The notes beneath the pieces were generated by a model. It ran no database searches, was not told where the DNA came from, and saw only the letters and a list, made by a program, of their open reading frames with translations. Positions 1 to 48,952 of a DNA stretch of 48,952 nucleotides are shown here, one piece after another. The stretch lies in IMG/VR virus record IMGVR_UViG_3300005259_000041; one strand, 5' to 3'. This DNA comes from an uncultured virus (IMG/VR IMGVR_UViG_3300005259_000041). Its lineage: Duplodnaviria > Heunggongvirae > Uroviricota > Caudoviricetes. Positions within the stretch are counted from its first letter, which is position 1. Every line of letters begins with the position of its first letter. Position numbers and translations under genes: made by a program.

Positions 1-2
1 TG

Positions 3-2174
3 ACCAAGGCGCTTGCTGGAAAGAAAAACGCTGACTTGGTTACTGGAGATGACATTAGAGAAGGCTTGGTGGCTATTATTGACGTGAAGATGAGCGACCC
101 GAAGTTCTCATCTCAGGTGAAGTCCAAGCTGGTGTCGGAGGAAGCTCGTGCGGCCCTAGAGAATATGGCCGGTGCTTTTGAGGATTACTTTGAGAAGAAC
201 CCAGCTCAATTGAGCCGCGTGATGCAAAACGCGCTAAGGGCTGCAGAGGCTCGTGAGGCTGCGCGCAAAGCAAGAGACTTATCTCGCAAAAAGAATTCGA
301 TAGAAGTTGGTGTGTTGCCCGGGAAATTGGCTGACTGTCAAAGCAAAGACCCGACTATCAATGAGCTGTTTTTGGTGGAAGGTGACTCGGCCGGTGGCAC
401 TAGTCGGCAGGGCAGGGATAGAAAATTCCAGGCCATTCTGCCGTTGCGTGGTAAGGTTATCAATGCAGAGAAGGCCACCCTCCATAAGCTGTTGGCTAAC
501 GAGGAAATCAAGTCGCTAATCGCGGCCATTGGCACTGGGATTGGGGAAAACTTTGACATTGAGCGTCTGCGCTATCATAAGATTTGTATTATGACGGACG
601 CTGATAGTGTTACTGGCGATACCCCGTTGATGGTGTATAACAAGGAAAGCCAAGAGATGAAGTTGTATCGTACGGACGAGTTTATTGATGAGGTTTGTAC
701 GGACATTTCTAAATATCAAATCGTTGCGTGCGATTTAAAACATAAGACTTTCGGGCTGAGAGATTTACAGCAGGTCTATAAGCACCCGAGTAAGAAACAG
801 ATTTTTAGAATTACAGACGACAATGGCCATCATGTAGACGTGTCTGCCGACCACAGTGTGTTTGTCTATCATAAGGAAACGAGATCGTTTGAGGCTGTGC
901 CCACTGTCAGGCTCTCACTGGACGACCAGCTAGTCTCGGCGCGAAACGTGCCCAACATTGAATTAGCTGACATGAAAATCAGTCCGTATCTACTTGGTCT
1001 TTATGCGGGGCACGGGCAGCTTGATGAGCACGGGCACTTCACTCTTTTGCGCAGTACGAGGTTTAAGCACAAGGCTCTTGATACTAATAGCCTTCCTACT
1101 GTCAAGGTGACGGCGACGGATCGTGTCGCTCAGACCGAAACGTTGGAGTTCACGGCAAAGCGCATTGCCACCGCCATGAATGAGCTTGGCATCAACAGGG
1201 CTGAGGTGCCCAACGGTTTGTTTACTGCATCTAGAGGGCAGAAGTTGGCCTTTCTTAGGGGGCTTTTGGAATCGTGCGCAGCGATAATGGTGCATCAGGG
1301 TATCTCTATTTGTACCTCAGATTCGTTGGCCACTGGGCTTGTTTATTTGCTGCGTCAGTTTGGTGTCTCCCCAGCAATTTTGCGCGGGGGAACCAAGGCC
1401 CTTATCAATATTAAAACCAAGGACATGGGAGCCATTAGCGAAGCGTGGAGTCACCACAAGGGAGCCAAAGAGTTTGGCGAGCTTCCAGCAATCACCAAGG
1501 CTTATGAGCTGGTTAAAATCAAGTCTATCGTCGAGCTGCCTCAGCAACCTTACGTATATGATTTATCTGTAGATGCCGATCAGAATTTCGTTGCTGGCAC
1601 TGGCGCCACTCTCTTGCACAATACAGACGGTGCGCACATCAAAACCTTGCTCTTGACATTCTTTTATAGGCACATGCCAGAGCTAGTGAAGAAGGGGCAT
1701 ATCTACATTGCTCAGCCACCGCTGTATCGCTGTGTGATTCGTGGTAAGGTCCATTACATTCTCAATGATGGTGAGCTGCGATTGTTTAAGGTCAAAGAGA
1801 AGTATGGTCTGCTCAGGGGCTATAAAAAGGGAAAGAAGTACGCTTTTCCGCAAGAGCAGCTATTTGATGTGCCGAAGGGTACGGTGTTGTATTCTGAAAA
1901 ACTATCCTTCGACGTGCGGATTGAAGATATTATGAAACTGGTTACTGACCCCAAGGACGACTTAAAGCTTCAGCGGTTTAAGGGTCTGGGTGAAATGGCC
2001 GCAGAACAGTTAGCTGAGACCACACTCAACCCGTCCAGCAGAAGGATGGTGCAGGTGAAGGTGGAGGGTGAGGAATCAACAGATAAAATGATTATAACTC
2101 TAATGGGAGACGATGCGGAGGCAAGGCGAGCTTTTATTATGGAGAATTGCCTATTTGCCACTCCGGACGTGTGA
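3..2174 (+). CDS. gyrB: DNA gyrase subunit B / type IIA topoisomerase B subunit (5'-truncated by window), intein-containing
   Basis: Motifs LPGKLADC, LFLVEGDSAGG, QAILPLRGKVIN, IMTDAD...DGAHI, QRFKGLGEM; frame is open from base 3. Confidence 0.95.
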   Translation, partial: TKALAGKKNADLVTGDDIREGLVAIIDVKMSDPKFSSQVKSKLVSEEARAALENMAGAFEDYFEKNPAQLSRVMQNALRAAEAREAARKARDLSRKKNSIEVGVLPGKLADCQSKDPTINELFLVEGDSAGGTSRQGRDRKFQAILPLRGKVINAEKATLHKLLANEEIKSLIAAIGTGIGENFDIERLRYHKICIMTDADSVTGDTPLMVYNKESQEMKLYRTDEFIDEVCTDISKYQIVACDLKHKTFGLRDLQQVYKHPSKKQIFRITDDNGHHVDVSADHSVFVYHKETRSFEAVPTVRLSLDDQLVSARNVPNIELADMKISPYLLGLYAGHGQLDEHGHFTLLRSTRFKHKALDTNSLPTVKVTATDRVAQTETLEFTAKRIATAMNELGINRAEVPNGLFTASRGQKLAFLRGLLESCAAIMVHQGISICTSDSLATGLVYLLRQFGVSPAILRGGTKALINIKTKDMGAISEAWSHHKGAKEFGELPAITKAYELVKIKSIVELPQQPYVYDLSVDADQNFVAGTGATLLHNTDGAHIKTLLLTFFYRHMPELVKKGHIYIAQPPLYRCVIRGKVHYILNDGELRLFKVKEKYGLLRGYKKGKKYAFPQEQLFDVPKGTVLYSEKLSFDVRIEDIMKLVTDPKDDLKLQRFKGLGEMAAEQLAETTLNPSSRRMVQVKVEGEESTDKMIITLMGDDAEARRAFIMENCLFATPDV
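606..1622 (+). mobile_element. Intein (339 aa) with degenerate LAGLIDADG-like endonuclease domain
   Basis: Insertion splits MTDAD|TDGAHI; starts SVTGDT, has DVSADHSVF (block B), VYDLSV...NFVA (block F), ends LLHN followed by Thr; YLLGLYAGHG and AFLRGLLES helices. Confidence 0.92.
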
Positions 2175-2181
2175 GGACAGA

Positions 2182-3231
2182 ATGTCATCTAATAAAATTG
2201 TGGGTAAGGGATTAACTTTTGACGATGTGTTATTGGTGCCGGGTTATTCAGAAATAGCTTCCCGGGGTGAAATCGCCATTCACACTCAGCTTCACCAGAA
2301 TCTCTGTTTAACGGTGCCGGTTATATCTGCCAACATGGACACTGTCACTGGCGAAGAGATGTGTCGTGTGATGTATAAGCACGGCGGGCTTGGTGTCTTA
2401 CACAGATTCGCCCCAGAAGCAGAGCTGGTTAGTATCGTAGAGGCCCTACAGGAAGATGGGGTGACGTTTGGTGTGTCTGTGGGAGTGAACCTGGACGATG
2501 AGAAGTTATTTAATCTCTATCTATCTCGTGGCGTTCACATTTTCTGTGTAGACGTGGCGCATGCGCATCATCTAAAGGTCAGGCATCGGCTACGTCACAT
2601 TAGAAACGCCAAGAGAGATGCGATTATTATTGCTGGTAATGTGGCGACACTGGAAGGTGCCAACTTTCTAGTGGAGAACGGGGCTGACATTATCAAGGTT
2701 GGCATCGGGCCCGGGTCTCTCTGTTCAACTAGAATCATGACGGGTTGTGGCGTTCCCCAGCTCACAGCCATTATGAACTGTACCGCCATTAAACAAAACC
2801 ATCCAAACGTAGCAATTTTGGCTGATGGGGGCATTCGTTATCCCGGCGACATCACAAAGGCTATTGCTGCGGGAGCAGATGCAGTGATGGTTGGGAGCAT
2901 GTTGGCAGGAACCGAACAGACGCCTGGTCTGATTATTAAGAAAGGCGCTCCATCTAAGCCGCTGCTGTTTAAGCGGTATCGCGGCTCGGCCTCCATGGAA
3001 GCCAAGTCGGATTCTGGTAGAGATACTAGATTCGTAGAGGGTGTCTCAACCGACGTCCCTTATCGTGGAGATGCGAATCTCGTTATAAGCGACATTGTGG
3101 ACGGGCTGAAGTCTGGGTGCTCTTACGTCGGCGCTGCTAATTTAACTGAGCTACAAAGCAAGGGTAAGTTCATGGAGGTTACTCATGCTAGCTATGTTGA
3201 GGGCACTCCGCATGGGTATCCAGGCTATTAA
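2182..3231 (+). CDS. guaC: IMPDH/GMP reductase family enzyme without CBS domains, GuaC-like
   Basis: [42 protein letters not shown]...FVEG resembles GuaC more than IMPDH YRGMGS. Confidence 0.8.
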
Positions 3232-3270
3232 TAATGAAATATTGCTTTACGAAGGAAAGTGGAGGACGCT

Positions 3271-3987
3271 ATGTCAGACAATGAGTTAGCCAGTATTGTC
3301 TCTCAGCTAGATAGCTTACATAGTAAGCATAAGGTGAGTAGTTATATCGGCTTAGGTTTAGTTTTACTTGTATTGCTTTTCGCTGGTATTGGGGGTTATA
3401 TGCTTTTGGGGAAATTTGAAGATCAAGCTGCCACAAACCAAAAGTTAGCCGCTACCCAACAGCAGATTACTGAAAAGCTAGAGAAAATAGATGCCAATAA
3501 TCAAGCTATTATTGATATCAGAAAAGAAATTCAAGACATTAAGACTCAGCAGCAAATTACCGTAGCCAAATATGATATCTTGTTAGCGCAGGCTGGTAAA
3601 CAGTTGCCTCAGCCACAGCAAGATGCTTTTTTCACCTCCCGTGGTTTTGTACCTTCCTATTATCAAGCAGACGGTGGCAGGTTGTTCGGATCACAGGCCA
3701 CAGTGAAGCTTCAAACGACTATAGTGGAGGGGGAGAAGTGCGAGGAGCTGTCTGTTCAGAAAGACGCTGAGATTGTAAAGAAAGATAGTCTTATTGAAAC
3801 TTATCAGAAGCAAGTAACTGAATACCAGGGTGTGGATGGGTTGAGACAGGAAGAGTTTAAAATTGTTAATACTGAGCTGAAGAAAACGCAAAAGGAACTT
3901 AGAAAAGAGAAAATCAAAAAGTGGGTATGGACTTGCCTTGGTATTTCTGCGGCGGGGTATGTGGGATATCAAGCGGGACATAACTAA
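3271..3987 (+). CDS. Membrane-anchored coiled-coil protein (possibly spanin-like)
   Basis: N-terminal TM helix, long coiled coil, C-terminal hydrophobic helix; GGAGG RBS. Confidence 0.55.
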   Translation: MSDNELASIVSQLDSLHSKHKVSSYIGLGLVLLVLLFAGIGGYMLLGKFEDQAATNQKLAATQQQITEKLEKIDANNQAIIDIRKEIQDIKTQQQITVAKYDILLAQAGKQLPQPQQDAFFTSRGFVPSYYQADGGRLFGSQATVKLQTTIVEGEKCEELSVQKDAEIVKKDSLIETYQKQVTEYQGVDGLRQEEFKIVNTELKKTQKELRKEKIKKWVWTCLGISAAGYVGYQAGHN

Positions 3988-4000
3988 TGGGAGTTGATAA

Positions 4001-4510
4001 ATGGAAAGCTTAATTCTAAAAATGTTAAAGGTTTCTGAATTTTTGCACACCAATGAGAAACTTATGTTGGCGTCCGCAGTTGACAGTGCGCTAACAAATT
4101 TATTGAAGTTGGCGGCAGCTCGCACAAACCTAGAAACGTTTCTAAAATCAATAGATAAAATTGTGACGCAGTATAATGTTCCATTTACGGCTGTGGCCAC
4201 CCAACTTTACGAGAAGATTAAATTCTATAAAGAGGTTATGCGCAACATGGAAGCCGACCCAGCCAGAATGGTTCCCTCGGAGTTTACCAAGACCCTAACG
4301 CAGGCACTTGATGAGCTGAAAAAGTCCATTGATTTCCATGTGCAGCATGACTCAGCAGACTCTCCTTTGCAGGTCGGTGAAGGGCATGAGCGAACCCAGC
4401 TCCAGTATGCCACGTGGGGCAGGATTATGGAGAAAGAAGTTAATAGCTGGAGGGCTAAATATATCCCGGCGCTAGAAAGCACCATTAAGAAAGATCAGTC
4501 GGCACAATAA
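4001..4510 (+). CDS. Hypothetical protein
   Basis: 169-aa ORF with RBS; N-terminal LKVSEFLH...ASAVDSAL helix similar to repeats in 16474..17451. Confidence 0.7.
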   Translation: MESLILKMLKVSEFLHTNEKLMLASAVDSALTNLLKLAAARTNLETFLKSIDKIVTQYNVPFTAVATQLYEKIKFYKEVMRNMEADPARMVPSEFTKTLTQALDELKKSIDFHVQHDSADSPLQVGEGHERTQLQYATWGRIMEKEVNSWRAKYIPALESTIKKDQSAQ

Positions 4511-4947
4511 TGGCTTCCAACTACTATTCTGGCCCGTCAGCATTTCCTGCAACTATGACCGTTCAGGGCGCTCCCGGATCTGACACATTAATGGATTTTA
4601 AGGATTCAGCCGGGAAATGCGTGCTGAAAATAACCTCAAATGGCGATTTGGTTCATATGGATTGTTCTGAAATTTCCATAGAGTATTTTCAGCACCTCAA
4701 CATCTTCGCCCAGACTTGTATTGATACAGTTCAGATGTTTATTGATAATCCTAGCCCCTTCAATCATTGTCGGGTGGCCGATATGGCGATAGGAGGGGCT
4801 CATTGTGGGATGGAATTTAGGTCTATGTGTACGTTCTTTGAGCGACAACATGGAACCTCAATTGCTATCGTCGGTGAGCTATCGCGGGACCTACTTACCT
4901 GTATTGAATTTATAGCCGCATTTCAATCGATTTCAAACACAAAATAG
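4510..4947 (+). CDS. Hypothetical protein
   Basis: 145-aa ORF coupled to upstream gene. Confidence 0.65.
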   Translation: MASNYYSGPSAFPATMTVQGAPGSDTLMDFKDSAGKCVLKITSNGDLVHMDCSEISIEYFQHLNIFAQTCIDTVQMFIDNPSPFNHCRVADMAIGGAHCGMEFRSMCTFFERQHGTSIAIVGELSRDLLTCIEFIAAFQSISNTK

Positions 4948-4953
4948 GAAAGA

Positions 4954-5196
4954 ATGATTGGAGAGCTTATTGCTTTTGCCGTTGGGGCTCTCACTTTGCT
5001 GGGAGCATTTTTAAATGTAAAGAAGGTAAGGTTCTCATTTATACTGTTCTCTATGTGTAATGTGTATTGGGCGGGTTACGATTTCTATTTGGGGGCAACG
5101 GCTCAGGGCTTTTTGATGTTGGCGTTTTTAGTCACGTCTGTGTATGGGTATTTTGCCTGGAACAAAGAGCCCGCTGACGAAAAGAGCGAAATTTAA
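4954..5196 (+). CDS. Three-TM PnuC-like (half-size) membrane protein
   Basis: 80 aa, three hydrophobic helices, conserved-looking N in helix 2 and terminal YGYFAW. Confidence 0.6.
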   Translation: MIGELIAFAVGALTLLGAFLNVKKVRFSFILFSMCNVYWAGYDFYLGATAQGFLMLAFLVTSVYGYFAWNKEPADEKSEI

Positions 5197-5201
5197 AATA
5201 A

Positions 5202-5226
5202 GCCGGGGCGTAAGTCCCGGTTTTTC
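5202..5226 (+). terminator. Intrinsic terminator
   Basis: GCCGGGGC-GTAA-GTCCCGGT followed by T run. Confidence 0.75.
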
Positions 5227-5273
5227 ATATATTAATAAGTTCAGTTGGAAGTAAACGTTTCTAGGAGATAAAC

Positions 5274-6119
5274 ATGTCTGATTATAAAGCTATCATTGCG
5301 AAGTTGATTGATAAGGGCGTCCCTGTGGGAACCCTATTTGCTGCACTGGAAACTAATAATCTTCTAGATGTCGTTAACCTCGCTACGGCCTATGACGCCG
5401 CAGAGGACATTCTAGCCATCAAAGAGGCTCGGGAGGGTTCGGAGTTGCCTCCCAGCGAGCCCACACTTAAAAGACAAATCCCAGAGATGGTGCCAGTGGA
5501 CGAGCAGAAGCGCAAAGACAAGAGGCATTACTTTCAAAAGGGACTTGCGAGGCTAATGAGGAAAAATCCCGAGACCGAAGAAGTCACCAAAGAAGAGTGC
5601 GATGACCTCCCCAAGGTCAGCTCATATGAGCCCTCAGATTTAATCATTACCGCCGAAGAGCCTCCATTCCTACGTAATCTTCCTCCGGGCGAGCGCGTAA
5701 AAAGACTCAAGCAGCTACAGCGGGGATTGTCCCCAGAAGAGCTGAAGAAGAAAGAGGAAGAGGAAGCTGCACACGCTAAGAAGGTACAGGAAGAGGCTGA
5801 GGCTGACAATAAACCTAAGGAAGAAGAGAAGCCTAAGCAACAAGAGCTGCCTCTGGAAGCTTCCGAGTCTGTTCATTTGGTTCTCGCCAAGAAGAAGACT
5901 AAGGCTAAGCTCAANNNNNCTAAGGCAGTGAAGAAGCTCAAGAGACACGGGATTGAGAACCCCGAGGCCCTAGCGGCATACTGGGAGCATGAGTCTACTG
6001 GTAAGTGGCCGGCAGAGAAGGGTAAAAAGAAGAAGGCCACTATTATCTACCATAATAAAATGGCCTCCGGCCCTGGCGTGATTACGATTAAAGCACCACT
6101 GGACGCCGAGGCGAGATAA
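5274..6119 (+). CDS. Hypothetical charged protein
   Basis: 281-aa E/K-rich ORF with AGGAG RBS; short N gap inside. Confidence 0.7.
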   Translation: MSDYKAIIAKLIDKGVPVGTLFAALETNNLLDVVNLATAYDAAEDILAIKEAREGSELPPSEPTLKRQIPEMVPVDEQKRKDKRHYFQKGLARLMRKNPETEEVTKEECDDLPKVSSYEPSDLIITAEEPPFLRNLPPGERVKRLKQLQRGLSPEELKKKEEEEAAHAKKVQEEAEADNKPKEEEKPKQQELPLEASESVHLVLAKKKTKAKLXXXKAVKKLKRHGIENPEALAAYWEHESTGKWPAEKGKKKKATIIYHNKMASGPGVITIKAPLDAEAR

Positions 6120-6121
6120 CC

Positions 6122-6604
6122 ATGTGTCAAGTGGGAGTCGATGCCGCATTAACGGTTATGGAGCGTCTAGAGAAATCGGCATCCAAACTATACAAGCTCC
6201 TGTATTATACCTTTGACACAAAGGATGATGAAGCTGCTTTTCTGTTCTATCGCATGCATTTAGAGGAAAAGACTCACGGTTTATTGGTCCAGTATCTTCG
6301 GCGCATGACTGATAAAATAGAGATTGATATCGCACCTCAGGATACTCAATTTTGCGTATTGGCTTTAAAAAATTATGCAGATAAAATTGATGAATTAATT
6401 GAAGAAATCAATTTGCCATCAGTCGAAGTCGCTTTAGCGTTGGCACTGCAGCTTGAAGAGGGTTATTCGGCTCTCTACAAGGAAACTGTCAAAAAGCACT
6501 TTAAGCACCCAGCTATGATGGATTTGGTGGGCTCCTTAACAGAGGCGAGCCACATTGAGAATTTAAAATCTTTTATAAAGGGCAGAAGCAACAAATGGCA
6601 CTAA
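6122..6604 (+). CDS. Ferritin-like/rubrerythrin-type four-helix protein
   Basis: E(x6)Y...EEKTH...E...EASH ligand pattern. Confidence 0.7.
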   Translation: MCQVGVDAALTVMERLEKSASKLYKLLYYTFDTKDDEAAFLFYRMHLEEKTHGLLVQYLRRMTDKIEIDIAPQDTQFCVLALKNYADKIDELIEEINLPSVEVALALALQLEEGYSALYKETVKKHFKHPAMMDLVGSLTEASHIENLKSFIKGRSNKWH

Positions 6605-7074
6605 CAGATAGTGTGTCCGTATTGAAGGCAATTGAAGCCGCAGAATCACTTATGGGGCAGGTATATTTTATGTCCTCTGAAAAATTTGCCTCTCAGGATT
6701 CTGAAGCTTCCACCTTTTTCTATCGTTTGTATATTGAAGAACAGAAACACGCATCAATTGTAAGATATTGTATTCGTCTTATTAAGGCTAATCCCAAAGA
6801 ATTGAATGCCGTCCAGGCGGATTTATCGGCTCTATCGGCCATCCACTCTGCAGCTAAGGGAGTTTTAAGAATTCTAGATAGTCTGAATCTAGAGCAATTG
6901 CTTATTCAGGTTATTAGCATTGAACACACCTTAGATGAAGCTGGCCAGCACTTAGCTTTGGCCTCGACTAATCAAGAGTTAGTGAAGCTTTTTAAGGGCT
7001 TAACGATTGACGATCATAAATTAGACCTATTGCGATTTGGCGAAAGAAAGTGTGGCAAGACACTTTTGCCGTAG
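6595..7074 (+). CDS. Ferritin-like protein, paralog of upstream gene
   Basis: AESLMGQVY...FFYRLYIEEQKH...IEH...DDH. Confidence 0.7.
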   Translation: MALTDSVSVLKAIEAAESLMGQVYFMSSEKFASQDSEASTFFYRLYIEEQKHASIVRYCIRLIKANPKELNAVQADLSALSAIHSAAKGVLRILDSLNLEQLLIQVISIEHTLDEAGQHLALASTNQELVKLFKGLTIDDHKLDLLRFGERKCGKTLLP

Positions 7075-7083
7075 GGGGAGTGC

Positions 7084-7422
7084 ATGGCCATGATGGCAAG
7101 AATAGCTTCTACTTCTAAGGCAGTGGTTGTAGCCACCAAGACTACCACGGCTAGTATATTTGTCCCCAAGAAGGGAGACAGAAAAACCAGAATGGCAGTG
7201 CTTACTATGCTGTTGTTCCTGGCTATCAACGTCTGGGCCATGACTGCATATAAAGTGGAAATTGTGGAAGTGCTCAAGCTTAATGCTGATTTTATGTGGA
7301 AGGTTTTATCTGTGTTTATAGCGGGGAACGGAATAGAGGCTATCGCCTCTGGCTTTGGCGGAAAGGCTAATAAGCCCCCATCTCCCGCGTCTGATCCAAA
7401 CGATTTAAAGGGAGATGCATAA
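7084..7422 (+). CDS. Two-TM small membrane protein (holin-like)
   Basis: Two hydrophobic helices, FIAGNG motif, charged tail; start uncertain. Confidence 0.45.
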   Translation: MAMMARIASTSKAVVVATKTTTASIFVPKKGDRKTRMAVLTMLLFLAINVWAMTAYKVEIVEVLKLNADFMWKVLSVFIAGNGIEAIASGFGGKANKPPSPASDPNDLKGDA

Positions 7423-7898
7423 TGGGACGCTTAGGACTCAAGGGTGGCGTTGGAGACAAGCTTCAGGCCGCAGAGGTAGATAAGGAACAATTAGAGATGG
7501 GTGTGAAGGTAGAGCAGGAACACATAAAGAAGAACAAGGTGTTGTCGCAGGCACAGAAAGACTCTGTGGCACGCGACATTGCGCTTGATCATCTGGCTGA
7601 AATTCCAGATTACTATACAAGACTCAAGAAAATGGAAGAAGAGGCTAAGAAAGAGGGTAAGATGAACCCAGACGTAGAAGAGGATGAGGAGCTAGAAAAG
7701 GCTGCCATTTTTGCTCCTTATCATACCACGGAGCATCCAGCTAAGCAGCCGATGGACGCCCCGATTTCTCCGATGCCGCAAATGGGTCCTCGATATCCAG
7801 CTGAGCAATCCACTTGGCCGAAGGCAAAGGAAGAAATGTTGAAGAAAAAGGAAAAGTTAAAAGTAAAAGCCAGAAGAAAGGGGCACGTCAGTGACTAA
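7422..7898 (+). CDS. DUF5661-like phage protein
   Basis: QLEMGVKVEQEH...IALDHLAEIPDYYTRLKKME signature. Confidence 0.75.
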   Translation: MGRLGLKGGVGDKLQAAEVDKEQLEMGVKVEQEHIKKNKVLSQAQKDSVARDIALDHLAEIPDYYTRLKKMEEEAKKEGKMNPDVEEDEELEKAAIFAPYHTTEHPAKQPMDAPISPMPQMGPRYPAEQSTWPKAKEEMLKKKEKLKVKARRKGHVSD

Positions 7899-8181
7899 GG
7901 ATGAGATTTTGGCAGCACTGCCAAATATGACCTCTGAGGATTTGTCCGCTATTAAACACGCGGCGAATAAGCTCATGTATGAGCGCAACAAAGAGGGCAT
8001 GGAGCAGCTAATTGCCAATCCCCCAGAAGCTCTGAATAATTTAGATAATATACATCTTCCGCGTGAACTTAAAGATGCCATGGAAATGAACAAAGAGGCA
8101 ATCTTGACTGCCTATGGCGTTATGAAAAGCCTGGGACTTATTACGGAGACAGAAAATGGTACCAGCGATAAAGAGACCTAA
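7891..8181 (+). CDS. Hypothetical protein
   Basis: Coupled 96-aa ORF. Confidence 0.6.
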   Translation: MTKDEILAALPNMTSEDLSAIKHAANKLMYERNKEGMEQLIANPPEALNNLDNIHLPRELKDAMEMNKEAILTAYGVMKSLGLITETENGTSDKET

Positions 8182-8698
8182 TTTAGCCACAGAATCTAAG
8201 CATCCATTTCGAGTATTGGCCAAGAAAATGGGCCTCGATGAGGTTTCCATTCCATTTCAATGGCTATGGAAAATAGTGGCGGTAGTATTTGCTGGCGGAA
8301 TGGCCTGGGCCACTCTCTATAATAACGTTTCTGGGCTTAAGGCAAAACACGCCGATTTAGAGAGCACACAACAATCACAAGCTATTCAGATTTATGCAAT
8401 GCACGATGATGTCAATGCCATCAAAAACCAATTAAACGTTATGCAGTACAAACTAGATCAAGCTTTAGCGCAATCAAACCCCACTAGTCAACCAAAAGCA
8501 GTTTCATCTAGCCCAATGGCATCTGCCCCTGCTCCCTCAATGAGCACCTATGAAGTGCAGGGTGGAGAGTCGCTTTGGGACGTGGCTAAGAAACTTAACG
8601 TCTCGACTGAAAACCTTATTAGAAATAATCCTAATTTACTGCAACCCGGAGCCAAATTTGGCCAGGGTCTTATTTTGAGTTACGAAAAACCGGCTTGA
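8156..8698 (+). CDS. Membrane-anchored coiled-coil protein with C-terminal LysM domain
   Basis: TM helix, coiled coil, P/S linker, YEVQGGESLWDVAKKLNVSTENLIRNNP. Confidence 0.8.
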   Translation: MVPAIKRPNLATESKHPFRVLAKKMGLDEVSIPFQWLWKIVAVVFAGGMAWATLYNNVSGLKAKHADLESTQQSQAIQIYAMHDDVNAIKNQLNVMQYKLDQALAQSNPTSQPKAVSSSPMASAPAPSMSTYEVQGGESLWDVAKKLNVSTENLIRNNPNLLQPGAKFGQGLILSYEKPA

Positions 8699-8723
8699 CA
8701 ATTGTCGGATTAGAAGTTATATT
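8695..8723 (+). promoter_or_regulatory. Sigma70-type promoter
   Basis: TTGACA-N17-TATATT. Confidence 0.8.
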
Positions 8724-8735
8724 TATTGGGGAAAG

Positions 8736-9125
8736 ATGGATAAAGTGCAGATATATAAGGCAAAATTGATTACTCAGTACCTGCAAGATTTAGGCGAGGT
8801 TGAAGAGGCTTTAATTAATAGCCCTAAAAAGCTATCCCCTGAACTTGTAGATAAAATGTCCAATCTCCTGTATATGGACGTCACCCCAACTTGTGACGTC
8901 TGCACGTGGTCGTGCAGAGAAGACGACTTCTTGCAGCCTCACTGCTTTATGGCTAGTCTAGCCGCTACTGGCGTGAGGCATTTTTTACATTTATACTGTA
9001 TTACTGACGGCCAAAAAGCCGCAAGGAAACAAGTCCTAGATCAGATTCCTAGAGTCATTCTGAGTCTAATGGAGGTGCGTGGGCAGGTTGCCGCGCAATT
9101 TGGAGTAAATGATGAGACTGTTTAA
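8736..9125 (+). CDS. Cys4-family protein (expanded family)
   Basis: CDVCTWSC...HC, C-terminal VILSLMEVRGQV helix. Confidence 0.65.
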   Translation: MDKVQIYKAKLITQYLQDLGEVEEALINSPKKLSPELVDKMSNLLYMDVTPTCDVCTWSCREDDFLQPHCFMASLAATGVRHFLHLYCITDGQKAARKQVLDQIPRVILSLMEVRGQVAAQFGVNDETV

Positions 9126-9429
9126 GATTTCTAGAGACGTCCTCAATTTGAGCCCCACATTTAATCCGACTGTCATTAGTCAGATGTTTCCGCCCGGGCA
9201 TCCCAATCAAGACGAAAAGAAGAAATATCAAGAAGCTATAGGCTTCTACTATGCTATTTCTGCGCAGACTCGTGGATCGGATCAGGCCACAAAGGCCAGA
9301 ATATTTAATGAATGCGGTAAGCTTTTAAATGACATTAAGACTGAGCCATTAGATTCGCTTGCCCTAAAGTTGAATGCTAAGATAGAAGAAATTAAGGGTA
9401 TGAAACTCAGCGTTCGCCCTTTGAAATGA
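9109..9429 (+). CDS. Hypothetical protein
   Basis: Coupled ORF with GGAG RBS. Confidence 0.65.
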   Translation: MMRLFKISRDVLNLSPTFNPTVISQMFPPGHPNQDEKKKYQEAIGFYYAISAQTRGSDQATKARIFNECGKLLNDIKTEPLDSLALKLNAKIEEIKGMKLSVRPLK

Positions 9430-9441
9430 CAGGAGGAAAGA

Positions 9442-10032
9442 ATGTCAACAATCTCAACCGCGTCTGTAGGGGATTTTCCGCACACCTATAGTAGTGGCTC
9501 TTATACTAGCGGAAACATAGACATAGATAACAATTGTACCTATACTACCACCACGGGGGCTACGTGGGGGACGCCCTATACGATTACCGCACCGACCTGG
9601 GGCACTAACACCTGGACCGCCACTACCATTCTCCCGGGCGGAGCAGAGGCGATGGTGGACGTTATAGATGGGTGTGCGCTGCTTAGCATTCTGTTCAGTG
9701 ATGCGGCAGCTACGGCTAAGGCCCTAGAGAAGACTCTCCGGCTCAACTATAAACATAAAGACGAAATTGGCGAACGGGTCCGTGCAGCCGCAATTAGCAA
9801 GGAAAACGCAGCGTTGACGCTTCCTTGGCTGTTGGCTTATCTTTTTGCTAAGCGCGCCGACCATGAGGCTTGCGCTACATATGTGGAAGAGGTCTGTCAG
9901 GAAAAGTTTATCAAAAATGGATCTCTTACTTTAGTCGGTTCCTCTGAAAGTGTCTGGAGCGTATTCGCTAGCTATGAGGGCGATTTGGTGCAGCTCTCAT
10001 TAGAGTTTTCTGCCTACTGCCAAACGCTGTGA
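9442..10032 (+). CDS. Hypothetical protein with Thr-rich N-terminus
   Basis: AGGAGG RBS, 196 aa. Confidence 0.7.
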   Translation: MSTISTASVGDFPHTYSSGSYTSGNIDIDNNCTYTTTTGATWGTPYTITAPTWGTNTWTATTILPGGAEAMVDVIDGCALLSILFSDAAATAKALEKTLRLNYKHKDEIGERVRAAAISKENAALTLPWLLAYLFAKRADHEACATYVEEVCQEKFIKNGSLTLVGSSESVWSVFASYEGDLVQLSLEFSAYCQTL

Positions 10033-10038
10033 GATAAT

Positions 10039-10227
10039 ATGAAAATCAATCTTAACATAGACATTACTGAAAAGCAATTGGAGCAGTTGGAAGCCGAGGC
10101 TTTAAGAAGCTTTAATGATTGGAGCGATACGTCTGCTCGGCCCACGGCTAAGGCGGAAGATTATTGGCCGACGCCGTTAGAGCTGTTTGCGATGCGACTG
10201 CTTCTGTTTGAGATAACAAAGAAGTAA
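10039..10227 (+). CDS. Hypothetical protein
   Basis: 62 aa, followed by hairpin 10239-10275. Confidence 0.55.
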   Translation: MKINLNIDITEKQLEQLEAEALRSFNDWSDTSARPTAKAEDYWPTPLELFAMRLLLFEITKK

Positions 10228-10294
10228 ACGATAAATATCAGCCGCCATGAAGCTATTTATGTTTTATGGCGGCTGTGTTGCGCATGGGCACAAG

Positions 10295-10323
10295 TTGACA
10301 ATTTTCCCAACAAGGGTTATATT
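10295..10323 (+). promoter_or_regulatory. Sigma70-type promoter
   Basis: TTGACA-N17-TATATT. Confidence 0.8.
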
Positions 10324-10341
10324 ATTTACGATGGAGGAAAC

Positions 10342-10731
10342 ATGCGAAGGCCGAATGGTAACAAGTACGTATCAGTGGTAGCGACTAAGGCGTGGCTATA
10401 CTGGCATGAATGCGATTTATGCGGAGTCCGCTTTAAGTTTGAGCCTGGGTATGATATCTTTACTCATTTGAGGCTTATGCAGCCGACAGAAGAAGAGCAA
10501 GAGGTGGGCATTCGTTGGAGATATACAACGCCCGTTAGGCAGTCCGTTTGTGCAAGCTGCGGCAAGCGTCTTTTGGGTTCCAATCCATTTATGTTAACGC
10601 ATAAAGAATTTCAGGACCGTCTGTTCAGGCTACACGATGGCCCCCGGATTGAAGAGCAGATTCAGATAGATAAAACTGTTACCAATGCTCAGCCTGGATT
10701 GGTGGAAAGGCCCGCCTACACTGGCAGATAA
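10342..10731 (+). CDS. Putative zinc-binding protein
   Basis: CDLC...CASC pairs; GGAGG RBS. Confidence 0.65.
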   Translation: MRRPNGNKYVSVVATKAWLYWHECDLCGVRFKFEPGYDIFTHLRLMQPTEEEQEVGIRWRYTTPVRQSVCASCGKRLLGSNPFMLTHKEFQDRLFRLHDGPRIEEQIQIDKTVTNAQPGLVERPAYTGR

Positions 10732-10737
10732 TTCACG

Positions 10738-11754
10738 GTGAGTTATTATGAAGCCTTAGGTGTTACTAAAGAGGCGACGGCAGAAGAAATTAAAAAGGCA
10801 TACAGAGAGGCCGCCCTCAAGTATCACCCCGATAGAAATCCTGGTAATAAAGAGGCTGAAGAAAAATTCAAGGCCGCCTCTGAAGCCTACTCTGTCCTTT
10901 CGGATGCGAATAAGCGTAGGCAGTATGACATGGGCGGTCAGGGCATGGACCTCAATGACCAGGATATGTGGGAAGCTTTTTTCCCGGGTTTCCGCCCACA
11001 CTATGGTGGCGTCCCCGGCGCTCATCGCGGCAATTGGCCAGCTAGAGACGTAGAGACAGTGATGCACATCTCCCTCGAAGAGGCTTTTAGTGGAATCGAG
11101 AGAGAAATCTCCTACAGGGCAGACGCACCATGTCAAGCGTGCAACGGAACTGGAGACCAGTCTGGCCGCAGATCACAGTGCGCGCAATGTCACGGCTCTG
11201 GGGTAGAAAACCTCAGACGTGGTAATTTCGCAGTGCAGCGGACCTGCTCAATATGCGGGGGAACCGGAGATTTGGTGGCAGATAAATGTCCCAAATGTAA
11301 TGGGCGCGGAAGCGCCAAGGAAGACAGAGCTGTGCTAATCACTGTTCCGGCTGGCATTCCAAACAATGCGCAAATGCGAGTTCCTGGTCATGGCGGTGCA
11401 GGCGGTTTTCATGGTCATCAAACAGTGAACGGAGATTTGTACGTTAATATTATTATTCAACCCCATGCGGAATTCACTAGAAATGGGGACGATGTGAACT
11501 ACAAATTAACTATTTCGCCAATCAAAGCAACCCTTGGCGGTGCCGTAGACATCAGCAACTTCTTATTTCAAGGCACCGTTAAAATCCCACCGGGCACAGC
11601 GAGTGGAACAAAATTTGCCCTGAGAGGTAAGGGAATGCCTAGATTTCAAGGGACTGGGCGCGGAGACCTATATTATGAGGTGGTAATCAAACCCAAGTCT
11701 CATTTAACAGACCAAGAAGCTGAACTTTATCGTCAGCTATCGGAGATGGAATAA
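10738..11754 (+). CDS. dnaJ: Chaperone DnaJ (class A)
   Basis: J domain with HPD, four CxxCxGxG repeats, C-terminal peptide-binding domains. Confidence 0.95.
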
Positions 11755-12129
11755 ATGGCAGATTGGAAAATTTATAAAGCGGAGTTTAGCATGGAGCCCA
11801 CTCTTGGCGTGGTGGTCTCGAACTCATTTTTTCTTGCTCAGGATGCAAGAAATGTGCTTAAAAAACTAAGCCCAGCATTTTTACAGCAGCTTAGGAGTCT
11901 AGAGCCTACGGAAGACAGCGGGCAATTCTCTTTGGTAAAGCTAACGGACGCTGAGGGTGGCCCAGTGAATGGGGTGTTTCATATTTATGAAATTAAAACC
12001 ATCGAAGAGGACACGCCAGTGACTTATTTTACCAATCATTTGGGTTGGGTGTCTGATTTGGATGCCCAGGAAATAATCTCCGTGAATTTGAAATATTCTG
12101 ATGTCCATATTATATGGGAAAGGAGTTAA
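11755..12129 (+). CDS. Hypothetical protein
   Basis: Coupled 124-aa ORF. Confidence 0.65.
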   Translation: MADWKIYKAEFSMEPTLGVVVSNSFFLAQDARNVLKKLSPAFLQQLRSLEPTEDSGQFSLVKLTDAEGGPVNGVFHIYEIKTIEEDTPVTYFTNHLGWVSDLDAQEIISVNLKYSDVHIIWERS

Positions 12130-12132
12130 GCA

Positions 12133-12933
12133 ATGATGGGGGCTACTAGTAGTGCGTATGATGGCAGCTATCCAATAGAATCCAATAAGTCGGCTGCCCG
12201 AGAGACGGTATCCGCTCAAGTGCAACAGAGCATGGATATGTTGACCCATGTGACGTGCAGAAATGTCATTGAGTTATCCAATGAAGAGTTCGAGCTGATG
12301 AAGCAAAGTTTTCTGTCAGTCCTACGGGAAGCCGAAATGTCTACTAGGCTATTATTTAAGCTACTTGAAGATAAGGGGCTTTACGAGGACTGGAACGCTG
12401 CCCTCCTAGCCGCTGCCAATACTGGTATGGAATGCGAATCTGCGGGAACGGATACTCCGATGGATTATGTTCACGTTAAGCATGGTCTATCCGGTGTGTT
12501 GCTGGCTATGCAACTTTTTCATCTGGTATCCGAAAAAGTTGACGGAGCGCCGATGAAGCAGGACGTACAAGACGCGGCGGCACGGGCGGCAATGATTACT
12601 GAGGCCAGAGATAGGGTTTATGCTGCGAACAACGCCAAGAAAGGATATGGCATGATTTCACCATCACCCACGGTTGACGGGCGTGCGCATGATGGCCTGG
12701 AGAGGATGGACTTTGTCAGTTCCATAGTGTTGTTTCTCCCCGCTTGGGCTACTGTCGGCGGCCCCGTACTGACGTCTAAGTTGAGGCGTCTGATTACAGC
12801 GGCTGGGGACAAGGGCGTCGTCTCCATGATGCCAGAGTCTCATCGGCTATCGTATCTTTCTACTGTAATGTCTAAAACTAGTTTTGATATGTCTAATGTG
12901 TCCCTCCAACTCACACGTTGGACGAAAGGATAA
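12133..12933 (+). CDS. Hypothetical protein
   Basis: 266-aa ORF with AGGAG RBS. Confidence 0.7.
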   Translation: MMGATSSAYDGSYPIESNKSAARETVSAQVQQSMDMLTHVTCRNVIELSNEEFELMKQSFLSVLREAEMSTRLLFKLLEDKGLYEDWNAALLAAANTGMECESAGTDTPMDYVHVKHGLSGVLLAMQLFHLVSEKVDGAPMKQDVQDAAARAAMITEARDRVYAANNAKKGYGMISPSPTVDGRAHDGLERMDFVSSIVLFLPAWATVGGPVLTSKLRRLITAAGDKGVVSMMPESHRLSYLSTVMSKTSFDMSNVSLQLTRWTKG

Positions 12934-12943
12934 GGAGAGAAAA

Positions 12944-13222
12944 ATGGAAGAGAATACAGTTGTTCCAGCAGAGGTTCCCGAGGCCCAGGCCCCAGAGATT
13001 GGCCTTCAGAGGGCCATTGAGGCTGTTGATGAGGCTATCAGGGAGGCGAAGTATATTGTGTTGAATCCGCCTAAGGGCCCCAAGGTTTCGATGGCACACG
13101 CCCTCGCTAAGCGCCTCAATAGGGCTCTAGAGCTACAGCGGAAAAACGAGGTTGTCTTCGCTAAGCGTCGTGCTAAGAATCGCATGGCTCGCATTAGTCG
13201 CAGAATTAATAAGGGGAAGTAA
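12944..13222 (+). CDS. Small protein with Arg/Lys-rich C-terminal helix
   Basis: KRRAKNRMARISRRINK tail; RBS before MEENT. Confidence 0.65.
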   Translation: MEENTVVPAEVPEAQAPEIGLQRAIEAVDEAIREAKYIVLNPPKGPKVSMAHALAKRLNRALELQRKNEVVFAKRRAKNRMARISRRINKGK

Positions 13223-13225
13223 CCA

Positions 13226-13417
13226 ATGCGTAAAGTTCCACGTACCATTAAACTTGGCAAAATTCGTATTCGCGTTCCTGTCCCTTCGCGTTCAGGAAAG
13301 ACTATACTCACTAAACTTGACAAGAGGAAGCAGGAGCGAAAGAGTGGCTCTGAGCTTCTAAGAGAAAGTCAAGAAGAGTGGGAAAGTGAGGATGAAGATG
13401 GAACTGAGCCCGAGTGA
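13226..13417 (+). CDS. Small basic/acidic hypothetical protein
   Basis: Coupled 63-aa ORF. Confidence 0.55.
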   Translation: MRKVPRTIKLGKIRIRVPVPSRSGKTILTKLDKRKQERKSGSELLRESQEEWESEDEDGTEPE

Positions 13418-13658
13418 CAAGAGAACGATTGACGCTTTGATGAAGGAGAGGATGAAGCTTTTCAGTATGCTTTCTCAGGCAAAGGAAATGGCAAAGGACC
13501 CCGTATTTCATCGCCTTACCAGATTGGGTATGCCGGAGCAAAGCCAATTAGTTAGTGCCTATCAGCAGCCGTTGGCTAACTATTCTACGCAATTGTATCC
13601 GTTGGACGAATTGATCCCTGANNGCAGTGTAAATCGCAGTGCTATCTTTCAGTGGTAA
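13392..13658 (+). CDS. Hypothetical protein
   Basis: Coupled ORF; small N gap near 3' end. Confidence 0.5.
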   Translation: MKMELSPSDKRTIDALMKERMKLFSMLSQAKEMAKDPVFHRLTRLGMPEQSQLVSAYQQPLANYSTQLYPLDELIPXXSVNRSAIFQW

Positions 13659-13798
13659 TGGAAAGCCGTTGTGTATCCTGCGGGGCCCCGTTGGTGTATA
13701 ACGGTAAGCCGTTGCAGTTTTGCAATAAATGTGCAACCGCACACCAGTGCTGTGCTTTGTGTTGCAAAAAGTTGATTGAAATTGGGCAGGGTAAGTAA
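13658..13798 (+). CDS. Cys-rich microprotein (46 aa; not in ORF track)
   Basis: MESRCVSCGAPL...FCNKC...CCALCCKK, three CxxC pairs. Confidence 0.6.
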   Translation: MESRCVSCGAPLVYNGKPLQFCNKCATAHQCCALCCKKLIEIGQGK

Positions 13799-13920
13799 GT
13801 GGAAAGTCAGCGCAAGTGTTTGGGGTGCATGAGGCTTTTGCCCATGGACTTCCTATTCTCACTTTGCGACGAGTGCTTTCTATATTATGCAAGCCTTCTC
13901 CAACATAAAAGGGGTAAGTG

Positions 13921-14691
13921 ATGGGACATTGTATAGCACCAGAAGCTGAAGCCATTTTAGATCAATCCTTCCCCGTGCTAGATAAGGGTTTTGTAAGGCT
14001 TGTGGACTACAACGGTAACGATGGCCGCATTGTTCAGGCCGCTAGGGTATCTTATGGAGCTGGCACAAAGACATTACGTGAAGACGCCAAGCTGATTGAC
14101 TATCTCCTGAAGCATGAGCATATGTCGCCGTTCGAGATGGTAAATTTCACGTTTCATCTTAAGCTGCCCATTTTTGTGTTCAGGCAAATGGTTAGACACA
14201 GAACTGCGAGATTAAACGAAATTTCTGGTAGGTATTCTGTGTTAGAAGATGAGTTTTATGCGCCCAGCCCAGAAAATATCAGAGAGCAGAGTGTGACGAA
14301 CAAGCAAGGCCGCTCTGAGGAAGTAATGCCAGACGCGATGAGCGAATGCCTAGAACTCCACGACGAGCAAATCAGAGACTACGCGGAATATAAAAGGCGT
14401 ATAGACTCTGGCATGGCTAGAGAACTGGCCCGCATTAATCTCCCGGTCTCTTTGTACACTCAGTTATATTGGAATATAGATTTGCGAAACCTTTTTAATT
14501 TTTTAAAACTGAGGCTAGATGTACACGCTCAATATGAAATCAGAGAATATGCGAAGGTGTTGGCGGATTTAATCCAAAAGGTAACTCCGCTGGCGTTTGC
14601 CTCATTTGAAGAGCACGTTCTCTATGCGATTAAGCTTAGTCGATCCGAAGTTGCGGCTATTGAGGGGAGCTTTAAAATTGAAAAACCATAA
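13921..14691 (+). CDS. thyX: FAD-dependent thymidylate synthase
   Basis: AARVSY, HMSPFE, RQMVRHRTARLNEISGRY, ELARINLP, LRLDVHAQYEIR. Confidence 0.95.
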   Translation: MGHCIAPEAEAILDQSFPVLDKGFVRLVDYNGNDGRIVQAARVSYGAGTKTLREDAKLIDYLLKHEHMSPFEMVNFTFHLKLPIFVFRQMVRHRTARLNEISGRYSVLEDEFYAPSPENIREQSVTNKQGRSEEVMPDAMSECLELHDEQIRDYAEYKRRIDSGMARELARINLPVSLYTQLYWNIDLRNLFNFLKLRLDVHAQYEIREYAKVLADLIQKVTPLAFASFEEHVLYAIKLSRSEVAAIEGSFKIEKP

Positions 14692-14854
14692 TTTTTTCCC
14701 ATATAGCATCTACGAGACTTGGCACGATAGATGGTTTCTTAAGGCGGTACAGCAGATGAGCCGTGAAATTGAGAAAGAAGAGGACAAAAGAATTCTGGAA
14801 ATTATTGATGAAGCGGCAGCAGAGGTCCAGGAACGAAATAAGGGACGAAAGTAG
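14678..14854 (+). CDS. TW-motif microprotein
   Basis: TTG start with RBS; YSIYETWHDRWF. Confidence 0.55.
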   Translation: MKNHNFFPYSIYETWHDRWFLKAVQQMSREIEKEEDKRILEIIDEAAAEVQERNKGRK

Positions 14855-14859
14855 GGTAC

Positions 14860-15138
14860 ATGCAAGTTCATATGATTGTTTCCCACACTAGATTACTTAA
14901 AGACGCCACGCCCAAGGACACCGACACCGTTGCCGACATTGAAGTGAAACGGCAGCTATGGGATAAGTGGTCGAGGACGCTGACGATTGACGCCAGCACT
15001 GTTCCTCGCTCTGGCGATGTGGTGTATGATATATTTGATAATGGCGTGAGTTATCTAGTGGCTACTGTTTCGTGGGACTATCGAACAACGCCAATTGTCA
15101 GGGTGCTGTTGGCAGACATTAAGGTCGAGCTTAAATGA
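14860..15138 (+). CDS. Hypothetical protein
   Basis: 92 aa; VPRSGDVV beta-barrel-like segment. Confidence 0.6.
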   Translation: MQVHMIVSHTRLLKDATPKDTDTVADIEVKRQLWDKWSRTLTIDASTVPRSGDVVYDIFDNGVSYLVATVSWDYRTTPIVRVLLADIKVELK

Positions 15139-15365
15139 TGACAGAGGACAGCATTTTCAAAACGTGGGCAGCCAACCACCCGAGCAGAAAGTATACGGGG
15201 TCTTCGCTCTTTGGGGTGCCTTACTGTATTTTAAGAGAAAAGCCCGTTCGGCCACAAGAAGGGGATGCGTTGGTGAGCGCCGAGAAGTGGGAGATAGAAA
15301 TTTTTATAGGTACGGAATGGCGCACGTTTGATTTGAATGTGCTTGGAGGGATGCCGCCATGGTAA
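15135..15365 (+). CDS. Hypothetical protein
   Basis: ATGA-coupled ORF. Confidence 0.55.
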   Translation: MMTEDSIFKTWAANHPSRKYTGSSLFGVPYCILREKPVRPQEGDALVSAEKWEIEIFIGTEWRTFDLNVLGGMPPW

Positions 15366-15613
15366 GGGAACCGTCTTCAGCCGAGGTGTTGGCGCTCAGG
15401 GAGCGTACCGGTGTCGGCCTCATGGACTGTAAGAAAGCCCTAGAGGCATGCGATAATGATTTTCTATTGGCAGAGGGGTATCTGCATTATAACGGCTGTG
15501 CTGTAAACGTTCGGCCTCGGGGTGAAGAAACCCGGGCAGAGGCATATAGCCAGTGGGTGATGGAGAAAGCTAGGGAGTGGAAAGACCTCAAACTAAAAGG
15601 CACCATTAAATGA
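15359..15613 (+). CDS. EF-Ts N-terminal (UBA-like) domain-only protein
   Basis: SSAEVLALRERTGVGLMDCKKALEACDNDFLLAEGYL; only 84 aa. Confidence 0.8.
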   Translation: MVREPSSAEVLALRERTGVGLMDCKKALEACDNDFLLAEGYLHYNGCAVNVRPRGEETRAEAYSQWVMEKAREWKDLKLKGTIK

Positions 15614-15780
15614 GCGAGGTAATGTGGATTCTTTCTGGCATAGTGGGCACATTTGTTGTTGTGGGCATCTTGTCCTGCCTTATAGAGTATCTAGATAGAC
15701 CGCCGGATTCATCTGTGGCTTTTACTTGGTGGTGGTTTAAGAGTCGGGGGTATCGTCGCTATAAACCAATCAGGAAATAG
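15610..15780 (+). CDS. TM + TW-motif microprotein
   Basis: Hydrophobic N-terminus then SSVAFTWWWFK. Confidence 0.55.
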   Translation: MSEVMWILSGIVGTFVVVGILSCLIEYLDRPPDSSVAFTWWWFKSRGYRRYKPIRK

Positions 15781-15790
15781 GGAGTGTGTT

Positions 15791-16027
15791 TTGGCTATTT
15801 TGGAGAATTGTAGTTCTTCTTTCAGGAGTGTTTATCGAACGTGGCGCCGGCATGACTTTAAACAAATTCTCAAAGAATATGATGTGCGACTTATTTTGAA
15901 AGTTAGGTGTCAGGCCCCCACTAATTCTGTCCTAGTCACTTGGGAAGCTTATAAGGTTGGGACTCAGTTGCAAGCTATGGATCGCGCCATACAGTCTTCT
16001 TTGCAAAATAACCTATTCCAGCCATAA
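15791..16027 (+). CDS. Double TW-motif small protein
   Basis: SVYRTWRRH and SVLVTWEAY. Confidence 0.55.
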   Translation: MAILENCSSSFRSVYRTWRRHDFKQILKEYDVRLILKVRCQAPTNSVLVTWEAYKVGTQLQAMDRAIQSSLQNNLFQP

Positions 16028-16031
16028 ATAA

Positions 16032-16055
16032 AGGAGGCCGCCACTTGGCGGCCTC
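16032..16055. terminator. Hairpin between convergent genes
   Basis: GGAGGCCGCCA-CT-TGGCGGCCTCC. Confidence 0.65.
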
Positions 16056-16112
16056 CAGGCTATATCGTAATATAGTCGGGGATGTCTTTGAGCGGCTCTG
16101 CCGCTCTTTTTG

Positions 16113-16472
16113 TTAGCTCCAGGAGATGGTCACATCAATCTGTGCAGCCGTGCCGTGTAGGCTTACTGTATACCCCAAATCCTCAAGCTGGCCCTTAATG
16201 GTGTTTAAAATATCTACAATCAGGGGGTTGGTGTGTGGCGGGTTACCCACGTAATACATCTTCAAAATACTCTTATCCCCCAGTAGGGCTGCCGTCCTAA
16301 TCGAGTCACTAATGTCACAATAAACAGTCCAAAACTCATGTTTATCAGAGGTCTCCGTCGCGGTAGCGGCCTTCATAATACAGCAACAGTTATTGCAGCA
16401 TCCCCTGTCAAATTTGTCCGTTAGTTCCTGGACAGCCGTTTTGAGTGTCCATGGCCATGCGCTAATCTTCAT
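16113..16472 (-). CDS. Hypothetical protein
   Basis: GAGGAG RBS before MKISAW. Confidence 0.6.
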   Translation of the reverse strand: MKISAWPWTLKTAVQELTDKFDRGCCNNCCCIMKAATATETSDKHEFWTVYCDISDSIRTAALLGDKSILKMYYVGNPPHTNPLIVDILNTIKGQLEDLGYTVSLHGTAAQIDVTISWS

Positions 16473-16473
16473 T

Positions 16474-17451
16474 TTACTCCTCCTCATCTAATTCGTCTTT
16501 TAGTCTTGCCAAAACAGATAGAGCCAGGTCTAATTTAGCTACCTCTGTTTCTTTCCCATGCTTATCCAGGGAATTAGCCGTCACATATAGCAAATTAAAT
16601 ACTCTTTGATTTAGCTTGGTTGTGTAGCCAGGATACTGTGGGTCCACATCGTCTCCCTTTGTAAACACTGGCTCTAGCTTTCTTATGCCTTGGATGTTTA
16701 CGTCGTCCGTGGCCCCAGTTTCTTTAGCCAAAATTTGCCATGCCAGCATTAAATCCGACTGATCTTCTGCCTGGAGCTGGTCGCCAAAGGCGGCGCTCTC
16801 TAAGTCGGCAATTTGGAAGGGGGAGAGCCCAACGAGGAATTCCGTTAGTCTTTTAATGTTTGTCGGGCCAAACTCTCTGACCGCAGCCAGAACCAAGTCT
16901 ACAGTTTCGGTGTACGGGTCTACTGTGTCGGCTCTGACAAGCATTGTCGTGGCCGAATCCAACGCATCTGCCTTCTCGTATTCTCCACACTTATCTAGGG
17001 CATTAGATAAGTTAATAAGCCAGGCTATAGCATTCACGTTTTTCTCCTCAAGCAAGGTCCTGTTTTTCATCTGGTCAATTGTTGTAATTAACGCGCTAAG
17101 CCTATTGATTTCGTTTTGGGTCATGTACTTAAGTTTCTCATCCTGACCCTGCATGTCTTGGGTGCGTAGGAAATGGAGGTGCTTGAGTTGATAACGGCGC
17201 TTAGCATCCCGTAAAACGTCTTTAACGGCCTCTGGAGCGGCTTTAGAGACGGTTTTGATGTTCCCTACCGCCTCCATCAGATTTTCCTGGCTGAGGACCT
17301 CTGAGTAGCGTCCGCCGTTCTGTAGGTTGTATACTAAATTGCCCCTGATGGTTTCCAGTGCCCCCGCCAACATAAATATGGCTTCTTCCAAATCTGGATT
17401 GTGCATCTCTGGGAGGGTAGGTTGTGCAGGGAGAGTAGCCGCTATTCTCAT
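16474..17451 (-). CDS. Hypothetical protein with two (S/A)NxLDKxG...D repeats (possible virion protein)
   Basis: LSNALDKCGEYEKADALD and TANSLDKHGKETEVAKLD; TATTAATA immediately upstream. Confidence 0.7.
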   Translation of the reverse strand: MRIAATLPAQPTLPEMHNPDLEEAIFMLAGALETIRGNLVYNLQNGGRYSEVLSQENLMEAVGNIKTVSKAAPEAVKDVLRDAKRRYQLKHLHFLRTQDMQGQDEKLKYMTQNEINRLSALITTIDQMKNRTLLEEKNVNAIAWLINLSNALDKCGEYEKADALDSATTMLVRADTVDPYTETVDLVLAAVREFGPTNIKRLTEFLVGLSPFQIADLESAAFGDQLQAEDQSDLMLAWQILAKETGATDDVNIQGIRKLEPVFTKGDDVDPQYPGYTTKLNQRVFNLLYVTANSLDKHGKETEVAKLDLALSVLARLKDELDEEE

Positions 17452-17484
17452 GATATAGAGCCCAGACTATTAATAGCCCAAAAC

Positions 17485-17513
17485 TTGTCTTTTTGTCTAG
17501 GGGGTACTATATT
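17485..17513 (+). promoter_or_regulatory. Sigma70-type promoter
   Basis: TTGTCT-N17-TATATT. Confidence 0.65.
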
Positions 17514-17529
17514 GGTGTAGGAGAAAAAG

Positions 17530-17727
17530 ATGACAATAGACACGACAATTGATTGGGGACCGCCCAGGAACATTAAAACAACTTGGTGTGCTTGGAGGTT
17601 TAGGGCTATCGGGGAGGCTTTAGTTAATCCCATTCGCCAGCCTTTAGATTATGAGGGTTTAGCGCGTAAGATATTTCGGGTAGAACCGCTCCCCAGTAAA
17701 CCTAAGGATGATTCAGATGGAACTTGA
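17530..17727 (+). CDS. TW-motif microprotein with capsid-like C-terminal peptide
   Basis: NIKTTWCAWRF then LVNPIRQPLDYEGLARKIFRVEPLP. Confidence 0.6.
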   Translation: MTIDTTIDWGPPRNIKTTWCAWRFRAIGEALVNPIRQPLDYEGLARKIFRVEPLPSKPKDDSDGT

Positions 17728-18094
17728 TTTCCTGCAATATTTAGCCAAACACAAGCGTGAGATGTCCACGGCCCAGAGGGAGGGCCTGGGTAAGTTCTTA
17801 CGGAATTTAGACTGTGCCTTGGGGCTGTATTTAGAAAAGCCAGATGAGGAATCAATTAAAACGGTGCTTGCTGCCTTAGCTGGCCCCAGGAAGACTTTCC
17901 AAGAAATGAAATATCCCAACTGTAATTTAACTATGTTCTTTCGTTTCTGCGATGGGTGTCCGTGCGCGGAAGATGCGCGAAGGTCATGCAGCGCCATCAG
18001 GGCCTGGTCTCAATTATTGCGCGGTGGCGAGTGTCTCCCCGAAGTTTTTCTTCATTTCATGCAACTTAAAGCCCAACTAGAAGTAATAAAATAA
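17717..18094 (+). CDS. Cys4-family protein
   Basis: C...FCDGCPC...C; EVFLHFMQLKAQLE terminal helix. Confidence 0.65.
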   Translation: MELDFLQYLAKHKREMSTAQREGLGKFLRNLDCALGLYLEKPDEESIKTVLAALAGPRKTFQEMKYPNCNLTMFFRFCDGCPCAEDARRSCSAIRAWSQLLRGGECLPEVFLHFMQLKAQLEVIK

Positions 18095-18120
18095 GGACCC
18101 GGTTTTTCAACCGGGTCCTT
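18094..18120. terminator. Bidirectional terminator hairpin
   Basis: AAGGACCCGGTT-TTTC-AACCGGGTCCTT between convergent genes. Confidence 0.7.
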
Positions 18121-18221
18121 TGTTGGTCACCATCCCTGCTACTCGGCAGCCTATTGGCTGTTCGGTGTCTAGGGGCAAGTCTCATGCTTATAAGGCATGT
18201 TGCCCCGGGGATGACCTGGTT

Positions 18222-18440
18222 TTAAAGCTCGTTTGCGGCGTTCTCAATGCGGCCCCAAGCAGCAATCAGACCGATCTTCTTAGCGCGGGCGTACTGACGC
18301 ACGGCGTGAAGAATCTGGTGATCAGTGCTCTCAAGCCGATTGATGGCAGTGTACCAGCCGATCTTACGAGACCGAGCATAGATACGAACCGCCTTAGCGA
18401 GCTCGTGACGGGAAGGAACAGTGTTCTTCGTCTTAGACAT
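18222..18440 (-). CDS. Small basic protein with internal duplication
   Basis: AVRIYARSRKIG / AVRQYARAKKIG; GGAGG RBS; own promoter at 18463-18491. Confidence 0.65.
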   Translation of the reverse strand: MSKTKNTVPSRHELAKAVRIYARSRKIGWYTAINRLESTDHQILHAVRQYARAKKIGLIAAWGRIENAANEL

Positions 18441-18462
18441 TGTCTTGCCTCCTTTCATAAGT

Positions 18463-18491
18463 AATATAACTGGGAAGTCCTCAAAAGTCAA
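18463..18491 (-). promoter_or_regulatory. Sigma70-type promoter
   Basis: TTGACT-N17-TATATT on minus strand. Confidence 0.75.
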
Positions 18492-18688
18492 GTCTTGGAG
18501 GGAATGTATCCCTCGTCTTCTGAGTTCTTGTCCGCCAAAACCACATAGCGATTGAAATATTTTTCAGCTCTAGTCTGATCGTAGTCCCAAAAGACTTTCT
18601 TCCAACGCTTTATCCACAGGAACTGCCAGAATCGATAAACTATATATTTGTTTGTAAACCTGTCATGAACCAATTTCATCCTAGCCAT
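18488..18688 (-). CDS. Hypothetical Trp-rich protein
   Basis: 66 aa with RBS. Confidence 0.55.
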   Translation of the reverse strand: MARMKLVHDRFTNKYIVYRFWQFLWIKRWKKVFWDYDQTRAEKYFNRYVVLADKNSEDEGYIPSKT

Positions 18689-18700
18689 TTAACTTCCCTT

Positions 18701-18952
18701 CTAGGCCCCAAATGCCTCTAGCTCATCTTGGCTGAACACTACCACGCAGTCTTCATTGTCTGCCCCACCAGGAGGATAAATAGCATATCTAATCTCTGGT
18801 GGTTCATGTAGAAAATGCTCCACTACTACCACGTGTACTTCCATAAGCTTGCCCTGCCAGAAAACTAGGTCCCCAGGCGCGAATTTAACTACGTAGTTTT
18901 GCATTTTCTGGGTTTCTCCCCATGGGGTGTGATAGTCGCATTTCTGAGGCAA
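18701..18952 (-). CDS. Hypothetical protein (SH3/YorP-like beta-barrel)
   Basis: KFAPGDLVF...YAI...FSQDELE pattern; start uncertain. Confidence 0.5.
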   Translation of the reverse strand: MPQKCDYHTPWGETQKMQNYVVKFAPGDLVFWQGKLMEVHVVVVEHFLHEPPEIRYAIYPPGGADNEDCVVVFSQDELEAFGA

Positions 18953-19147
18953 CCATTACTATTGCGATATGTTAACTCGTCAATCAACTCAACGGCACCG
19001 CCGATGAGACCAATCGCCAAAATAATTAATAGCGCTACTGTCATTTAAGTCCCAGGTGAATAGCTTTTAATGCTTCTTTAATTTTCTTAGCTCCTAGATA
19101 CCGTAACCATCGCCACTTGATGTTCATACGTTACTCCTATCTGATAT

Positions 19148-19176
19148 AATATAATTCGCCAAAGCCTAGAAGTCAA
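19148..19176 (-). promoter_or_regulatory. Sigma70-type promoter
   Basis: TTGACT-N17-TATATT on minus strand. Confidence 0.75.
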
Positions 19177-19218
19177 TATCCATTAATATTTATAGATTTT
19201 TATAGACTTATGATTACA

Positions 19219-19247
19219 TTGACAATCAACGGTCTGGTAGTTATATT
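19219..19247 (+). promoter_or_regulatory. Sigma70-type promoter
   Basis: TTGACA-N17-TATATT. Confidence 0.8.
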
Positions 19248-19263
19248 TCATATGGAGACGGAA

Positions 19264-19572
19264 ATGTTTCCCATCTGGTTTAAGCGAGCGATGCACCTGG
19301 AAAAAGAAGGCCGGATTTCTCAGGCGCTGGACGTTATCTATAGCAACATGGATTCGTTGTTCATGAAGGGTAAGTTTGAGGATTGCGATGCTCTTTTGAG
19401 TGAGGCAACAAAACATAGGCTTCCGGTCCACATTATACTGGCCCTACTTACCACAACTTTACCGGCCGCTCACCTTCTGCCCTCCCGCACGTCATTCTAT
19501 CAGGAGAGCGCTAAAAAGTTGGCTGAGAGTGGAGAAATGGAGCCTGGGCTCTTGGATGGTTTGGGATCATGA
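19264..19572 (+). CDS. Hypothetical helical protein
   Basis: Start moved downstream of promoter; GGAG RBS. Confidence 0.6.
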   Translation: MFPIWFKRAMHLEKEGRISQALDVIYSNMDSLFMKGKFEDCDALLSEATKHRLPVHIILALLTTTLPAAHLLPSRTSFYQESAKKLAESGEMEPGLLDGLGS

Positions 19573-19820
19573 AGCACGCTTGGAAGCTTCCATTAGAAGT
19601 AAATTTCGATTTAACTCAGCCCCTAGCGATATATAAGCCTAGTGATTTGGCTTTACTCCAGCAGCTAGCGGAGCAGTTGCCTAGTGTTATTTTGGATTGG
19701 ATAGAAGAAGACAAGGTTGGGGCAGAGATGAAAGTCTTCTTTGTGTCGGCAATTATGCATTCTGATCGAATGAACCTGCCTCCGCTCCAAGAAAGAATGA
19801 GGTCTTTGGATTTAATATGA
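19569..19820 (+). CDS. Hypothetical protein
   Basis: ATGA-coupled ORF. Confidence 0.6.
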   Translation: MKHAWKLPLEVNFDLTQPLAIYKPSDLALLQQLAEQLPSVILDWIEEDKVGAEMKVFFVSAIMHSDRMNLPPLQERMRSLDLI

Positions 19821-20155
19821 TTAAGAGAAATGTTAGGGCGGCGATTCAAAGAATAGAAGCTGCCATTCCAGATGTTGAGAAAATTAAACGCGCTATTGCT
19901 GTGTTTGCTGGCAAGGGTATGGAGTGCCGCTTGTGGCCGCGCTTCAGTTCTGTGCACCAGGAACGGGTTGACTTCTGCAATAACTGCCCCATGCGTTTAG
20001 GGAGGAATAAAAATCCTGCGTGCGGATTCTCCCTTCACTTTCAAAGCTCTCACAAAAAATGGAGCGATGGAGAGCTTGTTTTGCACACAATAGAGCTTCT
20101 TTCCTATATGAAAGCGAGACTGGGAAATGACGAAATATCTTCAAAGGATTATTAA
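19817..20155 (+). CDS. Cys4-family protein
   Basis: C...FCNNCPM...C; DGELVLHTIELLSY. Confidence 0.7.
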   Translation: MIKRNVRAAIQRIEAAIPDVEKIKRAIAVFAGKGMECRLWPRFSSVHQERVDFCNNCPMRLGRNKNPACGFSLHFQSSHKKWSDGELVLHTIELLSYMKARLGNDEISSKDY

Positions 20156-20462
20156 TTTACGTAAATCTGGTGAATTAAACGTTGAAGCGTTCGATAGCGT
20201 TTATGAGCAAGCTTCTCAAGAGGATAAGAAGAAACAACCATTCGCATCTTTGTTAATGGGCTGCAATCAACGGTGTAGTGAATGCGTGTTTTATTCACTA
20301 GATGAAATGAAGAGGAGCCCCTGCATAGTCGGGGAGTTGGCTTTCTCCCTTAAAGAGATGAAGGCATACGACGATGAGGGTCAAGCCTTTAGGTGTTTAA
20401 AACTTATCCAATTCCAAGCTGCCTTGGAGATATATGAATCCAATAACTCGTTCAGGCGCTGA
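20127..20462 (+). CDS. Cys4-family protein
   Basis: CNQRCSEC...PC; CLKLIQFQAALE. Confidence 0.65.
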   Translation: MTKYLQRIINLRKSGELNVEAFDSVYEQASQEDKKKQPFASLLMGCNQRCSECVFYSLDEMKRSPCIVGELAFSLKEMKAYDDEGQAFRCLKLIQFQAALEIYESNNSFRR

Positions 20463-20859
20463 AACAACTCAGGATCGAATAGATCGACTTAGAGAAAAGG
20501 GAATTGCCAAAGACGCCCTCCTTGTCGCGTATAGGGCTATAGAAGTGCTTAAGTCTGATCCGACGGTCGCCAATGCCATAGCGCTTACCTACGCCCTGTA
20601 TCCCAATTATCGTAAATATAGTGGTCAATACGAGTCTGGTTGTGCTATATTGCATGCCCACGGAGCAGAGAAGTGGAGCTGTAATAAGTGTAGGTGGTCG
20701 CACAACAGACAGTGCGACTTATTGTCCTTGGTTAGTATTAGCTCTACCCCATCTGGGTGTGAGGACATGTTGGGGCGAATTTTGATGGCTGCTATTGAGA
20801 TGCAAGTAATATTTAGAATTCATCCCGCGTTTGCTTGGGCATTTATGGGAATGCCTTGA
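20434..20859 (+). CDS. Cys4-family protein
   Basis: GC...CNKCRW...C; RILMAAIEMQV. Confidence 0.65.
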   Translation: MNPITRSGAETTQDRIDRLREKGIAKDALLVAYRAIEVLKSDPTVANAIALTYALYPNYRKYSGQYESGCAILHAHGAEKWSCNKCRWSHNRQCDLLSLVSISSTPSGCEDMLGRILMAAIEMQVIFRIHPAFAWAFMGMP

Positions 20860-20888
20860 CTTTAATAAATTTTATATTATATTGTTGT

Positions 20889-21057
20889 CTGGGAGGTTAG
20901 GCGTTTTGACCAATAGCAAAATCTGCCCATCTATATGCTATTGCAACGTTAATGAGATCGGCTCCTATATTGGGCGAGGCTCTAAGCACTGCCTCAATAC
21001 GTGGCATTCAGCTGGGGCGCTAATATAAATTATATTGTATAAAGTCCTACCTCTCGG
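20889..21057 (+). ncRNA. Candidate ~170-nt structured small RNA
   Basis: Promoter-like 20856-20883 upstream, terminator 21067-21090 downstream, 5' CTGGGAGGTTAGG pairs with 3' CCTACCTCTCGG, internal hairpins. Confidence 0.5.
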
Positions 21058-21066
21058 GTAACAAAA

Positions 21067-21090
21067 AAGAGGGCCGTTTCCGGCCCTCTT
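21067..21090. terminator. Bidirectional intrinsic terminator
   Basis: AAGAGGGCCG-TTTC-CGGCCCTCTT with A and T tracts on both sides. Confidence 0.8.
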
Positions 21091-21110
21091 ATTTTGTTCT
21101 CTAGGCTTAT

Positions 21111-21740
21111 TTATTTGCCTAGAATATTTACTCTCTTTTTTTGTTTCAATGCAGGCACAATAATTTCAAGCATACCATTCTCTTTAAATTCAGCCTTGCT
21201 GTTCTCTACATCAAATGGCCCGTTCATACCGATTTCAACTCTGTTTTTGCCTTGTGGAATTTCGTTGAGAATTGGGAGAGATTTCTTTTCTGCTTTTTCT
21301 TCCTGACTTACTGGCTCCGGTTTAAGTTCAATGGTAATTTTAGACCCCTCCATGTAAACTACAATATCATCTTTATCCACGCCTGGCACAGCTACTAAAA
21401 TACGAATAGACTCTAATGTGCCATCTTCAGGGGAGCTGTCCCTCAGAATGCGCAGCTTAGGATAAGTTCCATGTACCCAAATCTTGCCATCATCGTTATT
21501 AAACTCTCGATAGCTTATGTCGTCAGATTCAGTGCGGTAATTGTTACGGGCTGACGCAGCTACCACGTTGCTTGTGGTGGCGGGACCAGCCAACATCTTA
21601 TTGCCACGGAAAGGTTCCCAATAAATCGGGGCGAACTCTGTGCCAAACCGCTGGTCAATTGCAGTTAGCATATCGAGTAGCTCGCCATTAAAGATTGTTA
21701 TTGGGGTGGGACCGAAGAAACGGGTGGACTTTGTGCTCAT
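21111..21740 (-). CDS. Small heat-shock protein (Hsp20/alpha-crystallin domain)
   Basis: YPK...VAVPGVDKDDIVVYMEGSKITI...AEFKENGMLEIIVP. Confidence 0.85.
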   Translation of the reverse strand: MSTKSTRFFGPTPITIFNGELLDMLTAIDQRFGTEFAPIYWEPFRGNKMLAGPATTSNVVAASARNNYRTESDDISYREFNNDDGKIWVHGTYPKLRILRDSSPEDGTLESIRILVAVPGVDKDDIVVYMEGSKITIELKPEPVSQEEKAEKKSLPILNEIPQGKNRVEIGMNGPFDVENSKAEFKENGMLEIIVPALKQKKRVNILGK

Positions 21741-21846
21741 TTTGATACCTCCTACCTTCAGTAAGGTTTTTGCGTCCCCGCTAAGGTAACGCTGTCGTCA
21801 GCCTTTGGCTTGACGACACCACACGTGTGTAGGGATACCAAAAATA

Positions 21847-22557
21847 TTAATAGGCGTTGTAAGTGGTTGTGGCGCCTGAGCTTAGATTGTCCAAGTCAAT
21901 TAAGACGGCGTGGATAGCAGTCTTAACAACTGTGGCGTTGTGGTGCCTACATTTGTGCTTCTCTAGCATCGCCCCAGCTACGTCGTGAACGTGACCATAA
22001 ACACCGACCTTGGGTTTCATGCTGTGGACGCAGTCGCACAGGGCCTTGCTACCAATTCTCTTTAGCTTCTTGGTAAATCTATCCACAACGTTATCCAAAA
22101 TTCCCATGGGCGGCTGGTGGGCAATGACGACATCTACGCCACTATTTCCAACCAATTTGAAGATGGCGTGTTTAATGTCATCTTCATGGTGTTCTCGGTA
22201 AAGCGTCCAATCGACATGCTGTAACCATGGGTTAAAGAGAACTCTTTTGCCATCCACCTCAACCAGAGTAGGCACATCATATACTTCTATGCCATCGAAG
22301 GATTTTGGCGTGTGGAAATCGTCATTTCCAGGAATCACTCTCACCATATCAAATCCGCCCCGTTTTAACTTAGGCACGATTTCATGTTCCCAAGCCTGTT
22401 GTTGGCTGGGGTCATCCCCGCTGTAACAAAAGCTGGAGTTCGGTAAAATATCCCCGGCGAGCCACAGCTCTTTCGCTTCCAGCAATCTGCCTAGGCGAAT
22501 TAAGTCGTCATATCTCTGGGCGTTTCCATGTATGTCCGCAGCAACTAATACTTTCAT
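21847..22557 (-). CDS. Calcineurin-like metallophosphoesterase
   Basis: DIHGN, AGDI, PGNDD, HQPP, GHVH motifs. Confidence 0.9.
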   Translation of the reverse strand: MKVLVAADIHGNAQRYDDLIRLGRLLEAKELWLAGDILPNSSFCYSGDDPSQQQAWEHEIVPKLKRGGFDMVRVIPGNDDFHTPKSFDGIEVYDVPTLVEVDGKRVLFNPWLQHVDWTLYREHHEDDIKHAIFKLVGNSGVDVVIAHQPPMGILDNVVDRFTKKLKRIGSKALCDCVHSMKPKVGVYGHVHDVAGAMLEKHKCRHHNATVVKTAIHAVLIDLDNLSSGATTTYNAY

Positions 22558-22572
22558 ATAATCCTCCGGTTT

Positions 22573-22631
22573 AATATAACTCTATGTAGGGGGTTTGTCA
22601 AGTTGAAAAATTTGATGATTTATATTATATT
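22573..22631. promoter_or_regulatory. Back-to-back divergent sigma70-type promoters
   Basis: Minus TTGACA-N17-TATATT (22573-22601) and plus TTGAAA-N17-TATATT (22603-22631). Confidence 0.75.
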
Positions 22632-22637
22632 TTAATA

Positions 22638-23255
22638 ATGAGTTTTGTTGATTATTCTGTCTTCGGCCTTGGGCTAGCGACGCTTTTGGGTGTTGGTATT
22701 GGCGTCTCTCTGGTGCGTTGGGCGATTCATTTAAGTGGCAATAAACATAAACGCAAGGCTTATTTAGAGGCCAGCCAAGCTTTTCATAAATTCCGAGACG
22801 AAATAGTCAATATACAAATACCGTTTGCTGAACTGGAACCGCTACGCCAGCACCTTCTCACTGTCGCGCTAAATCATAATTTTTGTGTGTTGACGGAGAG
22901 ATATAGGTTTATGGTAGTCAACGGTTCATTAATTGCTAACCGTTCGCGGGTGGCTACCTGTGGGACTTGCATGGCGTTTCCTGACTGCATGGTGTATCAG
23001 GCTCTTTGTGATCGAGTCCATGCTGTGAGCCATAAGCGGTATAATGAGTTTGTAGACGACTATCGCTTCTCTACTGTACTGAATGCCGTGGAGGGGTCGC
23101 AGATTAATATTCTGCGCGTCGCTCTTAAGTATTTACCAGACCAGCATCTCCTCTTGCTGCTCCTCCAGTTGTCTGCCGCATTTCAAGCTGAAGAGGTGAG
23201 CTTTTGGGACCAAGAAGAGAAAATAGTGCGATGGAAGTTTTTAAAACATAAGTAA
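22638..23255 (+). CDS. TM-anchored Cys4-family-like protein
   Basis: N-terminal TM; FC...CGTC...C; LLLLLLQLSAAFQ helix. Confidence 0.65.
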   Translation: MSFVDYSVFGLGLATLLGVGIGVSLVRWAIHLSGNKHKRKAYLEASQAFHKFRDEIVNIQIPFAELEPLRQHLLTVALNHNFCVLTERYRFMVVNGSLIANRSRVATCGTCMAFPDCMVYQALCDRVHAVSHKRYNEFVDDYRFSTVLNAVEGSQINILRVALKYLPDQHLLLLLLQLSAAFQAEEVSFWDQEEKIVRWKFLKHK

Positions 23256-23257
23256 TA

Positions 23258-23286
23258 TTGATTTTCCTCTCTTTATAAATTATATT
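23258..23286 (+). promoter_or_regulatory. Sigma70-type promoter
   Basis: TTGATT-N17-TATATT. Confidence 0.7.
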
Positions 23287-23301
23287 AACAATAGGAGTAA
23301 C

Positions 23302-23874
23302 ATGGTAGACCCGACTGATGTGACAAAATATGATAGAACCGATGAGGAACTGGAAGAGTTTATTATATTCTCTATCCTGGTGGCAGGGCACAACGCAAAG
23401 AACACTGCAATGGGCCTGGAGCGCTTCCTGGGAGCCTTCAGAGGCACGAGCCCGTTCCAGGTGGTAGAGGGACATGCAAAAGCCGGAACTCTCGCCCTAG
23501 CCCTTCAGAACGCGGGAATCGGATGCCACTCCATTAGGGCAAAATCGCTCCAGTCGCTTTTGGATAGTAGAATTGATTTGAGATCCTGCACCGTAGAGCA
23601 GCTTGAGCAGGTTTCTGGTATAGGGCCGAAGACATCCAGGTTTTTCGTACTACACTCTAGGCCCAATGTTAGGATAGCGGCTCTGGATGTGCACATCTTA
23701 AGATATCTTAAGGGTCTCGGTTACGATGTTCCGACCGTCACCCCCACGGGCAAGAGCTACAAGAGGATTGAGGATGTATTTTTGCAGGAAGCGGACAAGA
23801 GTGGGATGAGCGTGGCTGAGTTTGATTTGTTTATCTGGAATATGAGTACCGCGAAGAGGACTAAAGATGTGTAA
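23302..23874 (+). CDS. HhH-superfamily DNA glycosylase/AP lyase (Ogg2-like)
   Basis: LEQVSGIGPKTSRFF HhH with catalytic Lys, ALDVHILRYL Asp, Y..IE..F, FDLFIW. Confidence 0.8.
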   Translation: MVDPTDVTKYDRTDEELEEFIIFSILVAGHNAKNTAMGLERFLGAFRGTSPFQVVEGHAKAGTLALALQNAGIGCHSIRAKSLQSLLDSRIDLRSCTVEQLEQVSGIGPKTSRFFVLHSRPNVRIAALDVHILRYLKGLGYDVPTVTPTGKSYKRIEDVFLQEADKSGMSVAEFDLFIWNMSTAKRTKDV

Positions 23875-24073
23875 GGCTTTGGATAGACTAATCGAACATC
23901 CTGAACTTCTAGAGGACGACGCGTTAGGGATTGAATTCTGCCGCCCTATGTGCGATGGGTGCTATACGATTATGAATTGGCAATGCGAGTGGATTGATCT
24001 TCCCGCTGCTCAGTTTCTCTTGGTTTGCATTGAGAAGAAAGCAGAGCTAGAAGTTACTTCTTCGGATTCTTAA
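23867..24073 (+). CDS. Minimal Cys4-family protein
   Basis: FCRPMCDGC...C; FLLVCIEKKAELE. Confidence 0.6.
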   Translation: MCKALDRLIEHPELLEDDALGIEFCRPMCDGCYTIMNWQCEWIDLPAAQFLLVCIEKKAELEVTSSDS

Positions 24074-24169
24074 TAACAAAATCAAATGTAAAGTATTCAA
24101 CCGGCACCGTTAGTTTAATGGAGATGGTTATTTTGCCATATTTATAGCAATCCCAAGTGCTGAAGATTG

Positions 24170-24421
24170 TCAAGCCTCGTCACCACCCTCGGTTGTTACT
24201 GTTTCCCAAGACTCATGCTCAAACTTGATTCTACTCAGCGCTCCCCGCGCCTCTCCTAAGTTAAAAAATATCCTTTCATCGTCAACTTCAACAATCACCC
24301 ATTTATCTTCTATCCACCAGCCAATACCCAAAGCCCTGTGTCGTGGGACAAATTTTTGGATGCGGTACCGATATTTACCACTAACTTGTTTTTGCGCTTG
24401 AATTCTATATTGAGTTTCCAT
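24170..24421 (-). CDS. Hypothetical protein
   Basis: 83 aa, YRIQ repeats. Confidence 0.6.
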   Translation of the reverse strand: METQYRIQAQKQVSGKYRYRIQKFVPRHRALGIGWWIEDKWVIVEVDDERIFFNLGEARGALSRIKFEHESWETVTTEGGDEA

Positions 24422-24430
24422 GTCTTTCCC

Positions 24431-24685
24431 CTAGGACACCGCCGGAATATCTACATATTCTACTTTTACGTTTTCTACAGTTAACTTGGTGTCGAGGTTC
24501 TCTGGCATATGGTGTGCTTCTTCCCAAATAACATCTGATAGTGTCTGACTCTTTATCGCTTTCTTAATTCTTTGAATTAAAATCTTCTCTAAGGTCTCCC
24601 AATTTTTAGCAGTCATTTTATCTGTAGTGTCAACCGTCACCTCAACTTTCATTTTAACGTGAAGTGATACATTGCTTTTGCTCAT
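24431..24685 (-). CDS. Hypothetical protein
   Basis: ATGA-coupled ORF. Confidence 0.6.
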   Translation of the reverse strand: MSKSNVSLHVKMKVEVTVDTTDKMTAKNWETLEKILIQRIKKAIKSQTLSDVIWEEAHHMPENLDTKLTVENVKVEYVDIPAVS

Positions 24686-24948
24686 CTTGTACCCCACCTT
24701 CCTTTTCCAGTTTTTTGAGGGTTTCCCATTAACTGTTCCATGCGCTGATCATCGAAGTCGCTTGATTTGGCCTGCATAAGCAATTTCCTTATCTCTTCTG
24801 AGAGATTAGCGATTACTTCACCGGGCACACCTTTGGGGTGGCAACCCTGATGCAAAAACCATTTACGACAGAGTTCCTCAACCGCTTCCTGCACTGCTGT
24901 CTTGCGGTTATTGTCTCTGCCTTCTTTAGTAATCCTGCGCTTATCCAT
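24682..24948 (-). CDS. Hypothetical protein
   Basis: Likely start MDKRR overlapping the upstream stop. Confidence 0.55.
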   Translation of the reverse strand: MDKRRITKEGRDNNRKTAVQEAVEELCRKWFLHQGCHPKGVPGEVIANLSEEIRKLLMQAKSSDFDDQRMEQLMGNPQKTGKGRWGTR

Positions 24949-25390
24949 TCTGTTCCTTCTTTCCGTCTGGCCAGTAATATGGAGCTTCTGGCGAGTCTTG
25001 CCATTCAAATTGGCTGTAATGTTTATTGTCTTTGCGCAACAGGGCTGAGCGATGAGACGAATGTACCCTGTCGTCTGTCCACCACGATGGCGGAGATTTA
25101 TCATAGTCCTTGCGACTAAGGCAATCGGTTAACTCGTTAATATGTTGGGCAATCTTAGTGTTCTTATATCCACGCCTTTCCCATTCAGCCACAATGGCAA
25201 TGGTATAGGCTAGTAGGAAGTGTTCATGCCCTTTCCACATTACCACGGCGGGATGATGGGACCAGCCCGTAGAGAGGCCGAGTAGTGTACGAAGAATCTG
25301 CACGGCTTCAACGCGCTGCTTGCCTAGTCTCTGTCTATCTAGGCACTGGGCAGTAAGTCGCGCATCTGGGTATGGCACAAAGGTTTGCAT
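24941..25390 (-). CDS. Pyrimidine-dimer DNA glycosylase / endonuclease V-like (MSMEG_6728 family)
   Basis: MQTFVPY...LDRQRLGKQRVEAVQI...HPAVVMWKG...HSSHRSALLRKD...YYWP. Confidence 0.88.
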   Translation of the reverse strand: MQTFVPYPDARLTAQCLDRQRLGKQRVEAVQILRTLLGLSTGWSHHPAVVMWKGHEHFLLAYTIAIVAEWERRGYKNTKIAQHINELTDCLSRKDYDKSPPSWWTDDRVHSSHRSALLRKDNKHYSQFEWQDSPEAPYYWPDGKKEQNG

Positions 25391-25404
25391 GGAACTCCTC
25401 AATC

Positions 25405-25433
25405 AATATAATTAATAATAATGAAATAGTCAA
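25405..25433 (-). promoter_or_regulatory. Sigma70-type promoter
   Basis: TTGACT-N17-TATATT on minus strand. Confidence 0.75.
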
Positions 25434-25646
25434 TTCCCATTGAACCACTTTGTAAAATACTCTGCCTTTGATTTATAGAAATACCAGACCCACAAAATGC
25501 TCATCGAGTCTCCTGAAAGGCTTCCATCACGCCTTTCCACCATCCCAACTCTGCATCCCTCCAGACCCAGTACAGGTTTTGTCTCATCCAGAAACTCCAA
25601 AGCTGGCGAGTGCTAAGGGTCTTTGCGGGCATGTGAGTGGGTTTCA

Positions 25647-25940
25647 TCAGAATCCCTCAAATAATTTTTTCAAAGAGATGGCCTCTGAGACTTCAAACGG
25701 CTCACATTCATTGGCAGAGTAGCGTGGACTCATCCATCCAATAACCTTAAAGTACTGGGTGGTTGTGCCGTCCGAAATGGCAACTCTCACTGTCTCGCCC
25801 CTATTACCAACGGGCAATGATCCGATTCCCGTATCATAATAATCGCCTGCCTTGGCTGCAGCTGCCTCAAAATTATCTGCTTCAAATTCAATATAGAAAG
25901 AAGCGTTTTCTCTGTTTGTAATGGTGGCTCTAACTTTCAT
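25647..25940 (-). CDS. Hypothetical protein
   Basis: 97 aa, ATGA-coupled. Confidence 0.6.
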   Translation of the reverse strand: MKVRATITNRENASFYIEFEADNFEAAAAKAGDYYDTGIGSLPVGNRGETVRVAISDGTTTQYFKVIGWMSPRYSANECEPFEVSEAISLKKLFEGF

Positions 25941-26269
25941 TTGACCACCTTGTCTTCCTCGCCCGGCCTGGGTCGTAAAGCCGTGTGTCTCATACTATAG
26001 ACGTGCCAAGTGACATATGTGGATGCCGACCTGGCAGCTTTTTCTGGATTGAGCTGATCCACAAGCCAACTGATAATCGACTCTCTATGAATTATTTTCA
26101 TTTCTTAAACCCCTTTAAGCTGTCGGCTAAGGCATCAGCCCTCTCCATGGCAGCCTGGAACATATCATTCAATTCTTTGCTGTTGCGCATGGCAGCCTTG
26201 ATGGCATCTCTAAATCTCTTATCCTGCTGATATTCCAGCCACCGCCACCAAGTTTTATCTATTGTGATT

Positions 26270-26464
26270 TTAGTAGTAGTCATTACCCTTCGCTGCTTCT
26301 TCCAGTCCGAGCCGCATCTCTTTTCCATTTCTTTGTGCGGCATCAAGCTCTTCTTGCGTCCACATCTTTTGTTTCTTACGTACGGCAATGTCGCGCTTCC
26401 TATTTAGTTCCTCAGTGCTTTGTCTGTCGATAAGCCTCTGATGCAACTCCGGATTCTCGCTCAT
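26270..26464 (-). CDS. Hypothetical protein
   Basis: GGAGG RBS, 64 aa. Confidence 0.55.
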   Translation of the reverse strand: MSENPELHQRLIDRQSTEELNRKRDIAVRKKQKMWTQEELDAAQRNGKEMRLGLEEAAKGNDYY

Positions 26465-26722
26465 TTACCCTCCACCGTATCCTGATTTAAATTCTTTCTC
26501 CCACTCTGTTACGGTTCTCTGAATAACCTTGAACATTCTCCATGTGTGTCTCATGGAGCGACTGTAGTCATATACAAATGTTTGATACATTTCACACTTC
26601 CCATTGTGAATGGGTGGGTCCACTATATAGGATTGGCAGACTACATCTGGGATGGCCACAAACCTATAACAACGATTTTTCACAGAGCAGCCTATGCCCA
26701 GACACATTGTTATATCAGCCAT
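26465..26722 (-). CDS. Cys-rich domain fused to TW motif
   Basis: MADITMCLGIGCSVKNRCYRF...SMRHTWRMF. Confidence 0.65.
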   Translation of the reverse strand: MADITMCLGIGCSVKNRCYRFVAIPDVVCQSYIVDPPIHNGKCEMYQTFVYDYSRSMRHTWRMFKVIQRTVTEWEKEFKSGYGGG

Positions 26723-26850
26723 CGTCTTTCCCAGTTCTCTTTATAATATCAAATTTGCGATTTTTAATATCCACAATCGAAACGCTAATGATGGTCGACA
26801 TTGGAAACTCTGGAATGTACACAAAGCCCTGATACTTGGCCCATGTGTTT

Positions 26851-27057
26851 CTAATGGAAAGACTTGGCATTTTTCACCAGAATGACTAAAATTGTCGGCA
26901 AACATAAAGCTAAGAGCAATCCGCCCAAAACATATGTACCGATGGCATCGTCGCGCTTTGCTCGTGGCCAAGAGAGAAACCTATCGCATAGATACACGGC
27001 AAACGTCGCTCCCATAGAAAATATACTCCAAGCGAGCAAAAATATCAAGTACGTCAT
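26851..27057 (-). CDS. Two-TM small membrane protein
   Basis: Two hydrophobic helices; RBS. Confidence 0.55.
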   Translation of the reverse strand: MTYLIFLLAWSIFSMGATFAVYLCDRFLSWPRAKRDDAIGTYVLGGLLLALCLPTILVILVKNAKSFH

Positions 27058-27076
27058 TTAGTGTCCTTTCTGATAT

Positions 27077-27727
27077 TTAAGTTTCCATTCCGCCAGTGGT
27101 TTCAGTTCCGCTGCTATCTTTGACTCTGGCTAGATTTCCCTTTCCTATGGCGATGAGGGCCACATTAACAAACTCCCATTGCAAATAAGACTCCCAGTTG
27201 CTTTTGCCTCCATTGAGAGTGCTCTTGTACCACACGGCAACGCTGGCTGTGCTTAAGGTCGTAATGCCACCAACATACGTGTATCCAAAATTACACTGCT
27301 GTGCCCAAATTGTGGGGCGGATAATCACACTGGGTTTGTTAGAGGGTAAATTCACAATGGCCGCTCTGTCGGCTAGGGTCAGGGTTTGATATCTACTATC
27401 TTGAGAAGATGGAGCCTCTGATCTTATCCTGCGCCAAATCTCATCAACTCCACTAAGGGTCACGCGAGCGGAGAGTCCCTCCAGGGTTGCCACTATATCC
27501 TCACAGGCAAACCCATTCGCGTTAACCACGATACCGCCAGGGGTTACTTTCTCCACTTCCGTTCTCGCGGGGCCAAGATACTCTGGCGGGACAAAATTAT
27601 CGGGTAGGCCAAGGCTGCGATTCAATGCGACGAGTGGGCTGACTGCTTTATTGCTCTTTTTCTGCTTAATGATGAGTGCCGCAATTACTGCAATTGCGAC
27701 GGCTACAAGAATTAAAGACGCTTCCAT
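27077..27727 (-). CDS. Membrane-anchored hypothetical protein
   Basis: GGAGG RBS before MEASLILVAVAIAVIAALII. Confidence 0.65.
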   Translation of the reverse strand: MEASLILVAVAIAVIAALIIKQKKSNKAVSPLVALNRSLGLPDNFVPPEYLGPARTEVEKVTPGGIVVNANGFACEDIVATLEGLSARVTLSGVDEIWRRIRSEAPSSQDSRYQTLTLADRAAIVNLPSNKPSVIIRPTIWAQQCNFGYTYVGGITTLSTASVAVWYKSTLNGGKSNWESYLQWEFVNVALIAIGKGNLARVKDSSGTETTGGMET

Positions 27728-29275
27728 GATAACCTCCAATGTGGAGTGGTGCTCCACTATCAACTATGATTAACGATTAATACAGCGCCTTAGCCATTGA
27801 TACTTTCGCCAAGTCGATTCCACCCTAGCGCTATGTCGTTTGAGTTGGCGTTCCTCATATATGTCATACAATATAGCCACTGAGCCCAAAATCATAGCGA
27901 CAAGAGCTGGAACAAATACCATCATTTGTAGAGGTCACTTATCTTGACGCAATGGCGCCCAGTCTTTTGCCTAATAGAGGCCGCTTTATACCTCCACCAA
28001 GTGGTAGTCATACTGGGAGATTGGCCTTCAAATATTGTTCCAGTTACAGTTGCAAGGGCCCATTTAATCCACTGAAGTCTTTTGCGGCACAAATCTTTCA
28101 TGGCTGTGCTATTCTCCATAAATTTGTTCTATCCGGGTTCGGTATTGTTGCCATAATGAGTTCATGGTCCAATTCCTTTTGATTGTATGCCGTGCGTTCC
28201 ACAAAGGGCTGATTTTCATTAAACCGTCTTTGATTCCTTCATCGTACCACGCACTAAAACTTAGGGGAGATATTTTCATTTTACACTCGTATCCATCTTC
28301 TGGAGCGCTTATGTCTCACGTAATAACAACGCCAGGTCCAAATTATGAATCTCGTTGCACGGCGTTCTTTCCTGTTTTGGTATGACCCCACACAGAAGAT
28401 GGCGAAATAGAATAATATTATCGCCCCAAGTATAACTATCATTTTTTCCTCAATTTCCAAACGTGATGCATGGGCTGAGAGGAATCCATCCGAATGGAAC
28501 GATAGCTTTTCCAATATTTCCAATTAAACTGAACGGTCACTGGCCAGCCCCAACCGGGTGGCATCTGTATTCTATACCAAGAGGCAAATGACATCATGGC
28601 TTTTTCTCCGTGTTTAAACGAACTCGCCATAATACTTCCACCCCTTTTAGGAATGCGTATTCAGCCCAGGTTAGTCTAATATTTCCAGTTCGCCCAAAGT
28701 CATTCACAACTTCCCATTGTCCACGTCCTGCGTATGTGACTTTCCAGTCTTCCATTTCTATCTATCCTTACCGAGCCGCTTTTGATAGTAGCACCAGAGC
28801 CACCAAGTGGTCCGAGGCACGTCACCGTTCCCGGTATACGTTCCTTCAAGCTCTTCAAGCACCCATCCGCCCGTCTCTGAAGCAGCAACTAGCGACCTCA
28901 CCCATTGGCTGAAAGTGATTACGTTGCTCATAAATCATACTCTCCCTGCTTTGCTCTTTTCAGGCTAGTTTGCATTCTCCATAACATCCAATTGTCGGCA
29001 ATAACAACAATGGGATCATCGTCTTCCTTGCCATAGTGTTCTAGCTGTCGACGAATCCAATCGGCGTATTGTAACTCTTTATCTTTCATGGCGTCCCGTC
29101 TGCCAAACACGGTCATAGTCCTCTATGAAGACCTGATACATTGCTCCCTTTTCTTCCACCCACTTACCATAATAAGCCCACAATCTCCAAGTGGACCAAG
29201 GCGTATCATCATGGGCAAAGTCAAAACGGCCTTTGGAATCAACCGTCATTATCCATTTTGACCATTCTACAAATG

Positions 29276-29707
29276 TCATTTCACTTCTACCCACTTATCG
29301 TTTGGGCTGGGGTGTTCGGTTAATTCCGCCTTAATCCATGCCTGGGCGGCCCACAGTCCTCCGAAATATAAGGTCTTACCGTCGCCCCCTGTCACGTCTA
29401 CCCAATCATAGCCGAAATCTGCTACTGGGGTGAGATTGAGACGCGGGGTCCATTTCCATTCCTGAATCTTATACCGCTCTCCATTCGTGAGAATTCTAAA
29501 CCGAGTTCCATTGGGGCGTATATATGGGTGTTCTGGCATGGCGGGAGAGTGGGCAGTCGGTATCCTGGATTGTGTGGTGCTAACAGCCGGGGACGGTCCC
29601 ATGGGAGCCACCGTTTGCTGCAAAGCCCCTGACATAATCCAGCAAGCGCTGAGTGCCAAAAATATAATAGCCATAACGCTTAAATACTTCACAAAGGAAT
29701 CGCTCAT
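29276..29707 (-). CDS. Membrane-anchored hypothetical protein
   Basis: N-terminal TM, P/S linker, RFRI...YKIQ domain. Confidence 0.65.
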   Translation of the reverse strand: MSDSFVKYLSVMAIIFLALSACWIMSGALQQTVAPMGPSPAVSTTQSRIPTAHSPAMPEHPYIRPNGTRFRILTNGERYKIQEWKWTPRLNLTPVADFGYDWVDVTGGDGKTLYFGGLWAAQAWIKAELTEHPSPNDKWVEVK

Positions 29708-29807
29708 TTTTTCTCCTGTTCTTTCTCTTTACTTCTCACATATGTCAGATAAAACCTCTCATAGACGGTTTGCCTCAGTCGCCATCGAGCCCATATAGTT
29801 CTTATTT

Positions 29808-30008
29808 TCATTTGCCTTTTCCTGGTTTAGACACCACTATTGAAGCTCCCCATATGGTTGCGAGGGCCCCGGTGCTCAACACGTCTTTTATGGTATAGTC
29901 CGTTAAGGCATTAAAGGATTTCCAAAGACCCCATGTCTCCCTAATACTAAATTCTGGGCGAGCTTGAACATACCAAGTTGTCTTTAGCCATTTTTCATAT
30001 GGAGTCAT
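29808..30008 (-). CDS. TW-motif microprotein with capsid-like C-terminal peptide
   Basis: MTPYEKW...FSIRETWGLWKSF...VLSTGALATIWGASIVVSK. Confidence 0.6.
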   Translation of the reverse strand: MTPYEKWLKTTWYVQARPEFSIRETWGLWKSFNALTDYTIKDVLSTGALATIWGASIVVSKPGKGK

Positions 30009-30153
30009 TCCACTATCCGATAAGCCTTTCGTTTTAGAAATCCGACTAGATGCGATCCGACGGCAAGTTCTTCTTTGCTTAATTCTGCCCGATAAGCCAG
30101 CCAAGCGTGTAACATTGAACCGTAATGGACATCAATCCATCGGACCATAACAG

Positions 30154-30366
30154 TTAACCCCTCTCTAGTTCTTTTGCCCGGGCTATAATTTCGGGAGTGA
30201 TTTTCACTTGGCGAGTATAGGCCGTGGCATATAAAGCACCCAGGCTACCCTTAGGTGCCCCTTCTCGGACGCACATATCAATTACTAAAATTAACAATTC
30301 AGTCTGTCTATCCGACAGGCTTTCAGCTAATTCACTGACGATTTCCACTTCTTCTTTAGGAGACAT
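30154..30366 (-). CDS. Hypothetical protein
   Basis: 70 aa in operon. Confidence 0.55.
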   Translation of the reverse strand: MSPKEEVEIVSELAESLSDRQTELLILVIDMCVREGAPKGSLGALYATAYTRQVKITPEIIARAKELERG

Positions 30367-30369
30367 TCT

Positions 30370-30738
30370 CTACCTTCTTCCGCATTTTAATAGGCGATTA
30401 TTCCAGGTCCGTTTAATATCCCAATATCTCTTTAGTTTCTCATTGTACACTTTATTGAGTTGGTTATCTAGATATGAGGCCACTCCCATTATCCCACTGC
30501 CAGTTAATGCCATATTCAGCCCCCACCACCAATAAGTCTTATGGATTTCAACAAACCACCATAGGAATAGTGTTTTTAAGCTGGAGGCTAAATACGCAAT
30601 GATGGGATAGAGAAAGCAAATTCCGCCAATAGCCAATAGGATTATGCCAATTGCGAATACACAGACATTCATCCAGCCCATTTGATTAATTTCATGAATG
30701 TCTAATTTACTAAATAGCTTATTCAGCGCTTTTGCCAT
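30370..30738 (-). CDS. Multi-TM protein with C-terminal TW motif
   Basis: Two to three hydrophobic helices; DIKRTWNNR. Confidence 0.65.
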   Translation of the reverse strand: MAKALNKLFSKLDIHEINQMGWMNVCVFAIGIILLAIGGICFLYPIIAYLASSLKTLFLWWFVEIHKTYWWWGLNMALTGSGIMGVASYLDNQLNKVYNEKLKRYWDIKRTWNNRLLKCGRR

Positions 30739-30889
30739 TGTTCTTTCTCTTTCTGTATTTCCTTAATCAGTTTTGAAAACCAATGATGTTGCCAAGTAGC
30801 CCGAACAGATCGGGTGCGAAATCTCATTTTGAGATTTTTCATAGTCTTCTCCAAGAATTTACGATTAACATTAATTGTTTTCACGTATA

Positions 30890-30918
30890 AATATAATCCC
30901 TGATTATCAGAATGTCAA
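30890..30918 (-). promoter_or_regulatory. Sigma70-type promoter
   Basis: TTGACA-N17-TATATT on minus strand. Confidence 0.8.
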
Positions 30919-30944
30919 TGAGGGTGCGCGGCATATAATAAAAG

Positions 30945-30963
30945 AAGACCCCGAAGGGGTCTT
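30945..30963 (-). terminator. Terminator closing the microprotein operon
   Basis: AAGACCCC-GAA-GGGGTCTT flanked by A/T tracts. Confidence 0.8.
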
Positions 30964-30998
30964 TTCTCGGCCCAATACCCTTTTTTCCGCTACTTTTA

Positions 30999-33900
30999 TT
31001 ATCCCGCCGGGAACATTTTCTGATAGCATTTCCACATCGTCCAATTCCTTGAAATGGAATGATGTTTATCGGTCGTCTCGAAGGTACCCCAAGAGGCTTT
31101 AGTCCATGTTATGAATGACATATCATTCTCCATTTTATCTGAAGAGAATAGAAATACCAAGTGTTGGCTATTTTATGTGCGGGTCTCATCTGTTCTGGAT
31201 TATTCATATTCATTTCCCACAATCCATTTTCTATAATACGAATATATGTTCCAGACCCTAGAGATACTGGGTGGTCCGAATCGGGGGCCACCGAAGGGAT
31301 GGACTGAAGTATTAGAATATGTTCTTACCCAATCTATAAACGTCACCATTCACTCAATATCCATTTTTTATAATATCCATATAATTTCCATGTTTGGGAA
31401 ACGGAAAGGAGAGTTCCGACCCCATCGAAGGGGAAAATAGGCTCAGTCTCATATAAATCTCTTCGTAATATCATCCAATCCCTAAACGTCATTCTCCGAA
31501 GACACTGTTCCGTAAGTCTCATTTAACACCTTCATGGAAAAATTTATACAATTTCCAAAGTCGCCAAGTTCCAGTCGGAGTGTCATTAAGAGCTGGATCG
31601 GATAGGCTTAAACCCGATGTGTTATCATTATATACTCTTAAATAAAGGCGGGACCATTCTTTAAAGCTCATTTAGCTCTTTCTAATCGTGCCTCGCGGCT
31701 TACCTGTTCTCTCCACTTTAAATATAAAGCGGTGTTTACGTCTATTATCTTGCGCATCCTACCGGTAGTCCATAATTCATAAGTCCGCCATGTTTCCCGC
31801 ATGGAATAATTATGATCGTTCATTACTATGGGTTTCATTTCTTCCTCTTAGTAGATGGTAATATAAGATTTTTACGCTCTTCTGACATATCATTCTCAAA
31901 GACAGCATACCACACGTAAATGTCCCAAGTCGACCTAATATTCATTGCCATTCCGAAAATACCCGCCTATGAATCTCCGAAGCCGGAGGCCCAAAGGCAA
32001 GATACCAAATCCAAGTGATGTAAATGCTTTTGGACTTTTCCGCTTTAATTACTTTCATGTCTTCCATAGGGGTCCAAATATACGATATATAGGGGTCCAA
32101 AAACACGATACCAGAACCAAGTGAGATTAATGCTTTTGGATTCATCCGCTTTCATTACTTTCATTTCTCATCCTCATACTGACAGGCAATTTTTATATAA
32201 TCCTTCCAGTTGAAGGAGGGATTGCGCTCTATGTGATGCCGGAGAAGATATGCCCGTAATAATTTATAATGGAACCGGCCCCAGGTGGAACTAATGTTAT
32301 TCATCGCCCTAAAGCCAACTGATAGGAAGCGAATCTCTCCAATTCCTCTTTTAATCTAAGAAACATCTCATGTAACATCCAGGTGTTGGAAGGAGTATCA
32401 GAAAAATTCAAATCCTCCCTCCATACCCATTCGGCAAAAGACAATTCCGTAATACTCCTCGAATACATTTCAGCATCAAACGGACGCATTTATCTATACC
32501 TCTTTTCCAGAAAACGCCAGTGTTTATAGATGACATCATATGTCTCTTTGCAATCGAGATAGGGATAACATATCCAAGTACGGGCAATACTGGGTTTATA
32601 TGGTTTGGCCATCTTTCGCTTCATTGCCCAAAGATCTGCCCCAATGGCAAGGACTATTACACCGAAAAACAACAATACGGGGACTAAAGGTGAAAGGGAA
32701 ACCATATTTAATATTCTCCGTCATATTCGCTATAATATAAGGTATCATATACTTTCCTGTAAAACTGCCACGCGAAACAATGCCAAGTATTACGTATACT
32801 GCGCTTATTATATTTCCGATGTCTTATCGAATCGGCAATGAAGTGGGAACAGATAACCAGGGTCATAATAATTACTGATCCCAAATATATCAAAACGCCA
32901 CACCATCCGTTCATAGTAAACATTAGACTCCCATTTCCCGTTTTCGTCGTGGGATATATTCATAACGCCAAGTGTCCCGAATGGAGGAGCTTTGAGTTTC
33001 TCCTTTTAAAGCATCCCGAATTTCGGCACCAGCAATTAACATAAGACCCATTATCCCTATGGCAATTCCAAAAATAGTAATAAACATTTCAATTCCTATG
33101 GCCATTTAATTTTTCCAATTCCCCAAGCCTTCTATAATAATCTAGGACTTCGGTTAAATGTGGATCAGAAACATATCTAATCCAAACATCCTTAATATTT
33201 CTCATAATGTTCCCTTATGCGTGTCGCTCATACCACTTACGTAAACCGAGTTTGTATAAGTAAATGGTCCAAGTGCCCCAAACATTAATCATAATGCTCC
33301 CCGAACTCGCCTATATTCATAAGCGGTTAAATAAAAACTCGCCCAAGCCAACCATGTCTGCCGAACGGTCCTAATGCCAGTTCCAGAGGTTTCAAAGGCA
33401 TGATCCTCATAAAGCCAGTATTTGTAACTACCGGGTGGGCAATAGATTGGCACGATAATATCTCCAAAGGGCCCAAGTTTCCTGCGGAGTATCCGTAAGG
33501 ACGGCAAATTGCAATGACCGAGCCCATTCTATAAACGTATACTGATATAAGTTAAAGGAATCGCTCATAATGCCCATACTTTCTTTGCCAAAGGGAAACA
33601 TAATATAAGTCTTCTTTATATCTCAACCATAACTGCCAGTTTAATCCAATATGGGTATCGGGTTCATAGGGAGATAGGTTTTTAGAAATCAGCCAGTCTT
33701 TAAAGGTAACCTCTGAAATCTCACAAAATCTCATTTATAAGTTCCTTTCCTTAAGCCAGTGTAATAGCTTTTCCATAAAACCCAGGTAAGCCATATGCCA
33801 GTACTATATGATCCCAAAGGAGGGGTTCCATAGGTACGTGCATATAGCCAGTCTTTAAAGGTTACTTGCATTTTTAAAGCTTCCTATAGCATTTCCATAA

Positions 33901-34699
33901 ATACCAAGTCTTCCATACTGGCATAATACCATTGCCCAATACTCCTAACCAATCATTCAAAGACATCCATCCAGCCCAATGTCTATTCGCGCCCAAAACA
34001 CCGGGATAATCATATACAAATTCGCCCCGCTGTACACTGGCAATAAATTCTTTCAGGGTTACATCACGGGATACATAATTCATAATTATCTCTTCACTAT
34101 CCTATATAACCTGACTTTAAAAACAGCATTAATCCAAATCACATTGCCGGGAACGAACATGGAAGAACTCGAATCCGGCCATGCCTTACCCGTCACCCAA
34201 CGCCATAAAATAGAACCATAAGGAGCATCAGCAGGTTTTCTCATCGCTTTAACTTATCTTCAGATTCTTGTATTTTAGAATTAGCACGCTTTATGGCCCT
34301 AGTCCAGGAAGTACACCATAACCAATTCTGCCAAGTTACATTTATATTCATTTTCTTTCCATAAGAGCGCACCATGCCTTAGACCAAGCGTGTCGGGCCC
34401 AATTTAACTTAATACTCGTCAGGATATGAATTTTAAGAGTAGGATTATTGATTACGTTTTTAAACTTCATTTCTTCCTCGCTATTAAATACCATCCATAT
34501 GCATCCCATGTCCAAGAGATAGAAACAACTCCATTACGAGGGCCAAGACACATACTAAGGAATTCTCTAAAGGTCATCATTGTCCTACATACCCCCAGGC
34601 TACCCGATAACGACTAAACGCTTTCCATGTCCAATCTATAGAAACAGCCTTAGGAATGGGACTCAAATACATACTGAGGAATTCTTTAAAGGTTAGCAT
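30999..34699 (-). other. Operon of 26 consecutive TW-motif microprotein genes (25-71 aa)
   Basis: Hand-translated, mostly ATGA-overlapping: 34577-34699, 34467-34580, 34348-34470, 34241-34351, 34086-34244, 33874-34083, 33731-33871, 33552-33734, 33428-33568, 33289-~33453, 33215-33292, 33089-33205, 32923-33105, 32708-32923, 32490-32705, 32301-32489, 32161-32304, 32045-32164, 31942-32058, 31835-31945, 31668-31838, 31519-31671, 31343-31522, 31200-31349, 31109-31213, 30999-31121. Confidence 0.85.
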
Positions 34700-34700
34700 T

Positions 34701-35177
34701 CTATTTCTTCATCTCTAAAAGAGCAGCCAGTTCCAGAAAGGTAAGGATACTGGTTTCATTCATATTGGCATTTATAACAATGTCACAGTCTATAAGGACA
34801 TAAGTCCCACGAGAAGAGTCAGTATACATATTATGGTTGGATATGGCTTCTCTCAGTATTCTAGTTTTACCCCATGGACATTTGGAACAGTCTAATATGC
34901 CACTATCCGTAAGTATACAATTCGGATTCTTTATCTCATTATGCCGGGTGATACTTCCCCGTGCGGCTCTCCATCGTTGATTAGGATTAACGACTAGTTC
35001 AGCACGATTATAACGCTGTTTATACTGTTCGTTTAAATGCTTAAACCATTGATTATGCTCTTCTTCTGCACTGTCTACCGGCTCGGGAATACACGGGTTA
35101 AAGTCGCGTATGTACGAGTGTATACGGGTGAGAGTGGCATCGAGGATTTTAATCTGGTCTTCTGTCAGGGCTCTCAT
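34701..35177 (-). CDS. Cys4-family protein heading the microprotein operon
   Basis: NC...DCSKCPW...DC; TSILTFLELAALLE. Confidence 0.7.
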   Translation of the reverse strand: MRALTEDQIKILDATLTRIHSYIRDFNPCIPEPVDSAEEEHNQWFKHLNEQYKQRYNRAELVVNPNQRWRAARGSITRHNEIKNPNCILTDSGILDCSKCPWGKTRILREAISNHNMYTDSSRGTYVLIDCDIVINANMNETSILTFLELAALLEMKK

Positions 35178-35192
35178 TATGGCCTCAGTATC

Positions 35193-35221
35193 AATATAAT
35201 TTAGAAGGGGTCAATTGTCAA
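35193..35221 (-). promoter_or_regulatory. Sigma70-type promoter of the microprotein operon
   Basis: TTGACA-N17-TATATT on minus strand. Confidence 0.8.
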
Positions 35222-35492
35222 GTGTAAGTCGGCCGGAGTAAATACGGGAATATATAAGGGTTAAAATCGTTCTAAGGGAAGGCTGGGCAAGGGGTGTAAC
35301 AGGAAGATAGAAGGAACGGTTAAATGTAGGTAGATACTGGGTTTGAGATAGATAAGTAGGAGAGGAAGGATACTGGGAAATGGTGGCGGAAGGATGGGTG
35401 AATACTGNNNNNNNNNNNNNNNNNNNNNNNGGTGAGTTCTTTATGTCGCAGTGGAGGAGAAAGGAGGGGAGATAAGTAGGAGGATACTGGCT

Positions 35493-35599
35493 AAAGTGAG
35501 TCATTTATGACACACTGTATGCGAGGTTAAGTGCGATAATAGGGTATAATATGAGGAATGTACTCTGATAATCAAGGTGTGACAAAAATGACTCACTTT
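35493..35599. repeat. 23-bp imperfect inverted repeat (21/23) in non-coding junction
   Basis: AAAGTGAGTCATTTATGACACAC (35493-35515) and GTGTGACAAAAATGACTCACTTT (35577-35599). Confidence 0.85.
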
Positions 35600-35803
35600 C
35601 ACTTAAGTTGCGAAAATACTACCCTCCAGACAATAAAAGTCTGAGGTAATATCAGTATCTATCCTTCCCTAAGTCTAAGCCGAGCATCAAGCCGCTTGCA
35701 CTTGTGAGAGACTTGGCCAGTATCACAGTATAGCGCGACATTGTGTTGTGCTAGATACTGGCGCGAGTGTAAGAGACTTAGATACTGGCGCGGAGGTAGT
35801 CCC

Positions 35804-36196
35804 ATGAACATCCTCAACGCGAAGGGCCTGGGCTTCAAGGTCACCGTCAAGACCGTCAAGAAGCACAAGTTCGTCGAAGGGCGCCCCGAGGAGTCCCACA
35901 AGGGCGTCTACAACCTCACCCTGAGCGGGGGTGGCAAGTCCCACGAGGCGAAGAACATCGTCGGCACCCACGACCTCTTCGCCAAGGCTTACGCCATGGC
36001 CGCCATCTACTTCCCCAAGGGCTACGCCAAGTTCCAGGCGCAGGCCAAGGTGGAGCGCGACGCCAACAAGGCCGCCGCGAAGGCCAGCCGCAAGGCCAAG
36101 AAGGCCGCCGCCGCGCCGGCCGACCTCAAGGGCCTCCTCACCCTGCTCAACCGCCAGAAGAAGGGCAACGGGAAGGTGCTGGCCCTGTTCCTCTAG
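35804..36196 (+). CDS. Lys/Ala-rich basic protein, paralog 1
   Basis: GGAGG RBS; near-exclusive C/G third codon positions; aligns end to end with 44151..44552. Confidence 0.85.
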   Translation: MNILNAKGLGFKVTVKTVKKHKFVEGRPEESHKGVYNLTLSGGGKSHEAKNIVGTHDLFAKAYAMAAIYFPKGYAKFQAQAKVERDANKAAAKASRKAKKAAAAPADLKGLLTLLNRQKKGNGKVLALFL

Positions 36197-36352
36197 GCCA
36201 GTATCTATGTCCCTACCCTTCCACCCCAGTATCCTCTTAGCATAGATACTGGGCACAATCTGAATTAACTCCTGGGGNNNNNNNNNNNNNNNNNNNNNNC
36301 TGGCTGCTGATAGATAAGTATCTATCACAACGGGAGGAATTAAGGAGGCGCC

Positions 36353-36823
36353 ATGGAGAACGAAGTACCTCTAGACAATCCGTTCTTTTACGCGTATCTT
36401 AAGGCACTAGTCCGGTTCGTGGCAGACCCTACGCAGCAGCGTCTAGATGCTGTCAATCACCAAAGGAACTTGCGCTCAGAGAAGACGTGGAAAGCCCCAG
36501 TGGCAGAACATGGATACTGCCACCCCTTTGGGGACTATGCGTCTGAGAATGGAGTAAGCTGCATAGACGGGAGTGACATGGATGCTCGGGAGGAAGGCGA
36601 GGGGCGTTGTTGTCCTATGTTAAGCGCTTCTACTTCCCTTCTCAGACAGGAATGTCAACTCGCGTGTGGCTTCTCTGCGGACGTGGTGCTGAGAGTTATC
36701 GAGACTCTGGCGGCATATGAGGCAAGGTATCCAGACTGGCCCCGGTGGAAAGAGTTAAAGGAGGAAGACCATGGGACAGGCGAAACTGAGGGGGACCAAG
36801 GAACAGCGGGTCGAGCAGGCTAA
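36353..36823 (+). CDS. Cys4-family-like protein
   Basis: YCHPF...C...CCPM...C; VVLRVIETLAAYE. Confidence 0.65.
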   Translation: MENEVPLDNPFFYAYLKALVRFVADPTQQRLDAVNHQRNLRSEKTWKAPVAEHGYCHPFGDYASENGVSCIDGSDMDAREEGEGRCCPMLSASTSLLRQECQLACGFSADVVLRVIETLAAYEARYPDWPRWKELKEEDHGTGETEGDQGTAGRAG

Positions 36824-36941
36824 GGCTCGGCGGGTGGGGGTGCCGGTCAATGTCACGACCCGCCTCCAGAAGAACGGCAACCTCAAGAGGGGGTTCGCGG
36901 GCCTGCTCCTCTCCCGCCTCACCACCCTCTTCCACGCCTAG
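36771..36941 (+). CDS. Small basic protein
   Basis: MGQAKLRGTKEQRVEQAK; GGAGG RBS; not in ORF track. Confidence 0.6.
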   Translation: MGQAKLRGTKEQRVEQAKARRVGVPVNVTTRLQKNGNLKRGFAGLLLSRLTTLFHA

Positions 36942-36954
36942 GAGCAAGAAGGCA

Positions 36955-37113
36955 ATGCCCGAAAAGGAAGAAGAGTCCTCGGAAGAAGTCATGTCCGAGC
37001 TGCGGAGGACAGTGGCTCTGAAGGCGGCGGTGGACTTTGCGAAGGAGCAGACCACCACCTCCGAGGCAGTCGACATCGCCCGCACCTTCGAGGAATATCT
37101 GAAGTTCGGATAG
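36955..37113 (+). CDS. Small hypothetical protein
   Basis: MPEKEEE...ALKAAVDF...ARTFEEYL; high GC3. Confidence 0.6.
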   Translation: MPEKEEESSEEVMSELRRTVALKAAVDFAKEQTTTSEAVDIARTFEEYLKFG

Positions 37114-37609
37114 ACCTCGCCAGTATCTAGAGCTGGCGGCTAGGAGATAAGATACTCCTTCTGGCCGCCATAATGTAGATACTGACATAGTCGCGCCAGT
37201 ATTAAGATACTGATACTGGCTGCCCCTTTTCGAATAGGAGAAGAACATGCGATTTAAGTCGAAGATTATCTACTTCGGGGCACTCACATTCAAGAATGGC
37301 ATTGTCCGTACGTGCCATGTCTGGATGGGGGTGGACAATCGCTATCGTGTCTGGGACGGTATCCGGTTCTACTCCCCGGATGACGTTCTCCCCGCCAGCC
37401 TCGCCTTTGCCTAGTCTGTCCTTCATGGTGAACGGCGGACTATGGCGCGCCGTTTGATCGCCTATAACCTAAGGAGGTCGGTCATGGACTATGGTTAGCA
37501 GGTTAGGATAGTCCAATCTCCAGATCTAGCAGGCCGGCCACAGAAACATTGTCGGCCTGCTATCATGTGGATACTGGACGAAATAGAGGGCCCCAGAAAG
37601 GAGGTGTCC

Positions 37610-37957
37610 ATGCAGTATTTCTGGCTGTTTCTCCTCGCCATCTGCATCGTTCTTATCGTGCGGAACGAGCGAGTATACGAGTGGAGGGGCGCCCAGATTC
37701 GCCTGATTAGCAAGACTACTAAGGCGCTCATCGAGTATTACTACAATGGGGACTGGTCTACCCCCAACGGATGGGAGGAACATCAGGCCCGCTTCGAAGA
37801 AATCCTCGATGCATTTTACAATGTGCACGAGGCTCGGTCCTATGTTGGCACGCTTCTTGATATTGGCTGCTGGGATGGGGCCAAGTATCTGGAGGCTACC
37901 TACATCGGGAACCTGGACGGGGCTGCTCGGGAAGAGATAGCCCAGATGAAGAGATAG
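37610..37957 (+). CDS. Membrane-anchored hypothetical protein
   Basis: AAGGAGGT RBS before MQYFWLFLLAICIVLIV. Confidence 0.7.
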   Translation: MQYFWLFLLAICIVLIVRNERVYEWRGAQIRLISKTTKALIEYYYNGDWSTPNGWEEHQARFEEILDAFYNVHEARSYVGTLLDIGCWDGAKYLEATYIGNLDGAAREEIAQMKR

Positions 37958-38182
37958 GAGGCAAGGCCATGGTACTGAAGCCGGGAAGTCGTCTGCCTCA
38001 TATCCGGGTCGACACCCTGGACGTGAGCGAGGCCATGTACGAGGACGTGCGGGAGAAGATGGACACCCTTCGAACTCGCACTCCCCCCAAGCCCACCCTG
38101 TATCGCCTGGAAGGAGGCAACGAGGAGTAGTCGTCATCCTGATACTGGGCCCGAACATGTCATACTGAAAGGGAGGTGACAG

Positions 38183-38470
38183 ATGAGTAACAAGCAGTCC
38201 CGTGCCGCAGCCAGGACCAACGGGAATCTTCTCGTTGCCCTCTCCACCATCAAGGACTTGGGCGAGGAGATTCAGCGCCTCAACAAGGTCATCCTCAACG
38301 GCACCCTCTCTTCCCTGGAGATGAGGGACATGCTCCTGGACGATCTCCACACCTGCGCCCTGGCCGATGATGAGGTCTGGGCCTTCAACCGGAAGAGCCA
38401 GGAGGCCTTCGAGCAGTTCGTCGGCAGCCAGGGGGAGATGCAGCCCCCCGAGCCCGAGACCATCTCCTAG
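38183..38470 (+). CDS. Hypothetical protein
   Basis: GGAGGT RBS, high GC3. Confidence 0.7.
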   Translation: MSNKQSRAAARTNGNLLVALSTIKDLGEEIQRLNKVILNGTLSSLEMRDMLLDDLHTCALADDEVWAFNRKSQEAFEQFVGSQGEMQPPEPETIS

Positions 38471-38534
38471 TATCCAGAGCCAGCCAGTATCTTTAAAGTC
38501 GTGAGATACTGGCTGTAATGTGGATACTGGATTA

Positions 38535-39225
38535 TACCACCGCATGTCGAAACCGGGGCGCAGCAAAGCCCAGCCAGTTTACCCTGGCTACGTGACGGTG
38601 GATAAAGGGTAGGTCCAGTGATACTGCACATCACCTAATCCCCGGCGTGGACAGCATGTCTGAGACGAGGCTCTTAGACCAGATGTGACGGTACGAGTCG
38701 CCGCCTTATGCGACGACGGAGAGCCGCTTTAGCGACTCTAAAGACTGGGCACCTAAACAGCAGGCGGGTGGCTAGTTTAGGAAGATACAGCATTAACCGC
38801 TGCATGTAAGGGTATGGATCCCCGTTGGTTGGAAACAAATCCCAATCAAGCGTGACGGCGGTTAAGTGAGGGTAGGCTTAGCGAAGGTTGATACTGCATG
38901 CGCACGGCACTCTACGGCCAAGTCGGGGCGTGACAGTATAATCCGTGCTGAAGCAGGCGGAAGGCTAAGCGGTTAGACGGCAGGAGGGTGGCCAGTCTAA
39001 TGAATGATACTGATTCAACTGTCGCATGCATTCCCAGTGTATGGGGAGACTTATATTCCCATACATCAAAAGGTGGATGGCGAGCGATAGATGCTCACCT
39101 ATACCAGCGTGTCGACAGTAGGTAGGTTGGCCGTTCGTTGTTACTGTAGATGCGAGAGAAGTCTCTCCCTACGGTAAAGAAGAAGGGGCCGACGTGATAG
39201 CAGCAGGAGGGTGGCGGCTATCTAT
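38535..39225 (+). ncRNA. Candidate large structured ncRNA made of three tandem A+B hairpin modules
   Basis: No sense ORF of 60 aa or more; repeated loops GGTAG (x3) and GCAGG(C/A)GGGTGGC (x3) closed by covarying stems. Confidence 0.75.
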
Positions 39226-39240
39226 AGAAAGGGGGTGCGG

Positions 39241-39558
39241 ATGGTACAACAGTTGGACATTCATCAAGCAGTAGCAGCAGCGAAGCATCTCATTCGCTTC
39301 CCCCACAGTAGAAAGGCGTGGGAGACACTGGCGAGCAACACTTATCCCATGCATGGTTCGGCTGATGCAACCTGCCCCTTTGACTGTCAGGATTGTCCGT
39401 TGAGAGGGGGCTGTTCTATTCTTAACCTGCCTGAGTTTGTCTGTGGTCGGACTACCCATCGGGAGGCGACTAAGACAAATAAGATGGGAGAGGTCATCCT
39501 CCTCCTCATCCAGTATGTGGCTTATGTGGAGTCTAAGGGGGTGCTAGATGAAACATAA
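39241..39558 (+). CDS. Cys4-family protein
   Basis: AWETL...CPFDCQDCPL...VC; GEVILLLIQYVAYVE. Confidence 0.75.
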   Translation: MVQQLDIHQAVAAAKHLIRFPHSRKAWETLASNTYPMHGSADATCPFDCQDCPLRGGCSILNLPEFVCGRTTHREATKTNKMGEVILLLIQYVAYVESKGVLDET

Positions 39559-39567
39559 GGGTACATC

Positions 39568-39810
39568 ATGATTTTCACCTTCATAAGCGTAAGAGCGCCT
39601 GGCAAGAAAATCATCATTGATTCCATTGCCAAGGACAAGGGCACCTTTCAACCCGGCTCGTATGTACCCACCAACGAGCAGGAGTTACTGGGGGTTCTTG
39701 AGGAAGCCTACGAGATTCAGGAAGATCTCATATGGCAAATGGAGCACCGACCAATGTGGGCACGGGCTAATGGCTACGATATCATCTACGGTAATGGGGA
39801 GGAGCCTTAG
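39568..39810 (+). CDS. Hypothetical protein
   Basis: 80 aa in operon. Confidence 0.6.
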   Translation: MIFTFISVRAPGKKIIIDSIAKDKGTFQPGSYVPTNEQELLGVLEEAYEIQEDLIWQMEHRPMWARANGYDIIYGNGEEP

Positions 39811-39825
39811 TTAAGGAGGTACGCC

Positions 39826-40203
39826 ATGGAGTTCGGATGGAGAGACTATCGGGTGTCTGGCCCGGTGTGGAACGAGAGGGGGCTCTTTTTCAGTTTCATC
39901 ACACCGGCCGATTGCGTGGACCCCTGCCCCTGCTGCAACGAACTGTCGGTGCACTTGTCGGCTGCCATCGTGGAGGAGATTAACAACTCCTCCAACATTC
40001 ACTACCTCGACATCGAGCGCGTTGACGGTGGTGGGGCCGGTGGCGGGGAAGCCTTCGGGAACCGGGGGCGCCTCAAGGACATCGTGAAGGACCCGGAGGA
40101 GGGAATCATCTTCCGCTATTACAATGGGCGGAAGAAGGCGTACACAGTAACCCTCTCTCATGAGAAGTGGCAGGAACTGAGCCACGTTCGGATGCCCCTT
40201 TAG
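39826..40203 (+). CDS. Hypothetical protein
   Basis: AAGGAGGT RBS, 125 aa. Confidence 0.7.
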   Translation: MEFGWRDYRVSGPVWNERGLFFSFITPADCVDPCPCCNELSVHLSAAIVEEINNSSNIHYLDIERVDGGGAGGGEAFGNRGRLKDIVKDPEEGIIFRYYNGRKKAYTVTLSHEKWQELSHVRMPL

Positions 40204-40392
40204 TATGGGAGGAGCCTTAATCTTTATCCTGGCCCTTTCCTCTTCCTGAAACCCAGTATACATTCTTCCCCCTCCCTCTAAAATGGGAGAATCGCATAGT
40301 CGCAGCCAGTATCAAATCCATGTGTTGATGTACAGGATAAGATACTGACTGTTCTAATGCCTCGCTATCTCCCCTTTCAATAAGGAGGATGG

Positions 40393-40779
40393 ATGGGAAA
40401 TCCGTGGGTGAAAGAACAAGTCGGGATTGTGAACCAACTGCTGAAGGACCCAGATAATGTCCAACTCTGGGAACAGTTGGCCTGTATTACGGGGACTCAA
40501 CGCCTAGACGACAATACTACTGTCCAATGTTGCCGGTTTGACCCATACCGAAATGCCATTGAGTTAAGCCGGTGTGATTCCTGTCCCCTGAGGGTGGACA
40601 GAACGGACGAGATGAGAGGACTGGGAGGGCCAATAGCACAATACCTCTGTCGTAGGTATCGTGGTCAGCAAACCTGGAACATTGAGTCTGGTGAAATCGT
40701 CCGCAGGCTGCTGGAGTTCCTGGCCTTTATCCAGGTCGAGCCTCCAACCCTGAAGGTCAAGAAGAGCCGTGCCCGCTAG
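40393..40779 (+). CDS. Cys4-family protein (tandem copy 1)
   Basis: LWEQL..ITG...C...CDSCPL...YLC...GEIVRRLLEFLAFIQ. Confidence 0.8.
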   Translation: MGNPWVKEQVGIVNQLLKDPDNVQLWEQLACITGTQRLDDNTTVQCCRFDPYRNAIELSRCDSCPLRVDRTDEMRGLGGPIAQYLCRRYRGQQTWNIESGEIVRRLLEFLAFIQVEPPTLKVKKSRAR

Positions 40780-41119
40780 ACGACCAAAGACACCAGCAGA
40801 AACGGCTTGGCAAGTTCGTCTGGCAAAGGAACTGCTAGATGAACTACATAACCCAGTCCTATGGGCACAGTTAAGTGATATTACTGGCTATCGGTATAGA
40901 GGCAATACGCCAGTAGATTACTGTCCAGACTTGCCCGATGGAGCCAGATGTAAGCATTGCCCCTTGAGAACTGGGGACGTTCCACCTGAGATGAGCAGGA
41001 TGGATCAGTATCTTTGTCGTCCCCAATGGATTAACGGGGCATTGGTTGGGGGTTCTGGCCTGGAAGACGGAGAGTTAACCCGAAGGCTGCTGGAGTTCAT
41101 AGCCTTCATTCAACTATAG
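40769..41119 (+). CDS. Cys4-family protein (tandem copy 2)
   Basis: LWAQL..ITG...C...CKHCPL...YLC...GELTRRLLEFIAFIQ. Confidence 0.8.
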   Translation: MPARRPKTPAETAWQVRLAKELLDELHNPVLWAQLSDITGYRYRGNTPVDYCPDLPDGARCKHCPLRTGDVPPEMSRMDQYLCRPQWINGALVGGSGLEDGELTRRLLEFIAFIQL

Positions 41120-41146
41120 GAGACTGCCTATGAAGCACGGTGTACC

Positions 41147-41506
41147 ATGAGCAGATTTAGGGCTTGTCCAAAGGGTCAAGTCAAGGCTGCACAGTATCTT
41201 CTTCATCACCTGACAGACCTTGAAGCCTGGAAGGAGTTGGAGAAAGTTACTGGAGATACTGGCTCGTTCGAGAAGGGCGTACACCGTTGCAATGACCCGA
41301 TGTTTCCCGAAGGGCCACGAGGGAAGTCGATTTACTGTGACCATTGTCCACTCAACCTGGTTCTCACCGGGCGTTTTGATAATGGCCACTACCTCTGTCG
41401 GTACAAGCATCCGAACTACACCCGCTTTACTCTGTCGGACGGTGAGATAACTCTGAAACTCCTGGAGTTTATCGCATACGTCCAAGCGACTTTCCCGAAC
41501 GCATGA
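41147..41506 (+). CDS. Cys4-family protein (tandem copy 3)
   Basis: AWKEL..VTG...C...CDHCPL...YLC...GEITLKLLEFIAYVQ. Confidence 0.8.
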   Translation: MSRFRACPKGQVKAAQYLLHHLTDLEAWKELEKVTGDTGSFEKGVHRCNDPMFPEGPRGKSIYCDHCPLNLVLTGRFDNGHYLCRYKHPNYTRFTLSDGEITLKLLEFIAYVQATFPNA

Positions 41507-41765
41507 TTACCTGGGCTGAACGGAACGCTAAGACNNNNNNNNNNNNNNNNNNNNNNNNNNNNNNNNNNNNNNNNNNNNNNNNNNNNNNNNNAAGCGTGGC
41601 TGCCTTCAATGTCCCCTCTTCATCAAAGAGTGTTTGCGCGATGGGGGCCAAACACAGGCCGACAGTTACATCTGCTGCAAGGGAATCTGGGACATGAGGA
41701 TAGACTTAAGTGAGGGCGAAATCACTCGTCGCTTGCTAGAGTTTATCGCCTATGTCCAACTCTGA
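41503..41765 (+). CDS. Cys4-family protein (tandem copy 4; spans N gap)
   Basis: After the gap a different frame reads CLQCPL...YICC...GEITRRLLEFIAYVQL*. Confidence 0.7.
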
Positions 41766-42000
41766 AAGGAAGGATACTGCGATGGCGAACATCAGTCAGC
41801 GTCAGCGTGCGGCGGAGCGTCAGGTTTCGGTTTCCAAACTGCGCCGCGACTCGCTCAAGACCAACCGCAGTTTCGGGCAGACGACGAAAGTCAACATGCC
41901 CAAGAAGAGCAAGGTCCGCTAGTATCCAGAATCAGTATACTGGCTTTAACATAGGTCAGTATACTGAATTGTGGACACCAGCCGCTAGAAAGGAGGGAAG

Positions 42001-42531
42001 ATGAAATCGTTGCGGGGACTTCGGAGCGTCGGTAGTGGCTACTTGAAGGAAATGTTCAATGATCCCAAGTATGCCCGGTTCGTCGTGGAGTCTACCATCA
42101 AGTTCATNNCGAAGTTTCCTGATGCTGGGCTGATTGTTACTGGCCTGAGCGGAAGCCTGCTGGGGTATTCCATTATGCTCCAGGGTGAAATCCCCGTAGC
42201 CTTCGTCCGTAAGCCCTATAGGGTCGAGCAGTCACACGGAATGCCCATCGAAGGTTACATGGTGGAGAAGGTCATCTTCTTCGATGACTTAATCTCCGGC
42301 GGAGGTACCTTCGACTTCATCGGGAAGAGCATCGAGAAGTGGAATAAGAACCACTCCTCGCCGACCACTCTCAAGGCGGTCTTGCTCTGGAACCACTACG
42401 ACAGTGTCAATGCTGGAGTCACGGGTTCTCATCCCTTCTATCGCCTGGGAACTTGGCGGGTTGGATTTGAGAGATGGGACCCCGATGAGAGTGTCTGGAA
42501 CAAACTCAAGACCCCCAAGATTCGGAGGTGA
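42001..42531 (+). CDS. Type I phosphoribosyltransferase-domain protein
   Basis: IVTGLSG, AFVRK...SHG, PRPP-binding loop VIFFDDLISGGGT. Confidence 0.8.
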   Translation: MKSLRGLRSVGSGYLKEMFNDPKYARFVVESTIKFXXKFPDAGLIVTGLSGSLLGYSIMLQGEIPVAFVRKPYRVEQSHGMPIEGYMVEKVIFFDDLISGGGTFDFIGKSIEKWNKNHSSPTTLKAVLLWNHYDSVNAGVTGSHPFYRLGTWRVGFERWDPDESVWNKLKTPKIRR

Positions 42532-42532
42532 C

Positions 42533-42790
42533 ATGAACCAAAGGCAGAGGAAACTGGAAGTCGTGCGGGAGTGCTATCGGAAAGTCATCCTCGACCAGGG
42601 TAAAGCCTTGAAGTTGAGGGACCGGCTCCAGAGAATCTCCCAGTTGCACGGGCGAAATGCCGATGGTTCTATGGTCTTTCTCGTCCGGGTCTGCAACTGC
42701 TGCTGGAAGAACCCGAACCACGACCCGCACTACGAAATCCTCAAGGAGACCGAGGTCCGCAACATTCCCCATTACGACGTTCTTTCGTAG
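42533..42790 (+). CDS. Hypothetical protein
   Basis: GGAGGTG RBS before MNQRQ. Confidence 0.65.
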   Translation: MNQRQRKLEVVRECYRKVILDQGKALKLRDRLQRISQLHGRNADGSMVFLVRVCNCCWKNPNHDPHYEILKETEVRNIPHYDVLS

Positions 42791-42800
42791 GGAGGGAATC

Positions 42801-43250
42801 ATGGTACTGGCAGACTTTCATCCTGGCGACCGAGTTATGGTCGTGAAAGAAGAGAACTGGGGAAATCGCCAGAGACTCGTGAGGAAGACTGGGGTGGTGG
42901 TCAAGACCCTGAATTGTCACGAGGATGGCGTGGTGATGGTTAACATGGACGACAGGAGGTATAGGCAGCAGACCTTCTATCCGTCCCAACTCAGTATCCT
43001 TGCTCCCTGCAACATTCCCGATACTGGGGAGTTTACGCTACTGCCCGACACGGTAACCGACGTGGACTTTCGGCCCGGAGATAAGGTTCGGGTTCTGAAA
43101 GACCCTCTGATTTTTCTGATTGGGCAGCGGGGGACAATCCAGGGGCTTCGTATCATTAACACGGAGATACTGGTCGACGTGAAGATGGACGACCCGAGAC
43201 TTCCCCTTCGGAACTTTTACCCCGAGCAGTTGGAGAGGGTTCGGGAGTAG
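42801..43250 (+). CDS. Tandem KOW/SH3-like domain protein
   Basis: Two repeats DF.PGD.V.V...G.V/I...V.MDD.R...FYP.QL. Confidence 0.7.
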   Translation: MVLADFHPGDRVMVVKEENWGNRQRLVRKTGVVVKTLNCHEDGVVMVNMDDRRYRQQTFYPSQLSILAPCNIPDTGEFTLLPDTVTDVDFRPGDKVRVLKDPLIFLIGQRGTIQGLRIINTEILVDVKMDDPRLPLRNFYPEQLERVRE

Positions 43251-43260
43251 GATTTATACT

Positions 43261-43336
43261 GGGCAGTTCGACCAGCGGCGAGGTCCCGGTCCTCATAAGA
43301 CCGTCGACGGGGGTTCGAATCCCTCACTGCCCACCA
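43261..43336 (+). tRNA. tRNA with CAT anticodon (elongator Met or Ile2)
   Basis: Acceptor GGGCAGT/ACTGCCC, anticodon arm CGGTC-CTCATAA-GACCG, GTTCGAAT, encoded CCA; lacks initiator features. Confidence 0.9.
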
Positions 43337-43337
43337 T

Positions 43338-43412
43338 GGGCCCGTAACTCAATGGTAGAGTACCGCCCTTTTAAGGCGGGAGTTGAGGGTTCGAGTCCCT
43401 CCGAGCCCACCA
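43338..43412 (+). tRNA. tRNA-Lys(TTT)
   Basis: Anticodon arm CCGCC-CTTTTAA-GGCGG, GTTCGAGT, encoded CCA. Confidence 0.92.
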
Positions 43413-43450
43413 CTTATCTTACACAGGCGAAAGCCAGGAAGGAGGTAACC

Positions 43451-43828
43451 GTGCCGTGCAATTGCGGTAATTGCCATTTCGGATTCAACTGTTCCAAAGA
43501 GTGGCAGGCTCTCCACCCTGGAACGACTTGGTGGGCCTGCGAGTTCTGTGGACTCTATCAGGCTTCGGCTCCCATGTGCAACGGGTGTGAGATGCAGGAG
43601 GATAACAAGCCCGGCATGAAGCGGTATGAGTTTAAGCGGCGCTCGCCATTCTCGGGTATGCTCCACTCCATGGTTATCCAGATGACGGAGCGGCAGTTCG
43701 CGGAACTCGCCCAGCCCAGCGGTCGGCACATTCAGGACATTCTCCCCCACTGCACACCCGACGAGAGGGAGTTCATCATGACCGGTATCACCCCCGAGGA
43801 ATGGGAGCAGACCTTCGGGAAGAAGTAG
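43451..43828 (+). CDS. Zinc-finger phage protein
   Basis: GGAGGT RBS and GTG start; several CxxC; IQDILPHCTPDEREFIMTGITPEEW tail. Confidence 0.7.
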   Translation: MPCNCGNCHFGFNCSKEWQALHPGTTWWACEFCGLYQASAPMCNGCEMQEDNKPGMKRYEFKRRSPFSGMLHSMVIQMTERQFAELAQPSGRHIQDILPHCTPDEREFIMTGITPEEWEQTFGKK

Positions 43829-43835
43829 TTACTTT

Positions 43836-43921
43836 GCGGCTGTGGTGGAATGGCATACACTACAGACTTAAAATCTGTTGCCCGTAAGGGATTGGGGGTT
43901 CGACTCCCCCCAGCCGCACCA
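43836..43921 (+). tRNA. tRNA-Leu(TAA)
   Basis: Acceptor GCGGCTG/CAGCCGC, ACAGA-CTTAAAA-TCTGT, long variable arm, CCA. Confidence 0.92.
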
Positions 43922-44150
43922 GCCCTTCCCAGTATCTTATCCTCGTCCGACCCGAGAAGATACTGCTTACTGGTATCCCGCAATGGGATACTGTACAATC
44001 GTAGGGCCCACGATATGGCATAGGAAGGATAAGCCTTACCTACCTATTGTGGGGACGGAGAGTAGTACCGCAATACTGGATATTGGTGGGTCCAGAATAC
44101 CGGTACTTGCGGCAACCCTGAAACTGGACTCAAATCAGGAGTTACATCAG

Positions 44151-44552
44151 ATGAACATCTTCAAGACCAAGGGCATCGGCGTCGCGTTCACCGTGAAGGT
44201 CACCCGCAAGCCCAAGTTCGTCGAGGGCAAGCCCGAACTTTCCCAGAAGGGGATCTACTCCCTGACGGTGAAGGGCGGAACCAAGACCTACACGACCACC
44301 TGCACGGGCAGCGGCGAGTTGTTCGCCAAGGCCTGGGCGCTCCTCGCGGCCCACTTCCCCAAGGCGTACGAGAAGGCCACCGCCATCGCCAAGGCCCAGC
44401 GCACCGAGAACCGCGCCAAGGCCAAGGCCGTGCGGAAGGCCAAGAAGGCGGCCGCCGCGCCGTCGGACGTGAAGTCCCTGCTCACCCTGCTCAACCGGCA
44501 GGGCAAGGGCAAGGGCAAGGGCAACGGCAAGATCGTCGCCCTCTTCCTGTAG
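44151..44552 (+). CDS. Lys/Ala-rich basic protein, paralog 2
   Basis: AGGAG RBS before MNIFKTKG; KFVEGKPE, KAKKAAAAP, LLTLLNRQ, GNGKIVALFL shared with 35804..36196. Confidence 0.85.
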   Translation: MNIFKTKGIGVAFTVKVTRKPKFVEGKPELSQKGIYSLTVKGGTKTYTTTCTGSGELFAKAWALLAAHFPKAYEKATAIAKAQRTENRAKAKAVRKAKKAAAAPSDVKSLLTLLNRQGKGKGKGNGKIVALFL

Positions 44553-44934
44553 TCGGAACTTAACCGACTACCACAATCTGAATTAACTCATGGGGAAGCC
44601 CTTAGTCGGGCTTCCTCAATCCTGCCAACACCCTATCGCTGGAGGGGCAGGGTAAGCGGACTTAGTACAGTTCGCAGGCGATGGGGTATAGAGTCTAGAG
44701 GGAGGTGCATAATCAAAACAGGCGGGAAGGTGGTGGTCTCGCGCTCCCTAATCGTTATGACGGAGGAGGGCAAGGTGATTTGTACTTGCGCTCCCATCTT
44801 CGGTGAACTGAGTATCGGGCTTGAGGAAGCCAAAGAAAACGCCCAGTTCATTGCGGATGCCTTCAACGCCGTCAACAAGAGAGCGCAGACCTCCAAGGCG
44901 AAACCCAAACGGAAGAAGTGACAGGAGGTTTACG

Positions 44935-45198
44935 ATGAGCGAGAAGAAGGGAACCCTCGGCAGCGTTCTGGCGAAAGCCCTCCACAACACCCCCATCGAG
45001 GCTCGCATCAAGGAGGAGAAGTTCAACGCCTCCCAGCGCGAGTGGCTCAAGGACATCCTCATGCGCGACCTGCGTCTGGTCGAGGCGAAGGTCCTGACCG
45101 ACGCCATCCACGAGGCGTCCATCCGCATCAACAAGGGCGAGAACGAGTGGCGCCTGCTCCGCGACAAGGCCGTGCGGGCGCTGTCGCTCCGCAAGTAG
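44935..45198 (+). CDS. Hypothetical protein
   Basis: AGGAGGT RBS, high GC3. Confidence 0.7.
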   Translation: MSEKKGTLGSVLAKALHNTPIEARIKEEKFNASQREWLKDILMRDLRLVEAKVLTDAIHEASIRINKGENEWRLLRDKAVRALSLRK

Positions 45199-45199
45199 T

Positions 45200-45514
45200 A
45201 TGTTTCTGGCAGAACAGCACATCCTCCTTAGCGAACTGGTTGAGACGTACATCGACACATACCGAGACAGGATGTCGATGCGTCTCGCTGATGGCAGGAC
45301 CCCCACTGAAGTTTTGGAAGCCTTGACGAATGTCGATTTAGATGACCCAGAGGCGGCCAAGAAGTTTGATGCAATCCTCGGCAACCAGATTTGGACTACT
45401 TACCAGTGTGGGGAATGCTTCAAGCAGTTTGAGAGGGTGGTCTTTCTCCAACAGAGCGACCACAGGGGCATCTGTGAAGATTGCCTCAAGAGCGCTCTGG
45501 GCCTCTTTGCTTAG
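45200..45514 (+). CDS. Zinc-finger protein
   Basis: QCGEC...ICEDCLKSAL. Confidence 0.7.
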   Translation: MFLAEQHILLSELVETYIDTYRDRMSMRLADGRTPTEVLEALTNVDLDDPEAAKKFDAILGNQIWTTYQCGECFKQFERVVFLQQSDHRGICEDCLKSALGLFA

Positions 45515-45709
45515 GCACATCTAGTCTACTCCGGATAGGTCGGCCAGGTACATTCGCCGGGATTATCTTGGAGGTGGGATAGGCATTGGCATAGGGCTAT
45601 GTGGGTGTGAACGGTCGCAAGGCCCGGAGTGACCACATGTCATTAGTTATGTCATGTAAGCCCTATCCCTTTAAGGCTTTACCAGTATCAACCTTCGTAG
45701 GAGACAGAC

Positions 45710-46468
45710 ATGAGAAGGCGCAATCCTAAGGTATTGGTACTGGATGGTGAGGTTGTCGGGAAGCCGAGTGAAGTAGACTGCGTTAACCACAGAGCCGTCG
45801 AGTATATCAACAGGGACAGATTTAACGCCAGCACCAATAAGATGAAACTGCACACCTTCATCTACGACTTCCTCATCCAGTCTCTCATCTCAATTGGCAG
45901 CTGGACTCCTTCCCCGAAACTGCTCTCGCTCTGTGGTCCAGAACTCGAAGGGCATCATGCACTGTGGATGGAAGCCCTCAAGCGTCACGACAAGAAGGAC
46001 TCCACTCCCACATTCATCGAGAGAAGCAGCGCAGTTATCCAGGAAAACAATCTTATCGGCCAGGCCGTCAAGTGCAAAGCGACACTGGTCGAGGGAAGTG
46101 TCGAGGATTACATCGATGGGTCCTTCACCTGTCTCGACCTCGATTACTGTCAGAACTTCAAATCAATTGCCAAGACGCTCTTCCCTTCTCTGAAGAAACG
46201 GACACTCCCTGTCGTATTCGCTCTCCATATTACTGGGGGATACAGAGGGAAGGGGAAGAACGGAGTTGCTGGCGGTGTTACCAGTGAGGAGCGTGATGCC
46301 ATCCTGTACCGTCTCGACCGCCTTATCGGCAGGAAGATGTATGGGAAGGGATACGCCTGGGAAGAGCCGACGAAAGAAATCCTGGGCGGAAAGTATTGTG
46401 CTCCGATGAGATGCGTCCTCCGGTCTTATCATAAAGACTACGCTCGGATTGCTCGGGAACTTTCTTAA
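45710..46468 (+). CDS. Hypothetical protein, possible SAM-dependent methyltransferase fold
   Basis: LLSLCGP / FIER / EGSVEDY / CLDLDYC spacing is Rossmann-MTase-like. Confidence 0.5.
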   Translation: MRRRNPKVLVLDGEVVGKPSEVDCVNHRAVEYINRDRFNASTNKMKLHTFIYDFLIQSLISIGSWTPSPKLLSLCGPELEGHHALWMEALKRHDKKDSTPTFIERSSAVIQENNLIGQAVKCKATLVEGSVEDYIDGSFTCLDLDYCQNFKSIAKTLFPSLKKRTLPVVFALHITGGYRGKGKNGVAGGVTSEERDAILYRLDRLIGRKMYGKGYAWEEPTKEILGGKYCAPMRCVLRSYHKDYARIARELS

Positions 46469-46528
46469 TCACAGCGAGGTGAGGATGGAGAACAAGCAGC
46501 CTCAAATCCCCGCAAGGAAGGGGGATAA

Positions 46529-46903
46529 TTGACAACCAAAGCCGAACGGGAGATACCGGCTAACATGAGGGAGTACGTCAAAGCCGCTCGGTCCATCTTC
46601 AGGGACGAGATAAAGCAATACTTGGCGAACCCCTCAAGAAAGAATCTGTCTACCTTTCTCCAGTCAAAGGATAGGATGGTATGGCGAGAGCGGGAAGATG
46701 AGCCCGAGAAGGACAGATGTGTGTTGCTGCCCTTCACCTCATGCCTGGATTGTCCTTGCATGGAGAACGATGAGTATTGGCGGATGGCCGGTATGTCCCA
46801 TGGGTTCTGCCACTTATCCGTTGGTAGCGAGATAGTTGGTGAGCCGGTATCTTTAACCGTGCCTTTAATCCAAAAGGTACTGGACATGATGGGGCCAGAA
46901 TGA
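46529..46903 (+). CDS. Cys4-family-like protein
   Basis: RCVL...SCLDCPC...FC. Confidence 0.55.
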   Translation: MTTKAEREIPANMREYVKAARSIFRDEIKQYLANPSRKNLSTFLQSKDRMVWREREDEPEKDRCVLLPFTSCLDCPCMENDEYWRMAGMSHGFCHLSVGSEIVGEPVSLTVPLIQKVLDMMGPE

Positions 46904-47112
46904 ACATATTACACTTCGGGCCAATAGTCGCCAAGAGAATCTGGGAGGCAAAGAAGGAGGGTAAGACGGAAGTCTCACTCACGATGGAGGAACTGGAAGC
47001 CATCAGCGAGAAGATTTCCCACTTGGACCGTACCGCCGCAACCTACTTCGGCCTGCTGAGCGATGAGGACAAGAAGAAGGTGTGCGACGAGATGTTCAAG
47101 GACCCTAACTGA
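46900..47112 (+). CDS. Hypothetical protein
   Basis: ATGA-coupled. Confidence 0.6.
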   Translation: MNILHFGPIVAKRIWEAKKEGKTEVSLTMEELEAISEKISHLDRTAATYFGLLSDEDKKKVCDEMFKDPN

Positions 47113-47402
47113 TGGACCTCCATCCCTTTCGGACAATCTCGGCCCTGAAGGAAGAGTTATTCGCCGAGCGTAAACTTCGGGAGGAGCGTGAGGTTCTTTA
47201 TCAGGACGCTCTGAGGAATAACTACTGGCTACACAAGCAGAATGAAGCCATGGGATTGACGGCTGCATTGACATTTGCTAGGGTCCAATCTCTTGAGGCT
47301 GAGATTGCCTGGCTCAAGAATCAGAGTTGGGCCTATTACAAACTCTCTGAGGCATATGGCCAGAGAGTGCTTATGTTACTGGCTAAGAAGATTAACCAGT
47401 AG
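47112..47402 (+). CDS. Coiled-coil hypothetical protein
   Basis: Coupled 96-aa ORF. Confidence 0.6.
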   Translation: MDLHPFRTISALKEELFAERKLREEREVLYQDALRNNYWLHKQNEAMGLTAALTFARVQSLEAEIAWLKNQSWAYYKLSEAYGQRVLMLLAKKINQ

Positions 47403-47416
47403 CCTCAGGCGAAACC

Positions 47417-47581
47417 ATGCGGACAATCATGGAAGATACCTGGCGCATGTACTCAGGAGTCCCGGTGAAGAATAGGTTCTATCCTGCATTCTGGTATCAC
47501 AACAAGGATAAGAACACTCTTCACCGCCGTAAGAAGAACCGACTGGCCCAGGCTTCTCGCAAGGCCAACAGGAGAAAGTGA
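47417..47581 (+). CDS. TW-motif microprotein with basic tail
   Basis: MRTIMEDTWRMY...RRKKNRLAQASRKANRRK. Confidence 0.55.
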   Translation: MRTIMEDTWRMYSGVPVKNRFYPAFWYHNKDKNTLHRRKKNRLAQASRKANRRK

Positions 47582-47886
47582 TGGCCGAGTGCAAGTACCG
47601 CCCGACTGAGAGGGTGGGCCTCTACATCATGGTGGTTATTATCCTCATCCACGTCGTTCACATCATGGGCGCGCTGAACAAGATGGAGAAAGACCTGGCA
47701 GCCGTGAAAGCCGCTGTCGTGAAGGTCGAGGCTCCCAAGTGATTCTGAACGAAGGCGGCCTGAAGAAACATTGGAAGGCCATTCCGAAACGGCGCAAGAA
47801 GATACTCCTGAGGTTGATGGAGGAGTACATCGACTCGAAGAACAAGTGGGCGAAGAAGGCCAGGAAAGGCCAATAGGAGAAGTGTC

Positions 47887-48432
47887 ATGATGAAGTTCTT
47901 TCAGACTCTCGCGCTCTTTCTGAAGTATAAGGCTGAGGAACTGTGGCAACCGGTCCTCGGCCTTACGATTTTCGTCCTGCTCTGCTGGGGAGACAAGTGG
48001 TTCTTCTGCGACTACCTGAACCTTAAGGGCATCGATGCATTCGTCATGCCCCTGGGGCTATTCGGCTGGGTGATGGCTGCCATCTGGGCCAAGCCGGCGT
48101 GTGTGTATCTCTACCACCGTGCCAGAGGGGATGTATATACCTACAACAGCGCAGACGATTGGATGCTGGTCGTCGGCATTTACTCTTGTTTCATCTGCAG
48201 CGTGGCCTCTCTTCCCTGGGCCGCTGAGATGGCGGATGCGGATACCGCCTTTGCTGGTCCGTTGTTTGCGGGCCTTCTAGTCGGTATGCTTGTGTCGGGA
48301 GGGCTTCTGTTTCTCAACATCCTCCTGGTCATCGCCGATGGTACTTGGCGGTTCTTCCGCTCCAACTGGAACCGGGCGGTGTGGGCCGTGGAACATAAGG
48401 AGTACATGGCACAGCCAACCGAAAAGGAGTAG
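47887..48432 (+). CDS. Multi-pass membrane protein
   Basis: About four hydrophobic helices. Confidence 0.7.
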   Translation: MMKFFQTLALFLKYKAEELWQPVLGLTIFVLLCWGDKWFFCDYLNLKGIDAFVMPLGLFGWVMAAIWAKPACVYLYHRARGDVYTYNSADDWMLVVGIYSCFICSVASLPWAAEMADADTAFAGPLFAGLLVGMLVSGGLLFLNILLVIADGTWRFFRSNWNRAVWAVEHKEYMAQPTEKE

Positions 48433-48952
48433 GCCATGACCAACAAGGCGACACTCTGTCTCATCTGCGGACTGCCCGTCAAGCAGCCGGTCAAGAACAA
48501 CATCCACCCCAAGTGTCAGCCGAAGCCCAGTAAGTTGAGGAAATGATGCGCAACCTCTGGGCGAAACTATGGGACTGTTTCCGATATTGGCTTCAGCGTG
48601 AATGCTTGGCGAACGAAATCCAAGCGCTCAACGCACCGTTCATGCGTCGGAAAGAAGCCATCGCAGAGGCCGAGTTCTGGATGGCCTTCAAGAGGAAGAC
48701 ATGAACCAAGTGACGGGAGAAACAATTGTCATCCTTGGCCTCTTCGCCCTCATAGCCTTTATTGCGTGGTTGGCGATGAGGCCGACTCCCAAGAAAGGGT
48801 GAGGCCATGAGAGGATTCAAGTACATCATCTTCCAAACGGCTACCGGGGCCGAGGAGGCCATTCTCTTCGCAACCACTCTAACCCACCGCGAGGTATCAC
48901 AGTCCTTCTGCAATCACTTCCGTGGTTCCAAGCCGGTTCGGGCGGGCTTCTG

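Follow-up and report, generated by a model that had tools for sequence, protein, structure and literature searches.

The only comparable published case found for the gene family described here is the Zn-ribbon expansion of Bacillus phage G, in which the ribbon protein has reached tens of copies, a situation called unprecedented by its authors (2021, Viruses 13:63, PMC7824862). The two cases resemble each other in that each is a jumbo-phage-specific expansion of a small protein that binds metal through cysteines, as is predicted for the present family, and for each a role in regulation or DNA binding has been put forward. They differ in that the present family is predicted to have a three-helix frame with a single four-cysteine (C4) site, not a two-knuckle ribbon, and phage G belongs to another clade than the uncultivated phages considered here. 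A profile of the family built from alignment A4 gave zero matches at E ≤ 1 in the phage G genome (NC_023719, 497,513 bp); with the same search tool, profile A2 detected nine places in G001, an IMG/VR jumbo phage of 332,730 bp that is complete according to CheckV.

Two groups of small cysteine-rich proteins also invite comparison. WhiB-like (Wbl, PF02467) proteins, which also occur in phages, bind a [4Fe-4S] cluster with a spaced C...CxxC...C set in a small helical protein, and they are defined by C-x2-C-x5-C spacing and a G[VI]WGG turn. The present family shares with them the small size, the mostly helical nature and the four conserved cysteines including CxxC, but the spacing between the third and fourth cysteines (C3 and C4) is 5 in Wbl proteins and 6-28 here, and the G[VI]WGG turn is not seen. 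ZAS proteins (zinc-binding anti-sigma factors; zf-HC2, PF13490) are likewise small helical bundles of similar size, their fold being held by a Cys-rich Zn site, whereas their motif is HxxxCxxC and that of the family is C..CxxCP..C. Neither model matched G001 at E ≤ 1 (controls positive in 7 of 14 genomes for Whib and in 11 of 14 for zf-HC2), and neither matched any of 46 family members at E ≤ 0.01.

The window analysed here, that is, the whole stretch of 48,952 nt, is a piece of a phage-like contig of 172,952 bp that is syntenic with G001, except that the segment at 21.8-23.3 kb has no counterpart there. Its 49 kb contain 14-15 copies of the family, whose members are small, cytoplasmic, roughly 70-160 aa long and marked by a common signature: helix, [FIL]x[ND]P turn, helix, C-x3-25-CxxC(P)-x6-28-C and a terminal amphipathic helix. 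Every sequence of the alignment (n = 46) has C2, C3 and C4, and at least 90% also have C1; all four cysteines are aligned in 43 sequences, and proline follows C3 in 37. The loops vary in length from 3 to 25 residues between C1 and C2 and from 6 to 28 (median 12) between C3 and C4. As the pI of members spans 4.2 to 9.5, with 43% of 58 proteins being acidic, a uniform basic character is absent. As a control for chance, the expression C-x2-26-CxxC-x5-29-C was sought in the window; it is found in 11 of 15 candidate ORFs (those listed plus the added one) and in one of the 78 other ORFs of 60-220 aa, none of which contains CxxCP. Sequence comparisons show that these ORFs encode a single orphan family of paralogues that share a conserved helical frame.

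Homology was assigned in three tiers, with a fourth class for lack of support. The first is a direct BLASTP or HMM match; the second is a match to an HMM from which both the candidate and its G001 orthologue had been omitted, in a search of 4,022 sequences that also contained reversed decoys, the best of which reached E 0.017-0.08; the third is hhalign against A4, from which every third-tier candidate had been left out. The earlier note had listed fifteen members, and nine of them are homologous by sequence. Four form the core (all on the plus strand; ORFs are named by the first position listed): 39241..39558 (HMM E 5e-7), whose tree partner is G001 174944 (support 85/86), and the tandem copies 40393..40779, 40769..41119 (GTG start) and 41147..41506. 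BLASTP among the three tandem copies gives E 3e-14 to 3e-9, with 3e-14 between 40393 and 40769 and 4e-13 between 40769 and 41147. The remaining five, also on the plus strand, are significant in the leave-out HMMs (E 6e-9 to 7e-4). They are 17717..18094 (E 2e-4, orthologue 1e-5); 19817..20155 (HMM E 6.5e-4, leave-out E 6e-9), which groups with G001 153955 and P0013 (support 99/99) and is the fastest-diverging member, with 30% identity to its G001 orthologue; 20127..20462, a CxxCV variant (E 8e-5; 67% identity to the orthologue); 20434..20859, a CxxCR variant (E 9e-6); and 46529..46903 with a TTG start (E 7e-4; A2-profile E 3.9e-4). All listed items exist as ORFs, but two starts are internal ATGs, since 17717 lies in an ORF that opens at 17708 (ATG) and 39241 in one that opens at 39211 (GTG). 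In 8736, 17717, 20127 and 20434, differences between the two phages cluster at the third codon position (for the first two, 0.27/0.14/0.51 and 0.24/0.15/0.50 at the three positions), which marks these ORFs as real coding genes.

Five more distant ORFs are supported mainly by profile-profile comparison, using profiles of two sequences or a single one. The highest-scoring is 23867..24073 (+), a short probable member of 68 aa (hhalign 93.9%; leave-out E 0.45, orthologue 0.034). The next, 4510..4947 (+; 88.2%; leave-out E 0.27, orthologue 0.018), had been overlooked in the original list; this probable member has a 65-residue N-terminal extension, a FIDNP turn, the terminal helix GEL..LLTCIEFIAAFQ and a degenerate CxxC (HC..HC..C). 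Another probable member is 34701..35177 on the minus strand (158 aa; 73.1%; leave-out E 2e-3), with the arrangement C87..C97xxC100P..C131 kept also in its G001 orthologue. The possible divergent member 8736..9125 (+; 73.0%; leave-out E 0.48) shows 68% identity to its orthologue in G001; its cysteines are spaced CxxC-x3-C-x9-C. Finally, 36353..36823 (+; 62.4% across 39 columns; leave-out E 2e-3) is an acidic probable member, without a G001 orthologue, in which CxxC has degenerated to CC-P. Exceptions to the order C1-x(3-25)-C2-x2-C3-(P)-x(6-28)-C4 are 8736 with its other order and the degenerate 4510 and 36353.

It could be argued that these five ORFs are non-homologues, in which a CxxC cluster and helices at the ends arose through convergence or by chance. 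The leave-out values of 8736, 23867 and 4510 (E 0.27-0.48) are no better than those of the decoys (0.02-0.08), the cysteines of 8736 are differently ordered in a more helical model, and another ORF that looks alike by eye, 22638, fails all tests. Against this, the five reach 62-94% in hhalign, whereas the top score among the other 96 ORFs is 17.3%; all five have the [FIL]x[ND]P turn as well as the IE..A..E/Q helix at the end; 34701 and 36353 reach a borderline E 2e-3 in the leave-out HMMs; and the rarity of the C4 expression and CxxCP elsewhere in the window also speaks for common origin. Non-homology is therefore considered very unlikely.

Two listed ORFs were removed. The ORF 22638..23255 (+), which falls in the 21.8-23.3 kb segment, has a hydrophobic N-terminal segment, a CxxC..C..C cluster and no G001 match; hhalign, a comparison that the earlier note itself had proposed and that recovered the four other distant ORFs on its list, gives it 0.9% (HMM E 0.19). 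The ORF 41503-41697, put forward as the last of four tandem copies of recent origin, uses the wrong frame, has one Cys and crosses an N mask (41535-41591). The fourth copy does exist at 41592..41765 (+), with its start under the mask and a fragment (41634-41765) matching at E 3e-10; it is a short form without the N-terminal helices, and its G001 orthologue (177634-177984) is likewise N-terminally short. The tandem copies are not recent: the identities of 27-39% and the separate counterparts in G001 indicate that they are old.

About 43 members were counted in G001 in the final HMM iteration, where drift is possible, as reversed members appear down to E 0.018; in addition, a copy at 175291-175590 carries an in-frame TAA. 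This corresponds to approximately one in ten ORFs of the 333-kb genome (43 of 500 greedily chosen ORFs). An array of seven copies lies at 174.9-178 kb and other clusters at 196-198, 206-218, 228-236 and 251-254 kb. Most copies are located within a long one-directional accessory arm, which also codes for ClpP, AAA and MoxR ATPases, an ankyrin-repeat protein, GNAT, NAMPT/NAPRTase, RtcB and DNA ligase, and which showed zero Pfam virion families (69 of 183 ORFs scanned). The two phages differ in their copies, some of which were gained or lost while others were truncated or became pseudogenes; 36353 is missing from G001, and 46529 has been shortened there to its last 40 codons, the rest being deleted. 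The family also diverges faster than the remaining genes, with a median identity between the two phages of 56%, compared with 67% for other genes (Mann-Whitney p = 0.009).

Outside these genomes the family is very rare. Only 12 homologues were found among 1.84 billion representative proteins, and as the longest has at most 142 aa, fused forms are absent. There were no matches in Pfam, PHROGs, NCBIfam, PADLOC, PDB or BFVD, and none in 50,697 phage records (tblastn with 41147 as the only query). The family is newly described, having no match in the curated libraries, solved structures or cultured phages searched, and these sequence searches place it only in one small clade of jumbo phages, all uncultivated, where it is greatly expanded. 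A large part of unannotated jumbo-phage sequence can accordingly be one family that standard annotation misses.

The AF2 model of 41147 (pLDDT 78.5, pTM 0.75) contains helices at 8-20, 25-34 and 98-115 (pLDDT 94-96), with short strands or turns at the Cys positions and loops of pLDDT 51-65; the C-terminal helix packs onto the N-terminal pair, giving a three-helix frame. The earlier description of a shared N-terminal helical hairpin, C..CxxC(P)..C and terminal helix is seen both in this model and in the alignment, and that of diversified loops agrees with the variable lengths around the cysteines and the low confidence of the modelled loops. The model of 8736 (pLDDT 70; input alignment of just two sequences) is all-helical; it keeps the end helices and adds four more where 41147 has knuckle-like turns. 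In Foldseek the best PDB rows for 41147 are generic three- or four-helix bundles, the likeness being that of a helical bundle that spans most of the model; the sole anti-sigma row is 6pfv_E (E 8.9).

The four cysteines likely bind a structural metal, with Zn2+ as the most likely candidate. The nearly complete conservation of all four cysteines and their C...CxxC...C spacing in a small helical protein, as in Wbl proteins, could instead point to an Fe-S cluster; the proteins would then carry electrons or sense redox state or iron. This is decidedly unlikely: the Wbl spacing C-x2-C-x5-C is never present among C3-C4 distances of 6-28 residues, the Whib model does not match, the predicted knuckle-like turns around CxxCP would be more typical of structural Zn sites, and the cysteine set is degenerate in 4510 and 36353, a loss that is easier to accommodate in a structural site than in a cluster.

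The sequence TTGACA-N17-TATATT has 11 matches in the window, where 0.27 are expected by chance. One promoter-like site (8695..8723, +) is located 13 nt upstream of 8736, which is the leading gene behind this early-type promoter; another (35193..35221, -) lies 16 nt upstream of 34701; and a third (19219..19247, +) heads the unit with 19817, 20127 and 20434, and a terminator-like hairpin lies at 21067-21090. All three positions are conserved in G001. The claim that several members come first after strong promoters thus holds for 8736 and 34701, but it is also true of the non-member 22638. Most G001 copies, at 170-236 kb, are far from any sigma70-type motif, and therefore the term "early gene" applies to a subset only. 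The statement that one member heads the TW operon holds for 34701, the first gene of a minus-strand run of small TW-motif ORFs; the idea that the family is a partner of the TW peptides found no support. For the large ncRNA that one member was said to follow, Rfam gave zero matches in 35200-39300.

These promoters are relevant to the possibility that the family comprises phage transcription regulators, either DNA-binding factors or modulators docking on host RNA polymerase or sigma, analogous to Wbl/ZAS-type Cys-rich sigma binders and timing expression in a phage without its own polymerase or sigma. The phage uses sigma70-like promoters, G001 has no Sigma70_r2 or RNA_pol_Rpb1_2 match (positive controls in both searches), the proteins are small and helical with four cysteines, and the work of Iyer et al. 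also speaks in favour. We nevertheless hold this to be a minority possibility, though one to be taken seriously, as the Whib and zf-HC2 models do not match, neither an HTH nor any other fold known to bind DNA could be recognised, the pI is heterogeneous with many acidic proteins, and approximately 43 paralogues are many for polymerase modulators. The search for a T7-type RNAP had no working control.

The best explanation, to which we give about an even chance, is an orphan paralogous family of metal-stapled, loop-varied binding modules for host or phage macromolecules; the most likely role is that of a scaffold for binding, stabilised by a metal and bearing loops that vary, which would serve host interaction or regulation. 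The four cysteines would chelate a structural metal and thereby staple the variable loops onto the rigid three-helix frame, and the paralogues would be diversified modules, each recognising a different host or phage macromolecule. Such modules may act in host take-over, regulation or counter-defence, some copies being transcribed from promoters of the host-sigma70 type early on. However, the accessory-arm setting and the faster divergence fit regulators equally. An arms race, suggested in the earlier note, is something we only infer for this family. In a bolder and rather unlikely version of the binding-module explanation, some 40 metal-stapled mini-binders would form a broad-spectrum germline repertoire for counter-defence, maintained by birth and death, with each copy redirecting or neutralising another host protein; they would share the three-helix frame and two hypervariable loops around the C4 site, in a fold without known relative. 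Conceivable targets include defence systems, polymerases, proteases and ribosome factors of the host.

Viral expansions of such size usually mark a host interface, and therefore this family is a place to seek new mechanisms of host take-over or anti-defence. The compact natural scaffold predicted here, with three helices, one metal site and two variable loops, could also be of interest to protein engineers.

The small Cys4 proteins form a real, rare and strongly expanded orphan family, in which two N-terminal helices are followed by the signature C..CxxC(P)..C and a terminal amphipathic helix. In the 46-sequence family alignment (A4) the second, third and fourth cysteines are invariant and the first is kept in at least 90% of sequences; all four are aligned in 43 of the 46 and a proline follows the third in 37, with 3-25 residues between the first two cysteines and 6-28 between the last two. 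A loose regular expression of the motif finds 11 of 15 listed or added ORFs in the window compared with 1 of 78 others, and 33 of 43 members compared with 12 of 254 background ORFs in G001, a syntenic jumbo phage (IMG/VR contig of 332,730 bp, rated complete by CheckV). Substitutions between the window and G001 favour codon position 3 in ORFs 8736, 17717, 20127 and 20434, named by their window start coordinates (about 0.25/0.15/0.50 for the three positions); the skew is weaker in array copies (0.32/0.26/0.46 in 41147 and 0.37/0.28/0.47 in 39241).

All ORFs listed in the earlier note were translated and inspected, and the layout it described, with helical ends around a cysteine cluster, is present in 14 of them; the remaining one, 41503-41697, has a single cysteine and crosses an N mask, and the family-like sequence near it sits in another frame, ending at 41765. 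Three tandem copies, 40393, 40769 and 41147, are mutually linked by BLASTP (E 3e-14 to 3e-9, identity 27-39%), and 19817 and 39241 are linked to them as well. When an HMM of these three copies was run against 373 ORFs, it recovered the fragment 41634-41765 (3e-10), 39241 (5e-7) and 19817 (6.5e-4). An iterative HMM search, which took in every window or G001 ORF from 40 aa upwards along with reversed decoys and used an inclusion threshold of E < 0.01, included 53, 55 and 56 ORFs in the last three of six rounds and was thus still slowly growing, with no decoy below the threshold in any round. Because the E-values of included sequences are circular, candidates were also searched with models built without the candidate and its orthologue, which gave 6e-9 for 19817, 9e-6 for 20434, 8e-5 for 20127, 2e-4 for 17717, 7e-4 for 46529, 2e-3 for both 34701 and 36353, 0.19 for 22638, 0.27 for 4510, 0.45 for 23867 and 0.48 for 8736; the best decoys in these runs reached 0.017-0.08. 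Comparison by hhalign, which the earlier note had proposed, was made against A4, from which the doubtful candidates had been left out; the queries were 110 ORFs of the window with lengths of 50-260 aa, joined by the G001 orthologue if there was one. Five doubtful or added ORFs scored 62.4-93.9% (23867 93.9%, 4510 88.2%, 34701 73.1%, 8736 73.0% and 36353 62.4%); the remaining 96 scored at most 17.3%, among them 22638 with 0.9%, and nine ORFs already in A4 gave a circular score of 97-99.9%. The original list is right for 13 ORFs, has the correct place but the wrong frame for 41503, includes 22638 wrongly and misses 4510-4947, which has an FIDNP turn, a terminal GEL..LLTCIEFIAAFQ helix and a degenerate cysteine set.

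In G001 the final HMM search finds 43 members, nearly all on the plus strand; seven of them form an array at 174.9-178 kb, and others are clustered at 196-198, 206-218, 228-236 and 251-254 kb. When 19 full-length core-type sequences were placed in a tree, three subclades were well supported, the terminal branches had a median length of 1.3 substitutions per site, and window 39241 paired with G001 174944. This pairing and the long terminal branches imply that the tandem copies, which had been taken for recent ones, arose by old duplications, before the two phages separated, in keeping with their identity of only 27-39%. Turnover can be observed as well. G001 175291-175590 (positions 15291-15590 of the stretch L020), within the tandem array, has a TAA in frame about 30 codons in and is likely a pseudogene, or else a case of read-through; 46529 is reduced in G001 to its last 40 codons, and 36353 is missing there. 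In both phages the fourth tandem copy has a short N-terminal part. In the window, a 56-aa ORF at 41752-41922 matches the basic C-terminal tail of its G001 orthologue (177634-177984), so that domain and tail lie in different frames, as in a frameshifted or split gene; one of the six N-masked stretches of the window (41535-41591) falls inside this array. Members have a median window-G001 identity of 56% (n=12) compared with 67% for other genes (n=38), a lower conservation (one-sided Mann-Whitney p = 0.009) that is driven by the core subfamily.

Relatives are few. An HMMER search of 1.84 billion representative proteins with a profile of six core sequences (A1) gave 17 matches at E <= 1e-3, which comprise four of the window's own proteins, 12 outside homologues of 99-142 aa and one low-complexity repeat protein (P0017), left out of all alignments, with no longer or fused forms of the family among them. 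Protein P0012 was not found among viral contigs. Protein clusters added relatives on contigs of 72,763, 32,052, 25,834, 62,257 and 105,967 bp, and the one metagenome scan returned only contigs identical to G001. For 8736, a word-indexed search of 5.8 billion clustered proteins gave the G001 orthologue as sole relative. The IMG/VR locus L001 was rejected as an unrelated chance match to the pattern EFIAYVQA. Among GenBank phages, tblastn with 41147 (50,697 records) gave no match, and no relatives were found by megablast with either the window or G001, or by tblastn with the 325-aa ORF 16474-17451(-). Searches of the listed ORFs against Pfam, PHROGs, NCBIfam and PADLOC reached 11-19 bits at best against cut-offs of 22-600; 14 of these ORFs have no meaningful match in Pfam (E <= 1) or PHROGs (E <= 0.01), and the 46 aligned members match no Pfam family. 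A PDB sequence-profile search gave nothing under E 0.22, a wide VIA-align search no meaningful match, and ESM Atlas a top feature score of 0.86, under the 0.9 level; its DUF5685 row (0.85) was set aside because Pfam found nothing. No match to the Whib and zf-HC2 models was found in G001 at E <= 1, and no description of the Cys4 family was found in the literature searched. The closest published parallel comes from Bacillus phage G, in which a Zn-ribbon expansion runs to roughly 35 copies (PMC7824862). A search of the phage G genome with the A4 profile gave no match.

The AlphaFold2 model of 41147 built with A4 (mean pLDDT 78.5, pTM 0.75) has three helices, at residues 8-20, 25-34 and 98-115 (block pLDDT 94-96), short strands and turns at the cysteine positions, and low-confidence loops (51-65). 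The model of 8736, built with just its orthologue, is all-helical with seven helices (pLDDT 70) and an unconfident cysteine region; its predicted frame is compatible with a relationship to that of 41147, without being proof of it. Foldseek gave no match at E <= 0.001 in PDB or BFVD. Apart from the non-member 22638, the proteins have no obvious membrane segments as read from sequence, and for four conserved cysteines in a cytoplasmic protein a metal site is the simplest meaning. We infer a Zn-stapled helical scaffold, in which variable loops would give each paralogue its own binding specificity and which could be used in host take-over, regulation or counter-defence; the cysteines might instead hold an Fe-S cluster. 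The main rival is that these proteins act as transcription regulators or as modulators of RNA polymerase or sigma factors; the mixed isoelectric points of 58 proteins (4.2 to 9.5; 43% acidic and 38% basic) argue against a uniform nucleic-acid-binding role.

The window is phage-like, and a 172,952-bp contig carries its proteins. It encodes an IMPDH/GMP-reductase-like protein, DnaJ, ThyX, Hsp20, a metallophosphatase, a pyrimidine-dimer glycosylase, four tRNA genes (42.3-43.9 kb) and a GyrB fragment (36-2174) that is split by an intein and 85% identical to the G001 copy; Pfam Intein_splicing covers residues 213-529, flanked by the Toprim and C-terminal domains. As a guide to the host, IMPDH gave matches of at most 46% identity scattered over phyla, and tblastn with ThyX and DnaJ gave no close phage. 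G001 was located by a pattern from a closer alignment (A3), A1 and A2 being too variable for that purpose. Between 134 and 185 kb, G001 shares synteny with the window (amino-acid identity 30-95%) and has orthologues of 8736, 17717, 19817, 20127, 20434, 23867, 34701, 39241 and the tandem array. There is no orthologue of 22638: the metallophosphatase (minus) and the Cys-containing 22638 (plus) at window 21847-23255, which diverge from back-to-back promoter-like sites at 22573-22631, have no counterpart at the syntenic position. Near 36 kb of the window GC content steps up from a level of about 0.40-0.46 to one of 0.50-0.56, and in the matching 170-190 kb of G001 from 0.35 to 0.45-0.47; the GC-rich segment 36000-48000, in which the tRNA genes and the tandem array lie, is devoid of sigma70-type promoter motifs. 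An element of about 400-800 nt occurs twice (35470-36276 and 44137-44551), both copies matching G001 169.0-169.5 kb at 66-77% DNA identity. Its substitutions have little codon periodicity (0.23/0.21/0.30), so it is possibly non-coding and may be the large ncRNA of the earlier note; Rfam gave no match for it and no family in 35200-39300.

A second paralogous expansion is formed by the TW peptides, a head-to-tail series of about 20 ORFs, each of 40-70 aa, on the minus strand at 28100-34700. Many have (S/T)F.(D/E)W near the N-terminus and a TW.LW..Y-type motif near the C-terminus, and few have G001 counterparts detectable by BLASTP. As had been noticed, the probable family member 34701 is first in this run. 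Prediction of a complex between 34701 and the adjacent 40-aa TW peptide (34577-34699), run without controls, scored 0.00 and gives no verdict, and nothing else in the analysis ties the TW peptides to the Cys4 family.

With one mismatch allowed, the window has 11 sites of a promoter-like motif, TTGACA-N17-TATATT, which in many cases extends to TTATATT, compared with 0.27 expected by chance (8695, 10295, 19219 and 22603 on the plus strand; 18463, 19148, 22573, 25405, 27020, 30890 and 35193 on the minus strand), and G001 has 47. The motif precedes 8736 by 13 nt and 34701(-) by 16 nt, arrangements kept in G001 at 14 and 16 nt, and it heads the unit 19219 to 21090 that contains 19817, 20127 and 20434. 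The view that several members stand first after strong promoters thus holds for 8736 and 34701, and the motif also lies just upstream of the non-member 22638. The G001 sites are clustered, and none lies in the GC-richer window 36-48 kb or in G001 170-239 kb; as most copies are located in the latter, host-type promoters can be demonstrated for just a subset. No sequencing runs, of RNA or otherwise, were found for 39200-41500. G001 gave no match to Sigma70_r2 or RNA_pol_Rpb1_2, positive controls having worked in both searches; the control of the T7-type polymerase search did not work.

In the 185-270 kb arm of G001, 69 of 183 greedily chosen ORFs were scanned, namely the non-members of at least 100 aa located within a single stretch, and no Pfam virion family was matched among these 69. 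The arm encodes ClpP, AAA and MoxR ATPases, an ankyrin-repeat protein, GNAT, NAMPT/NAPRTase, RtcB and DNA ligase, and parts of ABC transporters are also among the ORFs scanned. At 220-228 kb (positions 400-8100 of the stretch L023), genes for a substrate-binding protein with a fused OmpA-like domain, for an ABC permease and for an ABC ATPase precede those for phosphoribosyltransferase and NAMPT/NAPRTase, and this NAD-salvage-like set shares the arm with many copies of the family.

Follow-up and report, generated by a model that had tools for sequence, protein, structure and literature searches.

Two adjacent operons in the 48,952-nt stretch of uncultured Caudoviricetes DNA analysed here (hereafter the window) carry Trp-rich microproteins sharing one short motif, and they may well represent a lineage-specific, tandemly amplified set of effectors with which a phage-G-like jumbo phage takes over its host, or counters its defences, early in infection. 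The members of this superfamily are mostly basic and 24-85 aa long. Because no homolog of known function was found for any array member, the effector reading is drawn from where the genes lie, the type of their promoters, their size and the way they evolve. Judged from its sequence, the protein family, which matches nothing described, probably takes over or disarms the host right after infection. According to the proposed mechanism, host RNA polymerase would transcribe both operons at the start of infection and the array proteins would act as host-takeover or anti-defence effectors. Their common helix (the TW helix) would supply both a conserved scaffold and an interaction face, packing on a first helix in cis or on a partner in trans, and the loops and tails would diversify and thereby reach different targets.

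Organization of the two operons

Operon 1, on the minus strand, consists of a 158-aa lead gene followed by 26 ORFs of 25-71 aa, between a promoter at 35221-35193 and a terminator at 30963-30945. The sequence-only reading had described these 26 ORFs, running from 34699 to 30999, and upon checking the coordinates we found all of them to be present as open frames. Its promoter and terminator were likewise confirmed. The putative early promoter P1 (35193..35221, minus strand; TTGACA-17-TATATT) matches the -35/-10 consensus at 11 of 12 positions, recurs in the same form at the syntenic place in a 333-kb relative (G001), and is one of six exact TTGACA-N16-18-TATA[AT]T sites in the window. The intrinsic terminator (30945..30963, minus strand) has an 8-bp stem with 5 GC pairs and a T-run; at the syntenic place in the relative the stem of the hairpin is kept but its sequence is different. 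The limits first given for the array were too narrow, as an identical promoter, P2 (30890..30918, minus strand; TTGACA-17-TATATT, 11/12 consensus, conserved in the relative), comes directly after the terminator and the family continues to about 25430. Operon 2 (25430..30842, minus strand) comprises 26 tightly packed ORFs of 24-216 aa, with the strict motif in 15 of them and a variant in several more. The early expression that had been proposed is plausible because the array sits behind consensus host-type promoters, and it is to be taken as a prediction from sequence.

The coding fraction is 99.6% in operon 1 and 98.7% in operon 2. The genes had been called mostly ATGA-coupled, which is slightly too strong: 20 of 26 junctions in operon 1 overlap in some form, but the exact 4-nt ATGA overlap occurs at 11 of 26, and gaps of 0-5 nt separate the genes at 5 of 26. 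Across both operons, 38 of 51 junctions overlap, 22 of these by ATGA. Starts are ATG in 25 of the 26 operon 1 microprotein ORFs, the exception (33453-33289) having only GTG or TTG; for the two operons together ATG was computed for 52 of 53 genes, one gene having since been assigned GTG at 33453. Of 53 starts, 35 are preceded by an SD-like 4-mer, vs 21% at random positions. The lead gene of operon 1 (34701..35177, minus strand) codes for a Cys-containing protein without known family, for which Pfam and PHROGs searches gave no match. It is 63% identical to its ortholog in the relative, these two being the sole forms found among 5.8 billion clusters, and its AF2 model is poor (pLDDT 35.8).

All 26 microproteins of operon 1 lie on the minus strand. 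Those of the two-helix type include microprotein 1 (34577..34699, 40 aa, TFKEF ... SIDWTWKAF) and its tandem duplicate microprotein 2 (34467..34580, 37 aa, TFREF ... SISWTWDAY; 56% identity, E 9e-12), as well as microprotein 6 (33874..34083, 69 aa, PVWKTWYLW), which has a reciprocal best hit in the relative at E 2e-13. To the same type belong microproteins 7 (33731..33871, 46 aa, TFKDW ... GIWLTWVLW), 8 (33552..33734, 60 aa, TFKDW ... HIGLNWQLW), 9 (33428..33568, 46 aa, or 57 aa from 33601, TFIEW ... DTPQETWALW) and 16 (32301..32489, 62 aa, SFAEW ... DTPSNTWMLH), microprotein 22 (31519..31671, 50 aa), which is the member modelled with AF2, microprotein 23 (31343..31522, 59 aa, TFRDW ... SVSQTWKLY) with its paralog 24 (31200..31349, 49 aa, variant SISRVWNIY; E 4e-8), and microprotein 26 (30999..31133, 44 aa, SFITW ... 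SISRNWTMW). The motif is N-terminal in microproteins 4 (34241..34351, 36 aa, MNINVTWQNW) and 20 (31835..31951, 38 aa, MAMNIRSTWDIY) and, as the variant NIKDVWIRY, in microprotein 12 (33089..33205, 38 aa). Microprotein 11 (33215..33292, 25 aa), which shares an ATGA overlap with its upstream gene, is essentially a bare helix, MINVWGTWTIY. A membrane helix is combined with the motif in microproteins 13 (32923..33105, 60 aa, hydrophobic window, SIRDTWRYEY) and 14 (32708..32923, 71 aa, SIRNTWHCF), and in 15 (32490..32705, 71 aa, SIARTWICY), a paralog of 14 (E 2e-5). Microprotein 17 (32161..32304, 47 aa) has two motif copies, NISSTWGRF and NPSFNWKDY. The remaining members are microproteins 3 (34348..34470, 40 aa, variant SIKLNWARHAW) and 5 (34086..34244, 52 aa, variant SILWRWVTG), 10 (33289..33453, TVRQTWLAW), 18 (32045..32164, 39 aa, SINLTWFWY), which is a tandem duplicate of 19 (31942..32067, 41 aa, SIYITWIWY; 67% identity), 21 (31668..31838, 56 aa, SMRETWRTY) and 25 (31109..31213, 34 aa, KIANTWYFY). 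Microprotein 10 is 54 aa from GTG with an uncertain start, its open frame (33528-33289) being without an in-frame ATG.

The same architectures recur on the minus strand in operon 2, where two-helix members lie at 30008-29808, 29279-29079, 29089-28928, 28931-28758, 28597-28439, 28279-28109, 28119-27922 and 26101-25937, membrane helices followed by the motif at 30738-30370, 28442-28281 and 27925-27770, and N-terminal motifs at 26870-26715 and 26283-26098. At 26722-26465 a Cys-rich domain is joined to the motif. The rest of the window holds four motif-bearing small ORFs: 15610..15780 (plus strand, 56 aa, membrane helix and SVAFTWWWF), 15791..16027 (plus strand, 78 aa, SVLVTWEAY), 17530..17727 (plus strand, 65 aa, NIKTTWCAW) and 19041..19127 (minus strand, 28 aa, N-terminal variant MNIKWRWLRY).

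A paralog at E<1e-3 was found for 21 of 58 proteins, and for these 21 the best paralog is adjacent in 11 cases and within 3 genes in 13, vs 10% expected. The suggested library of diversified microproteins is real, and its members are paralogous.

The TW motif and its conservation at the peptide level

All 15 peptides quoted in the sequence-only reading were found in the translations of operon 1, and the shared motif proved real: 20 of the 26 ORFs contain the strict form [TN]W-x-x-[WYF] and the other six contain one-position variants (SIKLNWARHAW, SILWRWVTG, NIKDVWIRY, SIRDTWRYEY, TPSNTWMLH and SISRVWNIY). Comparison with the other frames and with 300 dinucleotide-preserving shuffles of 25400-34750 established that the motif is enriched on the minus strand of this region. 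The three minus frames contain 29 instances of TWxx[WYF] and the plus frames a single one (shuffle mean 0.79, sd 0.87, max 4); the corresponding counts are 21 vs 0 for [STN][IVM]xx[TN]Wxx[WYF] (shuffle mean 0.03) and 12 vs 0 for the helix 1 pattern [ST]Fx[EDQSTA]W (shuffle mean 0.24). The shared element spans about 12 residues, [S/T/N]-[I/V/P]-x-x-[T/N]-W-x-x-[W/Y/F]-x-x-[Y/F]. Of 70 instances, 53 have S, T or N at position -4, 59 have I, P or V at -3, and 40 have Y or F at +7; all 70 have W, Y or F at +4, which belongs to the search pattern.

The array ORFs are real protein-coding genes under purifying selection. Conservation at the peptide level had been proposed from codon usage and is upheld here, as the T/N codon before W varies (ACT 18, ACA 8, ACC 4, AAT 3, AAC 3) and Ser at -4 is encoded by both TCN (8; TCC 6, TCT 2) and AGY (6; AGT 4, AGC 2), which places the constraint on the peptide. 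The information in the motif lies on codon positions 1 and 2, while the wobble positions vary. A selection check against the relative points the same way, with pN below pS in 18 of 18 window-relative pairs (pooled pN 0.271, pS 0.721). It is therefore hardly credible that the array is merely a repeated DNA element or a run of chance ORFs in AT-rich non-coding DNA, despite the GC content of operon 1 (39-40%, the lowest in the window) and the length of most of its ORFs, which is below that usual in gene calling. The array motif is confined to a single strand and always falls within an open frame, the ORFs show ATG starts, SD-like motifs and ATGA overlaps, and an Rfam search gave no match within the array. 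GC skew across 24-35 kb is negative.

The location of the motif within the proteins varies: of 35 instances in the window, 7 are N-terminal, 13 in the middle and 15 in the C-terminal third. Tandem small ORFs with a short conserved element and a variable remainder could also be RiPP-like precursors, i.e., diversified small peptides carrying a common recognition sequence for one modifying enzyme, and multi-precursor lanthipeptide loci are superficially similar to the array. We regard this as very unlikely, given that the variable position leaves no leader, that membrane anchors are present on some members, and that Pfam, PHROGs and NCBIfam searches detected no modifying enzyme, protease or transporter family in the array.

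Conservation and turnover in a related jumbo phage

The capsid protein of the 333-kb relative shares 54% identity with its counterpart in Bacillus phage G, and this relative carries the array, with the promoters kept, at the syntenic place. When a motif HMM trained on 34 motif segments of the window was run against it, 18 matches scored at least 10, of which 16 lie in the syntenic array (reversed-sequence control, 1), and 14 scored at least 12, all of them in the array. With the strict regular expression, 21 of 28 genome-wide matches fall inside the array. Nucleotide similarity is another matter: blastn gave almost no match inside the array, vs 67-77% identity in the flanks. Reciprocal best hits at E<1e-5 were obtained for 4 of 26 proteins of operon 1 and for 13 of the 25 examined from operon 2, the latter being colinear. 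New members of the family arise by tandem duplication, and between these two related phages its membership changes quickly. With two genomes together, stable members can be told apart from members being replaced.

Predicted structure and possible function of the TW helix

We read the motif as a helix with an N-cap at -4 and a large hydrophobic seam at -3, +1, +4 and +7. In about 19 members in the window it is predicted to form helix 2 in a helix-loop-helix hairpin with [ST]-F-x-[ED]-W in helix 1, and in the other members it stands alone at the N-terminus, after a membrane anchor, or fused to another small domain. The AF2 model of microprotein 22 (38-row alignment) places helices at residues 3-15 and 32-47 with moderate confidence (pLDDT 76.8, pTM 0.55), the loop being poorly defined (pLDDT 60-67). 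Based on the N-cap and hydrophobic pattern and on its place as helix 2 of the predicted hairpin, the motif may be the conserved structural core of a fast-evolving fold.

Helix 1 is absent from some motif carriers, namely peptides of 24-25 aa, proteins in which the motif follows a membrane anchor, and a Cys-rich domain that in other phages stands by itself. This argues against a pure core of one fold and favours a different explanation, that the TW helix is a portable short linear motif addressing about 50 early proteins to one partner. Candidate partners are a host hub, a phage protein such as the 158-aa lead product, or a protease or chaperone timing their removal, and the variable parts would bring different activities to the hub. 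Such a common docking tag is a possibility that we consider real but doubtful. The sequence-only reading had proposed docking on one conserved target, with decoys or inhibitors of host defence sensors as examples, and this stays a hypothesis, as does a hub role of the 158-aa Cys protein. The 12-residue element is found in unrelated contexts: at N-termini, at C-termini, after membrane helices and in a fusion to a phrog_20586 domain. For the Cys-rich domain of 26722-26465, all four phage records with a homolog match only residues 1-46, and both of the homologs examined in full are without the motif; the syntenic position in the relative has a different Cys-rich protein with the motif at its N-terminus. 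The 24-25-aa peptides are little more than the helix and must therefore bind something. In addition, the motif is the best-conserved part of the orthologs (11 pairs; identity 74/132 inside the window of the motif vs 169/422 outside, Fisher p 0.0013), and the conservation of T/N-W exceeds what hydrophobicity requires. Helix packing alone is no sufficient explanation of the near-invariant T/N before W. That the motif behaves as a portable module across unrelated architectures, fitting a shared interaction element, is thus partly supported. But competition of about 50 proteins for a single site is hard to rationalise. Moreover, an ATGA-packed array can give the same mosaic by fusion and truncation of a dominant paralog, with no tag needed, and the residue pattern is that expected of a generic N-capped packing helix.

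Viral "motif networks" are known from eukaryotic viruses, and we know of none comparable from phages. It is conceivable, though we would not count on it, that the TW helix is a phage-encoded docking motif by which these proteins converge on one hub or are jointly cleared, with the remainder of each protein diversifying by tandem duplication in an arms race. If the docking element is indeed shared, it would be a simple handle on the host hub that a jumbo phage attacks first.

Composition raises a further alternative. The small proteins contain 6.3% Trp, vs 0.7% in the large proteins of the same phage, with 16% aromatics and a median pI of 9.3 (above 8.5 in 35 of 48), and in at least 7 members in the window the motif comes after a hydrophobic, membrane-type helix and a basic linker. 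They might be Trp-rich cationic helices that act at the cytoplasmic face of the host membrane, some of them self-anchored, and interfere with what the membrane does, for instance in energy state, transport, division, superinfection exclusion or lysis timing. For the 12-residue motif window the summed Wimley-White interfacial energy comes to -3.0 kcal/mol, vs +3.2 in control windows; the comparison is circular in part, W and aromatics being what the motif is defined by, and its scale values were entered by hand. The motif helix has an unremarkable hydrophobic moment (0.30 vs 0.28 in control windows), an anchor would render a second membrane-binding element redundant, 5 of 48 small proteins have a pI below 6, and neither the T/N-W invariance nor the N-cap pattern is needed for interface binding. 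We therefore think a membrane-interface role improbable.

Comparison with known families and phage systems

The claim that no described family resembles these proteins stood up in Pfam, PHROGs, NCBIfam, PADLOC, and PDB sequence and fold searches. No microprotein reached the curated cut-off when 55 array proteins were searched against Pfam-A and PHROGs v4 (E<=0.1) or 52 against NCBIfam 20 and PADLOC-DB 2 (E<=0.01), and a literature search for a similar phage microprotein family found nothing comparable. The only solid matches to curated families were phrog_20586 for the N-terminal domain of 26722-26465 and, beyond the end of operon 2, DenV (PF03013) for 25390-24941. A 50-residue hairpin carries little signal in fold searches: that of microprotein 22 gave 0 matches at E<=10 in the PDB with Foldseek, a best E of 6.1 in BFVD, and, as a short query, a best Z of 4.2 (generic helix pairs) with none at Z>=5 among 48,161 chains with VIA-align. 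Among the two-helix members in the search profile, 9 of 19 recur in a representative library of 1.84 billion proteins.

No part of a phage genome is understood less well than its early small genes, among which those for host shut-off and anti-defence usually lie. The host-takeover module of SPO1 is described as 26 mostly small genes transcribed early by the host polymerase and thought to shut down host processes (10.1101/569657). The likeness lies in a block of about 26 small genes; here 52 small ORFs are packed behind two consensus promoters, with one terminator. The array has the defining arrangement, a small-gene block behind what look to be early promoters for the host polymerase, their activity being predicted. 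To our knowledge the SPO1 takeover genes (products gp37-gp60) have not been presented as a single paralogous family built on a common motif, whereas about 45 genes here have one helix in common, and no family in PHROGs, which includes SPO1-type phages, matches any array member. T4-type hyperplastic regions, which lie between conserved core genes, likewise contain fast-turnover small genes with early promoters and no assigned function, but these are mostly unrelated ORFans, in contrast to the one motif-sharing family of the array. With about 50 early small genes tied together by one helix, what was a block of ORFans becomes a family open to study as a whole: changing the motif W to A is one type of mutation applicable to many members, and one peptide is usable as bait. 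The array also shows the extent of coding capacity lost to length cut-offs.

Bacillus phage G is of a related capsid lineage (54% identity, as above) and likewise has small domains much expanded in one jumbo phage genome, namely lineage-specific expansions of about 35 zinc-ribbon proteins and of Myb-type HTH proteins (PMC7824862). With this precedent, and with basic, Trp-containing proteins predicted to form helical pairs, the array could be an expanded set of small nucleic-acid-binding regulators. The array domain, however, is without Cys ligands and without a Myb signal, and its members are shorter and lie in early operons. Pfam Myb models PF13921 and PF00249 (E<=1) have 0 matches in the relative vs 11 and 7 in phage G, none of 55 window proteins matches a Myb or HTH model at E<=0.1, and hhalign of the family against the phage G Myb domains gave a probability of 1.6% over 11 aligned columns, in the tails. 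The family profile has one weak match in phage G (E 0.017). Compared with the three helices and three spaced Trp of Myb/SANT, the AF2 model shows two helices, with an intervening loop of low confidence that might hide a third, and membrane-anchored members fit such regulators poorly. Taken together, we find a nucleic-acid-binding role quite unlikely.

In the model, a loop connects two antiparallel helices of about 15 residues, an arrangement like that of Rop-type hairpins and helix-loop-helix miniproteins, but the searches gave no match in sequence or fold. High Trp content and net positive charge are also typical of Trp/Arg-rich cationic membrane-active peptides; the array proteins differ in being made by the ribosome in the cell from phage early genes, and in having a fixed N-capped motif, often with a second helix.

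Two packed operons of small motif-bearing proteins

The minus-strand array begins at a promoter of the form TTGACA-17-TATATT (35221-35193, 11 of 12 consensus positions), directly after which lies a lead gene coding for a 158-aa Cys protein (35177-34701, minus strand). Another 26 open frames, each of 25-71 aa, extend from there to 30999, and operon 1 closes at a terminator with a GC-rich 8-bp hairpin and a T-run (30963-30945). Promoter, frames and terminator are as the sequence-only reading had placed them; all 15 of the peptides it quoted are present, and the Trp motif [TN]W-x-x-[WYF] occurs in 20 of the 26 ORFs, with the remaining 6 off by one position. Operon 1 is 99.6% coding, and 20 of its 26 junctions overlap (ATGA at 11 of the 26), with gaps of 0-5 nt at 5 more. 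No other part of the window is as AT-rich (39-40% GC in operon 1).

Directly past the terminator, another TTGACA-17-TATATT promoter (30918-30890) leads operon 2, in which 26 packed ORFs run to 25430 (98.7% coding). Altogether, 48 ORFs of 24-85 aa (median 52 aa) lie between 25.4 and 34.7 kb; the strict motif is found in 33 of them, and most of the 15 others have a one-residue variant. Four more motif-bearing small ORFs lie elsewhere in the window, at 15610-15780, 15791-16027, 17530-17727 and 19127-19041. Trp makes up 6.3% of the microprotein residues, compared with 0.7% for large proteins encoded on the plus strand of this phage. The minus-strand block ends with a DenV-type pyrimidine dimer glycosylase gene (PF03013, E 3e-25; 24941-25390, minus strand), which has a promoter-like site of its own (25433-25405) and no counterpart among the compared array ORFs of G001, a relative described below.

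For the lead protein, AlphaFold2 with two sequences gave an unusable model (pLDDT 35.8), and a search of 5.8 billion clusters with the aligned window and G001 lead proteins returned 2 matches. A hit to IMEF cargo was disregarded (18.9 bits vs a cut-off of 100).

The ORFs are genes and the motif is constrained as peptide

Motif counts covered 25400-34750, with the plus frames and 300 dinucleotide shuffles as controls. TWxx[WYF] occurs 29 times in the minus frames vs once in the plus frames (shuffle mean 0.79, maximum 4). The longer form [STN][IVM]xx[TN]Wxx[WYF] gave 21 vs 0 (shuffle mean 0.03), and an N-terminal element, [ST]Fx[EDQSTA]W, gave 12 vs 0 (shuffle mean 0.24). The motif cannot be due to chance. 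Its information is located at codon positions 1 and 2, and its codons vary both for Ser at position -4 (TCC 6, TCT 2, AGT 4, AGC 2) and for the T/N residue (ACT 18, ACA 8, ACC 4, AAT 3, AAC 3). Such codon usage rules out a motif imposed by DNA; the constraint acts on the peptide.

Starts were ATG in 52 of 53 cases as computed, with one re-set to GTG at 33453, and an SD-like 4-mer precedes 35 of the 53, compared with 21% at random same-strand positions. GC skew becomes negative over the block. In all 18 pairs of window and G001 proteins pN was lower than pS (pooled pN 0.271, pS 0.721), with ratios that are rough because synonymous sites are saturated. Nine of the window microproteins are present in a public protein library as predicted proteins, which tells no more than that they pass as genes in gene calling. 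That the array ORFs are non-genes, a reading to which their small size might lend itself, has a negligible chance of being right. The microprotein family is real, selected and tandemly amplified, with consensus sigma-70-type promoters and a conserved helix.

A predicted N-capped aromatic helix in several architectures

Across 70 motif instances from both phages, position -4 is S (19), T (18) or N (16) in 53, and position -3 is I (42), P (9) or V (8) in 59. Positions 0 (T 55, N 15), +1 (W 70/70) and +4 (W 31, Y 29, F 10) were fixed by the search pattern. Leu is the commonest residue at +3 (19/70), an aromatic residue stands at +7 in 40 (Y 28, F 12), and a basic one at +8 in 22 (K 13, R 9). S, T and N are, together with D, the classical helix N-cap residues, and the spacing -3, +1, +4 and +7/8 matches what would be a packing seam. 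AlphaFold2, run on two-helix members of both phages in a 38-row alignment, predicted helices at residues 3-15 and 32-47 (pLDDT 76.8, pTM 0.55), the second beginning at the T-P of DTPTGTW. Based on the N-cap residues, the seam spacing and this model, we read the motif as a probable N-capped aromatic helix (the TW helix), which packs against either helix 1 or some other partner.

Several types of members could be distinguished. About 19 are of a two-helix type, with an N-terminal [ST]F-x-[ED]-W helix, a loop of highly variable length and the TW helix, while several others start with the motif (MNINVTW, MNNISSTW, MAMNIRSTW, MPSLSIRNTW) and one 25-aa peptide is scarcely more than the TW helix. That the microproteins are RiPP-like precursors is a reading that we consider extremely unlikely. 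In the anchored members (6 in the array and 1 outside), the motif comes after a hydrophobic membrane-type helix and a basic linker. Action at the membrane interface would suit them and is on the whole improbable for the TW-helix microproteins, the amphipathicity of the TW helix itself being ordinary (moment 0.30 vs 0.28 in controls).

In the fusion type (26722-26465), the motif is joined to a Cys-rich domain (phrog_20586, E 6e-9). Homologs of this domain were found in 4 phage records, all aligned to residues 1-46 only; that of Maribacter phage Panino is free-standing (58 aa) and that of Synechococcus phage S-CBS4 forms the end of a 104-aa protein, both without the TW helix. The syntenic G001 position has a different Cys-rich protein with the motif at its N-terminus. 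The helix is therefore kept in several contexts: Cys-rich fusions, anchored forms and helix-only forms. This could be explained by a docking tag that brings the members to a single hub, and also by plain fusions and truncations, given an ATGA-packed array in which one paralog predominates; we regard the docking tag as possible but rather unlikely. A two-copy complex prediction of the modelled microprotein scored 0.02 against a mark of 0.42 in a run without controls, a result that bears on self-association in neither direction.

Searches for known relatives

No curated family in Pfam, PHROGs, NCBIfam or PADLOC matches the microproteins. The best PDB sequence match with the 38-row alignment had an E of 1.8, and fold searches with the hairpin model yielded no significant match, with 0 in the PDB (Foldseek), a best E of 6.1 in BFVD and a best Z of 4.2 over 48,161 chains with VIA. 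ESM Atlas had no usable match for a microprotein or the 158-aa Cys protein. A match of 32304-32161 to ComW was disregarded (E 0.003, 17.9 bits vs a cut-off of 55). At E<=0.001, a profile from 19 two-helix members matched 11 of 1.84 billion representatives: 9 window proteins, 1 close variant (P0007) and 1 spurious repeat protein. The 38-row alignment gave 7 matches in the 5.8 billion clusters, all of this lineage. Finding nothing beyond the lineage in these collections is weak evidence of rarity, because gene calling for libraries of this kind tends to miss short ORFs.

The microproteins are mostly basic (median pI 9.3; pI above 8.5 in 35 of 48), as nucleic-acid binding might lead one to expect. 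The expansions described for Bacillus phage G include Myb-type HTH domains and about 35 zinc ribbons (PMC7824862), and the idea of a diverged Myb domain was tested for this reason. Pfam Myb models match 11 + 7 times in phage G and 0 times in G001, and hhalign of the family against the phage G Myb domains gave a probability of 1.6%, thus rejecting it; the family profile had a single weak match on phage G (E 0.017). Nucleic-acid binding by the microproteins is in our assessment very unlikely.

Evolution between two phages

Only one relative was found, G001, a viral contig of 332,730 bases, and with two further metagenome contigs 100% identical to it the comparison is limited to two lineages. Its large genes (T4-type DNA polymerase, UvsX, GroEL, DnaJ, PhoH, RtcB, portal, terminase and baseplate wedge) identify it as a jumbo myovirus. 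In a comparison with 312 phage records, the major head protein of G001 matched that of Bacillus phage G best (54% identity). Searching for related loci with the Cys protein alone gave no relative, and the alignment of the two lead proteins found G001 alone among viral contigs, plus the two identical metagenome contigs. Two scans of genome contigs for related loci found nothing, and blastn of window 30300-35250 against 50,697 phage records gave no match.

The flanking genes of the two phages are colinear with 67-77% nucleotide identity (blastn), and G001 has a syntenic minus-strand array at 156.8-168.4 kb. The strict nine-residue pattern matches 28 times in its 333 kb: the array accounts for 21 of these matches, a small cluster on the plus strand (265-270 kb) for 3, and the other 4 are scattered. 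An HMM built from 34 window segments only gave 18 matches on G001 at a score >=10, of which 16 fall within the array (reversed control, 1), and at a score >=12 all 14 matches (14/14) were in the array. The small second cluster of motif ORFs (265,223-266,669, plus strand), far from the main array, holds 3 pattern and 2 HMM matches.

Inside operon 1, blastn of the window against G001 aligns next to nothing, and reciprocal best hits at E<1e-5 number 4 of 26 in operon 1 and 13 of 25, colinear, in operon 2. At E<1e-3, 21 of 58 window proteins have a paralog in the window, and for 11 of the 21 the best one is the neighbouring gene. Over 11 ortholog pairs, identity is 56% within the motif window (74/132) and 40% elsewhere (169/422; Fisher p 0.0013). 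These patterns are those of a tandem family that evolves by birth and death with one element held fixed. The terminator hairpins (window 30945-30963; 2443-2461 of the G001 locus, L018) differ in sequence and keep the 8-bp stem via paired changes. The G001 ortholog of window 28931-28758 (about 159,850-160,046, minus strand) is split, with the N-terminal helix and DTPK stretch in one frame and the RTW helix in another; a frameshifted pseudogene and an assembly error are both possible.

Promoters and possible function

TTGACA-17-TATATT promoters number 6 in the window and 12 in G001, five at syntenic sites. In the G001 array they stand upstream of the lead gene, after a terminator and, as a third copy, inside operon 1. 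Outside the window's array, four exact copies were found at 8695, 10295, 19219 (+) and 22601 (-), three of which have syntenic G001 counterparts (143533, 145197 and 153600). This suggests that the consensus early promoters form a small conserved set. Early transcription of the array genes would be by the host polymerase. The canonical -35/-10 promoters and the use of SD sequences point to a host in which promoters are standard and initiation is SD-led.

From their position, size, strand and turnover, and with the 26-gene host-takeover module reported for Bacillus phage SPO1 as a precedent (10.1101/569657), the microproteins are putative host-takeover or anti-defence effectors. Our tentative preference, held at somewhat under even odds, is that the TW helix belongs to a common scaffold presenting diversified surfaces. 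The sequence-only reading had interpreted the array as an early-expressed library of diversified peptides docking on one conserved target; this is supported in part, early expression and diversification faring better than the single target. The literature searched contained no description of such a microprotein family, and the TW-helix family is undescribed; a paper on 'moraphages' (PMC12619734) proved to have no bearing on this lineage. Plastic early regions of small phage genes are already known as a kind, and so are jumbo-phage expansions confined to one lineage; the array is set apart by its scale of about fifty paralogs, by how tiny these are, and by a single portable helix that recurs across architectures.

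Genome setting

The window belongs to a large phage genome, and its own proteins occur on a 172,952-base contig in a public protein collection. Its plus-strand genes include a GyrB-like gene with an intein (36-2174; Pfam Intein_splicing between the Toprim and C-terminal domains), whose G001 counterpart is 992 aa, an IMPDH/GMP-reductase-like enzyme, full-length DnaJ and ThyX. The minus strand encodes an Hsp20-like protein and a metallophosphoesterase at 21-22.6 kb. ARAGORN called 4 tRNA genes, 3 of them confirmed by Rfam, whose scan matched tRNAs at 43.3-43.9 kb only and nothing in the array; for tRNA-Ser at 42329-42411 (minus strand), an ARAGORN call, the Rfam tRNA model was silent at gathering score.

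These tRNA genes lie in a part of the window (35500-48952) where GC rises to 52-58% from about 40% in the array, and where none of the ORFs tested had a Pfam match. The product of 35805-36197 (plus strand) is an Ala/Lys-rich basic protein. The 8-mer GATACTGG is present in 25 copies in the window vs 1.3 expected, 22 of them within 35.3-45.7 kb (35333-45689) on both strands and often paired around small GC-rich genes. This 8-mer is a possible phage-specific promoter or regulator site serving the block that lies to the right of the early promoter.

What the first reader, a model, noticed from the sequence alone, without database searches (positions are those of the whole stretch)
38535..39225. 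Large ncRNA candidate built from a triplicated two-hairpin module with covariation
Seen: about 690 nt with no sense ORF, ordered A1-B1-A2-B2-A3-B3. B hairpins carry GCAGG(C/A)GGGTGGC at 38760, 38980 and 39203, closed by different but fully pairing stems (CTAAAC/GTTTAG, TTAGAC/GTCTAA, GATAGC/GCTATC; inner AGC/GCT vs GGC/GCC). A hairpins have loops ending GGTAG (about 38605, 38868, 39117) closed by TGGAT/GTCCA, GTTAAGT/GCTTAGC and GTCGAC/GTTGGC. Each A hairpin is followed by GATACTG or GTTACTG, and A1 and A2 begin with CGTGACGG, which pairs back to ACTGCA(C/T). 5' CATGTCG (38542) can pair with CGACGTG (39190). A GATACTGG cluster with a -10-like element lies just upstream. Known: phages carry large ornate RNAs (GOLLD, ROOL). 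Inference: a multivalent scaffold or protein-sponge RNA, possibly a new class.
Basis: partly seen in the sequence, partly recalled or inferred. Interest (0 to 1): 0.87.

Follow-up and report, generated by a model that had tools for sequence, protein, structure and literature searches.

The report
Modular structured RNA in jumbo phages
The 770-base gene-free gap most likely encodes a large folded RNA built from three diverged copies of one complex module; a distantly related giant phage carries a four-copy version in the same place, it matches no catalogued RNA family, and its job is unknown.

Summary
The gap 38471-39240 is non-coding (stops of all three kinds in all six frames). It holds three tandem units of about 220-260 nt on the + strand. 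The B hairpins are confirmed exactly. The A hairpins exist in the window but are not conserved. The better-supported module is: a clamp helix P1 (variable outer stem, bulged A/U, inner CAUG/CGUG), a joiner AGG(G)UA(A)G, a 6-7-bp helix P2 enclosing a second clamp, then the B hairpin with loop AGGNGRGUG. A 332,730-bp IMG/VR phage (G001) has the same element between homologues of both flanking genes (29% and 48% identity), with four units. Across the 7 units, 234 of 235 curated pairs are standard (22 G-U) and 26 of 38 helix positions change on both sides. Anchored null tests, tool pair counts and a strand-specific RNAalifold signal (z -5.5 on +, about -1 on -) agree. Rfam gives nothing. B hairpin and clamp occur almost only at this locus. 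No expression data or third homologue were found. Verdict: a conserved structured RNA of an undescribed family (about 0.85). Its function is inferred only; a multivalent binding scaffold is my leading guess, with a cis-acting leader as the main rival.

The parts
38183..38470 (+). Upstream flanking ORF (95 aa, no family)
   Evidence: ORF list. No Pfam or PHROG hit. 29% identical to L046:953-1237 in phage G001.
38481..38515 (+). Hairpin from an inverted pair of the block-wide GATACTGG motif (13 bp, 9-nt loop), just after the upstream stop codon
   Evidence: Inverted repeat I1. Mean pair probability 0.99 in the MFE fold. The same arrangement lies at L046:1340-1369 in G001.
38523..38529 (+). Third GATACTG copy, at the head of unit 1
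   Evidence: The equivalent copy is at L046:1381-1387. In G001 its ACUG is part of the outer stem of helix P1 of unit a.
38537..38601 (+). Unit 1 P1 clamp: CCACCG+CAUGU / ACGUG+bulged A+CGGUGG, closing two small hairpins
   Evidence: (6/6 outer pairs, null P 0.002).
38606..38612 (+). Unit 1 joiner AGGGUAG
   Evidence: AGG(G)UA(A)G is present in 7 of 7 units.
38613..38750 (+). Unit 1 P2 domain: GUCCAGU (38613-19) pairs with ACUGGGC (38744-50). It encloses the inner clamp 38621-38631/38683-38694 and the invariant hairpin 38720-38739.
   Evidence: 7/7, null P 0.012. Recovered by RNAalifold (columns 108-114/291-297)..
38753..38780 (+). B1 hairpin: 6+3 bp stem with a bulged A, loop AGGCGGGUG
   Evidence: 37.0 bits.
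38795..38863 (+). Unit 2 P1 clamp: AACCGCUG+CAUGU / GCGUG+A+CGGCGGUU
   Evidence: (null P 0.004).
38869..38875 (+). Unit 2 joiner AGGGUAG
38876..38970 (+). Unit 2 P2 domain: GCUUAGC/GCUAAGC enclosing the inner clamp 38891-38901/38928-38939 and a degenerate B-like 13-mer at 38953
   Evidence: 7/7, null P 0.006; null P 0.013.
38973..39000 (+). B2 hairpin, loop AGGAGGGUG
   Evidence: 40.2 bits. The stem is identical to that of B-b in G001.
39018..39119 (+). Unit 3 P1 clamp: ACUGUCG+CAUGC / GCGUG+bulged U+CGACAGU, closing two hairpins
   Evidence: (null P 0.016).
39120..39125 (+). Unit 3 joiner AGGUAG
39126..39193 (+). Unit 3 P2 domain: GUUGGCC/GGCCGAC enclosing the hairpin 39141-39177
   Evidence: (7/7, null P 0.008).
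39196..39222 (+). B3 hairpin, loop AGGAGGGUG, with an A.G mismatch in place of the bulge
   Evidence: 27.9 bits.
39229..39558 (+). Ribosome-binding site (AAAGGGGGUG) and downstream ORF 39241-39558 (105 aa, Cys-rich, no family)
   Evidence: 48% identical to L046:2277-2627. No other relative among 5.8 billion protein clusters.

Best explanation
Window 38471-39240 most likely encodes a long (about 700-770 nt) structured RNA on the + strand, made together with the surrounding rightward small-gene block of an uncultured jumbo phage. It consists of three diverged tandem copies of one module. Each module has four parts: (i) a clamp helix P1, with a variable outer stem, one bulged A/U and an almost invariant inner CAUG/CGUG stem, which caps a variable two-hairpin insert; (ii) an invariant purine joiner AGG(G)UA(A)G; (iii) a 6-7-bp helix P2 enclosing a second clamp or hairpin; and (iv) a B hairpin with a bulged A or a mismatch and an invariant 9-nt loop AGGNGRGUG.

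Shown: the repeats, the helices, their compensatory variation, the strand specificity, and conservation in a second phage that carries four modules.

Inferred: the covarying helices are a scaffold that displays the same invariant elements (two bulged clamps, the joiner and the B loop) three or four times. The RNA would therefore act as a multivalent binding platform for several copies of one partner, a phage or host protein or possibly the ribosome. It would either titrate that partner or assemble it. The RNA could be a free species cut from the operon transcript or the long leader of that transcript.

My odds: about 0.85 that it is a genuine conserved structured RNA of a new family, and about 0.35-0.4 that multivalent binding in trans is how it works.
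For: Non-coding.

Repeats: the B 13-mer occurs 3 times exactly and only here.

Homologue: G001 (IMG/VR contig, 332,730 bp) was reached through a 64%-identical protein. It has a 939-nt gap between homologues of both flanking genes with 4 B motifs, all on the + strand. The best blastn match of the 1601-nt query lies inside the gap, not in the ORFs (E 3e-9).

Collinearity: U1~b, U2~c, U3~d, with 354 of 674 aligned columns identical.

Structure:
- P2 is 7/7 complementary at the anchored position in 3 of 3 window units (null P 0.006-0.012) and in 1 of 4 G001 units; the other 3 G001 units are 6/7 (P 0.14-0.36).
- The clamp outer stem is 6/6 at 9 of 15 YGUGW sites (P 0.001-0.016), 5/6 at 2, and absent at 4.
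- Curated helices: 234 of 235 pairs standard, 22 G-U, and 26 of 38 helix positions with changes on both sides.
- B hairpin on a MAFFT alignment: 79.4% of cells paired against 62.2% in shuffles, 0 of 500 shuffles as high.
- P1 on a MAFFT alignment of 4 units: 40 of 40 cells paired, slid controls 15-59%.
- RNAalifold total energy -106.3 against -71.5 +/- 6.3 for column shuffles; the - strand gives -78.5.
- Single-sequence z scores: -9.28 and -5.69 on +, -5.45 and -2.85 on -.

Specificity: the B-hairpin model hits only the 3+4 known sites in the 48,952-base window and the whole of G001, plus one 10.6-bit noise hit. The strict clamp gives 5 hits in the window, 4 of them in the target, against 1.25 expected.

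Multivalency: every invariant element recurs once or twice per unit in 7 of 7 units.
Against: Only two genomes carry it, so the covariation statistics are weak and partly hand-curated. The RNAalifold covariation term is no better than in shuffled alignments (21.75 against 22.5). Enforcing the module costs 14 kcal/mol (window) and 24 kcal/mol (G001) relative to the free MFE, and only 63 of 113 and 66 of 143 module pairs appear in the free MFE. Unit d of G001 lacks the CAUG/CGUG signature.

There is no transcript evidence. No terminator separates the RNA from the downstream gene, which favours a leader over a free RNA. No binding partner is identified: the neighbours have no family. No clamp or B sites were found elsewhere that would mark the natural targets of a titrated regulator. 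The window-specific A hairpins show that the fold is not settled.
Confidence: 0.4

Rival explanations
1. The RNA is a cis-acting leader. The whole modular RNA would be the 5' untranslated region of the downstream small-gene operon and would control its translation, stability or read-through, for example by binding a ligand or protein cooperatively at 3-4 modules.
For: It lies on the same strand as the flanking genes. Its position directly upstream of the same Cys-rich gene is conserved in both phages. No terminator-like site lies between the last B hairpin and the start codon. The last B hairpin ends 6 nt (window) or 16 nt (G001) before the ribosome-binding site. In the window the A hairpins compete with P1 and P2 in all 3 units, as a switch would.
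Against: 700-900 nt and 3-4 modules is far larger than known leaders. No conserved alternative pairing that hides the ribosome-binding site was found. The A-type alternative is absent in 4 of 4 G001 units. No riboswitch or leader family matches.
Confidence: 0.25
2. It is a self-contained ornate RNA, in which tandem modules within one chain play the part that separate chains play in homo-oligomeric RNAs such as ROOL and GOLLD. The invariant loops and the joiner would then make RNA-RNA tertiary contacts, and no protein partner would be needed.
For: It is large and has many junctions. It lies in a phage. Its invariant single-stranded purine elements fit A-minor or loop contacts of the kind that hold ROOL and GOLLD together (abstract of PMC12286853). 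The module number varies between 3 and 4.
Against: No match to any such family. No conserved loop-loop complementarity was found: the CCGCCU loop at 38701-06 could kiss the B1 loop, but the orthologous G001 loop cannot (by reading). No tRNA lies within 3 kb in G001.
Confidence: 0.15
3. It is an array of three or four separate small RNAs, one per unit, each made from its own GATACTG-type signal or cut out of a precursor.
For: Each window unit begins with a GATACTG-like word (38523, 38786 variant, 39006) and ends with a stable hairpin. Unit number differs between the phages.
Against: The internal GATACTG words are not conserved in G001. There the same positions are covarying stem strands: AUACUG/CAGUAU becomes AUACCA/UGGUAU. 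The words lie inside helices that need them transcribed. The B hairpins lack U tracts.
Confidence: 0.1
4. It is a DNA-level element, such as an operator or iteron array, an origin or a packaging site, built on GATACTG sites and palindromes. The apparent RNA structure would be incidental.
For: GATACTG is strongly enriched over the whole 11-kb block and in the syntenic block of G001. Six copies lie in or beside the gap.
Against: 22 of the 234 standard pairs are G-U, which would be A.C on the other strand or mismatches in DNA. The conserved-structure signal is strand-specific. The internal GATACTG copies are not conserved, whereas the helices are. GC is 0.55-0.57, so the region is not AT-rich.
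Confidence: 0.05
5. It is a decaying tandem duplication with no function, and the resemblances are chance or recent common descent.
For: Only two genomes are known. The helices were partly chosen by eye.
Against: The three units were already distinct before the two phages diverged to 29-64% protein identity. The helices still pair through many two-sided changes, while the loops stay invariant.
Confidence: 0.04

Closest known systems
ROOL and GOLLD RNAs (large ornate RNAs of phages and prophages)
   Same: A large (more than 500 nt), multi-junction, non-coding RNA carried by a phage, with few invariant nucleotides on a covarying scaffold and no known function. ROOL averages 581 nt with six multistem junctions, and both classes are often near tRNAs and in prophages (passages of PMC5737381). 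Both assemble into RNA-only multimers (abstract of PMC12286853).
   Different: No covariance-model match even at E up to 10. It is built from 3-4 internal tandem repeats of one module, which the passages and abstract I read do not mention for ROOL or GOLLD. It is known in only two jumbo-phage genomes. The nearest tRNA is 3-4 kb away in the window, and none lies within 3 kb in G001.
CsrB/RsmZ-type sponge RNAs (recalled from general knowledge, not from a call)
   Same: A repeated hairpin displays the same short purine-rich loop many times on one RNA, which is the logic of multivalent titration.
   Different: The loop is AGGNGRGUG, not the GGA-centred CsrA site; only 2 of 7 B loops contain AGGA. 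The units are 220-320 nt complex modules rather than single hairpins. No CsrA gene is present in G001. The host is unknown.
Tandem riboswitches and long regulatory leaders (recalled)
   Same: Repeated structured modules directly upstream of a gene on the same strand, with no terminator in between.
   Different: No riboswitch or leader family matches. The size is several times larger. No conserved expression platform was found.
Y RNA / YrlA with Ro60 (TROVE) protein
   Same: A conserved helix with a bulged nucleotide serves as the protein-recognition element, and G001 encodes a TROVE protein.
   Different: G001 has its own YrlA-like RNA directly upstream of that gene, 145 kb away from this locus (41 bits, below the gathering score of 69). 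The target region gives no YrlA or Y RNA match.
Tandem modular RNAs noted earlier in this scan in other jumbo phages (AI notes, unchecked)
   Same: Arrays of 2-6 structured modules of about 200-400 nt in early-gene regions, also unmatched in Rfam.
   Different: No shared sequence words with any earlier window. Whether they are related could not be tested.

Membership tests
GOLLD, ROOL, OLE, raiA, HEARO or any other Rfam 15 family | A match to the family covariance model at or near its gathering score | tested here: not met
   In the window at gathering thresholds, only 3 tRNAs. In 38300-39500 at E up to 10, only four hits of 12-17 bits to snoRNA or lncRNA models. In G001 at L046:1250-2350, three noise hits of 15 bits or less.
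Large ornate RNAs (descriptive kind) | Longer than 500 nt with several multistem junctions and conserved structure | tested here: met
   About 700 nt in the window and about 870 nt in G001. Three or four P1 junction domains plus P2 domains. Covarying helices.
Large ornate RNAs (descriptive kind) | Adjacent to tRNA genes or in a prophage | tested here: inconclusive
   It lies in a phage. The nearest tRNAs in the window are 3.1-4.0 kb downstream, and none was found in the 7.6 kb held around the G001 locus.
Large ornate RNAs (descriptive kind) | RNA-only homo-oligomer | not testable with these tools
   Needs mass photometry or cryo-EM.
CsrB/RsmZ-type sponge | Many GGA motifs in hairpin loops and a CsrA/RsmA partner | tested here: not met
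   AGGA occurs in 2 of 7 B loops. No CsrA family match in G001. The host genome is unknown.
Y RNA / YrlA | A model match and adjacency to the Ro60 (TROVE) gene | tested here: not met
   No match at the locus. The TROVE gene and a YrlA-like hit lie elsewhere in G001.
Retron or reverse-transcriptase template RNA | A reverse transcriptase gene in the element | tested here: not met
   No RVT_1 match in the complete G001 record. None among the 74 window ORFs scanned with Pfam.
Protein-coding region under another genetic code | A frame interrupted by only one kind of stop codon | tested here: not met
   Every frame has at least two kinds of stop codon and 5-17 stops in total.

The most novel reading that the evidence does not exclude
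This would be a new class of giant-phage RNA in which one chain carries 3-4 ancient, diverged copies of a complex module of about 220-320 nt. It would be a single-chain, pseudo-symmetric counterpart of the homo-oligomeric ornate RNAs. Its repeated bulged clamps and G-rich loops would capture several copies of a host factor early in infection. In the window's phage each module could also flip between two folds (the A hairpin against P1+P2).
Probability: 0.2. Interest if true: 0.85.

Novelty: new variant of a known kind. Interest (0 to 1): 0.7.

Why it matters
Large structured RNAs of phages (GOLLD, ROOL) are among the least understood RNAs, and few families are known. This one has an unusual internal architecture. 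The same intricate module is repeated 3-4 times, and the copies are old enough to have diverged almost completely in their stems while keeping about 40 invariant nucleotides per unit. That gives a built-in set of natural variants for structure probing. It also gives a defined set of candidate recognition elements (bulged clamp, joiner, B loop) for pull-downs. If the RNA titrates or organises a host or phage factor, it would be a new mode of RNA-based host takeover in jumbo phages.

Tried and rejected
- Rfam at gathering and E-value thresholds, on the window and on the homologue: nothing (also on 15 of the 21 metagenome loci).
- blastn against 50,697 phage records with both RNAs: no match.
- Flanking proteins in IMG/VR as single queries: no relatives. 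As an alignment of the downstream protein: only G001 again.
- Downstream protein against 5.8 billion clusters: only itself.
- A pattern of two B motifs 195-225 nt apart, scanned in three collections. Viral contigs gave 1 locus, metagenomes 21 loci and genomes 14 loci. None of these loci proved to be a homologue. Most motif copies lie in long open frames (GC-rich coding sequence or protein-coding tandem repeats with peptides such as FSPDSRRVAY or AGGWHSLAL), and a few sit in short-frame repeats. None shares more than 13-20 nt with the target. This scan missed G001 because its spacings are 158, 226 and 306 nt.
- 22-nt B2 pattern: only G001.
- 17-mer GCGACTCTAAAGACTGG: G001 plus two chance loci that lack any B or joiner motif.
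- Public sequencing runs: none was listed, and no RNA holder was listed.
- Stop-codon recoding: rejected.
- Conserved antisense small ORFs: rejected.
- Shine-Dalgarno mimicry by the B loop: rejected, because position 4 of the loop is A, C or U and only 2 of 7 loops read AGGAGG.
- Kissing between the 38701-06 loop and the B1 loop: not conserved in G001 (by reading).
- Protein Atlas on the downstream protein: best feature score 0.82, which is at chance level.
- Earlier scan notes by sequence: no look-alike.
- Paper searches: 'jumbo phage / noncoding RNA / covariation', 'GOLLD / ROOL / phage' and 'phage / structured RNA / tandem / modules / intergenic'. None of the listed papers describes this RNA. 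I saw listings only, apart from the two papers cited.

Full report
SETTING. The window looks like part of a large uncultured phage. It encodes GyrB with an intein, an IMPDH/GMP-reductase-like protein, DnaJ, ThyX, Hsp20 and a pyrimidine-dimer glycosylase, together with many small ORFs without any family, and 3-4 tRNAs. No whole genome is held for it. The one protein I looked up sits on a 172,952-bp contig. At about 35 kb the GC content rises from 0.40 to 0.52-0.58 and the genes switch to the + strand. The finding lies in this block, between ORF 38183-38470 and ORF 39241-39558. The latter has the ribosome-binding site AAAGGGGGUG.

THE OBSERVATION. The gap 38471-39240 is non-coding. Every one of the six frames carries 5-17 stops of at least two kinds, and the longest + strand ORF is 45 aa. 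The 13-mer GCAGG(C/A)GGGTGGC occurs exactly three times, at the stated positions and nowhere else in the window. The 772-nt + strand folds with z -9.28, against -5.45 for the - strand. Same-length controls gave -2.45 and +0.12. In 200-nt windows, however, the region is not exceptional. It often occurs as an inverted pair plus a direct copy in the gaps before genes.

A REVISED MODULE. The MFE fold showed that CGTGACGG is not the start of a hairpin. It is the 3' strand of a helix whose 5' strand lies 30-85 nt upstream. The pattern recurs four times in the window: a variable outer stem, one bulged A/U, and an inner CAUGY/RCGUG stem. I call this a clamp. The 7 nt right after each GGUAG pair perfectly with the 7 nt that end 1-2 nt before each B hairpin: GUCCAGU/ACUGGGC, GCUUAGC/GCUAAGC and GUUGGCC/GGCCGAC. 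With the search anchored at these positions, the null probabilities are 0.012, 0.006 and 0.008. Each unit therefore reads, in order: P1 clamp closing two variable hairpins, joiner AGG(G)UAG, P2 enclosing a second clamp or hairpin, and the B hairpin.

A HOMOLOGUE. Most routes to relatives failed (see Tried and rejected). The protein of ORF 16474-17451(-) has a 64%-identical relative on an IMG/VR contig of 332,730 bp, rated complete by CheckV (handle G001). G001 holds four B motifs on one strand within 740 nt and none elsewhere. They lie in a 939-nt ORF-free gap (L046:1338-2276), between a 29%-identical homologue of the upstream ORF and a 48%-identical homologue of the downstream ORF. The gap begins with the same inverted GATACTGG hairpin followed by a further GATACTG. 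The best nucleotide match of my 1601-nt query lies inside the gap, not in the genes. The two gaps are collinear, with window units 1, 2 and 3 matching G001 units b, c and d, and with 354 of 674 aligned columns identical. G001 has an extra unit a at the 5' end. The three units were therefore already distinct before the two phages diverged.

TESTS OF THE STRUCTURE.
- Clamps. Of the 15 YGUG(A/U) sites in the two RNAs, 9 have a 6/6 complementary outer stem directly abutting an upstream CAYR (null P 0.001-0.016 each). Two have 5/6 and 4 have none.
- P2. It is 7/7 in unit b, and a contiguous 6 bp in units a, c and d. The latter are not individually significant under my scoring, with P 0.14-0.36.
- Curated set. 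Over 7 units, 234 of 235 pairs are standard, 22 of them G-U. Changes on both sides occur at 26 of 38 helix positions, including 7 of 7 in P2 and 6 of 6 in the outer B stem. The inner clamp stem and the two loop-closing pairs of B hardly vary. These helices were chosen partly by eye, so the anchored tests and the tool counts matter more.
- Tool counts. On a MAFFT alignment of the 7 B hairpins, 79.4% of cells pair, against 62.2% in shuffles (0 of 500 as high), even though three hairpins have a shifted register. On the model-fitted alignment, which includes one noise row, the figures are 81.9% against 59.4%. On a MAFFT alignment of P1 from 4 units, 40 of 40 cells pair, against 15-59% when the partners are slid, and 3 pairs change on both sides (8 of 500 shuffles reach this).
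- RNAalifold. On the two-sequence alignment it recovers P2 of two units, three B hairpins and the inner clamp. Its total energy is -106.3, against -71.5 +/- 6.3 for column shuffles (z -5.5) and -78.5 for the reverse strand. Its covariation term is not better than in shuffles.
- Against the model. Enforcing the module costs 14 and 24 kcal/mol relative to the free MFE, and only about half of the module pairs are in the free MFE. Unit d has no CAUG/CGUG signature.
- Specificity. The B-hairpin model finds only the 3+4 known sites in the window and in the whole of G001 (these sites were its training set). The strict clamp definition finds 5 sites in the window, 4 of them in the target, against 1.25 expected. 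It finds 5 in the G001 RNA.

THE A HAIRPINS. They are real complementarities in the window: 5, 7 and 6 contiguous bp, with empirical null values of 0.09, 0.015 and 0.036. The four G001 units manage only 2, 3, 3 and 1 bp. Because the A arms are the end of P1 and the start of P2, the A hairpin and P1+P2 exclude each other. This is either a lineage-specific alternative fold or coincidence. I leave it open.

WHAT IT IS NOT.
- No Rfam family matches.
- It is not coding, under any stop-codon reassignment.
- It is not a conserved antisense gene.
- It is unlikely to be a DNA-level site array. The G-U pairs and the strand asymmetry point to RNA. The internal GATACTG words of the window are replaced in G001 by different, still complementary stem strands; for example AUACUG/CAGUAU becomes AUACCA/UGGUAU.
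- It is not a Shine-Dalgarno mimic, because loop position 4 is A, C or U.
- G001 has no reverse transcriptase and no CsrA.
- G001 does encode a Ro60-like TROVE protein, but that gene has its own YrlA-like RNA beside it, 145 kb away.

HOW IT MOST LIKELY WORKS. This part is inference. The covarying helices form a scaffold that presents the same invariant elements three or four times: two bulged clamps, the purine joiner and the G-rich B loop. Repetition of recognition-like elements on one chain suggests a multivalent binder. The RNA would capture or organise several copies of one partner during the expression of this small-gene block. The absence of a terminator before the downstream gene, together with the conserved synteny, keeps a cis-acting leader as a serious rival (0.25). 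RNA-only tertiary assembly in the manner of ROOL and GOLLD is another (0.15). Their properties I take from passages of PMC5737381 and from the abstract of PMC12286853.

NOVELTY AND LIMITS. The family is absent from Rfam 15 and from the papers that my three searches listed. Earlier AI notes of this scan describe other tandem modular RNAs in jumbo phages, but none shares sequence words with this one. The evidence rests on two genomes. There are no expression data. The ends of the RNA are not mapped. The host is unknown.

Noticed in passing
window 34746-45689, and G001:C1:167949-181829: The word GATACTG(G) is heavily enriched and clustered in the syntenic small-gene block of both phages. The window has 41 copies against 4.9 expected. 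G001 has 40 against 6 for the control, and 27 of them fall in 14 kb. It often appears as an inverted pair 11-50 nt apart plus a direct copy 18-28 nt downstream, 16-45 nt before start codons. There is no -35-like partner. Whether it is a promoter, an operator or a processing hairpin was not settled.
   Followed up: partly
window about 35000: The GC content steps from about 0.40 to 0.52-0.58 where the gene orientation switches from - to +. Nearly all ORFs in the GC-rich block are without any family.
   Followed up: no
window 36-2174: The GyrB gene is interrupted by an intein: an Intein_splicing domain spans residues 213-529, between the Toprim domain and the GyrB C-terminal domain.
   Followed up: no
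window 30723-34699, - strand: A chain of about 20 very small ORFs (40-72 aa) with overlapping stop and start codons, and no ORF of 80 aa or more on that strand.
   Followed up: no
L055 (G001:C1:26500-32500): A Ro60-like TROVE ORF (L055:2337-3722, 461 aa). A YrlA-like RNA hit lies directly upstream (2093-2209; 41 bits, below the gathering score of 69; E 1e-6). Nine tRNA genes lie downstream.
   Followed up: partly
window 38953-38965: A fourth, degenerate B-like 13-mer (GCAGGCGGAAGGC, 2 mismatches) inside the P2 insert of unit 2. It has no hairpin of its own.
   Followed up: no
window 38696-38707 with 39208-39219, and 38742-38754 with 38986-38998: Long-range complementarities of 12 bp and 7+5 bp between unit 1 and the 3' halves of B3 and B2. 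They compete with the B hairpins in the free MFE fold. I did not check whether they are conserved in G001.
   Followed up: no
window 42329-42411, - strand: ARAGORN calls a tRNA-Ser (UGA) here, but Rfam's tRNA model does not report it at its gathering score.
   Followed up: no
window about 35414 and about 36308: Runs of N (masked sequence) within the GATACTG-rich block.
   Followed up: no
L046:2700-2930: Downstream of the conserved Cys-rich gene, G001 appears to carry a second small ORF with a similar C-x2-C-P-L motif. It may be a paralogue.
   Followed up: no
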